Below, piece after piece: positions 1 through 64,000 of a DNA stretch of 64,000 nucleotides (its first letter is position 1; the number at the start of each line of letters is the position of its first letter). A program made the translations under genes and the position numbers. Where the stretch lies: assembly GCA_965645245.1 (NCBI GenBank), contig OZ287073.1:2108001-2172000 (forward strand), given 5' to 3'. The notes beneath the pieces are model-generated. The model saw only the letters and a program-made list of their open reading frames with translations. It ran no database searches and was not told the DNA's origin. Origin of the DNA: Massalongia carnosa. Lineage: Eukaryota.

Positions 1-592
1 GAGCAAAAAATGTATATAGATCAGGCGTATTTATCAAACTACATTTGTTTAATTTTAACCATTTGACTAGATTTTCTGATCGAATTGCATTTTGAATCTT
101 CGAATTCCACCAGCTATGATGTGCATTGAAATCTCCACATATGACAAATTGATCAGTTGATATAGGTTGATATTTAACTAAAAGTCGATCGATTGTATAT
201 GTTTCTCGATCGTTTAGACTTTTTTCATTGTAAAGGTTAAAGATCTGCACTTTTCGAACTTCATCAATTGTAATTTCGATAATTTGCAGATCAGTATCGT
301 TTATAAGATCCGTTCTAGGCGTGCATTGTAATTTTAGATTGCATTTTGTAACGAATATAGCTACTCTCGGCCGATAAGTCGCTATTTTCGGCATAATACA
401 TGTGAATGACGGATGGGAAATTGTTTTTTGATCTCGCGTCCATGGTTCCTGAAATAAAACAATATCAACACGATTTAATACTGCATATTCCAGACACGAA
501 ATCATTGCATTCGTTGACTTTGCACAATTATGTTGAATAAATTTGACATTTTGTGTATTTTCGATATTTGTCAACGAATGTTGTCCCGCCAT
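1..592 (-). CDS. LINE-A ORF2 N-terminus (APE endonuclease), partial
   Basis: ATG overlaps the ORF1 stop (TAATG). Motifs IQHN, FQEP, GDFNAHH. Confidence 0.9.
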   Translation of the reverse strand, partial: MAGQHSLTNIENTQNVKFIQHNCAKSTNAMISCLEYAVLNRVDIVLFQEPWTRDQKTISHPSFTCIMPKIATYRPRVAIFVTKCNLKLQCTPRTDLINDTDLQIIEITIDEVRKVQIFNLYNEKSLNDRETYTIDRLLVKYQPISTDQFVICGDFNAHHSWWNSKIQNAIRSENLVKWLKLNKCSLINTPDLYTFFA

Positions 593-2175
593 TAACCAAG
601 CATTAATTCATCATTCGATTTTCTAGGATTTAGCGAGATAAACATTTCGCAACCTATATCGTTCGATTGATGATTTTTGTTGCAATTGACGCATTTCAGA
701 ATTGCATGTGCGCATGCGATTTTAGACTTGCAGCTTGTGCATTCATGATTATGCGTTTCATGACTTTGTGCGCATATATTGCATTTTGCCGGACTTTTGC
801 ATTGATAATGCTTATGTCCAAATTTCTGACAATTAATACATTGCGTGTTTGGACGAACGGATGCAAATATTTCCGTGTCACAATGTCTACCCGCGATATT
901 CACGCCTCTTAACGCGTTTGACGCTTGATTTTGATTATTGAAAGTCAAAACTACCGACGACGTGACTTTGTTTTGACGATCCCGAGCAAGCCATCTTGGT
1001 AAATCGCATAGTTGCATATTCGAATTGTATTTTTCGATTTCGGTTTGCAAATATTGCATGTTATTATCGAATAACGAGATATTTACTCCGTGTGCTATGA
1101 CTTTAAACCAGGATTCGTCTTTTCGAATTCTTTGTGATTCGAAAATGTGTTCCCATGAAGATTTATTTTTCAACAATTCTTCGGCATTGTTGTCAGGGCT
1201 AGTGGTGAGAACGATATTCTGACCAGTTTTGGACTTTTCAACAGTATTGACGATGATGTTTAAATTTGCGTGTTTTAATAGCTCGTTAATTTGATCACGC
1301 AGCTTCATAGAGTCGATTTGAGCGTCAGGATTTTTCGGTGAAATTACGAGTCGTCTGGCCTTGATTGCATCATATCGATCGACTTTGTTCGAATTATGAT
1401 TCGAACTTTTCCTTTGAATAGTAGTCCAACTTTCGGAGTTTTCGGTTGCTTTTCCAAGCATTTGACTCCATGTACCGGTTGTGCTAACATTGTTACCAGA
1501 GACCCCGGTGGCTCCTTTGCGAATGGTCTGATTTTCGATAATTGAATTTTCGTTCAATTTAACAACAGGTTTTTGGATTTTTGGACCATTCTGTAGTGGA
1601 GTCGTTTGTTGTTGTGACGTTTTTGAGGAAAGATGACTAGTTTGATCAAGTACTATGCCCATTTTATAGTTAATTATATCTAAGGATGTTTGTAAATTGA
1701 TTGATTTTTTCGAAATCAACGAATTAACGTTGTCAATTACGATAGCCGTTTGTGGATTTTGGTCCAGTACAAATGATTGCAATAATGCTTTTTTGGCCGA
1801 CTTTAGAAGCTCAATTGAATTTGCCCGATTGATCGCTTCTTGGCTATCTCTCGAATGTTCGTCAAATGTGCGTCTTTTATTTCGTTTGATTGGTGGGCTT
1901 GATCCAATATTTAAGTTCAATGAAGGCATCGGCAAGATAGTGGAAAATGGACCCGATGGGAATTTCGTTGCCTTTGGTGTCGGTGTGGACGGGGCTGATG
2001 CATATTCGCGAGTTTGATCCATAGGTTCAAGACGGGGAGAGCTCCCTATCAACGCCACCGGAGATGGTCCGGGGGAGTGTCGGGGGGGGGCCGGGTAAGG
2101 GGTCGATAGGGGGGCGGGACCGGCTGGGGGTGGTGTCCTTGGTATATTCCGGCGGTTCATTACCGCGTTAAACAT
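592..2175 (-). CDS. LINE-A ORF1 gag-like nucleic-acid-binding protein, 527 aa, intact
   Basis: Pro-rich N-terminus. C-terminal knuckles CINCQKFGHKHYQC, CNICAQSHETHNHEC, CVNCNKNHQSNDIGC. Confidence 0.93.
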   Translation of the reverse strand: MFNAVMNRRNIPRTPPPAGPAPLSTPYPAPPRHSPGPSPVALIGSSPRLEPMDQTREYASAPSTPTPKATKFPSGPFSTILPMPSLNLNIGSSPPIKRNKRRTFDEHSRDSQEAINRANSIELLKSAKKALLQSFVLDQNPQTAIVIDNVNSLISKKSINLQTSLDIINYKMGIVLDQTSHLSSKTSQQQTTPLQNGPKIQKPVVKLNENSIIENQTIRKGATGVSGNNVSTTGTWSQMLGKATENSESWTTIQRKSSNHNSNKVDRYDAIKARRLVISPKNPDAQIDSMKLRDQINELLKHANLNIIVNTVEKSKTGQNIVLTTSPDNNAEELLKNKSSWEHIFESQRIRKDESWFKVIAHGVNISLFDNNMQYLQTEIEKYNSNMQLCDLPRWLARDRQNKVTSSVVLTFNNQNQASNALRGVNIAGRHCDTEIFASVRPNTQCINCQKFGHKHYQCKSPAKCNICAQSHETHNHECTSCKSKIACAHAILKCVNCNKNHQSNDIGCEMFISLNPRKSNDELMLG

Positions 2176-3094
2176 GGATTTATAAATAAATCGATGTTGC
2201 CTTTGCTATATCCCCTTTATCGCCACCAAATAATTTATTCTGACGTTCCCCGGACGTAATAGTCAGAATAGAGAGTTTTTACGCCGATTTACTGGTCTAA
2301 AGACTCTTGCTTTCCAAACCCTATTTATTTGACAATAACAAGTCAAATAAATCCTAGTCGAGTTAAAATAGACCGTTCCTCGCTTAGGCAATAGATCTTA
2401 TTTAACTCTTTACCTTGACACTACGATATATGGAATATAATAAGAATTTTACGATCGAACAGAAAAATTTTTTTTTTTTTAAAAAATGTTTTTGATCCAG
2501 AAATAAAAATCAAGTACAATGAGAGAGAGGAGACTTCCTATTCTGGTTAGCCTGAAACAGGGCCTTTGGTTTAACCCTATTTCAGACGTTTTTCCCCTTT
2601 GTTTCAGCAGATTGTTGGTCGGCAGTTCAACGAAAATCGAAAAAACCCAAAATGGAATAGTGTATACGGTACCGGTAACCTTAAATTTCAAATGAACACC
2701 AAGAAGTTTTGTTGTCTCGAGAACAGGTTGTACAGTTACGCGACAGTGATGATATTTTGTAGATAATTTTTGTGATAATAGATGAGATCTATGCGACAAT
2801 TAAACCGAAGAAATATCGAAAATCGAGCGATTTTTGACGTTGTTGTTGGTGTTTTTGTGTTTTGTAGATTTTTTGGACGCGCTTTTTGGTGAAGGGGCGG
2901 ACAGACCGCGAGGAAAACTCTGCAGGAGCAGTGGAAGAGCTCTCCTGTACCCAATTCTGATGGGTTTTAGCTTCTGGTAGGCTCAAATGAATGAGAAGAA
3001 TGAGGAGAATAAGTTGGGAAAGTTTCAGTATATCAAAACATAGGGTACCGATGTTTTGGGGGTTGGCTTTTTGCTGATAGTCGGAATGTTGGTG

Positions 3095-4586
3095 GGAACA
3101 ACAGATATGCTGAATGGAACGAAGACGAGAAAAAATCGAGTAAACCTCATCCTAGTCAGCTTATCCGTATTCTTCATTCCGTTTCGGATATAGTTCACAA
3201 AACTGATGAATTCGAATCAGTAAATAATTTCATCAAACCTTGGAAGCCGTCTTGTAAAATCAAGTTCCAAATCGAAAGATCAAAAGAAACAGCAAAGTCA
3301 AGTTATTATTCGACTTTATCAAAAATTCAATCAATAAACGCCGATAAATCGCAAATTTTACTTTATACCGATGGATCAAAAACCGAGTTTTCAACTTTCG
3401 CTGTCACATTTGCACCAATTACGCGAAATTGGAACAATTTCACCGATAAATTCAATCGTTTTATCGAAAAAGATTGTCTCCTCAAACATCATACGATTTC
3501 GAAAAGCTGGAAATTAAACAAACAGTCAAGCGTTAAAAACGCTGAACTGTATGCGATACTACAAGCAATAAAATGGGCATACAAATTGACAATTGCGAAT
3601 ATTCTCTTCAATTTGGAAAAAACGATTTGGATTTTTTCCGATAGCATAAACGCGATAAACGAAATTCAGAACTTGACAAATCATACTTACGCAAAACAAA
3701 TTCGAAAATTCTCGAAATGCTTATTCGGAAACAATTATCAGGTGGTTCTACAATGGATTCCTGGTCATTCGAAAATCGTCGAAAATGAAATTGCAGATAA
3801 AGCAGCAAAAGCGGGACATAGTCGAATCCTAGTCGAGTCTTCGATAATAACATTTGATTATGTGAAGGGTCAAATAAATCGAAATATGTTAGCCACATGG
3901 GCGAATCAATGGCAACAATGCAAGTCAAAAGGCAAATACTATGAGAAATTCGAAATGCAGCCGGGCAAATCGAGTTTTTATTATCTGTCGAATAATTGTT
4001 CTAAATTAATATTTGCAACTATTATGCAAATGAAATTCGGACACGGTTATTTTCGATCATATCTGCACCGATTGAAAGATTATAATTCGTCAAAATGCAC
4101 AGGGCGCTGCAACGAACGTCAAACGCCAGAACACTTATTGATGAATTGCATACATTATTCAAATGAAATCCTAAACATGAAACAAAATATCGATACCACA
4201 ATTACTTTAAAAATGTTGTTTAATACTAGGATCGGAAATAATATTTTGATTAAATTTATTGTTGATAACAAAATCGCGACTAGAAAATGGATGCTAGGTC
4301 AGCTCGATGACGAAAAAATCGTAACGGGAGGTTAGGGAGAGATCGAACAGTAAAATTAGAAATGATTTATGCTGGAATATTTACGAGCTTTACAGAAACA
4401 GATTTAAAAATCGATATTTCGATTACTAAAGGTTTTTACTAACACGGAGTAAAAACGGGGCAATATTGACGATACATAGTAGGGTTATAAAGGGTTGATT
4501 TATTTGTAAAATAAAACCATATCTTAAAATAGTTTAGTGTCATAACCTTAGGTTGAATACACTTAATGAATAAATAAAAAAAAAAA
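3095..4586 (+). mobile_element. LINE-A 5'-truncated direct arm of unit 1 (RNase H, C-terminal CCHC, 3' UTR, poly(A))
   Basis: Matches 15550-17046. YTDGS, NAEL, FSDS, PGHS, NEIAD motifs; premature TAG (TGG in other copies); A-tail at 4576-4586. Confidence 0.93.
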
Positions 4587-4609
4587 TTCAGCATAAATCA
4601 TTTCTAATT

Positions 4610-7600
4610 TTACTGTTCGATCTCTCCCCACCCTTCCGTTTCGATATTTTCGTCATCGAGCTGACCTAGCATCCATTTTCTAGTCGCGATTTTGTTATCA
4701 ACAATAAATTTAATAAAAATATTATTACCGAGCCTAGTATTAAACAACATTTTTAAAGTAATTGTGGTATCGATATTTTGTTTCATGTTTAGGATTTCAT
4801 TTGAATAATGTATGCAATTTATCAATAAGTATTCTGGCGTTTGACGTTCGGTTCAGCGCCCTGTGCATTTTAACGAATTATAATCTTTCAATCGGTGCAG
4901 ATATGATCGAAAATAACCGTGTCCGAATTTCATTTGCATAATAGTCGCAAATATCAATTTCGAACAATTATTCGACAGATAATAAAAACTCGATTTGCCC
5001 GGCTGCATTTTCGAATTTCTCATAGTATTTGCCTTTTGACTTGCATTGTTGCCATTGATTCGCCCATGTGGCTAACAAATTTCGATTTATTTGACCCTTT
5101 ACATAATCAAATGTTATTATCGAAGACTCGACTAGGAAGCGACTATGTCCCGCTTTTGCTGCTTTATCTGCAATTTCATTTTCGACGATTTTCGAATGAC
5201 TAGGAATCCATTGTAGAACCACCTGATAATTGTTTCCGAATAAGCATTTCGAGAATTTTCGAATTTGTTTTGCGTAAGTATGATTTGTCAAGTTCTGAAT
5301 TTCGTTTATCGCGTTTATGCTATCGGAAAAAATCCAAATCCTTTTTTCCAAATTGAAGAGAATATTCGCAATTGTCAATTTGTATGCCCATTTTATTGCT
5401 TGTAGTATCGCATACAGTTCAGCGTTTTTAACGCTTGACTGTTTGTTTAATTTCCAGCTTTTCGAAATCGTATGATGTTTGAGGAGACAATCTTTTTCGA
5501 TAAAACGATTGAAGTTATCGGTGAAATTGTTCCAATTTCGCATAATTGGTGCAAATGTGACAGCGGAAGTTGAAAACTCGGTTTTTGATCTATCGGTATA
5601 GAGTAACATTCGCGATTTATCTGATTGGATTTTTGATAAAGTCGAATAATAACTTGACTTTGCTGTTTCTTTGGATCTTTCGATTTGGAAATTGATTTTA
5701 CAAGACGGCTTCCATGGTTTGATGAAATTATTTACTGATTCGAATTCATCAGTTTTGTGAACTATATCCGAAACGGAATGAAGAATACGGATAAGCTGAC
5801 TAGGATGAGGTTTACTCGATTTTTTCTCGTCTTCGTTCCATTCAGCATATCTGTTGTTCCATAAACTAGTGTCAAAACCGATGTTTTCGAATTTCACAGA
5901 ATAGGTACTAGGAATTCTTTGACAAATAGGATTATTTTCGGCAATCTTCAATAATCGAATTGCGTATTTTGATTTTTCATCAACAATCGTAGCATGGCTG
6001 GTAAAATATGCGATTCAATTTCCATCGCCTGAACAGGCGTGGTTTTGAATGTGCCTAAAATCTTTCGAATCATTCGATTTTGCAGATTCTGAAATAGCTT
6101 TTCATATTTCTTTTGACCGTTATACCAGATTTCTGAGCCATAGTCCGAAATAGGAATAATGCATGACAGATAGAGCTGTCTGCATGCAGTTGGCTTTATT
6201 CCCCATTCAGACTTCATCAAATTTTGAATTGCGAAAAACGATCGATTTGCAGAAGCAATTCGCGTTTCGACGTGTTTTTTGTAATTTAGCTTTCGGTCTA
6301 ACCAGACTCCTAACCACTTGACAGAATTTCTCGGTTCTAGTATTGTCCCGTTTGGTAATTGCACTTTGTCTTTTGATGCATTTCTTGACTTTTCGAAGTG
6401 AATCAACTCAGATTTGTCGTCATCAAATTTGACATTATTCGTTGCGGCCCAATCAAAAGCTGTTTTGACGATAATTTCGATTTCTTTGCAATTCTGTGTG
6501 GCAGTTTTATTTTCGACATATATAGCAACATCGTCTATAAAGCTAGGTGAATGAGCATTGAACTTCATTCGTATTTTCGGAAATAAGTAACGAATATAAA
6601 TCAGAAATAGAATTGGCGAAATTGGTGAACCTTGTGGAATTCCAGATTCGATATAGTACGTTTTGCTTTTGTGTTCATCGAATATCAAATTGATCGATCG
6701 TTTTGTCATAAAATGCTTGACCCATTGAATAACTATGCGAGATAAATGCAGCTTTTTCATAATATTTAGCAATTGATTAATCGAAACAAAGTCAAATGCT
6801 CCTTTGACATCGAGTAATAGACATGATAAAACGTTTTTGATTCGGTTTGCGATTTCGATATCATGAACGACGTTCATTACCGCATCGATTGTAGAATGAT
6901 TTTTCCGTCCGCCCATTTGTTCGGTATCTAACAAGCTCGAATTTTCGCCGAGGTAGGCTAGTCGATTAGCAACTATTTTCTACGCAATTTTATCAAGATA
7001 ATTCAGTAAGGTAATAATTCGATATGATTTTGGCAACGAGAAGTCTGGTTTATTAGGTTTTTTTAAAACAGCACCGAGTCCTGTTCGCCAACATAACGGG
7101 TGATAACCGATTTGTATAAACTTAGAATAAATAGTAAAAAACACGTTTTTCAATGGTTGAAACGATTTTTGAATTATTGTGAAATTGATTGCATCAGGTC
7201 CACATGATTTCTTTGGATTAAATAAACTAATCGCAATTTGCAATTCATTTTCGGTTAAATTCGGCCAATTGTTGTCATTTTCGCTGTCTTGATTCGTTAA
7301 ATCTTCAATATTATCATCCGTGAACGGGTTTTTTGTGTACATTGCTGACACAAACGCATCGCATTTGTGATCGAATTGAACATATAACTTATTTTCATAT
7401 TGAATAGGAGGTATTTTTTCGAACATGCGCGGTTTAGTGTATTTATAAGCTGTAAATACGTCTTTATTCGCTGCGTTTTCGAGTAAAGCCAACCAAGTTT
7501 GCTGTTTCGCTTTTCGAATTGCATGAAAGTACTCGATTCGACTATGTCTAAATGTTTGATGACTAAAATAGGACGGATTATTCTTCCATTCTCGACGATG

Positions 7601-8614
7601 TCTACACATGATTTTTCGAAGTCCGGTTAAATCTTGCGACCACCAATTTTTCGATTTTGCGCATATTTTTGTCTTCGGAATAAACATTTCAGCCGCGTTT
7701 TTGATAACGTTTTGCAAATATAACGCTGATTCATCAAATTGATAATTGTTCAATAGACTTTGTATTTGGGACTCGTAGTTTACTGCATTTTCGTCTAGAA
7801 ACTTCGCGAATTTATCCCAATCGGCTTTATTGCAGTTGTATTTATTCGATAATGCGGTTGCGTGTGACGTCAAGTTCTTGAAAGACGCGATAAGTTCAAA
7901 TCGAATAACTTCATGATCTGAACCCGTGACTGCGTTTTCATCGATTGACCAATTTGTAATTGCGTTTTCGATTTTAGAATTTGCAAATGTTAAATCAATA
8001 ATAGATGAAGAGTTTCCTGAATGAGCATAAAATGTATATAGATCAGGCGTATTTATCAAACTACATTTGTTTAATTTTAACCATTTGACTAGATTTTCTG
8101 ATCGAATTGCATTTTGAATCTTCGAATTCCACCAGCTATGATGTGCATTGAAATGTCCACATATGACAAATTAATCAGTTGATATAGGTTGATATTTAAC
8201 TAAAAGTCGATCGATTGTATATGTTTCTCGATCGTTTAGACTTTTTTCATTGTAAAGGTTAAAGATCTGCACTTTTCGAACTTCATCAATTGTAATTTCG
8301 ATAATTTGCAGATCAGTATCGTTTATAAGATCCGTTCTAGGCGTGCATTGTAATTTTAGATTGCATTTTGTAACGAATATAGCTACTCTCGGCCGATAAG
8401 TCGCTATTTTCGGCATAATACATGTGAATGACGGATGGGAAATTGTTTTTTGATCTCGCGTCCATGGTTCCTGAAATAAAACAATATCAACACGATTTAA
8501 TACTGCATATTCCAGACACGAAATCATTGCATTCGTTGACTTTGCACAATTATGTTGAATAAATTTGACATTTTGTGTATTTTCGATATTTGTCAACGAA
8601 TGTTGTCCCGCCAT
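4610..8614 (-). pseudogene. LINE-A ORF2 (APE-RT-RNase H-CCHC), disrupted
   Basis: Fragments 8171-8614, 6980-8059, 5948-6934, 4968-5951, 4610-4825. RT motifs LLDVKGAFD, GIPQGSPISP, SFIDD. Confidence 0.93.
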
Positions 8615-10197
8615 TAACCAAGCATTAATTCATCATTCGATTTTCTAGGATTTAGCGAGATAAACATTTCGCAACCTATATCGTTCGATTGATGATTTTT
8701 GTTGCAATTGACGCATTTCAGAATTGCATGTGCGCATGCGATTTTAGACTTGCAGCTTGTGCATTCATGATTATGCGTTTCATGACTTTGTGCGCATATA
8801 TTGCATTTTGCCGGACTTTTGCATTGATAATGCTTATGTCCAAATTTCTGACAATTAATACATTGCGTGTTTGGACGAACGGATGCAAATATTTCCGTGT
8901 CACAATGTCTACCCGCGATATTCACGCCTCTTAACGCGTTTGACGCTTGATTTTGATTATTGAAAGTCAAAACTACCGACGACGTGACTTTGTTTTGACG
9001 ATCCCGAGCAAGCCATCTTGGTAAATCGCATAGTTGCATATTCGAATTGTATTTTTCGATTTCGGTTTGCAAATATTGCATGTTATTATCGAATAACGAG
9101 ATATTTACTCCGTGTGCTATGACTTTAAACCAGGATTCGTCTTTTCGAATTCTTTGTGATTCGAAAATGTGTTCCCATGAAGATTTATTTTTCAACAATT
9201 CTTCGGCATTGTTGTCAGGGCTAGTGGTGAGAACGATATTCTGACCAGTTTTGGACTTTTCAACAGTATTGACGATGATGTTTAAATTTGCGTGTTTTAA
9301 TAGCTCGTTAATTTGATCACGCAGCTTCATAGAGTCGATTTGAGCGTCAGGATTTTTCGGTGAAATTACGAGTCGTCTGGCCTTGATTGCATCATATCGA
9401 TCGACTTTGTTCGAATTATGATTCGAACTTTTCCTTTGAATAGTAGTCCAACTTTCGGAGTTTTCGGTTGCTTTTCCAAGCATTTGACTCCATGTACCGG
9501 TTGTGCTAACATTGTTACCAGAGACCCCGGTGGCTCCTTTGCGAATGGTCTGATTTTCGATAATTGAATTTTCGTTCAATTTAACAACAGGTTTTTGGAT
9601 TTTTGGACCATTCTGTAGTGGAGTCGTTTGTTGTTGTGACGTTTTTGAGGAAAGATGACTAGTTTGATCAAGTACTATGCCCATTTTATAGTTAATTATA
9701 TCTAAGGATGTTTGTAAATTGATTGATTTTTTCGAAATCAACGAATTAACGTTGTCAATTACGATAGCCGTTTGTGGATTTTGGTCCAGTACAAATGATT
9801 GCAATAATGCTTTTTTGGCCGACTTTAGAAGCTCAATTGAATTTGCCCGATTGATCGCTTCTTGGCTATCTCTCGAATGTTCGTCAAATGTGCGTCTTTT
9901 ATTTCGTTTGATTGGTGGGCTTGATCCAATATTTAAGTTCAATGAAGGCATCGGCAAGATAGTGGAAAATGGACCCGATGGGAATTTCGTTGCCTTTGGT
10001 GTCGGTGTGGACGGGGCTGATGCATATTCGCGAGTTTGATCCATAGGTTCAAGACGGGGAGAGCTCCCTATCAACGCCACCGGAGATGGTCCGGGGGAGT
10101 GTCGGGGGGGGGCCGGGTAAGGGGTCGATAGGGGGGCGGGACCGGCTGGGGGTGGTGTCCTTGGTATATTCCGGCGGTTCATTACCGCGTTAAACAT
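8614..10197 (-). CDS. LINE-A ORF1, 527 aa, intact
   Basis: Translation identical to 592-2175. Confidence 0.93.
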   Translation of the reverse strand: MFNAVMNRRNIPRTPPPAGPAPLSTPYPAPPRHSPGPSPVALIGSSPRLEPMDQTREYASAPSTPTPKATKFPSGPFSTILPMPSLNLNIGSSPPIKRNKRRTFDEHSRDSQEAINRANSIELLKSAKKALLQSFVLDQNPQTAIVIDNVNSLISKKSINLQTSLDIINYKMGIVLDQTSHLSSKTSQQQTTPLQNGPKIQKPVVKLNENSIIENQTIRKGATGVSGNNVSTTGTWSQMLGKATENSESWTTIQRKSSNHNSNKVDRYDAIKARRLVISPKNPDAQIDSMKLRDQINELLKHANLNIIVNTVEKSKTGQNIVLTTSPDNNAEELLKNKSSWEHIFESQRIRKDESWFKVIAHGVNISLFDNNMQYLQTEIEKYNSNMQLCDLPRWLARDRQNKVTSSVVLTFNNQNQASNALRGVNIAGRHCDTEIFASVRPNTQCINCQKFGHKHYQCKSPAKCNICAQSHETHNHECTSCKSKIACAHAILKCVNCNKNHQSNDIGCEMFISLNPRKSNDELMLG

Positions 10198-11207
10198 GGA
10201 TTTATAAATAAATCGATGTTGCCTTTGCTATATCCCCTTTATCGCCACCAAATAATTTATTCTGACGTTCCCCGGACGTAATAGTCAGAATAGAGAGTTT
10301 TTACGCCGATTTACTGGTCTAAAGACTCTTGCTTTCCAAACCCTATTTATTTGACAATAACAAGTCAAATAAATCCTAGTCGAGTTAAAATAGACCGTTC
10401 CTCGCTTAGGCAATAGATCTTATTTAACTCTTTACCTTGACACTACGATATATGGAATATAATAAGAATTTTACGATCGAACAGAAAAATTTTTTTTTTT
10501 TTAAAAAATGTTTTTGATCCAGAAATAAAAATCAAGTACAATGAGAGAGAGGAGACTTCCTATTCTGGTTAGCCTGAAACAGGGCCTTTGGTTTAACCCT
10601 ATTTCAGACGTTTTTCCCCTTTGTTTCAGCAGATTGTTGGTCGGCAGTTCAACGAAAATCGAAAAAACCCAAAATGGAATAGTGTATACGGTACCGGTAA
10701 CCTTAAATTTCAAATGAACACCAAGAAGTTTTGTTGTCTCGAGAACAGGTTGTACAGTTACGCGACAGTGATGATATTTTGTAGATAATTTTTGTGATAA
10801 TAGATGAGATCTATGCGACAATTAAACCGAAGAAATATCGAAAATCGAGCGATTTTTGACGTTGTTGTTGGTGTTTTTGTGTTTTGTAGATTTTTTGGAC
10901 GCGCTTTTTGGTGAAGGGGCGGACAGACCGCGAGGAAAACTCTGCAGGAGCAGTGGAAGAGCTCTCCTGTACCCAATTCTGATGGGTTTTAGCTTCTGGT
11001 AGGCTCAAATGAATGAGAAGAATGAGAAGAATAAGTTGGGAAAGTTTCAGTATATCAAAATATAGGGTACCGATGTTTTGGGGGTTGGCTTTTTGCTGAT
11101 GTAAAAACTCTCTATTCTGACTATTACGTCCGGGGAACGTCAGAATAAATTATTTGGTGGCGATAAAGGGGATATAGCAAAGGCAAAATCGATTTATTTA
11201 TAAATCC

Positions 11208-12795
11208 ATGTTTAACGCGGTAATGAACCGCCGGAATATACCAAGGACACCACCCCCAGCCGGTCCCGCCCCCCTATCGACCCCTTACCCGGCCCGCCGC
11301 CGACACTCCCCCGGACCATCTCCGGTGGCGTTGATAGGGAGCTCTCCCCGTCTTGAACCTATGGATCAAACTCGCGAATATGCATCAGCCCCGTCCACAC
11401 CGACACCAAAGGCAACGAAATTCCCATCGGGTCCATTTTCCACTATCTTGCCGATGCCTTCATTGAACTTAAACATTGGATCAAGCCCACCAATCAAACG
11501 AAATAAAAGACGCACATTTGACGAACATTCGAGAGATAGCCAAGAAGCGATCAATCGGGCAAATTCAATTGAGCTTCTAAAGTCGGCCAAAAAAGCATTA
11601 TTGCAATCATTTGTACTGGACCAAAATCCACAAACGGCTATCGTAATTGACAACGTTAATTCGTTGATATCGAAAAAATCAATCAATTTACAAACATCCT
11701 TAGATATGATTAACTATAAAATGGGCATAGTACTTGATCAAACTAGTCATCTTTCCTCAAAAACGTCACAACAACAAACGACTCCACTACAGAATGGTCC
11801 AAAAATCCAAAAACCTGTTGTTAAATTGAACGAAAATTCAATTATCGAAAATCAGACCATTAGCAAAGGAGCCACCGGGGTCTCTGGTAACAATGTTAGC
11901 ACAACCGGTACATGGAGTCAAATGCTTGGAAAAGCAACCGAAAACTCCGAAAATTGGACTACTACTCAAAGGAAAAGTTCGAATCATAATTCGAACAAAG
12001 TCGATCGATTTGATGCAATCAAGGCCAGACGACTCGTGATTTCACCGAAAAATCCTGACGCTCACTCAAATCGACTCTATGAAGCTGCGTGATGAAATTA
12101 ACGCGCTATTAAAAAACGCAAATTTAAACATCATCGTCAATACTGTTGAAAAGTCCAAAACCGGTCAGAATATCGTTCTCACCACTAGCCCTGACAACAA
12201 TGCCGAAGAATTGTTGAAAAATAAATCTTCATGGGAACACATTTTCGAATCACAAAGAATTCGAAAAGACGAATCCTGGTTTAAAGTCATAGCACACGGA
12301 GTAAATATCTCGTTATTCGATAACAACATGCAATATTTGCAAACCGAAATCGAAAAATACAATTCGAATATGCAACTATGCGATTTACCAAGATGGCTTG
12401 CTCGGGATCGTCAAAACAAAGTCACGTCGTCGGTAGTTTTGACTTTCAATAATCAAAATCAAGCGTCAAACGCGTTAAGAGGCGTGAATATCGCGGGTAG
12501 ACATTGTGACACGGAAATATTTGCATCCGTTCGTCCAAACACGCAATGTATTAATTGTCAGAAATTTGGACATAAGCATTATCAATGCAAAAGTCCGGCA
12601 AAATGCAATATATGCGCACAAAGTCATGAAACGCATAATCATGAATGCACAACATGCAAGTCTAAAATCGCAAGCGCACATGCAATTCTGAAATGCGTCA
12701 ATTGCAACAAAAATCATCAATCGAACGATATAGGTTGCGAAATGTTTATCTCGCTAAATCCTAGAAAATCGAATGATGAATTAATGCTTGGTTAA
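11208..12795 (+). pseudogene. LINE-A ORF1 with a frameshift
   Basis: A CTCA duplication at 12061-12068 splits it into 294-aa and 238-aa pieces. Confidence 0.9.
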
Positions 12796-15700
12796 TGGCG
12801 GGACAACATTCGTTGACAAATATCGAAAATACACAAAATGTCAAATTTATTCAACATAATTGGGCAAAGTCAACGAATGCAATGATTTCGTGTCTGGAAT
12901 ATGCAGTATTAAATCGTGTTGATATTGTTTTATTTCAGGAACCATGGACGCGAGATCAAAAAACAATTTCCCATCCGTCATTCACATGTATTATGCCGAA
13001 AATAGCGACTTATCGGCCGAGAGTAGCTATATTCGTTACAAAATGCAATCCAAAATTACAATGCACGCCTAGAACGGATCTTATAAACGATACTGATCTG
13101 CAAATTATCGAAATTACAATTGATGAAGTTCGAAAAGTGCAGATCTTTAACCTTTACAATGAAAAAAGTCTAAACGATCGAGAAACATATACAATCGATC
13201 GACTTTTAGTTAAATATCAACCTATATCAACTGATCAATTTGTCATATGTGGAGATTTCAATGCACATCATAGCTGGTGGAATTCGAAGATTCAAAATGC
13301 AATTCGATCAGAAAATCTAGTCAAATGGTTAAAATTAAACAAATGTAGTTTGATAAATACGCCTGATCTATATACATTTTTTGCTCATTCAGGAAACTCT
13401 TCATCTATTATTGATTTAACATTTGCAAATTCTAAAATCGAAAACGCAATTACAAATTGGTCAATCGATGAAAACGCAGTCACGGGTTCAGATCATGAAG
13501 TTATTCGATTTGAACTTATCGCGTCTTTCAAGAACTTGACGTCACACGCAACCGCATTATCGAATAAATACAACTGCAATAAAGCCGATTGGGATAAATT
13601 CGCGAAGTGTCTAGACGAAAATGCAGTAAACTACGAGTCCCAAATACAAAGTCCATTGAACAATTATCAATTTGATGAATCAGCGTTATATTTGCAAAAC
13701 GTTATCAAAAACGCGGCTGAAATGTTTATTCCGAAGACAAAAATATGCGCAAAATCGAAAAATTGGTGGTCGCAAGATTTATCCGGACTTCGAAAAATCA
13801 TGTGTAGACATCGTCGAGAATGGAAGAATAATCCGTCCTATTTTAGTCATCAAACATTTAGACATAGTCGAATCGAGTACTTTCATGCAATTCGAAAAGC
13901 GAAACAGCAAACTTGGTTGGCTTTCCTCGAAAACGCAGCGAATAAAGACGTATTTACAGCTTATAAATACACTAAACCGCGCATGTTCGAAAAAATACAA
14001 CCTATTCAATATGAAAATAAGTTAAATGTTCAATTCGATCACAAATGCGATACGTTTGTGTCAGCAATGTACACAAAAAACCCGTTCACGGATGATAATA
14101 TTGAAGATTTAACGAATCAAGACAGCGAAAATGACAACAATTGGCCGAATTTAACCGAAAATGAATTGCAAAATGCGATTAGTTTATTTAATCCAAAGAA
14201 ATCATGTGGACCTGATGCAATCAATTTCACAATAATTCAAAAATCGTTTCAACCATTGAAAAACGTGTTTTTTACTATTTATTCTAAGTTTATACAAATC
14301 GGTTTTCACCCGTTATGTTGGCGAACAGGACTCGGTGCTGTTTTAAAAAAACCTAATAAACCAGACTACTCACTGCCAAAATCATATCGAATTATTACCT
14401 TACTGAATTGTATTGGTAAAATTGCGGAGAAAATAGTTGCTAATCGACTAGCCTACCTCGGCGAAAATTCGAGCTTGTTAGATACCGAACAAATGGGCGG
14501 ACGGAAAAATCATTCTGCAATCGATACGGTAATGAACGTCGTTCATGATATCGAAATCGCAAACCGAAACAAAAACGTTTTATCATGTCTATTACTCGAT
14601 GTCAAAGGAGCATTTGACTTTGTTTCGATTAATCAATTGCTAAATGTCATGAAAAAGCTGCATTTATCTCGCATAGTTATTCAATGGGTCAAGCATTTTA
14701 TGACAAAACGATCGATCAATTTGATATTCGATGAACACAAAAGCAAAACGTACTATATCGAATCTGGAATTCCACAAGGTTCACCAATTTCGCCAATTCT
14801 ATTTCTGATTTATATTCGTTACTTATTTCCGAAAATACGAATGAAATTCAATGCTCATTCACCTAGCTTTATAGACGATGTTGCAATATATGTCGAAAAT
14901 AAAACTGCCACACAGAATTGCAAAGAAATCGAAATTATCGTCAAAACAGCTTTTGATTGGGCCGCAACGAATAATGTCAAATTTGATGACGACAAATCTG
15001 AGTCGATTCACTTCGAAAAGTCAAGAAATGCATCAAAAGACAAAGTGCAATTACCAAACGGGACAATACTAGAACCGAAAAATTCTGTCAAATGGTTAGG
15101 AGTCTGGTTAGAAAGAAAACTAAATTACAAAAAACACGTCGAAACGCGAATTGCTTCTGCAAATCGATCGTTTTTCGCAATTCAAAATTTGATGAAGTCT
15201 GAATGGGGACTAAAGCCAACTGCATGCAGACAGCTCTATTTGTCATGCATTATTCCTATTTCGGACTATTGCTCAGAAATCTGGTATAACGGTCAAAAGA
15301 AATATGAAAAGCTATTTCAGAATCTGCAAAATTGAATGATTCGAAAGATTTTAGGCACATTCAAAACGACGCCTGTTCAGGCGATGGAAATTGAATCGCA
15401 TATTTTACCAGCCAAGCTACGATTGTTGATGAAAAATCAAAAATACGCAATTCGATTATTGAAGATTGCCGAAAATAATCCTATTTGTCAAAGAATTCCC
15501 AGTACCTATTCTGTGAAATTCGAAAACATCGGTTTTGACACTAGTTTATGGAACAACAGATATGCTGAATGGAACGAAGACGAGAAAAAGTCGAGTAAAC
15601 CTCATCCTAGTCAGCTTATCCGTATTCTTCATTCCGTTTCGGATATAGTTCACAAAACTGATGAATTCGAATCAGTAAATAATTTCATCAAACCATGGAA

Positions 15701-16808
15701 GCCGTCTTGTAAAATCAAGTTCCAAATCGAAAGATCCAAAGAAACAGCAAAGTCAAGTTATTATTCGACTTTATCAAAAATCCAATCAATAAACGCCGAT
15801 AAATCGCGAATGTTACTCTATACCGATGGATCAAAAACCGAGTTTTCAACTTCCGCTGTCACATTTGCACCAATTATGCGAAATTGGAACAATTTCAACG
15901 ATAACTTCAATCGTTTTATCGAAAAAGATTGTCTCCTCAAACATCATACGATTTCGAAAAGCTGGAAATTAAACAAACAGTCAAGCGTTAAAAACGCTGA
16001 ACTCTATGCGATACTACAAGCAATAAAATGGGCATACAAATTGACAATTGCGAATATTCTCTTCAATTTGGAAAAAACGATTTGGATTTTCTCCGATAGC
16101 ATAAACGCGATAAACGAAATTCAGAACTTGACAAATCATACTTACGCAAAACAAATTCGAAAATTCTCGAAATGCTTATTCGGAAACAATTATCAGGTGG
16201 TTCTACAATGGATTCCTAGTCATTCGAAAATCGTCGAAAATGAAATTGCAGATAAAGCAGCAAAAGCGGGACATAGTCGAATCCTAGTCGAGTCTTCGAT
16301 AATAACATTTGATTATGTAAAGGGTCAAATAAATCGAAATATGTTAGCCACATGGGAGAATCAATGGCAACAATGCAAGTCAAAAGGCAAATACTATGAG
16401 AAATTCGAAATGCAGCCGGGCAAATCGAGTTTTTATTATCTGTCGAATAATTGTTCGAAATTAATATTTGCGACTATTATGCAAATGAAATTCGGACACG
16501 GTTATTTTCGATCATATCTGCACCGATTGAAAGATTATAATTCGTCAAAATGCACAGGGCGCTGCAACGAACGTCAAACGCCAGAACACTTATTGATGAA
16601 TTGCATACATTATTCAAATGAAATCCTAAACATGAAACAAAATATCGATACCACAATTACTTTAAAAATGTTGTTTAATACTAGGATCGGAAATAATATT
16701 TTGATTAAATTTATTGTTGATAACAAAATCGCGACTAGAAAATGGATGCTAGGTCAGCTCGATGACGAAAATATCGAAACGGGAGGTTGGGGAGAGATTG
16801 AACAGTAA
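12795..16808 (+). pseudogene. LINE-A ORF2 (APE-RT-RNase H-CCHC) with one in-frame stop
   Basis: 846 aa + 490 aa in the same frame, separated by TGA at 15333 (CGA in the minus copy). Confidence 0.93.
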
Positions 16809-17046
16809 AATTAGAAATGATTTATGCTGGAATATTTACGAGCTTTACAAAAACAAATTGTAAAATCGATATTTCGATTACTAAAGGTTGTTACTAACAC
16901 GGAGTAAAAACGGGGCAATATTGACGATAGATAGTTGGGTTATAAAGGGTTGATTTATTTGTAAAATAAAACCATATCTTAAAATAGTTTAGTGTCATAA
17001 CCTTAGGTTGAATACACTTAATGAATAAATAAAAAAATAAAAAAAA

Positions 17047-20000
17047 TTTCAACCATTTGACAAGATTTTCTGATCGAATTGCTTGTTGAATTTTCGTATT
17101 CCACCAGTTATGATATGCATTGAAATATCTACAGATGACGAATTGATCAGTTGATTTAGGTTGTAATTGGATTAAAAGTCGATCGATCGTTTATGTTTCT
17201 CGATCACTTTGACTTTTTTCGTTATAAATTTTGAAAATCGGCACTTTTCGAACTTCATCAATTGTAATTTTAATAATTTGCATATCGGAATCGTCAATAA
17301 AATCCGTTCTAGGCGTGCATTGCAGTTTGGGATTGCCTTTTGTGAAAAATATAGCTACTCTCGAGCGATAAGTCGCTATTTTTGGCATAATACATGTAAA
17401 TGACGGATGTGATATTGTTTTTTGATCTCGTGTCCATGGTTCCTGAAACAAAACAATATCAATTTGATTTGATAAAATATATTCCAAACACGATATCATT
17501 GCATTCCTTGACTTTGCACAATTATCTTGAATAAATTTAACATTTTGTGTATTTTCGATGTTTGTCAACGAATGCTGTCCTGCCATTACAAAGCGGCTAA
17601 TTCGTCAGTCGATTTTCTAACATTTAACGATGTAACCATTTCACAATTTTCATCATTGGATTGATTATTCTTGTTGCAATTCGCGCATTTGACGACGACG
17701 TGTGCACAAGGAATTTTCGATTTGCATGTTGTGCATTTATGATTGCGTGTTTCATGGTTTTGCGCACATATGCTGCATTTGGCTTGACTTTTGCATTGAT
17801 AATGCTTGTGTCCAAATTTTGACAATTAATGCATTGTGTGTTTGGACGAACGGAGGTAAATATTTCCGTGTCACAATGTCGGCCCGCGATATTGACTCCT
17901 TTCAACGCGTTCAAGGCCATATTTCGATCATTGAATGTCAAAACAACAGATGATTTTATCTTGTTATGACGATCACGTGCTAGCCATTTGGGAACATCGC
18001 ATACTTGCATGTTCGAATTGAACTTTGGAATTTCGTCTTGCGAATATGGCATGTTTTCATCAAATGTTGCAATATTTACACCGTGTGCGACGACTTTAGA
18101 CCACGATTCGTCCTTTCGAACTGTTCGTGGGTCGAATAAATGCTCTCATATTGCTTTATTGTTCAATAAATCTTCAGCAGTGTTATCAGGACTAGTAGTC
18201 AGAACGATGTTTTGACCCGTTTTGGACTTTTCGACCGTGTTAACAACGAGAGTCAATTTCGCGTCATTAAAAAGCGAATTGATTTGGTTTCGAAGTAACA
18301 GTGAATAGATATCGCCGATTTGAGCTTTCGGTGTGATTATCAACCATCGAGATTAGATCGCCTTGAAATCGTCAGTATTATCGAATTTGTTCGCATTCGA
18401 ATTATTGTTGTTGTTCTTGTTTGTTTTTTTTGGATCGAGGAACGGTAGTCCAAATTTCGGAATTGACAGTCGCTTTTCCGAGCATTTGGCTCCATGTTCT
18501 AGCAGTATCGTTGACCTGTGGCTCTGGGACTCCAGCAGTTTCGCTCCGAATTTCTGGGTTGACGTTTTTAGTCAAATTCTAATTTCCATTTGAATTTCCC
18601 TTCGATTTTGTCTCTTTGTTTCTGGAATTTGGCTAGTTCGTTCTAGCACCCATTCAATTTCCAATCAATCATTTCTAACGTTGCTTTTGGCTTGATCGAT
18701 TTCTTTGCCAGTAGAGAATTAACGTGATCGATGACTACAGCCGTTTCGGGGGTTTGATCTATTACGAATAACTCCAATAATGTATTTTTTGCCGTATTAA
18801 ATAGTTGAATCGATTTTGATCGATTGATGACTTCTTGACTTTCAATCGAATGTTCGTCAAATGTTCGTCTTTTGTTGCGTTTAATTGGTGGACTCAGTCG
18901 AATATCAGAATTCAATGATGGCATGGGCAGATTGGTACTGAATTTCACCAGATGGCGCGACAAAAGATTTCGCTTTTGGGGTGGGTGTGGACGGTGCGGA
19001 CGAAAATTCTCGCGTTTGGTCCATGGCCTCCGTGGATTCTACGGTTAGGGGGTTGCTCCCAATTATCGCTACCGAAGATGGCGTGGGTGAGTCGGTTCGG
19101 GGGGGGCCCGGGGGTGTACTCGGGGGGACCCATAGATGTTGTGGAGGGGGGCCTGGGGGAGGAGTTGTTGGTTTCAATCGATTTGGTCTATGACCTATCG
19201 GGTTAAATCTTCGATTGAGCATAGTGTTTTTGCCTTTGCAATATCCCTTTTATCGCCACCAAATAATTTATTCTGACTTTCCCCGGACGTACTAGTCAGA
19301 ATAGAATTTACACCTGTTTACTGGTCAAATGACTCTTTCTTTCCTATCCCTATTTATTTGACTATAACGCGTCAAATAAATCTTAATCGGGTTAAAATAG
19401 ACCGTTCCTTGCTAACGCAGTAAGTCTTATTTAACCCTTTACCAGACACTACAATAGGTGAAAATAATGAAAGTTTTTTTTTGCTTTTTCCATTAAAGAT
19501 AGATTTTAATGTAATGTAAGACAATAGGAGACTTCCTATTCTGATTAATCTGAAACAGTACCTTTGGTATAATCCTATTCCAGACGTTTTTCCCCTTCTT
19601 TTCAGTGATCTGTTGACCGGCCGTTCAATGAAGATCTATAAAGCCGGAAATGGAATGTGCAAAAATTATACGTGAAATATGCTATGAAAATTTGTGCTTG
19701 TGGAAGTTCCCGTAACCTTAAATGAGGAATGAACTTTAGAAGACTTTGACGTCGCGACAGTTTTTGTACAGTCCCGCGAGAGTAGATATTTTTTGTAGAT
19801 AATTTTTATAGTAATAATTGAAGGTCAGGCAACAACAGAACAGAAGAAAACAAGAAAAAAGAGCGATTTTTGTTGAGGTTGTTGGTATTTGTTGTTTTTT
19901 CCAACTTCTAGAGCGCGCTTTATCACGTCGGTCGCGTGCGACCAGCAGAAAAACACTGCTGGAGCTTTGCTAGAGCTCTCCTACACTAAATCTGAGAGCC

Positions 20001-20104
20001 TTTTTGCTCTGGAAGATCTTAAATGACTGAGAAATAGAGGCTCAATTGACTGTTAAAGTTATAGTATATCAAATGTTGCGGTACTTGTGTTTCTTGTTAT
20101 TGAT
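17047..20104 (-). mobile_element. Diverged LINE-A' inverted arm of unit 3 (5' leader, decayed ORF1, partial endonuclease)
   Basis: ORF fragments 17191-19222 are homologous to LINE-A. TAATG overlap retained. Leader blocks homologous to 2176-3078. Ends at TGAT. Confidence 0.9.
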
Positions 20105-22963
20105 TGGTTTATTTAATCCGAAGAAAGTATATGGACCTGATGCAATCAATTTCGCAATTGTGCAAAACTCGTTTCAATCGTTGAAAAACGTGTTTTTCAT
20201 GATTTATTCGAAATTCATTCGAATTGTTTATCACCCGTTATGCTGGCGGACAGGACTCGGTGCAGTTCTGAAAAAACCTAATAAATCAGACTATTATTCA
20301 TTTCCAAAATCATATCGAATTATCACATTACTAAATTGTCTTGGTAAAATTGCTGAGAAAATCGTTGCAAATCGACTAGCCTACTTCAGCGAAAATTCGA
20401 ATTTACTCGATATCGAACAGATGGGCGGACGCAAAAATCATTCTGCAAATTGACTCAGTAATGAACGTTGTTCATGATAATGAATTGCAAATAGAAATAA
20501 AAACGTCTTATCATGTTTATTACTCGATGTCAAAGGCGCATTTGACTTTGTCTGGATTAATCAACTGCTAAATGTTATGAAAAAGCTGAAATTATCTCGC
20601 ATAATAATTCAATGGGTCAAGCATTTCATGACAAAACGATCGATCAATTTGATATTTGATGAAATTAAAAGCAAAACATATTATGTCGAATCAGGAATTC
20701 CACAAGGCTCACCAATCTCGCCTATTCTATTTCTGATTTACATTCGTCACTTGTTTCCGAAAATACGAATGAAATTCAATGCACATTCTCCCAGTTTTAT
20801 TGTCGATGTTGCAATAAATGTCGAAAATGAAACTGCAAAACAGAGTTGCAAAGAAATCGAAATCATAGTCAAAACGGCCTATGATTGGGCCGCATCGAAT
20901 AATGTCAAATTTGATGACGATAAATCCGAGCTGATTCACTTCGAAAAGACAAGAAAAGTATCGAAAGACACATTGGAATTACCAAACGGGACAGTACTAG
21001 AACCGAAAAATATAGTCAAATGGTTGGGCGTCTGGTTAGACCGAAATTTAAATTTCAAAAAACACGTCGAAACGCGGATCTCTTCTGCGAATCGATCGTT
21101 TTTTGCAATTCAGAATTTGATGAAATCCGAATGGGGTCTGAAACCGACCGCATGCAGACAGCTCTATTTGTCATGCATTATTCCTATTTTGGACTACGGC
21201 TCAGAAATTTGGTATAATGGTCAAAAGAAATATGAAAAATTGTTTCAGAACATACAAAATCAAATGATTCGAAAGATTTTTGGAACTTTCAAAACCACAC
21301 CTATTCAGGCGATAGAAATTGAATCACATGTTTTACCAGTTAAACTTCGATTATTAAAGAAAAATCAAAAATACGCAATTCGATTATTGAAGATTGCCGA
21401 AAATAACCCTATTTGTCAACGAATTCCAAACACATATTCGATAAAATTCGAAAAAATCGGTTTTGACACTAGTTTATGGAACAACAAATATGCCGAATGG
21501 AACGAAGACGAAAAACAAACAAATAAAGGACATCCTAGTCAGCTTATTCGCGTTCTTCATTCCGTTTCCGATATAGTTCACAAAACTGATGAATTTGAAC
21601 AATCAAATCATTTTATTAAACCTTGGAAATCGCCGTGCAAAATCGTATTTCAAATCGAAAATACAAAGGAATCTGCTAAATCAAGTTATTATTCGACCTT
21701 ATCTAAAATCAAATCAATGAACTCCGATAAATCCCGAGTTTTACTTTATACAGATAGATCGAAAATCGAATTTGTATCGTCTGCAGTCACATTTGCGCCA
21801 ATTATGAGGAATTGGAGTAATATTATCAATAATTTTGATCGATTTATCGAAAAAGATTGTCTGATCAAGTATCATACGATTTCGAAAAGCTGGAAATTAA
21901 GCAAACAGTCAACCATTAAAAATGCTGAACTGCATGCGATTTTACAAGCAATGAAATGGGTCTATAAATTGTCGAATACTAATATTTTATCGAACTTAGA
22001 AAAAACGATTTGGATTTTTTCTGATAGTATAAACGCGATAAACGAAATTCATAACTTGACAAATCATATTTTCGCAAGACAAATTCGAAAGCACGCAAAA
22101 CGCTTATTTGAAAGCAATTATCATGTGATTTTGCTATGGGTTCCGAGTCATTCAAATATTACCGGAAACGAAATTGCAGACAAAATAGCAAAGACGGGCC
22201 ATAATCAAATCCTAGTCGAGTCCTCGGCGATAACATTTGATTATGTAAAAGATCAAATAAATCAAAATACGCTTACCACATAGACGAATCAATGGCAACA
22301 ATGCAAATCAAAAGGCAAATACTACGAGAAATTCGAAATGAAACCTGGCATATCGAGATTTTATTATTTATCACACAACTGTTCCAAATTGATATTTGCT
22401 ACTATTATGCAATTAAAATTCGGACACGGCTATTTTCGATTATATTTATAGCGATTGAAAGATTATAATTCATCAAAATGCACAAATCGATGCAATCAAC
22501 GAAAAACGCCAGAACACTTGTTATTAAATTGCATTCACTATTTCGATGAAATTCAAAACATGAAACAAAATATCGATACTATGATCAACTTAAATATGTT
22601 GTTTAATACAAAAATCGGAAATGATATTTTGATTAAATTTATTGTCAATAAAAAAATCGCGACTAGAAAATGGATACTAGGTCAGCTTGATGACGAGATT
22701 TTCGAAACTGGAGGTTGGGGAGAGATCGAACAGTAAAATCAGAAACGATTTATGCTGAAACATTCACGAACTTACAAAAACAAATTGTAAAATCGATATT
22801 CTTCGATTACTATAGGTTGTTACTAATACGGAGTAAAAATGGGGAAAAATTGACGATACATAGATAGGTTATAAAGGGTTGATTTATTTGTAATATAGAA
22901 ACAAATCCTAAAATAGTTTAGTGTCATAACCTTAGGTTGAATACACTTAAAAATTAAAAAAAA
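20101..22963 (+). mobile_element. Diverged LINE-A' direct arm of unit 3 (RT, RNase H, CCHC, 3' UTR, A tail), disrupted
   Basis: ORF fragments 20046-20453, 20577-22283, 22455-22736. Starts at LFNPKK just before the RT. Confidence 0.9.
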
Positions 22964-24579
22964 TAGATTGAAAGATTATAATTTGTCATAATGCTAAAAT
23001 CGATGCAATCAAAGATAAACGCCAGAAAACGTGTTATTGAATTGCATTCCCCCGTCGAAATCGATGCTTATACCGTGTCAATTCAAAAATTTCTTCACAA
23101 CGAAACGAAATGTCGATACTACGATCAACTTGAACATGTTGTTCAATAAAAAGATCGGAAATGACATTGTGATTAAATTCATTGTCAATAACAAAATCGC
23201 GACTAAAAAATGGATACTAGGTCAGCTTGATGATGAAAATGTCGAAACTCGAGGTTGTGTAGAGATCGAACAGTAAAATCAGAAATGATTTATACTTAAA
23301 CATTTACGAACTTACGAAGACAAATTCAAAAATCGATAATTTTTCGATTACTATAGGTTGTTACTAAAACGGAGTAAAAACGGGTAAAAATTGACGATAC
23401 ATAGATTGGTTATGATAATGATGATGATGTATTCATACTCCGATATGACACCGGCCGTAGGCCGGCCCATGCGGGCAAAGCTATCTATGTTATGTTACAT
23501 GGAAAACCTTCCACAGGTGTAAAAACCATGTCCCTTGATACACGTCCGATGTGACTACGGGTCGACGTCGGGCGGGAGACGCAGTGCAAAAGACGTGTGG
23601 GAACTGTAATGCCTTGTGAAAAGAGAAGAAAAAAAGAAAGGTTCAACTATTGTTGATTTTACAATAATGTTGATGCTAGTGAGAAATTGATTCAATAAGC
23701 CTGTTTTCATTAGCCAAGCATAGTATCTTCAGACTTTTTGATGATTTGGTCAGCTGCTGATAGTCGCTCGTGCCGGCGGCGCGAAACATCTGTTCTCTAT
23801 TGTCAATAAGTCTGCAGAACATGATTACATGTTCTGGAGTTTGTCTATGCCAGCCACATGAGCAGGCCTTTGAGGTGACGGAGGGCACCCGTCGCTTGTA
23901 GAGGAAGTCAGCTAACCCTATTTTGCCAGTGCGGATTTCAGTTGTTAGAGCGCTTTCTGTCTTTTTTAGCTGCGTGTATATTTTCAGTCGTTTTTTGCTC
24001 AGTGGGATTGATTGTGCTATGGAGGGTTCGATGACGCGATTTTGATATGCGCACCACGAGTCGTTCCAGACATTCATTTGTCGTGCTTTGCTTGTTTGCA
24101 TCTGCTTGTTTCGGGCCGTTGCCGCAACGGTAGCTTCGCGGTGCCACGCCGGGTAGACTTCGAACCAAGGTAGGTGTGCCTTTGGTGGTTGAACTATTTT
24201 TGAGTCGATCAGTAGGCTTTTGGCCCAGATGTATTTCAGCTCTCCCGGGGTGGGCTTTTGAAGTCGTTTGCGACCTGCCTTGCCTCGAAGTTTGTCAGCT
24301 ATTTTGTTGCATGCGGAGGAGATAATCTTCAATTGGCCTCCGGCTCGGAGCCGGTGCCTTGCCTGTGCTTGTAGCATGTCGAGATGCGTGTCTATGGGCG
24401 CTATGAATGTCTCTGCTTCTAGTACTGAGATGGGAGTGGCTTTAAAGGCACCGGCTATGGTGCGAAGGCAATTGTTTTGCATGACGGAGAGCTTGCTCGT
24501 TGACGTTTTTGACTTATTGACTTCTTTGGGCATGTGCCATACGGTTGACCCATATGTCATGGCCGGACGCACCACGGTA

Positions 24580-25927
24580 CGAGGTAAGCGCGAAAAGTAT
24601 TGACGGATTTTCGCTTATTTTGCATTTTTCCCCTCCTCTTCTCCACATCATCATCATGAATCGCCCCTCCCATCAGCCCAATTCCGAATGGGAAACTCCC
24701 ACACGTCAGCGTGTACTAGATCTATATTATGACAGTCATATGCCGGCTGCTCAAATATTTAGAGCAACTGGTGTACCCACAACAACTGTGCAAAGATGGA
24801 TCAAATCTGGAGAGCCTCGGCACGATGCACATCCTCGCTCGGGACGACCTGTCAAACTCAACCCCAGAGACGTGCGACATCTTGTGCGTACAGTGACGAG
24901 TTCTAAAGATGGTAGACAAGAATCCTACATGAAGATAGCTAAAGATCTTGGAATTCAAGCTTCAATGTCGACTATTCGAAAGGCGCTTCGAAAAGCAGGC
25001 TTTCGTCGCTGTATGGCCTGTCCCAAGCCCCTGGTTTCCTTGATCAATCGTCGCAAACGTCTCAAATGGGCACGAGAGCATCTGTCTTGGCAAGAAAAGA
25101 CTGGTTGCGTATTATTTTTACCGATGAGAGCACGTTTGAAACGGGACAGAGAGCTCGTCAGTTCGTTACCCGAAGGTCAGGGGAAAAGTACTGTCCTGAT
25201 TATCTGAATAGCTTTAAGCACTCGGGTCGACAGTCAGTCATGGTTTGGGGAGGCATATGTGGAAAGCAGGCCAGCGAATTGGTGGAGTTTAAGAAGACTT
25301 TGAAGAAGATGAAGAGGGGGAAAAACAAAGACCTATTGAAGGACTCGATAACCACCACTGATTACATCAATCAGATCTTGGAACCATGCCTTTTTCCTTG
25401 GTAAGAAGCTCTCAAAGTACAAGGCCACCGTCCCATCTTCATGCAAGACAATGCGAGCATTCACGATTCCAAAGAGGCTCGTTTGTGTCTACGACAACAT
25501 CAGATAGAGGTCATGACCTGGCCCCCTTCGAGTCCTGATCTCAATCCCATCGAGTACATGTGGAGGGGTTGCAAGCAGAAGATCAAACGATATCCTCGTT
25601 TAGTCACGAATGCAAAAGACATATTAATAGCAGGAACGAACGAATGGAACGGGTTGGTGGAGGAAAATAAGCATCTGAAATGGATCAACACGATGCGAGA
25701 TCGTTGTCGGGCTGTGATTAAAAATCATGGTTTTTCCACCAAATATTGAGTGTAAAACAAGCTTCAAATTTTCAGATCAACTACTTCATACATACGTCTG
25801 ACTTCGACATCAATTGTAGAAATTATCATGTTGAATTGAAGGTTTAGTATTTTTGATTGTGGAGGTGATTGAAAGATCGATTTTGATTTTCTCGCTTAAT
25901 CCGTCAATACTTTTCACCCGAACCTAG
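24580..25927 (+). mobile_element. Tc1/mariner DNA transposon (DD34E)
   Basis: TA duplication at 24578-79 and 25928-29. Imperfect ~30-bp TIRs share GAAAAGTATTGACGGATT. Excision restores the LINE-B frame VYSTVVRPA. Confidence 0.95.
24656..25749 (+). pseudogene. Tc1 transposase with a frameshift and a stop
   Basis: HTH region with RSGRP, then FTDES, VMVWG, MQDN-x-SPDLNPIE with 34 residues between D and E. Confidence 0.92.
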
Positions 25928-28346
25928 TACTGTAAACCTGCCTTGCCTTGGCGAAGGTTGCACCCCAGGTTGATGTGGAAATTTTTGTCAATGCCATGGA
26001 TTGTTTGACCATTTTCTCTTGCGTTTTGCGAACGTGCGGTCCCCATTTCAATTTGGTGTCGATTTGTAGGCCCGATACTCTGATGTCCGTTTTAGTTTCA
26101 ATTTCGGTGCTAGCAATATTGATAGATGCAGTCATGTTGAATCTTCTGGGATTTCTGGACAAGTGTATGAGTTCGTACTTCGTCGGAGCGAATACGGACC
26201 CGTGCCGGGAAGCCCACGTCTCACATTTTCTGTGTATTGCCTCTAGAGTTTTGCAGTTTTCCTCGGTGCATTTTCCATATGCCAAAATCTTTGCGTCGTC
26301 TACGAATCCTATGGCACTTGTGTTTTTGCCTGGTCGATCACATATTTCCAATAGATCTGCATTGTAAAATAGGTAAAGAATGGATGACAGGGGAGAGCCC
26401 TGTGGGATACCCGTTCTTACCGCAAACCGCCCAGTGACTTTTCGATTTATTGCTAAAGTGGTGCTTCGATCGCTCAGAAAGCTGTTTAACCAGTCGGTGA
26501 TCCATTTTGGAATTTTTCTTTTCCGTAGGTTGTGCGTTAGTCGTTGATGTGATACCGTACGGAACGCGTCGGCGACGTCCATGCTTAGCAGTGTGGCTAC
26601 TTTGTCTTTTCCCTGTCCCCAAATCGTGTCAACCTGTTCAGTTAGCAGTTCAAGTGCTGACTCTGTTGATCTGCCCTTCCTTGCTCCCATCTTTGTATCG
26701 GGTAGGAGCCGGTGGTTTTCCGCCAGATAGGTTATTTTCGATCCAATGATGGATTCCATAACTTTACTGAGCGTGTTGAGCAGTGCAATTGGTCGGTATG
26801 CTTTCGGCGTGGTATAGTCTCCTTTGCCTATTTTTTTCAGCGCTATTTTGTTTGCCATTTTGAAGGCCCGCGGGTGGTACGAGTATGTGACGCACGCCTG
26901 AAACAGAAGTGTTAGTAGTTCGACAAGTATTTCGCTGCATGCTTTGAGTATTCTGTTAGATATGCCGTCTGGGCCCGGTGCCTTATCGGGCTTGAGCCGA
27001 CTCAGGGCCGTCGATACTTCTGACTTGGTGATGATTATTGGGCAGTGCGGCGATGTAGGATAGAAGGATCCTTCTATGTCGCTTAGGTCGGCCGGTGGTG
27101 GTGTGGGAAAGAAGACACCTTTCAGCATTTCGGCTTTTTGGTCAAACGTGTCTGCTACTTGGTCATTGAATTTTAGCATCGGCATTTTGGATACTTCTCT
27201 AGATTGATGACTTTTGTCTTTGGCCCATTTCGCTAGCCGCTATAGTCCCTGAGGCGTTTCGGTAGCCTTATTGATTTCTTGACGAAAGTTTATTCTCCTT
27301 GCCTTTTGAATGATTTTCTGTTTTTTATCATTGGATTTCATATAGTTAGACCAGTCCGTTAGGTCTAACGTGCTGGACCATATGCGGCGTAGTTTCCGTG
27401 TGGCTTTGGTGGCAATGCTGCATTCTTCTATCCAGAATGGCTTAGCATATTCGCTAGATTTTGCCTATGGAACTGCTTCGTTGATGACATTTTGTAGAAA
27501 TTTTTGAATCGATTCCGTGTACGCATCAATCTCGGCAGTGGTACGGGGAGACTTCGGTATAGGGGCGTGTCGTTCGGCCTCCCTTAATTTTTCCAGGTTT
27601 AGAAGTTTCCATGCTCTGCGTTTGATTTTCGGTTGCGGCTCGCTTCCGAGTAGGATGCGGGTTGATATCGGCACGTGATCGGACGATTGATTCAATTCTG
27701 GTCTGGACATGCAGTGTTCGAGTCTTTCGACTAGGTATTCTGGCATGAAAACCAAATCTATCGTGCTAGACGTGTTTCTTGCTTCCCATGTTACGGTGCC
27801 TTTCGGCAGTGTCAACGAAAGATTATGATCATCGATTATTTCCAGTAATTGATCAGCAGCAGCGTGTTGTGTGGGTCTTGAGGGGCCATTCCAAAAGGGG
27901 ATGATGCAGGTTGAAATCTCCAAGTAGTATGTGATGCGCATCGGCGGTAAGCATGCTCCGAGCCGCCGGTAAGGTCGTGGGACTGTCAGTAGATGAATAG
28001 GAAGCGGGAGAGGGGTTATACACATTATGGACGTGAATTGTTTCCATAACGCCTTCGGTGTAGGTCTTTATTTTCAAAGTGCACATGTCGGCCGAGGTGA
28101 ACTCCACCTCCCAGCTGTCAGTATCTATTAGGTCGTTGACATAAAAGCACACTCTGGTGTCACCTCCTGGGCGGTATAGGAAGTGAAAGCCGCTTTGATG
28201 AGAACTAAGCGACGTGGGGGCAGATGGATTGCGCCACGGTTCCTGTATTGCAATAATATCATAGTCCTGGGTGTTTGTGTCTGCTAAGAGGGGTATCATA
28301 GTACTCACTCTGTCATTTCTGACATTATACTACAATATAGAGAGGG

Positions 28347-28517
28347 TGTAACGGTTCGACCAAGCGTGGTGCGGACGGCAGGACCTACTGCGAACATAGC
28401 AGGAGTCCCAGTTATAGTAGAATAGAGCTTGGTCTACGGACTAAGTATTGTGCCTTTTGGTCGGGAAGGACAGGTGGCGCAATGGTAGAAATCTATTCAC
28501 TATCTCGCTTCGTCACA
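28347..28517. mobile_element. 171-bp solo LTR inserted in the start of LINE-B ORF2
   Basis: TGTAACG...CGTCACA termini, GAGGG 5-bp TSD, second copy at 31771. Confidence 0.9.
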
Positions 28518-28534
28518 GAGGGGTTTTGTGTCCC

Positions 28535-30010
28535 TCATAGGATTTCCATCGTTTCGGCCGCTGTGTTCGATGTGACCTGAGTTCCTGCCGTTAATGCTAC
28601 GGAATCTGCACGAGGCCTACCCAGCACTGGTTTTGCTAAGGCCTTTACTATATTTTCAGGATTCATGATGCCTATATTAGCCCAGGTTGGTGCGTCGTCT
28701 ACCCGATGAGGGCCCGGGGGTGTGCCGGATGAGGGCGTAGCGTTGTGTATTTTTCTTTTCTTGCCGTTTAATATCTTCCACGTTGTCGGAATTTCGTCCG
28801 TTTGTGTGACTGTGGGTGTCGACTCTCGTTGAACTTGAAATTGAAATGAGGGCGGCTGTGATTCAATTGTATAGAGGGGGGCGCGGTTTTGCATTGCTAT
28901 TTCAGTTTTCGCTTTTCAGCTAATCTGACTTTGAATGCTGTGGACCATGCTTCGTGTCCCTTCTCTCCGCATACGGCGCAACGGCGGTATTGCCCCGTTG
29001 TCTCCAGATTGCATTCTTTGCTTTGATGTCCACCGGCGCAGTGACCACAGGCGGCGGGATTGCGGCATGCTCTACCTATGTGTCCGTATTTTTGGCAGTT
29101 GAAGCATTGAGTCATGGTGCAACCACGTGTGAAGCGCTCGCAGTCCTTAATTTCGTAGCTTTCTATTAGGCCCTCGGTGATGAGCCGGTTAGCCATCTCG
29201 GCGGTGGCGACCTCTATATGAAGCGTCGAGTAGGCTTTTTTCTCTCTAATGGCCTTGATTGACCAGGCTACTTTGACGATCTTCAGGTAAGGGTGCAGGC
29301 GTGCGTTAGCGGCCTGAAGGTAGGTGATGGCTGTTGATTGATTGGCCACTTTGATGTTTTCCACCCTGATTCCATTCGCTCTTACGGTGAAGGTGCGGGT
29401 GTGCACCGCAGCTGAGGTGGCCACCATGCGGGTCCAATCGGTCTTCTTATGCAGGGTCTTCTTTGCTTCCAATGACTCTGCGTGAATCCTGATGTCGCCG
29501 TTTAACAAACGCGACACTCCCCTTATTCCTTCAGCTCCATTTTGTAGTGTTTCTACTAACTCCTTGGTTGGCATTAGCTTCATTTTTTCCTTGTCCGCAT
29601 CTTCCGTGATGTGAACGGTGATTTCCCGGGCACGTCGCGCTTCTCTTGGTGTGGGTGCTTTGTCTTTGCGGGCCTGTTGAGGCTTGACGTTTTGGTACTT
29701 TGGGGGTGCGGGCTCATCTCGGCCTTGCCTTATGGCAGCAGCGGCATAGCTGCGAGGAGTGGTCTCATTGCGCTCTTTGCGTGTCAATAATTGTTGGATT
29801 GCCTGTAATGTGTCACCTATGTTGTTGGGAGTTTCTTCAACTTTGTCATCGACTAGATTTTGCGCTTGCAAAATTTCCGCTGAGTTTCTCAGCAACTGTA
29901 ACGCCTCCGGGTCAACAACGGTGACCACTCTCCTTGATCTTTATGTGTAAACATTCCCTCCTTTCGCTGTGCGCTCTCGAGAGCGCGTTTGTTTGTTCGA
30001 GAATAGTCAT
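28535..30010 (-). pseudogene. LINE-B ORF1 gag-like protein, disrupted
   Basis: CFNCQKYGHIGRAC, CGHCAGGHQSKEC, CAVCGEKGHEAW; in-frame TAG at 28897. Start approximate. Confidence 0.85.
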
Positions 30011-30681
30011 TTTCGCGACAAGTTTATATATAATAATGGTGATTCCATAGATGGGTTATAAAGGGTTGATTTATTTGTATTATAGAAACATATCCTAAAA
30101 TAGTTTAGTGTCATATCCTTAGGTTGAATACACTTAATAAATAAATAAATAAAAAAACTCAAAGCCCACCCATCATGGTCCGACCCCTCCCCAGTGCATC
30201 TCCGCGAAGTCTCCGTAGCAGCGTTGGCTTGTGAAAAACAAATGCAGACAATTAAGTCCCGACAGCTGAAAGTCTGTAACGACTTGTGGAGCGCATAGCA
30301 AAATCGCGTCGCCGAACCCTCCATAGCGCAATCAGTCCCACTGAGCAAAAAACGTCTGAAAATACTCAAGCTGCTAAAAAAGGCAGAAAGCGCCCTGGCA
30401 ACACAGATCCGCACCGGTAAAATCGGTCTAGCTGACTTTCTCTACCAGCGACGGGTCCCCGCCGTCACCTCACCGGCCTGCCCATGTGGCTAGCGCAGAC
30501 AAACTCCAGAACATGTAATTATGTTCTGTAGACTTATTGACAATAGAGAACAGATATTTCGCGCCACTGGCACGAACAACTATCAACAGCTAACCGAAAC
30601 ATCAAAAACTCTGAAGATATTAACTACTTGGCTAATGAAAACAGGTCTACTGATCCAATTCTCACTGGCATCTATACTATT

Positions 30682-31196
30682 TGTCAGGGCATAGAAGGAA
30701 TAAGGGCTAAGCTAACTAAGCGGGGCTTAGTTCTACGGCTAGGCTTAGTCATCTGGAAAGCAGTTGGTCTGCGTTACGCGGCTGGTATCTACTGCCGAGA
30801 GTATAGTACGAGCGATCGAGATATACGAGGATGCTCGTACGATTAGTGAGCGGATGGTACGATACAGTCAGCACAGTGTCCACGATACAGTCAGCACAGT
30901 GTCTACGATACAGTCAGCACAGTGTCCACGATGCAGTCAGCAGAGTGTTTAGCCGGCTTATCCGGTAGGAGTAATGGGCGGTCAAGATAGTTACAGTATC
31001 AAGGGCCCAGAGGGTCAAGGGCTTCGGTCCGGGTATATAAGGAGGCTGCTCGAGGGAGATGCAATCTTCAACGATTAGTCTTCCGCTTTACCTACATACT
31101 TCTTTTAGTATATTAGTATAGCAAATCATTAGTGTCTTCACATTGTCACATATCCCTAGGCCTGGTGTCTGATAATCGCCAGGTCTGACTCTTACA
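30682..31196 (+). mobile_element. 515-bp solo LTR
   Basis: TGTCAG...CTTACA termini, CTATT TSD, TATATAA near 31034. Confidence 0.85.
30861..30948. repeat. 23-bp tandem repeat (~3.8 copies) in the solo LTR U3
   Basis: GATACAGTCAGCACAGTGTCYAC units. Confidence 0.9.
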
Positions 31197-31440
31197 CTAT
31201 TATACAATTAACAGTAGTTTCACTTCTCTTATCCTTCTTATCTCATAAGGCGTTACAGTTCTCACATGATTTTCGCTCTGCGTCTCCTGTCCGACGTCGA
31301 CCCGGTGTCACATCGGACAGGTATCAAGGGATATGGTTTTTACACATGAAAAAGGGTTTCCATGTAACATAACTTAGATAGCTTTGCCCGCATGGGCCGA
31401 CCTACGGCCGGTGACATATCGGAGTATAAATACATCATCA

Positions 31441-31560
31441 TTGATTTGATTTGATTATTCTTACGCCGTTGTGTCACCGGCCGAAGGCCGGCCCATGCGG
31501 GAGATGCTATATAAGCTATGTAATAAGTAGAAAACCCAATGGTAAAAAACTACTCTTGCG
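31441..31560 (-). mobile_element. 3' tail of a LINE/SINE related to LINE-B, with an (ATCAA)n tail; right boundary approximate
   Basis: Shares CCCGCATGGGCCGGCCTWCGGCCGGTG with the LINE-B 3' end. Lies tail-to-tail with 30158-31440. Confidence 0.7.
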
Positions 31561-31770
31561 TATCCGCTTTATCGGGGGTTCGCCGCTCCCGCGGATTGAT
31601 TCCTGTATCTCGAAAATCTGCGATACCTGTTTTCAAACTGAAGAGAGACTGCCCGGCTGCTTTTCAAGCAGTTGCGTGGCAAAATACATCATTATTATTA
31701 TAAAGAGCTATAAAAGTTTTCTTCATGTCGGAAAATCTAGATAATTCCTTTACCATCGCATCATCTGCGA

Positions 31771-31940
31771 TGTAACGGTTCGACCATGCGTGATGCGGAC
31801 GGCAGGACCTACAGCGAACATAGCAGGAGTCCCAGTTATAGTAGAATAGAACTTAGTCTGCGAACTAAATATTGTGCCTTTTAGTCGGGAGGACAGCTGG
31901 CGCAATGGTAGAAATCTATTAACTATCTCGCTTCGCCACA
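31771..31940. mobile_element. 170-bp solo LTR, same family as 28347-28517
   Basis: TG...CA termini, degenerate TSD TGCGA/TACGA. Confidence 0.85.
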
Positions 31941-32755
31941 TACGATATTTCACGTCTTTATCTCTTTTATCAAGAACATCATTATGACTATATATTTTTG
32001 GAGATTCTACTTTTCGAGTTGATAATAATTCTTCTTATGCTCGAATTAGAGAAATTCACGAGTGAAATCACGATCAGATAATGGAACTGCTGCAAGCATT
32101 TCTGCGTGTGATCTGACAAGACGCAGATATTCAAGTCGATCGAAATGTGCAATATTCAAGATCGATATGTTTTCAACGACAAAGCTTTATTAACTTGCGA
32201 AAGCGAATCGACGTATACGTACAGCAATCAGAGATTTTGAATCGTTAACGATAATCTCGCATATGACTTAGCGACGACGAAGCTTGTCCAAAAGAGGCAA
32301 AGAGACTGATGCTGCGCTTGTTACAAGTACGTATATGATAACAAATATCAGATGATTCTTCGACGCTAATTTAAAATCCCAATAAAATGATCTTCAGTCG
32401 AGTGTCATTATTAAGAAAATTAATATCGAAAGAAATTTAAACTAGAATCATTTTGACATCGTCCTGATCGACGACGACGTAAATCTATTCAACGACTGCA
32501 TTTAGCAATGATACGGAATCAATATGAGCGTTTAGTATAAGAAATTTTTCGATCGCTTTCAGTACGCGCGCCGCTTTCGAGATAGTGAAAAAGAAACTGT
32601 TATTGACGTTTCAATTGATATCGAATCGTCGATAATTTCTTCCTCGAATTCGAGGAGGTTAGCTGTTCGCAGGTTATAATCGACAGGACGGATTGCGGTC
32701 GTTGGAAATAATTAAATTAAAAAGATTGACATGATTAAAGCTGTTCGAGCGCATT

Positions 32756-32906
32756 TACGCCGCGTAACGGGTTGAGTTTTTGACACAAATTTCTTTTTCG
32801 CCACCGTGTTTTTCTTTTAAAATTCAACCCGGACACCAAAAATCATAGGGGTCGCCATAAACGTTTTTGGTTTTCAGAAGAGAAATCCGACCCGTTGCGC
32901 GGCGTA
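32756..32906. mobile_element. 151-bp non-autonomous hAT-type MITE
   Basis: ~26-bp TIR TACGCCGCGYAACGGGT and perfect 8-bp TSD AGCGCATT (32748-55, 32907-14). Confidence 0.85.
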
Positions 32907-33113
32907 AGCGCATTTTACCTTCTTCCCTATTGATGCAATAAAAATTTTTTGAAGAAATATCGTCTAGCCACAACAGGAAGAGTAAAGGAGGAACACTTAA
33001 CAAAGTATTTCACACTTGAAATTCAAGTTCTATTTCCTAGGCCAATCGACAATGTTTGGCGAGTCTATAATAGCTGAAAACATAATTCTTCTGCAACGGT
33101 AAATCCCGATTGC

Positions 33114-33354
33114 TGTTATGGTCTACCTAGAACTAGTCTATAGGACACTAGAAACGAAAACTATCAAGATAAAGAAGAAAAGAACAATCGAAAGATAAAT
33201 CTCGCCTCTATATAATCCAGCGCCCATTAGTCCTCAGCCGACTCAACCGCGGCTTATTCCGCTTGTATCAGCCTAAACTCGAGTTCGAGAGTTAGTTCCG
33301 AAGTAGCTAGGTCGATAGTATGGTACCTTAGTAGTGTCGAGTAAAACCGTGACA
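33114..33354. mobile_element. Probable solo LTR, 241 bp
   Basis: TGTTATGG...CCGTGACA termini, TSD ATTGC/ACTGC, internal TATATA. Confidence 0.65.
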
Positions 33355-34457
33355 ACTGCTATATTCATTTTTTTCTTTACAACTGACAATTTTGCGTTAT
33401 TTGATTGAAGTTTATCGCTTTGTAGACTTTAAATGATTTAATATTATTCGTAAACATAATCAATAAACAGCGACTCGATTCAGTTTGAAGTCGACATTGA
33501 AAATCGAGGGATAGAAAATCTTCTCAAGCCTGTCATCTTGTACTCAAAAAATTTCTCGTACTTGATCATCAAACTTGAAAAATCCTTTTTCAGAATTTAC
33601 GATTTTATCGAGTTGTGCACTTCAATGTCATAAGAGTTTTTTCTTCTGTAGATCTTTCTAAACTTTTTCAAATACTCGTTCGTATTCAACGATCCACTCT
33701 GACTCGCTGGAGGAAAGTTTCTGGATGACCGAGTAATTCGCATGGAAGTCAATACAAGTGGAAAGTTCGAAGTTATAATAACTTCGACGGAATTCATGAA
33801 TGCCGAGAATACCGAAATTATTATCACTGCTGGGCCCTAGATTATGCAGCTACTTGAAGCCTCTTCTATATAACTGCCTCTAGCTTCAAGGGCGCCAATA
33901 GCCAACGGGATATTTAGCTTCTCTATTGAGCTGAATAATGAGCAATAGAAGAAATATAGCAATCTGCCAGTCAAATCAGATATTGGCGTTGATACGTACT
34001 CAAAATGTACAAGTATCCCGCTAACCATTCGGAAGTTGAATTCATTTGTCACCCGAAGGTCATGGGTTCTGCAAAGGTTATATGGATCAAGCCCTTTCGA
34101 AATCCGTCAGGTAACAATGCAATATCTACGCCATAGGATGCCTCGGACACTGATCTGGCCGTTAGATCAATATTGGAGACTCGTGCCTAGATGCGGCGGA
34201 GGATGCCCAACTCCAGGAGAACGGCGCGCGAATTCAGTCAGTGCATTCATGTTGGTAAGAATAAGAATTGTATACCTTGCTCGGTTGTTAAATGAACAGT
34301 TGACGGCATAATGTTGAAAATACTACGGAGATGACTGCTTATAGAAGTCATGGCAGCCTGCAGGGCTGAGCTAGAACTAATAGGGCTAAGCGAGTATTCC
34401 AACTATTAAAGAGACGGTATAACTAAGGATCAGATCTAAGTAATTCGGCTCGGGCGA

Positions 34458-34756
34458 TGTCAGGACAGCTTTCTATAAGACAGGAAGCGGTCGTACACTT
34501 CTGCAGGGGGTGCGCGGGAAGACACCCATGCGATAGTCTCAACTGGTCTAATCATGTAATAGCAATTAGTTTGACGAACGTGACCTGATCAAGGTGGGGC
34601 TATAGGATAAACAGCCCTTCGCCTACCTCTTTCGGAGGGCTACTGATCAATCTATTGATTACACTCTACCTACTGCTGTTCTATAGCGACTCCTATTCTA
34701 TTGTCCTACCACTACTGTAGAGCCATATAGTCACACTGTTCGTACTTCGCCTCACA
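34458..34756 (+). repeat. Gypsy-A 5' LTR
   Basis: TGTCAGG...CCTCACA; 8 transitions versus the 3' LTR. Confidence 0.95.
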
Positions 34757-34796
34757 TATTGATCAGTCTTAAAACGAAGAACGGTCCGCCTACGAT

Positions 34797-35913
34797 ATGG
34801 CACCACGAGGTCGTCCTGCTGCATCTGCTAGAGGTAACCCTATTACCTAACCTGAAGGAACTAACGATTCTTCTACAACGCGTACCTCTGGCGAGGGGCC
34901 TGTTAATAACCAGCGACTACCAACTATGGAAGAGATGCAACAGGAGTTGGATGATATCAACGACCAGCGCGCCCGAGCCCAATTGGCAACTAACCTCGAA
35001 AAGGCCAGGGCCGAACGAGACGCTGGTTTCCCAACAGAACCTCCTACTATGACAATACCTATCAGAGCAAAGGAAGTGGACCCTCTTAGTCTCGAAAAGT
35101 CCTTTAAAGTTGCTGACCCTAAGCTTTACACGGGTACTAATCAGAAGGACTATGAGACCTTCATTAGAGAATGTCAACGGACTTTCGAGACTAAACACAT
35201 CACTTATGCGACTGACAGGGCAAAGATTCTCTATGCTGAGAACTTTATTGACGGCACCCCGGCGAATGACTGGCATCGCTAAAGACCAACCCCAGACCAA
35301 CCCTCCTATACGTGGGAAAATATAACTCACTTTTTACAGGATAAACTCAAACCCAAACACCTCCGACTATTAGACATCGGCGGTCAATTAAAAAAGCTTA
35401 AACAACGTCCGGGTCAATCCGTCTCGGAATTGGTTTCTTACTTGGAGACTCTCGAAGATCAACTACTGGACAGGCTTTCGGAGTCACAAAAGCATAGTAA
35501 CCTCTTACATTCCCTACATGACTACTTGCAACGAGCTATTATTCGCGCTAACTCACAAGGCAAGAATCGTGTAGAGTTGATCGAAGCCGCACGAGTGGCC
35601 GAGCGGGTGGAGCCGAATCCCCGACTTTCTTCGCACCACCTCTACTAGAACACAATCTCGTTCTGAAAATAGAGAGAGATTCTCACGGCCGTCGTATGCC
35701 CGGCGATCCTCTACCTATATGAGAACCACCTCTTCTAAGCCCGATGAGCCCAAGAACGCTAACACGACACAGGCTGTGGTTACTCGGCCTAATTCCAAGA
35801 GGCCTCGTGAAGAAAATTACGATAACTTTGGAGTTACATGCTGGAATTGTAAAAAGAAAGGTCACAAACGCTCCGAGTGTAGAGCACCATCTCGAAGGTC
35901 GGGAAAAGCCTAG
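34797..35913 (+). pseudogene. gag: Gypsy-A gag, disrupted
   Basis: Retrotransposon gag-like fragments, knuckle CWNCKKKGHKRSEC, in-frame TAA stops. Confidence 0.85.
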
Positions 35914-38900
35914 AGCCAATCGATGTTGCCTCGATTGTTTTGGCTAGCAGACAAAGAGGTGAAACGCTAAAACATCTATTCACTGTAGTGACATTATACA
36001 TTGACAAGGTACTTCTGCAAATACTCGCTATGATCGACTGCGGTTCTACTTGGAATTTCCTTTCCCAAATAAAGGTAAAGGAGGCTGCCTTACGAATCCC
36101 TGTCGAGGCTCCTCCACCGTCGGAGTTGAAGATACTGGATGGAACGCCTCTACAAGTTGGAGTCGTTGATGATAAGGTTGTAGAGGTACGAGCGGATCAA
36201 ACGTTCGTGGGTGCTGATATGTTTGGCGTTGATATGATACTGGGAATTCCCTGGCTAGATCAGGTTGACCCGGTTATCCGCTGGCATGAGCGCAAATTGT
36301 TCCATGTTCGTCTATCGGAAAACGAGGACGGTCAGGCGAGTCTCCATGAGGTCTATGACCTTGAGACTGGTGAGCCTGTAGTCGAGCGGGCACAAGTCCC
36401 TCGAAGATATACTTCCAATAGTCATCCAGATAGATATGGCGGTAGTGGACTCCAAGGGGATACGAAGGCTGTGCGTAGAAGAGGGAATACAAGCATTTCT
36501 TCTAAATGTTCAAGATCTCGACCAAACGGGAACAGTAATTGGTTCTGTGACTGAAGTACCAACTGAAATCCCTTCCAAATATGTCGACTATAGTGATGTG
36601 TTCTCCAAAGAGAAAGCACATAAACTACCGGAACATAGACCTTATGATCATGCGATTGAGACCGAAGGAAACATTCCCTTCGGGCCTATTTATAATTTAT
36701 CACTGACAGAATTAATGCACTCCGTGAGTATTTAGACGAGCAATTAGCTAAAGGTTACATAGTTCCAAGCAAGTCCTCGGCTGGAGCACCAATATTATTC
36801 GCGAAGAAAAAAGATGGTGGCCTGCGACTATGCGTCGATTATCGAGGTCTTAATGCAGTAACGATCAAAAACCGTTATCCACTCCGTTATTTACTCCTAT
36901 TAATTCAAGGATTAGTTGAAGTGTTGATAGGAGCGCTGATCTTTACCAAATTCGACATTCGGGACGCCTTCAACTCTATACGCATTAGAGCCGGCGACGA
37001 ATGGAAGACCGCGTTCAGATGCAGGTACGGTCACTACGAATATCCTGTAATGCCTTTTGGGTTAGCGAATGCACCTGCCACGTTTCAGGCGTATATTCAC
37101 GAAGCTCTAAGGGAATACCTGGACGTATTCGTAGTAGTGTATCTGGACGATATTTTGGTGTTTTCTAAAAAAATCGAAGAGCATGCAAATCACGTTCGAA
37201 TGATACTCGAGAAGCTTCGGAAATATAATCTGCATGCGAAACTCTCCAAATGCCTTTTCGATAAGTCCGAGATTGAATACTTAGGATTTATTTTGACTGC
37301 AACGGGCATAAGAATAGACCCCTCTCGCATAACGACGATAACAAACTGGCCAGAACCCAAAAATCATAGAGACGTACAAGTCTTCTTGGGTTTTGCGAAC
37401 TTCTATAGACGATTTATAGACGGGTTTTCGCGGATAGTAACTGCCCTTACTACCCTTATCAAAGGAGGAAAAAGGGATAAATTCGACGGCCAGTTTATGT
37501 TCACAAAGGAAGCTAAGGAATCCTTCGAAAAATTAAAACTTGTTTTCACGACTGCTCCCATGCTATTGCACTTCGACCCGAAGAGGAAAATCCAATTAGA
37601 AACGGACGCCTCAGGAGTCGCGATTTCTGCAATTATATTACAGTTAGTCGAAGAATCCGGACGCTGGCATCCTATCGCCTTTTGGTCAAGGAAAATGGTC
37701 ACAGCTGAACTCAATTATGGAGTGGGCGAAATTGAGATGTTAGCGATCGTCGCAGCATGCAAGCAATGGCAACACTCTCTTGAAGGGGCATCGCATCCCA
37801 TTCGTGTGATCACCGATCACTGCAACCTTCGTACGTTTCTCACCACCAAGAATTTATCGCGAAGAGAAGCGCGATGGTAGGAGAGACTCTCTAGTCTCGA
37901 CTTAGTAATTGAATACCGACCAGGGCGCTATAATCCTGCGGACGGGCCTTCAAGGCGTCTAGACTATGCTGAAATGAACCCAACTTGTCTCATCAAGTCG
38001 GTGCAGTAGTTTCCAGTGAAGCAGGGGAGCCTCTGAGTATTCGACAGGGGACAGAGAAACTCGAAGAAAAGTTCGAGACGAAGAAGTGGGTGGTTGCGTC
38101 GATAACCGGCATCCCTGTAACTGCTCCTAGGGGAAATATTATTGAATAGGAGCCAACCGTTGATAGCACAATTGTGCATGGATTCATAGAACCTGAATCT
38201 GTTAACGGAACTGATTATGAATCAGGGGACTCTTCCGTTGATGAGACCGAAAATGGTCCAAGCGCGCGTTCCTTGCTGGCTAATGAAGGGACTGAGAATG
38301 AAACTCTCGAGGTTCTTGGAGCAGTAAGAAGAGTTAAGGAGAAGAGAAAGTCTTCACCTAAACTGGACGAGGGAAAGGCCGATTCGAAGCCTACAGAGTT
38401 CCAACTCGTGGAGACATCCGAGAAGGAGTCTCGAATTTCTCTAGAACAATCAAAGGAAGTTTCAGAGAAGGACTCAGCCTTTACTGCTCCACCGCTCGAG
38501 TTACGCACCGTCCTTCTGGCACGCAAGAGTCTGATCAACTCGCGCAGTAGAGACGGCCCCTTGCCGCCTCGTCGGCACAGTAGAAGCAACACAAGAGGGA
38601 GAGTTTTTATGGAAAGCTGGAAGTCAACAAAGGTGTCCAAAGTCACTCGCAGGTAGATACCCTGGCATTGGAAGGGAAACCGCGGGGAGATAATAAAGAC
38701 AAAGAAAACCTTTGGCATATAGAAGACGGCCTTTTATGCAGAGACAATAAATGGTACGTACCTTCAGGCATATTGAGAGAAGCGCTACTGCGACAGAATC
38801 ATGACGACCCCAATGCGGGCCACTTTAGAGTTAGGCGGACAGTGGAATTAATTCAAAGAAAATACTACTGGCCTAAAATGCGAAGAGACATCAAAAGATG

Positions 38901-40103
38901 TGTCGAAACCTGTACTCGTTGTCATCAGGTCAAGGCTCCAAGACATAAGCCTTACGGAGAATTGGTGTCGTTGCCAATCCCCCAAGGACCTAGACAAAAT
39001 TGGACAATGGACTTTATAACCGACCTTCCGCCAAGTATTCGGCGGGGGCAAGTTTATGACTCTATCCTGGTAACGATAGACAGGTATACGAACTTCTCTC
39101 GCTACATACCCGCACGAAAGGACTGGGAAGCTGAGAACATCAGCGATGTCCTTGTCGAAGAAATATTTACCAAATCGGTATGCCAGCGTCGATTGTAACA
39201 GATCGGGGAAGTCTTTTCACCTCCAAATTCTGGTCGCACTTCTGTTATTACCTCCGAGTACGGCTCAATTATAGCACAGCCTTCCATCCTCAAACCGATG
39301 GGCAGACGGAGAGACAAAACTAAACCTTAGAACAGTACCTGAGGTGTTATGTGAACTATCAGCAAGATGACTGGTTATATTGGTTACCAATAGCTGAGTT
39401 TGCTTACAACAATAGCTTGCATAGCGTCATCAACATGACACCGTTCGAAGCAATGTTCGGGGAAGCCTCAAAGTGGGAAGATAATATTCTCGAAGCAAGG
39501 GAGAGCGAGACCCCAGCAGCTCGCCTTCGAGCGGTGAACATGCTGAAACAAAGAGAAAAGTTGCGGAAACTTCTCAATGAGGCTGTAAACTCTCAAGCTA
39601 AGTTCTATAATGAAAACCATATGCCCAAGACATATAAAGTAGGTGAGAAAGTACTGCTTAGCGCTAAAAACATCAAGTCTACTAGGCCATCCAAGAAATT
39701 AGGTTATAAATATTATGGACCATATGAGATAATAGATCTCGTGAGGAAGAATGCTTACCGCCTGCGACTACCCAGCTTACTGAAGGGAGTACATAATATA
39801 TTTCATGTCTCCTTGTTAGAACCCCACAATATAGATCCAAAAAGAGGATCAGAAGAGCCTCCCGCAATAGAGGTCGCGGGGGAAGAGTAGTGGGAAGTAG
39901 AGAAAATCCTAGACAGTAGGATTCATTATGGTAAACTCTAATACTTAGTGAAATATTTAGGCTACTCAGATACAGATAATCAATGGTTACCAGTCGAAGA
40001 CATGGAAGGATCTCAGTACCTGATTAGAATATATCATCAGCAATATCCAGCAAATCCTGATGATTCTCACGTCAAGAAAAGACGGAAGAGGAACAAGAAA
40101 TGA
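35901..40103 (+). pseudogene. pol: Gypsy-A pol (PR, RT, RNase H, integrase, chromodomain), disrupted
   Basis: MIDCGS, YLDD, ETDAS, HHCC zinc finger, MDFI, GPY, WEVEKILD. Confidence 0.93.
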
Positions 40104-41096
40104 GAGGGGATAAAGACTGAAAATCTAAAATTTCATTCTATCTAACGGCCGTCGTATCCCTTGCTAACGCTCTGAAAAAAGCAAATCACTCCTCCATTGA
40201 CCTTGTAGCCATCAAGGTCAATCCCCTCCCATTCTTCACACGTATCCTCGTGAGGAGGGAAGGCAACACCGCGCGACCCGCGAGAGGCCGGAGATTGCCT
40301 GGTGGGGGGAGGAGCCACACGGGAAGGAGGCGCACGCACACCATCTCCTGAAGGCCCGCGATAGGCCGGCGAGCCCAAAGCAGAGCGCGAAGCCGAAGTT
40401 GACCCTCCCTCTATATAAAATCCGGACGAGCTCTCACCACCCGACGAACACCCATTGGGTTACAAAAGACAGAAGGCCGACCGGAACGGGAAGGAAGCGA
40501 CCGCAGGGGCGGAGGAGCCGAGGACGGAGACACAGAGGACGACGCAGAGAAGAAACTGATATGGCCTCACCAACCGCAAGAGAACGAGCTGAAGACCGAG
40601 CAACAGAAGGGGAATCGCCAGGAACACGTACTTCCCTCAGATCAGAAGGCGGAAGACGTCTTCCACTACCGCGAGGTAGTGGGGAATCCCCGAGCTCATC
40701 AGGGGACAAGGAAGGGTCAGAAATAACCCGATGTTCTGGAGTTTTGGGAATTAGGATTGTGCTTGTAGAAGGGAGAAAGGAAAGAGAAAGATGGGGAGTT
40801 TTATGAGAAGTGGGGGATTATTCATATATTCTTCACGAAACCTCACTGGAATTCACTACACTAGCCGATAACTCACCAGTTCTACTGGAGATATGGCTCA
40901 AACGACATGAACGGAGATTCTGGATGCAACGCTTGAGTCCCATGTGCGAGACTCTGAAGGCAAAAGCATGAATCATGTTCGGAATGTCAAAGGACTCATA
41001 ACAGGGGACGCGACGGGGGTTAGGCTGAGGATGGATTGAGACTATACAAAACGCGACAGCAAGCCCATGAGGACATGAGCCCTAGGTGGAGGGAAC

Positions 41097-41395
41097 TGTC
41101 AGGACAGCTTTCTATAAGACAGGAAGCGGTCGCACACTTCTGCAAGGGGTGCGCGGGAAGACACCCATGCGATAGTCTCAACTGGTCCAATCATGTAATA
41201 GCAATTAGTTTGACGAACGTGGCCTGATCAAGGTAGGGCTATAGGATAAACAGCCCTTCGCCTACCTCTTTCGGAGGGCCACTGATCAATTTATTGATTA
41301 CACTCCACCTACTGCTGTTCTATAGCGACTCCTATTCTATTGTCCTACCACTACTGTAGAGCCATATAGTCACACTGTTCGTACTTCGCCTCACA
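41097..41395 (+). repeat. Gypsy-A 3' LTR
   Basis: Direct repeat of 34458-34756. Confidence 0.95.
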
Positions 41396-42958
41396 GGCGA
41401 AAGGTAATCCCGGGACCGAGTAGAGGCAGGCCGCGGATAGCCGACGAAGGCCGAAGGTCGGATGTTGGACGGGAGAAAAAAGCAGAAATAGGTGGCCTTT
41501 TAGCACTCTTCTCCTTATCATCATAATTGATTCGGAGTTTAGCTCCAAAAGGTCTTTCGCCCACATACTCACTCCTTGATTCAGCCGCATAGGTAGATAG
41601 AGTTTTCCCCTTACCGCTGCCATAATAAAGCCATTATAGGCGGGGCCCTCAGCAAAACTAAGCGCCAGCATGGCAGCAGCGAGGGGGAGTTGCCCAAACA
41701 TAGATAGTAATTATATGATATTCTGACGACACGATAGAGCCCGTGAATTACCCTTACATTGGTCAAATCGTCGTCGAAGTGCTAAACAGGACGAAACACT
41801 ATTCTCAATTCTGATGGGTCAAATCGTCTGCCCACAAATCTTTCGATAATCAGCCAGCGCTATAGACAGATTTGAACCCCAGAGATCTGGAGCTCGAGGT
41901 ATCTAAAGACGATCGAGTTCAGCGCTGGAGGGAGACTCGGTCTGACTGGAGTATCTGATATTTGTTATAAGATACATAGTAGAACAAGCGCGTTGAGTTC
42001 ATGCATAGTATATTCATTGAGCTAGTCTCCAATATCTATTGTCAGTCCTAGACTCACCTTAGTTCTAGAGTGCTAGAACCGATCTAACAGCAAGCGAACT
42101 ATATAGCTATTCGTAGAGGAAACGTTATATTGAAACGTGATAAATCAGGCATATCTTTCTTTTAGCATCCGGAAGTGAACCGCATGGCATTCATTTTTGC
42201 TTCGCGGTCCTCATGACTTGTTGGATACCAACCTATGGCGCTATAAATTATTATAGTCACGTGTAATAATAGACCTATTCCGGTATGCGGCACGCATCCT
42301 GGACTTGGATAATTTTAGACCTTAGAAGTAGAGAGTCATAAAATCATAAGTAAAACAAAATGAATAACCTTATATTTCTATATAGCTGAGCTTTCGATAA
42401 GGACCGTCGTATTATCCTATAACTAGCGGCATTCAGAAAAGAGGCTATATCCTTTCACTGCTTTTGAGAGTCAGTTTATTTTTCAATAATATATATTGTC
42501 ATTATAGCTCCAAAAAAGAACGCCCAAAGCATCTCTCTTTATCTTCGGGACAAAATTTAGAACCTAGCAACACATTAATCGAGTGAGAGCCAAAAAGCGA
42601 ATAAAAAAGCGAATAAAAAGACTATTCAAAAAGAAGAACGAGTTGGCATAGCTTGCGAACGCAAAGGTCTACTTCGTCATAAACCCTATGAAAGATATCA
42701 AATCTACAATCGTCTCGACAGTTACCGTAACAAACAATGGTAAAAATTATTTTGAATTTAGCTGTTGCTTTTTGCAAGTCCAGCTATCTTTTGCACAGTC
42801 CAGTGACAAATTTAGTGAAAAGGAACGTCCGTTGATGAAGGGGCAGTCATGAAAAAAAGTTAGGAAGAATATTCCTTGCTTCTGGAATTGACCCGGACTG
42901 TCACTCGCCCGGCAGTCGCCACCCGCGCATAGCCCCCAGAATCCGATCAATTGAAACT

Positions 42959-43350
42959 TGTTACGACCCTAGTAGGATAGGACATCCTACTATGGATCGA
43001 ACAGTTAAACCTTTCTAGGTTTAGACCTAGCGGGAAGCTCACCCGGCTCACTAGTGAGCAGGGCGAGCTGGGGAGCTCACCAGGCTCACGGGCGAGCAGG
43101 GCGAGCGGATGCTCACCGGGCTCGCAGACGAGCATGGTGAGCAAGGACTATATAGGTAGCGAAGATTCCCTTATGGAAACTTCGTGTTCAACCTTCCCTA
43201 CCATCTTAACTTCATAGTTACAATCTACTGCATTGACGATTGTTCCCATCTATGTGAAGCTATTCCCGTTGTACCTGACGAACACTACAGACCGCTCTAT
43301 ATAAGACCAAACACCCCTCGCACCTGAGGCACCAAAGAAGACGCGTAGCA
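42959..43350 (+). repeat. Gypsy-B 5' LTR with tandem GC-rich U3 repeats
   Basis: TGTTACG...CGTAGCA; three GCTCACC(C/A/G)GGCTC units; TATATA at 43149. Confidence 0.95.
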
Positions 43351-43368
43351 CTTTGAACACCCTTAAAG

Positions 43369-44892
43369 ATGTCTGTATCAGGTCAACGAACTTCTACTCC
43401 AAGCACCATTGGCAATATCCAGCACCAGACGACGACTACTGATGACGACAAGGTCAGGGTCAACAAGCCTGACGTATACCACGGAGATCGCAATGGACTG
43501 GACGATTGGCTCACACAGGTGGACATCTACTTCACCATTAATAATGTTCTAACAGCAAAGAAAACTTTATTCGCATCAACCTTTCTTAGAGGAAGGGCCG
43601 AGAGATGGTTCAAACCATTTCTGCGCAAACATCTAGATGATGACGAAGATCCCGAACATGTATTCGCGCGCTATGAGTGTTTCAAGACCGAGATCCGTAG
43701 GGTCTTTGGAGTCTCCAGTGAAGAAGAAACAGCGGAGAGAGCTACAACATTTGCAACAACGAACGTCTGCAGCAGAGTATGCAGCACGATTCCAGGAACA
43801 AGCCAACTTAACCAGTGGGACGACGCAGCTCTAATGGCCATGTACAAGAGAGGCCTTAAGGATAATGTCAAGGACGAACTTATGAGATGGGGCGGAGATA
43901 TAGATAGCCTCAGATCCTTGATGGAAGCCGCGATCGAACTCGACGACAAGCTCTACGAGCGTGCCATGGAAAAACGTTACAGCGATCCGCGCAGAAGTGC
44001 AGGCACTTTTACGGGACCAGCTGGTTATCGCAGAGGAGGACCACGTTTCAGGAATAATACCGATAGCTACGGTACTACGCCTATGGAACTGGACTCGACA
44101 CAGCGACGCAAGGAGACCAACCCTAGAAGGAATAGGGGAAACAATAGAAACAACAAAACGTGCTATTCATGCGGCAAACCGGGCCACTTCGCGAAGGATT
44201 GTCGATCGAAGAACTTAGTGCAACGACGACAGATCAATGCTACACTGAAAAGAAATCCTGATGCATGGGAAGAGATAGAAAGGGAGGGAACCGCAAGAAG
44301 CATCGAGAGCCCCCTGGACCCCAGCACAGATGACGAATACTTCCATGTGGAGACCCAAGAAGAATTACTCGAGGTGCTCAATGGAAAAGGATCACACGAG
44401 GCACCTGCGACAACAACGCAGTTGAACGAAGCAATCAAGACAACAATTAGACCACCAACACCGTATCCTAGACAAGAGGATGAGGACGAGTGTGGATGGA
44501 CCGAACTAGGGCGACAACAGTTCGATGAAATGATTGCAGGACTGGACCGAATGGGCAAAATCCCTGGAGCATGGGTTATGACCAACCAGCCCGAGAAGAC
44601 TTCCAAGGAGCGCATGTTCGAGCGCGACTTCCAACTAGGAGAGATAGTTGAGGGAGTATTGGGAAGCACAGCCTCGCAAACAAGTAATATCCCGACGCTG
44701 AGACGAGAAGACGCGACGCTACGAGAAAGCAACCACGCATGCCTCAGCTGGACGGCCTGCTATGAAGATGACTGTCAAATACACATATCAGAAAAAGAAG
44801 GTTCCGGATGGTACCCCAAGAAGCCACGGAAGCCAAAGAGACAGCAGCAGCCAACGCAAGAAGAACCGGGAAAAGACATAATCTTTTGGTAA
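43369..44892 (+). CDS. gag: Gypsy-B gag, 507 aa, with compensating frameshifts near 43740-43810
   Basis: KPDVYHG, PMELD, CYSCGKPGHFAKDC. The canonical LQQRTSAAEYAARF segment lies in another frame. Confidence 0.88.
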   Translation: MSVSGQRTSTPSTIGNIQHQTTTTDDDKVRVNKPDVYHGDRNGLDDWLTQVDIYFTINNVLTAKKTLFASTFLRGRAERWFKPFLRKHLDDDEDPEHVFARYECFKTEIRRVFGVSSEEETAERATTFATTNVCSRVCSTIPGTSQLNQWDDAALMAMYKRGLKDNVKDELMRWGGDIDSLRSLMEAAIELDDKLYERAMEKRYSDPRRSAGTFTGPAGYRRGGPRFRNNTDSYGTTPMELDSTQRRKETNPRRNRGNNRNNKTCYSCGKPGHFAKDCRSKNLVQRRQINATLKRNPDAWEEIEREGTARSIESPLDPSTDDEYFHVETQEELLEVLNGKGSHEAPATTTQLNEAIKTTIRPPTPYPRQEDEDECGWTELGRQQFDEMIAGLDRMGKIPGAWVMTNQPEKTSKERMFERDFQLGEIVEGVLGSTASQTSNIPTLRREDATLRESNHACLSWTACYEDDCQIHISEKEGSGWYPKKPRKPKRQQQPTQEEPGKDIIFW

Positions 44893-47800
44893 AGGGCATA
44901 CCAAAAGAGATCAACATGATAGCCCAGAAGCAGTTAAACTCAGTTAGCTATGCACGGATATTCCAGACGCCGATTAATGTCAGCGGACATCGACTACAAG
45001 CAATGGTCGATTCGGGCGCGACAGGGAATTTTATGTCGCAATCTCTTGTCGATAGGAAAGGGTTACCTATTCGAAAGAAAGACGACGCGTACGACCTAAT
45101 GGTCATAGACGGAAACCCGTTACCTAGTGGAGACGGAAGAGTAGTGAATGAAACTACACCATTACCGGTAGCGACCCAACAGCACTACGAGGAGCTAACA
45201 TTTGATGTTGTTCGGATGGCCAGCCACGACATCGTGTTAGGTATGCCTTGGTTGAGGAAGCACAATCCAACGATAGATTGGACGAAGAGAGTACTCAAGT
45301 TTGAGCGGTGCAATTGCGTGATTGCAGCCCAACCTGCGCATCGGCAGAGTTCGATGGTAGATGAGAAGCAGAATCTAGAAGAGATCGCAAGGCGCGAACT
45401 TGCAGCTTCGAATAAGAACGATCCAATAACGGAGTTCGGCTCGACAGACACTGGATTAGGTCAAACAGGTCACGAAGTCAGAGTTAGTGAAGGAAGTCAC
45501 GTACCTTCTGAGACCCTCGGTAAAACTGAAGGAGAAATACCAGATGAATACAGAGCATGGAAAGATCTGTTCCGGGAAGAGGTGACGGCAGCGGCCCTAC
45601 CTATACATCAACCGTGGGATCACGAGATCAAGCTAGAACCAGGCAAGCAACCCACGTTTGGACCTATATATGCACTTTCCGAGAAGGAGCTAGAAGCACT
45701 TCGAAAATACCTGGATGAGAATATGAAGAAGGGATTCATTAGGAAATCTCAATCACCGGCAGGATATCCAATCCTCTTTGTACCCAAGAAGGATGGAACA
45801 CTCCGCCTATGTGTCGATTATCGAAAGCTAAACAATATAACGGTAAAAAACCGATATCCATTACCCAATATAGGAGAATTGCAAACGAGATTAGGCAAAG
45901 CCAAATATTTTACCAAGCTAGACTTGAGGGGAGCCTACAATCTCATACGCATGAAAGAGGGAGAAGAATGGAAAACAGCTTTTCGTACACGATATGGTCA
46001 CTACGAGTACCAGGTTATGCCATTTGGGTTGACAAATGCCCCGGCAACCTGTCAGGAAATGATCAATGACACGCTTAGGAAATACCTCGACATTTTTGTT
46101 ATCGCATACCTCGATGACATACTGATCTACTCCGAGTCACTAAAAGAGCACGTACAACATGTGCAGAGAATATTCGAATGCTTGAAAGAAAGGAACTTGA
46201 AGTTGAAACCAGAGAAGTGCGAATTCCACAAGAAAGAAGTCAATTTTTTAGGCTTCATTATCGGCCAACACGGGATCCGTATCGACCCAGAAAAGATAAA
46301 GGCTGTGAGAGAATGGAAAGCACCAACTAATATAAAGGAACTACAATCGTTCCTAGGTTTCGTCAACTATAACAGAAAGTTCATTAAAGATTACTCCAGA
46401 AAGGCGGTACCTTTGACTAGGCTCACTGCGAAGGATGTAACATGGTCGTGGAAACCAGAACAGGAAGCAACATTCAGGGAGCTGCAGCAAGCATGCGTGG
46501 ACGAACCAGTTTTGAAAATGTTCGATGGAAGGAAAGCGATTAGGATCGAAACCGACGCATCAGACCTAGCGATTGGAGCATGTCTTAGCTAAGAACACGA
46601 CGGCAAGTGGCATCCAGTTGCATATCTATCAAGGAAACTCTCGCCAGCAGAACAGAACTACGACATTCATGACAAGGAACTATTAGCAATAGTAGCTTCT
46701 TTGGAGTCATGGAGAATGTACGCAGAAGGAGCACCAGAACTTACAATATACACGGATCACAAGAATCTACTGCACTTCACAACCACAAAGCAGTTGAATA
46801 GGCGACAAGTACGATGGTCAGAGCTGTTAGTACAATATAAGTTCACGATACAATATACTCCGGGAAGAGAGAATGGCAGAGCGTATGCACTGAGTCGACG
46901 AAGCGATCATATGGAGACCAAGGAGATCTTCAGTCACAGCATCCTACGAGTAAATAAGGATGGATCATTATCAGCAAACAAACAGGAGTTGAGCGCAACA
47001 CTCCGTATTATAAGAGACGACTAGGAAGAATTTCCTATAGTAAAAGGAAAACTTCGAATATCGAAGACAAGATCGATGAATGTATAAGAGAGCACCATAA
47101 CGGGTTATTACAGGGCCACCCAGGTGTCAGCAAGACGCTGCGGCTTTTACGACAAAGATGTACGTTTCCAAGGATGAGGGAACATGTCGAGACATATATC
47201 AGACAATGTCTTAGCTGTCAAAAGAATAAGCATGCGACTCATGCGAGGTGCGGCGAAATACAGTATCAGGATCCACCTGAATCGCCATGGGACGAAGTCA
47301 CGATGGACTTTATCGTCAAGTTACCAAAATCTAAGGACCCGACAACGGAGGAAGAATACGATTCAATATTGGTGATAGTGGACAAACTCACCAAGTATTC
47401 TCACATAATACCATTCCGAGAAAAATACTCAGCGGAGCAGCTAGGAACCATAGTGCTCGACAGACTGATCCGGTATCACGGAATACCGAAGGGAATCACT
47501 AGCGATAGAGACAAGCTCTTTACGTCTAACTATTGGAAGACGTTGATTCCAATGTTAGGAACGAGACTAAGAATGTCTACTGCCTATCATCCGCAAACGG
47601 ATGGTCAGACGGAAAGGACTAATCAAAGTCTGGAGCAATATCTGCGACATTATGTCAACGATACACAAAACAATTGGGTAGAACTCTTACCAATGGCACA
47701 GTTGGCACTAAACGCCAAGGTGTCTGACACTACCAAAGTTACGCCATTTTTCGCGAACTATGGAAGAGAACCGAATTTGTTTGGAGACGCTAGGCAGGGC

Positions 47801-48361
47801 TATTCGGCACAATCAGCAATAGGAAGGGTAGAAACAATGAGACGGATACATGAGAACATCACGAAGATGCAGAAAAAATCCGAGATCTACTAGAATAAGA
47901 AGAGAAAAACGAAAACTCAACTGAAAGAAGGGGATAAAGTGTACCTACTAACAAAGAATTTGAAAACGAGGAGACCAAGCAAGAAACTTGACCATGTCAA
48001 GGTCGGTCCGTTTTTCATCAAAGCACAAAGAGGAGCAGTCAGCTATGAACTGGAACTGCCTCAAGACGCCAAAGTACACCCAGTATTCCATATATCGTTA
48101 TTGGAACCAGCCGACCCAGGTACACCTATACAGGAAACATTTCATTATGAGTCTCAGGAAGAAAACGAGTTCGAAGTCGAGAAGATCCTAGGACAGCAAG
48201 GTCAGAAATACTTAATTAAGTGGAAGGGATATCCTACATCGGAGAACACGTGGGAACCACTTAAGAACCTTGAGAACTGCCGACAACTCCTGGAGGACTT
48301 CCGACGAGGGCAGAGGGAGATGCCACCGAGCGCCAGAAGTCGTCAGGCAATTCCTTCATAA
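44868..48361 (+). pseudogene. pol: Gypsy-B pol (PR, RT, RNase H, integrase, chromodomain) with stops
   Basis: [38 protein letters not shown]...YLIKWKGY...NTWEP. Confidence 0.95.
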
Positions 48362-48752
48362 ATTGGGATAGATCGGGGAGGACTTCGTCCTCCGTTCCAT
48401 CATTATCCGCTGATAGCTCTTGTACGAGACAGAGGGCCTTTTCGGCAACTTTTGATTTTGTATGGCTTAACGTCTTGCGAAGACGGGCCACCTTCGCCAG
48501 CGCACGAGCAAGTTCCTCCTCAGCTAAGCTAAGGTCGGATTCCAACTTGTCTCGAGTGCGATCCAAGCTTTCCCACGAAGCGCCAACACAAGGGCGACCA
48601 CGACGAACACACTCCGCACACTTGGGATGATTCATTCTTACGCAAGCAACCAGGAGAGAGGAACAGAGAAGACAGGCAGTAACCGCCGGATCACCGTCTC
48701 GAACGATGGTGTTGTAAAGACGCAAGCGGTTGGCGGCCTTGGGAGATGTCAT
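48261..48752 (-). CDS. Antisense ORF in Gypsy-B, 163 aa: Zn2Cys6-like cysteine cluster, coiled coil and acidic tail
   Basis: ATG start, no stops, pattern C-x2-C-x6-C-x7-C-x2-C-x6-C, heptad-like region after it. Confidence 0.75.
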   Translation of the reverse strand: MTSPKAANRLRLYNTIVRDGDPAVTACLLCSSLLVACVRMNHPKCAECVRRGRPCVGASWESLDRTRDKLESDLSLAEEELARALAKVARLRKTLSHTKSKVAEKALCLVQELSADNDGTEDEVLPDLSQFMKELPDDFWRSVASPSALVGSPPGVVGSSQGS

Positions 48753-48832
48753 GGTGCGATGGAATGGGGATTCATCGGGGGATTACATTCGTTAAATAAC
48801 GCTAGGGACTAGCGTTAGGAAAGGAGGGATCG

Positions 48833-49217
48833 TGTTACGACCCTAGTAGGATAGGATACTATGGATCGAACAGTTAAACCTTTCTAGGTTTAGACCTAGC
48901 GGGAAGCTCACCCGGCTCACTAGTGAGCAGGGCGAGCTGGGGAGCTCACCAGGCTCACGGGCGAGCAGGGCGAGCGGATGCTCACCGGGCTCGCAGACGA
49001 GCATGGTGAGCAAGGACTATATAGGTAGCGAAGATTCCCTTATGGAAACTTCGTGTTCAACCTTCCCTACCATCTTAACTTCATAGTTACAATCTACTGC
49101 ATTGACGATTGTTCCCATCTATGTGAAGCTATTCCCGTTGTACCTGACGAACACTACAGACCGCTCTATAAGACCAAACACCCCTCGCGCCTGAGGCACC
49201 AAAGAAGACGCGTAGCA
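48833..49217 (+). repeat. Gypsy-B 3' LTR
   Basis: Differs from the 5' LTR by two small indels and about one substitution. Confidence 0.95.
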
Positions 49218-49405
49218 AAACTCTGCCGTTTTCTGGATGTGCCTTCGAAACAGGGTTGTACTCATGGTAGTCTTGCTGTTTCAGAGTTACTAGCTGTAGA
49301 CTGAGGTCATTAGTTGGATAGAAATCCTGGTTCTGTTGATTCATACTATCTTGGCGTTATTTGCTTTTGCCACTATACCGAGGTTAATTGTCATACCCGA
49401 TATGA

Positions 49406-49700
49406 TTTTATTTTATTATTTATTCATTAAGCGTATGCATCCTTAGGATATGGCGCTGTGACTGCTATTTATGTACATAAACAACAGTCAGAAAGTGGAA
49501 ACCTAGCCCCAGGGTAAAACCACTCCCTTCTATTCCATATTGAACGCAACGAGATCGTTCTTCTACCACGCGATGCATAAACCCAGATCTTCAAGCGCTA
49601 GGAATCCTATAGACCCGATGAACTAGACAGTGTATCTCTACACGTTCGATGAACATTTTCTCTCTTTAACCGTTTTGACTCAATAGATGATAGACTGGCC
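49406..49700 (-). mobile_element. 3' end of a LINE/SINE with a LINE-A-like terminal hairpin and A-rich tail; right boundary uncertain
   Basis: Sense AGCGCCATATCCTAAGGATGCATACGCTTAATGAATAAATAA resembles the LINE-A terminus. Confidence 0.6.
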
Positions 49701-49747
49701 ATGATCGAGGGCAGATCGTGGTGTCGTATAAATGAAGATGTGAAAAT

Positions 49748-49990
49748 GTGGCCATTCCAAATGAATGGGCTTTTCCGATGAGGTGAGAGGCTTCCGCCTT
49801 GGGGGTGTTGCCATTCCGACTGAATAGACTTTTTCGATGAGGTGAAATGCTTCCGCCAGGGTTTGGCCATTTCGACTAAATGGGCTTTTTCGATGAGGCT
49901 TTTTCGATGAGGCTTTTTCGATGAGGCTTTTTCGATGAGGTGAAAGGCTTCCGCCTGAGAGGTGTGGCCATTCCGAATGAATGGGCTTTG
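49748..49990. repeat. Nested minisatellite: ~57-bp units with an internal 14-bp GGCTTTTTCGATGA expansion
   Basis: Four GCCATTYC-starting units; the 14-mer occurs four times in tandem. Confidence 0.85.
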
Positions 49991-50157
49991 TATGCCTTGG
50001 AGGTAGTGAATGATCAGTAGAGACGTTGATCATTCAAACGGCCACCGAGGTGGGCTTCAGCGTTGGCGATGATCAGATATTGGCCACCTCCGAGGAGGTG
50101 TTGATAGCCTGCACCACGTAGAGGTTTCTGACCTAGCAGGCCTACCCGATATGACTT

Positions 50158-50664
50158 TGTTGAACAAAAATTCAACTAGGCATACGGCAGCGGGATGCAG
50201 GAGAAGAGGGTCTAGCTATCAAGGATAGGCGAAGAGCAGTGCTTGGCAAACGTGATGCAGGTACTCCGTATTTCCAGTGAAGATACTCCAAATTTAACTA
50301 TCTGCTGAACTGAATTCTGAACGACTGAATAGCTAAGTTACATGAGGAATCACCGTCTCTTTATACTGCTTAAGGGCCTCTATCTCGGCCTATATCAAAT
50401 GCATGAACCTGCTTCCTTTGAACCTTTTCAGCTAGGCAAAATACACCTTGTTGCTAACCGGAGACATCGAGACATTCAGTGATCATGAACAGCTGAATTG
50501 CCTCCGAAATGTAGCATTTTTGCTGCATACCTTTGCCTCCTCGTAGTTGCCGGAGTCGTGCCGATATCTGAAGCTTTTCGCATATAGCATATGATTGCCT
50601 AATCTGGAAATTAGGCAAAAGAACCTCGGTCGCAAATATTCAGGTATCTCGGCAAATTCCAATA
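50158..50664 (-). repeat. Copia 3' LTR, 507 bp
   Basis: Both termini match the 33-bp remnant at 55051-55083. Confidence 0.88.
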
Positions 50665-50818
50665 CTCCCACTCCGAGTATCTGAATGGCTTCATACCCTC
50701 GTATGCCCGAAAACGAATCATAAGAAATCCTCCGCGTTCTGCCCGTCTGAACACGATGCTCAGGTAGGCCATGGGTCCTCGTGGGCCGATGTGATTGCGA
50801 TAACCTATCGCTAACTCT

Positions 50819-53800
50819 CTAGGTGTCCTTCATACCTAGTAGAGCACGTCCGCGTTCAAAAGCCGCCTTGGTCAAAGGCTTTGTCAGAATATTAGCTGCC
50901 ATCTCGTTGGTGGGATCATAGCATTTTCTGATACTCCAGTTGGTCGGTCCTGGGTTCCGTGGGGATGGCGGCAGTCAGTGCTGCATATCCATCAATCGGA
51001 GTTGAAACTGGGTGTGCATTTTCCATCCCATATTTCGAAATGAAATTGTTGATGTATACTGACTGATCTAGTGTTAGATTTCTAGATTTTCGGTTCCTCC
51101 GCACTCGCATTCCCAGGATGTGGTCCACCTCTCCCAAATCCTTCATCTTATACTCCCGTTTTAGCTGTGCCTTGACTGCATGGATGCGGAACATTTTGGC
51201 GGCAAAAATGAGAAGATCATCGACGTATACTGAGATAATGACGTCGGCTTGGAGGTTTATGAACACATAATTGTCGGCTGAGATTGGTTCGAATCCAATG
51301 GATCTCAGATACCTTCTGAACTTTCTGCTCCAGATTCGGCCGGATTGCTTGAGACCATAAAGGCCTTTTAGCAGTAGAAGGGCCTTATTCTTTTCGTTAG
51401 GAACATCCATTCCCTCTGGTATTTCCATGTAGATTTATTCTCCCAACTCACCTTGTAAATAGGTATTTGAAACGTCCATTTGATGTGCTTCCAGGTTCAG
51501 TAACGCAGTAATTGCCATTAACATCCTCAGAGATGATTCGAACCTCAAGGTGGGTGCAAACGTCTCCTCGTAATCAATGCCATATTTCTGACTGAAACCT
51601 CTAGCACAAAGTCTGGCCTTGAACCGCTCAATAACTGCGGCGGATGTGTATTTGATTTTGAACACCCATTTCGAAGTTATTAGCTCACGGTTTTTCGGCC
51701 TCGGCACGATGATAAACGTGCGTTTCCACCGCAGCGCTTCCAGCTCTTCTTCCGTTGCCCCCCTCCATTCACGGCGATTTGATCCAGTCATGGCTTCCTT
51801 ATAGGTAGCCGGTTCAGGCAATCGAGCTATATAAACGATAGCCATCGGTGCTTTTGACTTATCAAATGCCTTGGAGTCATACTGCTTTTTCGTGCGTTTT
51901 GACCGGGAAGATGCTGCTGAAACAAGCTGTTGATTTTTCGGTGGGAGCGTGGCTTTCTGCCCCCTTTTTGAATTCTGTGCTGGCTCTGGCGAATTTCGCC
52001 CAGTAGTCGGCAGACCTTCGAATTCTGGCGCTCGGATTTCAGTTTCCGAGGTCTCCTTTCCTTCCTCTTGATTTCCCGGAGTTTCGCGATTTCCGGGAAT
52101 ATCGCCTTCATTCAGTGAGGGATTCTCTGCACCCTCAATACTTTCTCCGGGAAAATTATCACCTAGAACTATTGCGTCGTCATTTTCTAGGTTTGATGTT
52201 CCCTGAAATTCTAAGGCATTCTCAGGGTTGGTAAGTCTGTGCGTAGGAACTCCTTGTTCCTCATCCGGTTCGTAGTCCGAATCTGCAACATCTAACTCCC
52301 ACTCACCCTGTTCCGCTGGTGCGTTCAGTAAAGGGCCTCCTAGCCAATCCTCGAAAAACTTCACTGAGGTATGTACTCCCACTGTTTTCGTATCAGGATT
52401 ATGCACCTTATACTGTCTGGATGACCGGAATCCAACGAGAATTCCCTGATGGGATACCTTATCCATCTTCGCACGAGTTTCGCTAGGAACGTGCACGTGT
52501 ACGAGGCATCCATAGGTCCTTATATGGCCTACCTCTGGCTTCTTCTGGTGCCACATCTCATATGGGTCTTCATATCAAACCGCTTCGACGGAAGCCGATT
52601 CTTCAGATAATTGGCAGTCAGTACTGCGTCCCCCCAAAATGACCTAGGCAACCCAGACCACATCTGCATCGCTGATACCAACTGCATCAGCGTTCTGTTG
52701 AGTCTTTCTGCAACCCCATTCTGCTCAGGGGTATAGGCCGTGGTAAACTCCACCACTATTCCTTCCGGCAATATCGTTCTAGCCAGTTTTTCATACTCCA
52801 AAGCGTTATCACATCGCGGGGTCCTGATTCGCTCCCCTGTCTCGATCTCGGCACGATTTTTGAACATCCGAAAGAGCTTTTCTAGCTCGCTCCTGGTCCC
52901 GAGGTAAACATCCGAGTAGCCCGTGGCTTCGTCGGTAAAGGACACAAAATACTTGGTCCCTTGGTTATTGGGCACCCGATATGGACCCCAAAAGTCTGAA
53001 TAGACTCGTTCCAGACGGCGGGTAGCCCGTTCTGGTGGGTTTCGGTTGATTATTCGAGTCATTTTCGTCTGAGTACATGTGATGCATTTGCATTCCTTCT
53101 CATGGTCATGTAACTTGGCTCCCACTCCATTAGTGGCTTCATGGAGGGCAGTGAGTCTGTATGCTCCCACGTGCCCCATGCGGCCATGCCATAGTAGGTA
53201 TCGGTCTCTTTCTAATTGGGACCGAGTGCTAATTGCTTTTTTGTTGTCTTTTGCAGTTTCTGGCATTCTTGGCAAATTCTGATTTCCGGAAGATCTTTCG
53301 CTGATATTTGGATCAGAAGTAATAGGGATTTCTTCCTCGGGATCCTCAGTGGCTATCAGGGCCACTCCGCTTCCTACGGATCGGAGCAGGTACGTTTTTC
53401 CCACCAAAAACCTGGTGGCGAGGCAGGTACCTCTCCACAAAATTTCGACGCAACTCAATCCAAACCTCATAATCATTCCTCTAGCTTGTAATGCCGAAAT
53501 TGACAACAAATTCGCATCCAGCTCAGGTACGTATAACACTTCTGTGAGTTTGAACTTCTTATCCTCCAGCTCCACAGCCACATCACCTTTACCAGGTGAT
53601 TTAATCTTTACCCCATTAGCTATCGTCACCCAATTTACCTGCGGTGTAAATTTGTGAATAGCTTCCGATTGGCCGTCATATGGCGACTGGCCCCTGAGTC
53701 AATAATCCACTCATTCGGAGGTATTACTTTGGAAGTGAGTTTTGCCACTCTAGCAAAACTCTTAGGGGAGGAGCACTTCTGGGAAGTGCGATAGCGCGCC

Positions 53801-54905
53801 TCATTGTTGACGTAGTCGGTGTAATCCTCATCGTCGCTCTGGTCCACGTGGTCAATGGCCATGCGACCGTATACTGCCTCGTCGTCGCTATCCTCACTGT
53901 CGCTGTCCCTTGTGCCGGATGCTTTGCGTGCAAGGTGACCTCCTCGGCCCTTGCCACGTTTGCCATCCCTTAACTTTTCCTCTCCCTTACCTCCGTCCTT
54001 GGCTTTCTTGCCCTTTGATTGGGCCGTGCTGGCGGTATCTTCATTGTAGGCCTTGCCTTCGTCACTGGCAAGCCATTCAAAACACTTGGTTTTCACATGA
54101 CCAGGTTTCTTGCAGTGGTAACAATTCCCCTTAAACTTATAGGGCTTGGCGGAGACCTTATTAGCGATTTCATAGGGGTCCCCGCGTTATCTCTGGCCAT
54201 CTGCTCGATTTCCTTATATTTTTCAATCACCTTCCGAAACGTGAGGTTTTCCAAGTCGTTTAATTGCAATTTCACCGCATTATACCGCTCATGATCCACC
54301 GAATCCATTAGGACTAGGGCCATCATGATATCGGATGGCTTCACCTCTGGGTTGATGTTTGCGATGATATCTCTCATATCTTCTAGCTCTACTGCAGTCT
54401 CATCCACTCCTTCCTCTGCCTTGGCCTTATACGTATGAAATCGGCGGAGCATGGGGACCAAGCGTGTTCTGGAGTCTTTGCCGTGAATTTCCTTCTGGGC
54501 ATCCCATACCCCTTTGGCAGACTGCCGCAGTTGCACATGCTTCTGCTGCCTTTCATCCATGGCTCCCACGAGGATGGTGATTGCTGTGGCATCATCAAAG
54601 ATCCACGAGTCTCTATCCAAAGGCATGCTTCCTGGTGGTTCGAGTATCTCTCCACTGACTACTTTCCAGAGCCCTTTGGCAATTAAGTGCACCTTCAAAA
54701 GATGGGACCACAGCCTGTAGTTGTCGCTAGTAAGTTTTGGCAGTTTTACTTCACCTTTCACACCGGCACCCCTTTTATATCCCCCATCAATGGCTGTTAT
54801 AGCCGCTAGGCCCTTGTCCTTTGATGAGGAGGCCTTGCTAGCCTCGGGGGTGGTGGATGCCCTCATGGCACCTCCGGTATCTTGGCTGTCTTCTGAGGCA
54901 GACAT
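50819..54905 (-). pseudogene. gag-pol: Copia gag-pol, fragmented; end of RT and most of RNase H deleted
   Basis: WIIDSGAS, WHGRMGH, YTPEQNGVAE, KARLCARGFSQ, YVDD. Jumps from QLEYQK to MAANILTKPL. Confidence 0.92.
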
Positions 54906-56400
54906 TTTGGTGGTGAAGGAGTCGTCCTATTCGAGTGCCGAAATGGATAGCTAGGAGTTCAAACAAACACACGGGCTATATCCCCTAAGATAAAAGATCT
55001 AGTGAAAAATACTCCTGGATTTGAATAGAGTGCTATCCGGGCTCATAACCTGTTGAACAAAAATATCTCGGCAAATTCCAATAGACTTCACCTTACAATT
55101 GCATGGAACATTCTATGGGAATCTATAATTCCGCTATTATCACACGACAAGGTCCCTGCGACGAACGCGATGGAAGTTTCTCGAAGACTCCATGACAGCC
55201 ATATTCGGTGTATATATTTGGGCAAATAATCCCACCTCTTTCTTTCTTAGATAGTTCAGTTGGTTAAGTTCAATTTAGATATAGAACTTCAAGCGCAGCA
55301 TATCAGCCTTTTCATTGATTCAGTGCAGCTCCCTCAGCCCCTTTTATTTCAACAGGTTCAACTCTGGTGCATTTACTACGCTGTGATAAGAAACTTGACG
55401 ATGTAGAGATGGAGTCACGATTGACTTGACCTGTACAGCACTAAGCCTCGTTGGGCGCCATCCTTTCTAAGGACCTTCGCGGTGCTCCCTATTCCTCAAT
55501 TCATAAATTTACTTAACTAATTGTTGCCACCATTGAGCAGGAAGCAGAGTCTCCTATGACTGCAAGGCCCTTGCGCAATTCCTCTTAGACCAATGGCCCT
55601 GCCTGGAACCAACGACCGAGGGGTTTCCCAGACCTGTGATGATTGATGTCGCCCAAGCTCTGGGAATTGTTCGTCCCGAGTGGCAGCGTTTCTTCAAGAG
55701 CCTAGACTATAATCTCGAAGCCCAGGAGATGCTTCCAACACGATGCCGCGGTGGCGAGTTCCCAGCACTCTCGCAAAATCTCTTATGCAAGACCGGCCTA
55801 GTCTTATCGAGGAAGCGCATTTAATTATATCCAATGGAGACACAAGGCGGGTCACTGACAAACTCTACGACGAAGCTCTTGCCACGCAGCAAAACGAGGA
55901 GTTGCCATAATATCTGCAAAAGTCTATCCAGGCAAAGCTGACAGTGTCATCTGTATCTCGTGAAATCCAGGAGCTTGAGAAAAATATCGACGGTATTATA
56001 GAATCTCAGTCCACAATGCGACAACAGTATGGGCGAGACTTGATGCAGAGCCTTGACGAGCTAAAGATGTTTAAGAGCGCGCCGAAGCAGGATGAAGAAT
56101 CACTTCTGCCCAATAATATCATGCAAAAGCGTCACAACTAATCCTCAAGCAAAGCATTAGGTCGATCAAGCCATTGACGGAGATCTAGGTCGTGACCAAC
56201 ACCCCCGTTAGCCTCCATAACCTCACCAAACCCTCCACCCCCTCCCCTACATACTGTTCGCCTCCTCTCTCTCTAACCCCCCCTTTCCTATTCGTCTGAT
56301 CCGTTCGCCTCATGATCTATATCCTCCTCTCACATCTGAATCTGATCATCTGTTTGATTTTAACAACGGGTTTTCTCCGCTCGGCCTTTGAAAACATTTC

Positions 56401-57249
56401 TAACTAGGACGAGGACGAAGCTTGTCAAGGTACACTTTGTTAGGAGTAGCTCTGACCCATGATCAGATCCCGGAATACTTAATCATCAAATCGAAGAGTT
56501 CCAATTCCCAATGTAATTCCAGCTCGATGTCCTTATCATCTCTAAGTAGATTTAAGAGCATGATGTGTGGAACTGTCCAAGAAACACTGAAGTCAATCAA
56601 TTTATCGTCTCGATAATTTTGTTCCTTAATATCCCGAACGAAAAGCCCCAATTTCCGCATTGACATCAGATCCCTGAGCATGGATTTGATCGCACATTGA
56701 TCAAAGGACATCTCACTTGACACCAAAGCCTTGATAATGGCACGAAATGGCTCTCTCTTAAAAGCAGGCTGCTTGTATTCCTTGAATGGTCTGTTCCATT
56801 CCGAAACATCGAAATTGTGAGATAGATAATCTTCTTGAAGCGCCGAGACGGAAGTAAAACCATGACAACGCACGGCTATCTTGCCATTGAGTTCGTTATT
56901 CTCAATGCAACCATATGCACGACATTCTGCATAGAACGGATCCATATGTGCAATGATCATATCCTATGGCACATTTATACCTTCGAGCCCGTGCATATGC
57001 TCCTCCACGTCGTAGAACTTGAACTATGTTAAGAAATTAGTTGATGATTTAACTTCAATATTATCAGCAGCTGAGACTTACAAGCTTCAAAGCATATCGA
57101 TTTGATTTAATGACTATCTCGAAAACATAACTGTGCTTAGCACTTTCTTCGTCACTTAACAATCTGATAAATTCAATGTTACTTGAACGATGTTTGAAAG
57201 AATGTAGCTGTGGGTCATGAATTAACGGCAAAGATTCGTTCAAGTCCAC
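56401..57249 (-). pseudogene. FTA2-like (kinase-like fold) fungal protein, one intron (57024-57081), in-frame stops
   Basis: YVFEIVIKSNRYALKL|FKF, DPFYAECRAYG, LFVRDIKEQNY, LIDFSVSWTVPH; GTAAGT...ACTAAT...TAG intron. Family name from recall. Confidence 0.75.
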
Positions 57250-57437
57250 GACTGCTTTTGCAAACGATGTGGATTCTGCGCATGCGTAGTAGTTAGCTAA
57301 ACAGAGTCTTAACCCAAAACAGGTAAACTACTCACCAAACTAGCTTAGCTTTAGACTAATAATATACTAATCTGAATAGGTTTAGCTGTGGCGAGGGCAA
57401 GGCTACCAAGACTTCGGCGGTTGTCTTTCTACTCGAC

Positions 57438-59348
57438 ATGGCTCGTGGTCAAGCGAAATCGAGTACCAAAAACAGTCGGCAGCAAGCCCAAGGTGAGACA
57501 TGCTTCACATACCTCGCCTGCTTGCCTGACTATTAATAGGAAAGCGGCCTCAAGGCATCGAAAAACGGCCACAACCTCTTTGCAGGAGCGCATGTTTGGA
57601 CCAAATACAACAGCATACCGGCTCCAAAAGCCAAACCACAAAACCAAAGCCCACACTCCCATCTCCATCAGCAAGCAATACTCCCAGCAAAGAGGCAGGT
57701 CCGTCATCTTTAATGCTTTGTGAAGCTAACTCAAGTGAAGGTCCCACAAAGCTCGCCTGTCCCTCCCAAAGTTGTCAATTCTCCAGAGTGGACACAAAAG
57801 TCCAGTCCAAATCCCCGACCTGAAAAGATCAAACAGCCCCGCTCTCAAAACAGGCACGAATCGACCCGAAAACCTGATCGAAAACGAAAGCGATCGCACA
57901 ACACCGAAGACGTTCAAAACGAGCCTATTGAAAAACGGGCACGAATCTCGTCACCAAACTGTGCTGCTGAAAGTAAAGAGGAAATCAACGACAATGACAG
58001 CGAAAAAGATCTTCCAATCGAGCATTGGATAAAGACAGGATGCTGGCCTGAGAAACTTTTTCAACCGGATCCCAATATGAGCCAACAACTGACCAAAAAA
58101 AGGTCATCTTCTGCAATGAGCTACAGCCAAGGCGTCAGAGAAGGCATCTACCCAACCGCCCATACTTCAACATACGAAAAAGAGATTCTCGAGCCGGCGG
58201 GAATCATTTTAGACCAACAAATAGGTGAGGCAGCAATTGGACATGACGCCCGAGAACTATGCCAGACCCTACTGAAAGCCACTTACGAAATTCCTAAAAA
58301 CTCGCTTTTCGAGGGCAATCTTTTCTGGAAGGTCATCAACGGTGTACGCAATGAGGGTGAAGGAAGAGTCGTACGAGACCTTCAACCAGATGTCGTTCCA
58401 TCAGCTGAAATTCTCTCTTTCCGTGGTTTATCAAAAGTCAACTATCTAAAAGAGACGGTTAAGATACCCTGGAATAACGTCGTCTCTCTTGCGGGTCCCA
58501 TACCATGTCCAGATTTTACAGTGGGTCTCCTCCCATCTGCATTCACTAAATCGGAGATCGACAAGCTTCACAGTCGCCATAATACATCCGATACACCGTC
58601 GAGGTTTACCGGAAACTTGTTTTTCCCACTTTTCACTTGCGAGGCGAAATGCGGCGCCAACGGGCTCAATGAATCCGATCGCCAGAATGCTCGAAGTGCC
58701 GCTACGGCAATTAATGCGATTCTTCAGCTCTATCAACAGGGAGAGAAGACCCGCCGGGAATCTGGAGCCGCATCTGGAATAGATCAACTGCATCAGGAAA
58801 TCCTTTTCTTCTCCATTTCCCATGATCACACTTTTGTCAAGATCTTTGGCCATTACCCTTTGATCAAGGAGGACAGGACATATTTCCATCGCCATCTCAT
58901 CGAAAGTTTCGATCTCACCGCACGCGACGGTGGAAATAGATGGACGGCTTATAACTTCGTCCGCAAGCTGTACGACCATTTCGCGCCAATTCATTTGAAA
59001 AGAATCCGAGATGCTATCCCCTATTTGCCTGAGCAAAATTCCGAATCATTCATATCCACCAACACTGCTGAAGGGGAATCAGAATTTGCCGATTCGCAGG
59101 AAATGGCGACAAGTGCTCCTGCGTCACAGAATAACGAGAGCTTCAAAAGGCCTACACTGCCGCCAAAGAAGAAGCGACAGAACAAGGATACTGAGCTTGC
59201 CATGCTACAACAGGAGCTCACCCAGGAGAAGAGAGAGAGAGAGAGAGAGAGAGTGGAGAGCAAGGAACGACATGCGGAGCTCATGGATTTGCTGAAGGAG
59301 CAGAAGGAGCAAAACATCAAGCTCATAGACATGTTGAGTAAAGGTTGA
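57438..59348 (+). CDS. Fungal protein with a PD-(D/E)XK-like nuclease-fold domain (DUF7924-like) and C-terminal coiled coil; predicted introns 57493-57539 and ~57696-57739
   Basis: 542-codon open frame with PDFTVG...FTCEAKCG...DRQNA...FFSISHD. Upstream exons are in frame, with GTGAGA/CTGAC/TAG and GCTAAC signals. Confidence 0.75.
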
Positions 59349-59782
59349 CCTAGGCTTTCTCTCGTTGGAATCCTTGCGATACATTTGGCAACTTGCTCAT
59401 TTTAACTTGCGTGAGAGCTATTACCGCCGACAGTTTTCTCCTTAAATATCCTAATGAAGTATGGATTGCTCATAGCCTTGCTGCTCTATCAGGGATGACA
59501 TATCTTGTTTCATTCAAACGCTGAGCACTCCCCATCCCCCTGAAGGACGTTGCCCCCAATCTAATCCTAGCTCATCTAAATTGTTCTCCTATCTGAGCTA
59601 AGCGCCAAGTATCCCTATCTAGATTATTAGGATAGGGGACATGATCACTTACCCTAGCCAAGTGCTGAGCGCTCTCCCATCCAGATCATTCCCCTGAGGG
59701 ATCTCATCCCCTATTTGAACCAAGCACAGAGCATTCCCCATCCAGATTATTAGAATAGGGTAATTAACCACTCACCCTATTT

Positions 59783-60175
59783 TTGACGGATTTGATCACC
59801 TATTCGCCACACCTATTTCGTGGGGATGAGACTCTTTATCTCTTTCGACAAGCCCGTCAACGAGACTTGTATAAACGGCGACGTCAATTCACCTTTGACG
59901 AGATCAAACAGTGCCGGAAGACTCGGCCGAGAAAATTCATCTCTCAGACCGCTTACGAGACTTGCTTGGAGGATCACTACCGAATCTTCTTTGCTCACAT
60001 TTGTGGTCTGCCGTCAGGGCGCGATCGTCTAGCGTTATCTATGTTCCAATCCGTGGCGCTCCGCAATTGCAGGATGGTCTATCGCCCAAGTCTAAGCCCG
60101 AAGGAAGGCCGTAGTGTAAATAAAAATGTCGGTAGCTCTTTCAATCCTCAGCCTAGTCTCATGCAGTTATCATAA
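59783..60175 (+). pseudogene. Possible remnant of the C-terminal part of a DUF3435-type (FluG-annotated) tyrosine recombinase
   Basis: RDRLALSMFQSVALR and VYRPSLSPKEG resemble that family from recall. No catalytic region seen. Confidence 0.4.
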
Positions 60176-60309
60176 AAGCTTATTCAGGCTTAGAGCAGAC
60201 GCTATCAACTAGCTGTTCGACGAGAAGGCTACAGCCCTAACCGCGCCCAAGGAATATTATAGATATCAGAAATTGTTAATGTTGCCGTTCCTAGCGCCTG
60301 TAATTCCGA

Positions 60310-61057
60310 ACTCACCGATGGGCTTTGTCTAATGTTGCATCATTGGGACGACGTATATCTTCAGTTCGAGCGAGAGCTAGATGCATGGGAAAGGTTTCAA
60401 CACTGGCAGCGGAAGCGTTGTGAAAGCCGGCAGGGGAACAGCATGTAGGACACAACACGGGAGCAATCAGAGCTAAGATGCCCAGGAAGTTCATCAAGGC
60501 TTAGTGATTGGAAAGCTTTCCAGGCCTATCAGCGTTGGTGAGTCAGCATGGCTAAGGATCGAGTAGACACGTGGGAGTGCGAGTTGACATGGGGACAGCA
60601 AGATTTGGAGAAAACGCTGGAGGTCTTTCAACAAGAGAAGATCAACAGGGCAAAACTGTCAGTTGATCACTGTCAGAGAGAACTAGAACTGGGACTGTCA
60701 CGAGGAAAACTGAAGGAAATGAATGGCGGAATGGCCTACCTTCAGTTTAAGACATATAACGAAGAGATACGATTTCTACTGAAACGATTATGTAAGGCTC
60801 GGAAGGAACTTGAAATAGATAATGATAATACATATCTCGAGTTCAAGAGGTACAAAGAGATCTGTGAGTCTGATGTCAAGAGTGCGCAAGACAATCGCGA
60901 ACGAGTGCGAAAGCAGCTTCATGCCGAAGAATTCCAGTTAGAATGGATAAATCAACAGCTTCTGATAATTCATCTGGAGTTTACCGCCTATTCTCAGAGC
61001 GAGAAATCGTTGTTACTTGGTCATTCAACAAAGGTTGAAAGGGTGCAGCCAGATTGA
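60310..61057 (+). pseudogene. Decayed fungal coiled-coil protein
   Basis: FERELDAWERFQHWQ and QLEWINQQL segments in broken frames. Confidence 0.45.
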
Positions 61058-61079
61058 AAGGTCGTCAAGAGCGCAAGAT

Positions 61080-61599
61080 TCAAGGTGCGATGCATGTCGG
61101 GATTCTCTGCCCACAACAAATCACGGTCCCTCGGCCTGGCAGCTCTGCCTCCTCTTGCTCGATTTCTCTGGCTTTTGCTTCGGCTCGTAGCCTTTCGGCT
61201 TCCGCCCTGAGGGCCGCGCGACGGTCTGGAGGCGGGATTGCCTCGGGGGAGGAGTGGCGTGACTCATTTTCTATTGTGGCCTCTCTAGAGTCTGATTGAG
61301 GTGTGACTCGGCCTCCCCGGCCGCGTGTGCCTCTGCCTCGACCCCGACTGCCGGTCGCACCACGGGGAGGAATCCACTGGCGATTCTCTCGCCCGCTTTG
61401 ACTGCGTGTGTTCATGATGTGAATTGGATGTAGATAATAGGTTTGCTTTGAGATGGGGATATGAAAAAACAGCGAAACACTATCTATGATAAGTGTTGAT
61501 GGAGGTGGAAGAGGTGGAAGAGGTGAAGAGTTTTCACCTCCCTGCTAGCGTCTGGCTCTATCCAGCTCACACAGCCGGGTGCCGCCCGTCACGGTGACA
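61080..61599 (-). mobile_element. Probable LTR plus gag N-terminus remnant
   Basis: TGTCAC start at 61599 on the minus strand; MNTRSQ, RG-rich then coiled-coil ORF, truncated. Confidence 0.4.
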
Positions 61600-61779
61600 A
61601 TTTCACTAGCCCCCAGCAAGCTGGTGCGTTCTTATGGGTTTCCTATATCCACGGTTAACGATATAGGAAGTCAACTAACAGCACACTTGTGGAAAAAGAG
61701 TCTGCGAAAGATACGGGATAAAAATCAAGTTTTCGTCAGCGCATTATCCAGAGACAGACGGTCAGACAGAATTCAGCGG

Positions 61780-63575
61780 CAAATCTCATGTTTTATCCCA
61801 ACCACACGAAACTGCGCAGGAAAGGGTAACAGACCATATACGGCGATTCTTCGACATACAACAGGCTTTCTGCAGTGGCAAAGGCCTATCACGATATATG
61901 GAGGGACAAAGGAGGCGTTGTGAATATCCCAGAAAAGGACTGGATGGAAAATAAAACAGTAAATGACGCAAAGCCCATGCCAGCCAGAGTCTTTCGCTTG
62001 GGACCGGAGGATAGAGCGGTAGTTGACAAAGAATTCGATGCGATGCACAAGAGTGGCAAGATGGAATGGACAACCAAACCCACACCATTTGCATACCCAG
62101 TATTCGTGGTATGGCGAACAATTCATCTCCCAGGGAAGACTCTAGAAAGGAAGGGCCGCGTCGTCATAGATATTCGAGGGCTCAATAAGTTATCCGAATT
62201 CGATGCTTACCCAATGCCTTTACAGGCGGATGTTACCGCTATTCAGGGCTGCACCTACATCAGCGTCATGGACGGGGCAGGTTTCTTCCATCAGTGGCCA
62301 GTAAAAAAATCGGACCGCCACAAACTCACAGTAGTATCTCATAGAGGATCAGAACAATGGAACGTGGCAGTAATGGGATACAGAAACAGCCCGGCCTATG
62401 CGCAACGTCAAATCGACGGGATTCTCAGGCCATATCGAGCTTTTGCCAGGGCATACGTAGATGATATAGTCATATTCAGCCACTCTTTGGAAGAGCATAT
62501 TCGCCATCTCAATCAGATTTTCGAACTATTCAGCAAAATCAATCTGGCAATCAAGCCTTCTAAGACGTACCTCGGATACCCTACCATCACACTTCTAGGA
62601 CAGAAGGTGGATAGTCTTGGCCTCACAACGAAAAACTATCCGCAATAGCAGGCATGAGTTTCCCAGAAAGGCTCAAAGATCTCGAGCGATATCTTGGATT
62701 CACCGGATGGCTTCGCGATTATGTACCATACTACGCACAAAAGGCGGAACCGTTGCAAATTCGGAAGACCATGCTTCTTAGAGACTCTCCTTCCAACAAG
62801 GGTAAAGCTAGGAAGAACTATAGCCTTCGAACCCTAATCGCAGACCCATCTGATGCAGAGCTGGACGCCTACTCTCAATTACAAGAAGCATTCAGCAAGC
62901 CTAGCATGCTCACTCATTTTTCCACAACACGAAGACTGTACGCCGACGTAGATACCTCCAAGCAAGGAGTAGGAGTTATGGTATATCATTCAAAAAGCGA
63001 CAGAGGTAATGACGGAGTATCAATACCCGCACTACCTCCGAAAAAGACAAGACGTAGACCCCATCCTGTTTCTTAGCAAAACTCTTTCGGCCGCCGAATC
63101 AAGATACTGGCTGTTGAATAAAAGATCAACCAGGCATACGGCAGCGGGATGCAGGAGATGAGGGTCTATTGACAAGTACAGCATATCATCCACAGACGGA
63201 CGGTTTATCCGAAAGAACAAATCAAACCGTGGAGATAGCGCTTCGATACCTGATCACAGAGAATCCCGATATAAAGTGTAGTGAAAGCGCTTCCAGCTTT
63301 ACAAGCAAGTCTGAACAATTCCCCCACGTCATCCACAGGACTATCTCCCAATGAAATAATGTACGGATTCAAAGTGAAAGAAATATTGTCAACACTGGCT
63401 CCCGATAAAGAGCCAAACATAGCCGAAAAAAGACTCGAGTATGCACAATAGGCCGCAGACGCCACATCTTTTGCCAATGCAAAAGCCAAGATCTATTACG
63501 ATGCAAGACACAAGCCTTTGTTATTGAAGGAAGGGGACCATGCGTATTTACGCCTTCACAATGGGTATCAATTAA
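61780..63575 (+). pseudogene. pol: Gypsy-C pol remnant (RT, partial RNase H, partial integrase)
   Basis: GRVVIDIRGLN, YVDD, ADVDTS, TAYHPQTDGLSE. Confidence 0.88.
63112..63168 (-). repeat. Terminal fragment of an LTR related to the Copia at 50158
   Basis: TGTTGAA...AGGCATACGGCAGCGGGATGCAGGAGA...GAGGGTCTA is shared. Confidence 0.85.
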
Positions 63576-63603
63576 TCGTCGGCCTCGCTTAGCTGCCTCC
63601 ATA

Positions 63604-64000
63604 CGAGGAGTACCACCTCTAGTCGGGGAAAGCGGTCTGCGTAGGCAAGCGATCTGCGTAGTTTCAATTTCAGGATTTGTCCAAATTCACCCATTTTACA
63701 ACCTATTTTGCAGCTTTTTGCACCACTTCTCGACCGCAACCTACGACCGTTAACTGTTATTATTCATACCATAGATAGATATTAACTGCACATCCTAACT
63801 ACACATTGATTAACCGGGATATTCACCTTTATTCAATTGCGACCGCATCAGTTGCATGCCTCCTATTTCGTCAATCACTCTCTCCCTATTTCATCAACCG
63901 CTCCCCACCTCAATCATGAATAGCAGCAGCGTCATGAATAAGAGCCTTATTAAAACCAGTGATTCTATTGCAACGCGCGTGCAAAATGCTAAGCAGTTTT
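63604..64000 (+). mobile_element. Probable left end of a pogo/Fot1-like DNA transposon, with an ORF starting at 63916 that runs off the window
   Basis: Follows a TA; duplicated subterminal AAGCG(G/A)TCTGCGTAG; open frame ...IATRVQNAKQF. Right end not visible. Confidence 0.4.

Follow-up and report, generated by a model that had tools for sequence, protein, structure and literature searches.

How does one stretch of a genome come to hold three consecutive pairs of LINE arms, each consisting of an inverted arm joined at its 5' end to the 5' end of a direct arm? We addressed this question in a 64,000-nt window of Massalongia carnosa contig OZ287073.1 (forward strand), and all coordinates given here are positions in that window. 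The arms were mapped by BLAST, with both arms of the second pair (unit 2) as queries against the window, and the element coordinates presuppose a full element of ~6743 nt. The original prediction described three junctions at which a minus arm running to TGAT is fused to a 5'-truncated, A-tailed plus arm, and the BLAST map reproduces all three; the predicted positions (3078/3095, 11100/11101, ~20101–20104, 4587 and 17047) are right to within a few microhomology-ambiguous bases. The map likewise agrees with the prediction that the two fully visible minus arms, those of units 2 and 3, lack a 3' end of their own and start after the preceding A tail.

Architecture of the LINE array

The repeated element is an APE-RT-RNase H LINE with an A-rich tail. 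Its ORF2 matches, in order, the Pfam domains Exo_endo_phos (PF03372/PF14529), RVT_1 (PF00078) and RNase_H (PF00075), and thus combines an APE endonuclease, an RT and a C-terminal RNase H, as expected of a member of the Tad1 clade. The best named relatives are fungal, with identities of 23–26%. Domain order and fungal relatives together make Tad1-clade membership plausible at the sequence level; the likeness to Tad1/I-type LINEs (APE-RT-RNase H) lies in the ORF2 domain order and the A-rich tail, and a Pfam search of ORF1 here returned no match.

Unit 1 is composed of a minus arm (U1m, 1–3078, minus strand; element ~3078 to 1), a 16-nt filler that separates the 5' ends of the arms (3079–3094) and a plus arm (U1p, 3095–4586, plus strand; element 5246–6737) followed by an A run of ~11. 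U1m is cut by the window start, has an open ORF1 and ends at the element 5' end (…TGAT). Directly after the U1p A run begins the minus arm of unit 2 (U2m, 4587 (4581/4587) to 11100, minus strand; element ~6520 to 1), which lacks only the ~220-nt 3' UTR and tail; its ORF1 is open, and its ORF2 contains three stops and one 1-nt deletion. The plus arm of unit 2 (U2p, 11101–17047, plus strand; element 797–6743) carries an ORF2 (APE, RT, RNase H) that is open but for one stop, an ORF1 that is split by a 4-nt insertion, and a tail of the form A7-T-A8. This tail could contain a copy of the T-A(n) end of U1p; T-interrupted tails are common in the LINE family. Directly after the U2p A run begins unit 3, both arms of which belong to a diverged subfamily: a minus arm (U3m, 17048 (17045/17048) to 20101, minus strand; element ~3032 to 1) and a plus arm (U3p, 20102–22963, plus strand; element 3873–6730) with an A-rich tail.

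To the right of unit 3, an older, 5'-truncated copy, F4 (22966–23413, plus strand; element ~6221–6639), lies directly after the U3p tail and has no inverted partner. An unrelated non-LTR element with an RT and a CCHC gag (23414–30046, minus strand; TSD of ~14 bp) sits in the F4 3' UTR, followed by the F4 remainder (30047–30157, plus strand; element 6627–6737 plus an A tail) and, directly after it, by a 5'-truncated copy from the non-LTR family of the inserted element (30158–31441, plus strand). The element inside F4 represents an ordinary nested insertion, with both halves of the target flanking the insert and a TSD present. In the window, four of the five A tails of the LINE family adjoin another LINE piece within 0–3 nt.

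Junctions and relationships of the arms

The 5'-5' joins of the three units are of three types: the ends are separated by the 16-nt filler in unit 1, U2p is joined bluntly to base 1 of U2m in unit 2, and the ends share a 4-nt microhomology (GATT) in unit 3. Element base 1 (…TGAT) is the end of the minus arm in every unit, at homologous positions in both subfamilies. The window contains three copies that have element base 1, all of them within the units, and each adjoins an opposite-strand 5' end at a distance of 0–16 nt. With ~5 other copy ends per 64 kb, a single abutment of this kind has a chance probability of ~1e-3, and chance cannot be the source of the 5'-5' adjacency. In all three units, the 5'-most base of the inverted arm is fused to the 5'-most base of the direct, A-tailed arm, as expected for twin priming. 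Inspection of the three 5'-5' joins for a TSD remnant revealed none, and comparison of the 16-nt filler with the sequence to the right of the U1p tail gave no match.

At the target side, the minus-arm starts at 4587 and 17047 share 2–5 A/T nt with the preceding A run, namely AA at 17047 and, at 4587, A/T bases beside the RNA stretch UAUUU. Twin priming predicts such microhomology where the inverted arm meets the target end, a comparison of low power in AT-rich sequence. No unambiguous TSD flanks any whole unit; the flanks are A runs, and with an A run or A tail as the target, TSDs are unreadable there.

The minus arms U1m and U2m are 99.84% identical (5 mismatches in 3078 nt), and their identity stops exactly at element base 1. 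Within unit 2, 88 of 5729 aligned sites differ between U2m and U2p (1.5%), with 5 indels in addition, and U1p is 97.9% identical to U2p and 97.2% identical to U2m. Since the minus arms are 99.84% alike and the plus arms are ~2% apart, two templates or later local copying are needed, and because U1m and U2m are closer than U1p is to either U2p or U2m, the arms of one unit do not have one simple shared history. Unit 3 has the same anatomy at 73% identity to units 1 and 2 in the minus arm and 83–85% in the plus arm, in keeping with the predicted recurrence in a young and a diverged subfamily. Both arms belong to the same subfamily in all three units, and U2m and U2p have the same letter at 13 of 13 displayed polymorphic family sites. 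U2p carries at least 24 substitutions that are absent from 90–100% of the aligned family depth in Logan contigs, and U2m has the family letter at these sites. As to whether the two arms derive from the same event, the subfamily match and the 13 shared letters thus stand against the differences between U2m and U2p and against a U1m–U2m likeness that has no counterpart between U1p and U2p.

The arms of unit 2 overlap by 5.7 kb (element 797–6520 is present in both) and are offset by 796 nt, and the arms of unit 3 leave an internal gap of ~840 nt, which is compatible with twin priming from one RNA. The plus and minus arms measure 5947 and 6514 nt in unit 2 and 2862 and 3054 nt in unit 3, and the corresponding ratio in unit 1 is at most 0.48. 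The minus arms repeat with a period of 8022, the plus arms with one of 12455. The likeness to twin priming that had been proposed from the sequence therefore stands for the polarity of the arms and the direct joins, but not for unit 2, with its kilobase-scale overlap and 88 differing sites.

A related LINE, with an ORF2 49% identical to that of the element, is present in a metagenome contig, L002. Here, an inverted arm (18445–19306) is fused to a direct arm (19307–19983) with an A tail, leaving an internal gap of 638 nt; all four A tails examined adjoin another LINE piece; and two 5' ends read ATCAAT in the sense direction, resembling the …TGAT terminus of both window subfamilies. Among the relatives, 7 of 76 loci have LINE matches on both strands, and only one clear pair of inverted and direct arms was found among these.

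Origin of the units

We consider a two-ended, twin-priming-like origin the best reading of the units, with the balance of probability modestly in its favor, because the joins leave no room for a TSD and the subfamilies match within units. LINEs would then have inserted one after another at a single A-rich target that was used repeatedly, or at the A tails of earlier copies, forming a chain with the youngest insertions probably at the left. We infer that the chain comprises three insertions with 5' inversion, each from a single event primed at both DNA ends. Specifically, the T-rich bottom-strand end would prime on the poly(A) tail and yield the plus arm, while the A-rich top-strand end, unable to pair with poly(A), would pair with a short U-containing stretch inside the LINE RNA and yield the minus arm, which would lack a 3' end because its priming is internal. 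The minus-arm cDNA would run off the RNA 5' end, and a template jump or end joining would then link the two cDNA ends directly, freezing the plus arm at the point that its synthesis had reached. Unit 2 cannot have arisen from one RNA in the classical manner, because its arms overlap by 5.7 kb; it could have arisen either from two RNAs, in a manner similar to 'dual priming', or from one RNA copied twice with strand displacement.

A broader version of this proposal is possible but doubtful: the RNase H-bearing LINE family might habitually use both ends of a staggered break, often with two templates, such that the A-rich top-strand end, typically the A tail of an earlier copy, primes inside the LINE RNA, the cDNA always runs off the 5' end, and the poly(A)-primed polymerase jumps onto that cDNA. 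The priming RNA may in that case be the nascent transcript of a neighboring 5'-complete copy, a template that would make U1m nearly identical to U2m.

Ordinary separate insertions in a LINE nest, with 5'-truncated plus copies landing later in the body of full-length minus copies, whose 3' parts would lie left of the window, and with 5'-5' joins produced via target-site deletions at the 5' junctions of the minus copies, are an unlikely origin, albeit one of appreciable probability. Such a nest would require each of the three 5' joins to come within 0–16 nt of the 5' end of an oppositely oriented copy from the matching subfamily, and at least two nestings into a just-arrived copy; the 5' ends have no TSD remnants between them, and target-site deletions occur in only ~7–8% of human L1 insertions as tabulated in PMC12016303 (Table 1). 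In its favor are the unequal private changes (in element 797–3078, 21 odd sites in U2p and 3 in U2m; ~0 private changes in U1m and 16 odd sites in 1285 nt of U1p), the A/T-rich sites of both joins between an A tail and a minus arm, which are possible endonuclease targets, the nested insertion with a TSD in F4, and the succession of an A tail and an internal point of a minus copy, also present in L004 and L002. Nesting has to be invoked as well for snap-back (hairpin) second-strand synthesis, in which the plus arm is primed by a full-length first-strand cDNA that has folded back on itself, giving a palindromic unit whose minus arm is later cut. Snap-back accounts for minus arms that always reach base 1 and plus arms that are 5'-truncated at variable points, but it is highly improbable: the plus arm should contain no element segment beyond those of the minus arm, but U3p (element 3873–6730) and the last 223 nt of U2p have no counterpart in their minus arms, so that added nesting is needed in both visible cases, and the arms should be identical at birth, against 88 differing sites in unit 2.

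An assembly artefact, in which reads of different LINE copies were misjoined in a repeat-rich stretch, also has a very low probability. In its favor, the 32 short Logan contig pieces listed of 20,456 include no bridge of 11100/11101, the 15 joints listed of 153 in Logan contigs include none starting at 11100, a 3-kb stretch is almost the same in U1m and U2m, and the window begins inside an arm. Misjoins, however, form within shared sequence and not three times at element base 1 in two subfamilies; a palindrome from a missed adapter would have identical, symmetric arms and not arms that are 1.5% apart and 796 nt offset; the microhomology and filler at the joins resemble those of real retrotransposition joins; and an independent contig of a related LINE contains the same kinds of join. 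Rearrangement at the DNA level, by fold-back inverted duplication or by ectopic recombination or gene conversion among neighbors, is scarcely probable. U1m and U2m lie 8 kb apart, and gene conversion or local duplication could account for their near identity, but this identity terminates exactly at base 1, whereas recombination breakpoints fall inside homology; a fold-back would continue into the reverse complement of the U2m left flank, whereas U2p has its native 3' UTR and A tail; and the repeat periods of the minus and plus arms are unequal.

Significance and comparison with known systems

5' inversion by twin priming is known from human L1 and, in the literature, almost only from mammalian L1; it is not known from the RNase H-bearing type of LINE, and a literature search for twin priming in fungal LINEs found nothing on a fungal element. 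By their titles, the twin-priming publications among the matches listed deal with mammalian retrotransposition and human genome analysis, and few with other retroelement systems. Should the units prove to be nested insertions of the usual kind, the finding would be an ordinary one. If, as we favor, they are single two-ended events, two-ended priming would be general to APE-type LINEs, including those with their own RNase H, and would take an extreme form here, with inverted arms that always reach the first base of the RNA and arms that overlap at the kilobase scale. The array would then bear on the mechanism that attaches a LINE insert at its 5' end (template jump or end joining), on whether one or two RNAs serve one event, and on the way in which repeat-rich genomes accumulate LINE-only inverted repeats and tail-to-copy chains. 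Habitual use of both ends would further predict full-length inverted arms, kilobase-scale inverted duplications and self-extending A-tail chains as its products, and would provide a natural example of 'dual priming', until now only a postulate.

L1 and Alu are known to insert into A-rich tails or to use a target site again, which yields runs of copies in head-to-tail order. The A tails that adjoin LINE pieces here (4/5 in the window, 4/4 examined in L002) are alike in this respect, but two of the adjoining pieces in the window are inverted, 3'-truncated arms. A second parallel is the end-to-end template jump of the R2 type, which requires a free template end. By analogy, such a jump could explain both the join at base 1, the run-off end of the minus-arm cDNA, and extra bases such as the 16-nt filler; in contrast to R2, the jump here would have the 3' end of a cDNA as its acceptor. 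PMC2912911 names this type of template jump for non-LTR reverse transcriptases (R2).

In 'dual priming', as presented in Meyer et al. 2010 (PMC2837659), whose authors postulate the mechanism and do not demonstrate it, two RNAs, one per nick, would permit arms that overlap and differ in sequence, as in unit 2. The second RNA would anneal by its poly(A), however, so that a T run and 3' UTR sequence should stand at the beginning of the inverted arm; such a start is absent from U2m and U3m, which begin internally after an A run. Dual priming fits only if the 3' parts of the minus arms were split off by later nested insertions.

Mammalian L1 twin priming (Ostertag and Kazazian 2001; described in PMC2912911, PMC12016303 and bioRxiv 10.1101/2024.08.27.596794) is also a close comparison: there, too, an inverted 5' segment is attached through its 5'-most base to an A-tailed 3' segment in direct orientation. 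It is also alike in microhomology at the join of target and inverted arm, and sometimes at the inversion join, in a possible internal gap, and in the correlation of arm lengths; for human L1, 2–5 bp of microhomology at the target/inverted-arm junction is given for ~70% of cases (PMC2912911), and an R of 0.76 for the lengths of twin-primed arms (bioRxiv 10.1101/2024.08.27.596794). The systems differ in extent. The inverted arm here reaches the first base of the element in 3/3 units and is at least as long as the direct arm, whereas in human tumours the part primed on poly(A) is the longer one by a factor of 2.6 according to these sources (PMC2912911/PMC12016303/bioRxiv 10.1101/2024.08.27.596794). 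Likewise, the 5.7-kb overlap in unit 2 contrasts with the small gap or overlap expected from one RNA, for which median overlaps of 12–22 bp are given in human L1 (PMC12016303; bioRxiv 10.1101/2024.08.27.596794). Further differences are the sequence divergence between the arms, an A run or A tail as the target, and the nature of the element, which has an RNase H domain and does not belong to L1.

Organization of the LINE array

Self-comparison reveals long inverted repeats in the first 30 kb of the window, such as 5967–9344 versus 12065–15442 (99% identity). The arms flanking 11100/11101 were used as BLAST queries against the window and kept as separate references, and the resulting map comprises three units, in each of which a minus arm is joined to a plus arm by the 5′ ends. 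Unit 1 consists of U1m (1–3078, minus strand, bases 3078 to 1 of the ~6743-nt element), a 16-nt filler (3079–3094), and U1p (3095–4586, plus strand, element 5246–6737 and an A run). Unit 2, of the same young subfamily, consists of U2m (4581/4587–11100, minus, element 6520 to 1) and U2p (11101–17047, plus, element 797–6743 and an A run), while unit 3, of an old, diverged subfamily, consists of U3m (17045/17048–20101, minus, element about 3032 to 1) and U3p (20102–22963, plus, element 3873–6730 and an A-rich tail). The array extends rightward into F4, an old plus-strand LINE copy in two pieces (22966–23413 and 30047–30157). All three minus arms end at TGAT, at homologous positions. The arms, junctions and A-tail starts described in the original prediction are thus correct throughout, and, judging from the sequence, the architecture of the array is real and non-random. 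A lone 47-nt piece of the LINE 3′ end with an A-rich tail lies apart from the array (49406–49452, minus).

ORF2 of U2p encodes Exo_endo_phos, RVT_1 and RNase_H domains, in an order that fits a putative 'Tad1-like' assignment, while no Pfam match was found for ORF1 (527 aa). The best named of 79 related proteins are fungal, with 23–26% identity (Pleurotus, Sclerotinia and Ceratobasidium), and a protein atlas search returned generic APE-RT clusters only, with no taxonomic information. Relatives of ORF2 include two 90%-identity clusters of 126 and 204 member sequences, indicating that the LINE family is multi-copy. None of the five ORF2-bearing arms retains an unbroken ORF2: the reading frame is interrupted by a single stop in U2p and by three stops plus a 1-nt deletion in U2m, and U1m has only the first ~200 codons. 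U1m and U2m each keep an open ORF1, which in U2p is broken by a 4-nt insertion. An exact 23-base search of metagenome contigs with the 5′ terminus of the element gave no matches.

Mobile elements appear to make up the entire window. A second non-LTR family with a TCA-repeat-like tail is present at 23414–30046 (minus) and 30158–31441 (plus), with RVT_1 at 25914–27239 and a CCHC gag at 28897–29940. The minus copy, which is unrelated to the array LINE, splits F4 within its 3′ UTR with a target-site duplication (TSD) of ~14 bp; the plus copy is 5′-truncated and lies directly after the F4 A tail, and 111 nt of F4 separate the facing 5′ ends of these copies. One LTR retrotransposon occupies 34458–41395 (LTRs 34458–34756 and 41097–41395, 97% identity), and another occupies 42978–49146 (LTRs 42978–43277 and 48847–49146, 99% identity), with gag, protease, RT, RNase H and integrase ORFs between its LTRs. 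Copia-type gag/RT ORFs and an ORF with a strong match to DUF7924 (E = 1e-69) are located at 51435–54926 (minus) and 57714–59348 (plus).

Junctions within and between units

The 5′–5′ joins contain a 16-nt filler in unit 1, are blunt in unit 2, and share four bases (GATT) in unit 3. Such joins leave no space for the ~14-bp TSDs expected of separate insertions. The spacings of 16, 0 and −4 nt also argue against a later minus copy that reused the target of the plus copy, which predicts ~14-nt TSD remnants between the 5′ ends; the 16 nt of unit 1 are unlike the right flank of U1p beyond its tail. The filler resembles old-subfamily sequence bordering the U2m breakpoint, agreeing with it at 12 of 14 positions when two 1-nt gaps are allowed, a locally unusual match equalled in 20 of 5000 shuffles against that single target but not significant window-wide, equal or better chance matches being present elsewhere in the window. 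Its match to the young variant is poor (1265–1445 of 5000 shuffles as good).

Both U2m and U3m start directly after an A run. For the start at 4587, the corresponding stretch of intact copies in the same orientation is A/T-rich, its RNA reading UAUUU immediately 3′ of the breakpoint; for the start at 17047, the A run and U3m have two A's in common. Such starts fit a putative priming event, in which the DNA end of the A run is extended on a U-containing stretch of RNA, and also fit a putative endonuclease nick at an A/T-rich site in an older minus copy.

Divergence of the arms

Both arms belong to the same subfamily in all three units, and plus and minus arm lengths are close in unit 2 (5947 and 6514 nt) and unit 3 (2862 and 3054 nt). 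When contigs were aligned to the window, U2m and U2p were identical at 13 of 13 family-polymorphic sites, among the sites listed. Over element 797–6520, which is common to both, 88 of 5729 sites and five indels separate U2m from U2p. Transitions account for just 37 of the 88 differences, with similar values for other arm pairs and no RIP-like bias, and RIP was rejected as the source of the divergence. At 24 of the 37 sites listed and compared, the U2p letter is without support from 90–100% of the family depth and U2m carries the family letter. Among the 24 listed U2p-private substitutions in 11101–16837, 18 replace a C or T of the sense strand, the commonest change being C to A (7); this strand-asymmetric spectrum would fit single-strand damage or errors as well as age.

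U1m differs from U2m at 5 of 3078 sites, while U1p differs from U2p at 31 of 1496 sites and from U2m at 36 of 1285. In three-way comparison, the odd-one-out sites in element 797–3078 number 21 for U2p, 3 for U2m and 0 for U1m, and those in element 5246–6520 number 20 for U2m, 16 for U1p and 7 for U2p. These counts rule out the simplest picture, in which one master gave rise to all arms and the arms aged equally. Several source lineages could account for them, as could a late derivation of U1m from the U2m lineage; under this second option, the sites listed suggest that the 5′-half loads of U2m and U2p would be alike (~14 versus ~10 changes in 2282 nt).

Origin of the units and comparison with known systems

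Because the 5′–5′ joins are direct, the run-off ends are exact and the arms of each unit agree in subfamily, we favor, with somewhat better than even confidence, a single event of two-ended priming as the best explanation of each unit. The main rival, which we consider unlikely, is that ordinary insertions became nested and underwent deletions at the 5′ joins; it accounts for the unequal loads of private changes but requires several coincidences. Less likely still are assembly error, snap-back synthesis and DNA-level rearrangement, each of which we regard as very improbable; a fold-back DNA duplication and a missed-adapter palindrome were both rejected. Sequencing runs filed under four organism labels contain the LINE family. 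The LINE stretch is present in six sequencing runs, four of which (X1, X2, X3 and X6, all Logan contigs, mostly 130–670 nt among the pieces listed) were aligned over 10300–17200. Among those pieces none spans or contradicts 11100/11101, the contigs being too short to judge junctions, and the sole listed joint between opposite strands, from 10305 to 11101, is the continuity of an intact element. X1 resembles a proximity-ligation library, several of its joints carrying extra letters with GATC in them; its joints are therefore unreliable, and the numerous ones within the element are probably artefacts.

If two-ended priming produced the units, classic twin priming on a single RNA would fit unit 3 and perhaps unit 1; it would not explain unit 2, which would call for a second template or for one RNA copied twice. 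The tail-to-copy joins form a chain in which older copies lie rightward, a pattern that fits one A-rich target, or A tails, being used repeatedly.

Metagenome searches with an ORF2-relative profile identified 76 loci, seven of which have LINE-protein matches on both strands. The LINE at one of them, L002, has an ORF2 49% identical to that of the window; its 5′ terminus is the same (sense ATCAAT), and its 3′ end closely resembles that of the window LINE. At L002, an inverted arm (18445–19306) is joined directly to a direct arm with an A tail (19307–19983); the arms do not overlap and leave a 638-nt gap between element ranges, which is the layout of classic twin priming. At an A tail of L002, a 75-nt tail fragment is tandemly repeated (14053–14202, 98.7% identity). 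In the same locus, a minus arm follows an A17 run, a 5′-truncated plus copy follows an A tail, and two 5′-complete LINE ends (sense ATCAAT) face each other with 228 nt between them (4240–4469). The minus arm after the A17 run, at 14208, resembles U2m at 4587: both begin at most ~20 nt past the ORF2 stop, and each lacks just the ~220-nt 3′ UTR. A structured 3′ UTR was rejected as the cause of the U2m start (fold z-score 0.11). Locus L004 has a minus arm after a tail, with a left flank (<160 nt) too short to reveal nesting. Two loci are uninformative: ~1 kb of unassigned DNA separates the opposite-strand matches of L041, and in L001 a tail-to-tail palindrome lies where the contig ends.

In twin priming, both DNA ends prime on the same L1 RNA; 5′-inverted copies make up ~30% of human- and chimpanzee-specific L1 inserts, and ~70% of those 5′-inverted inserts have 2–5 bp of microhomology at the 5′ junction (PMC2912911). 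The overlap of the two cDNAs has a reported median of 12 bp (PMC12016303). For inverted inserts in tumours, internal deletion is reported in 66% (1120/1703, median 14.5 bp) and internal duplication in 17% (283/1703, median 22 bp), with correlated arm lengths (R = 0.76) and a poly(A)-primed arm 2.6 times longer (bioRxiv 10.1101/2024.08.27.596794). 'Dual priming' on two mRNAs was postulated by Meyer et al. (PMC2837659). In the literature searched, we found no fungal or Tad1-type LINE for which such inversions are described. The array described here probably represents a variant form of twin priming in a LINE other than L1.
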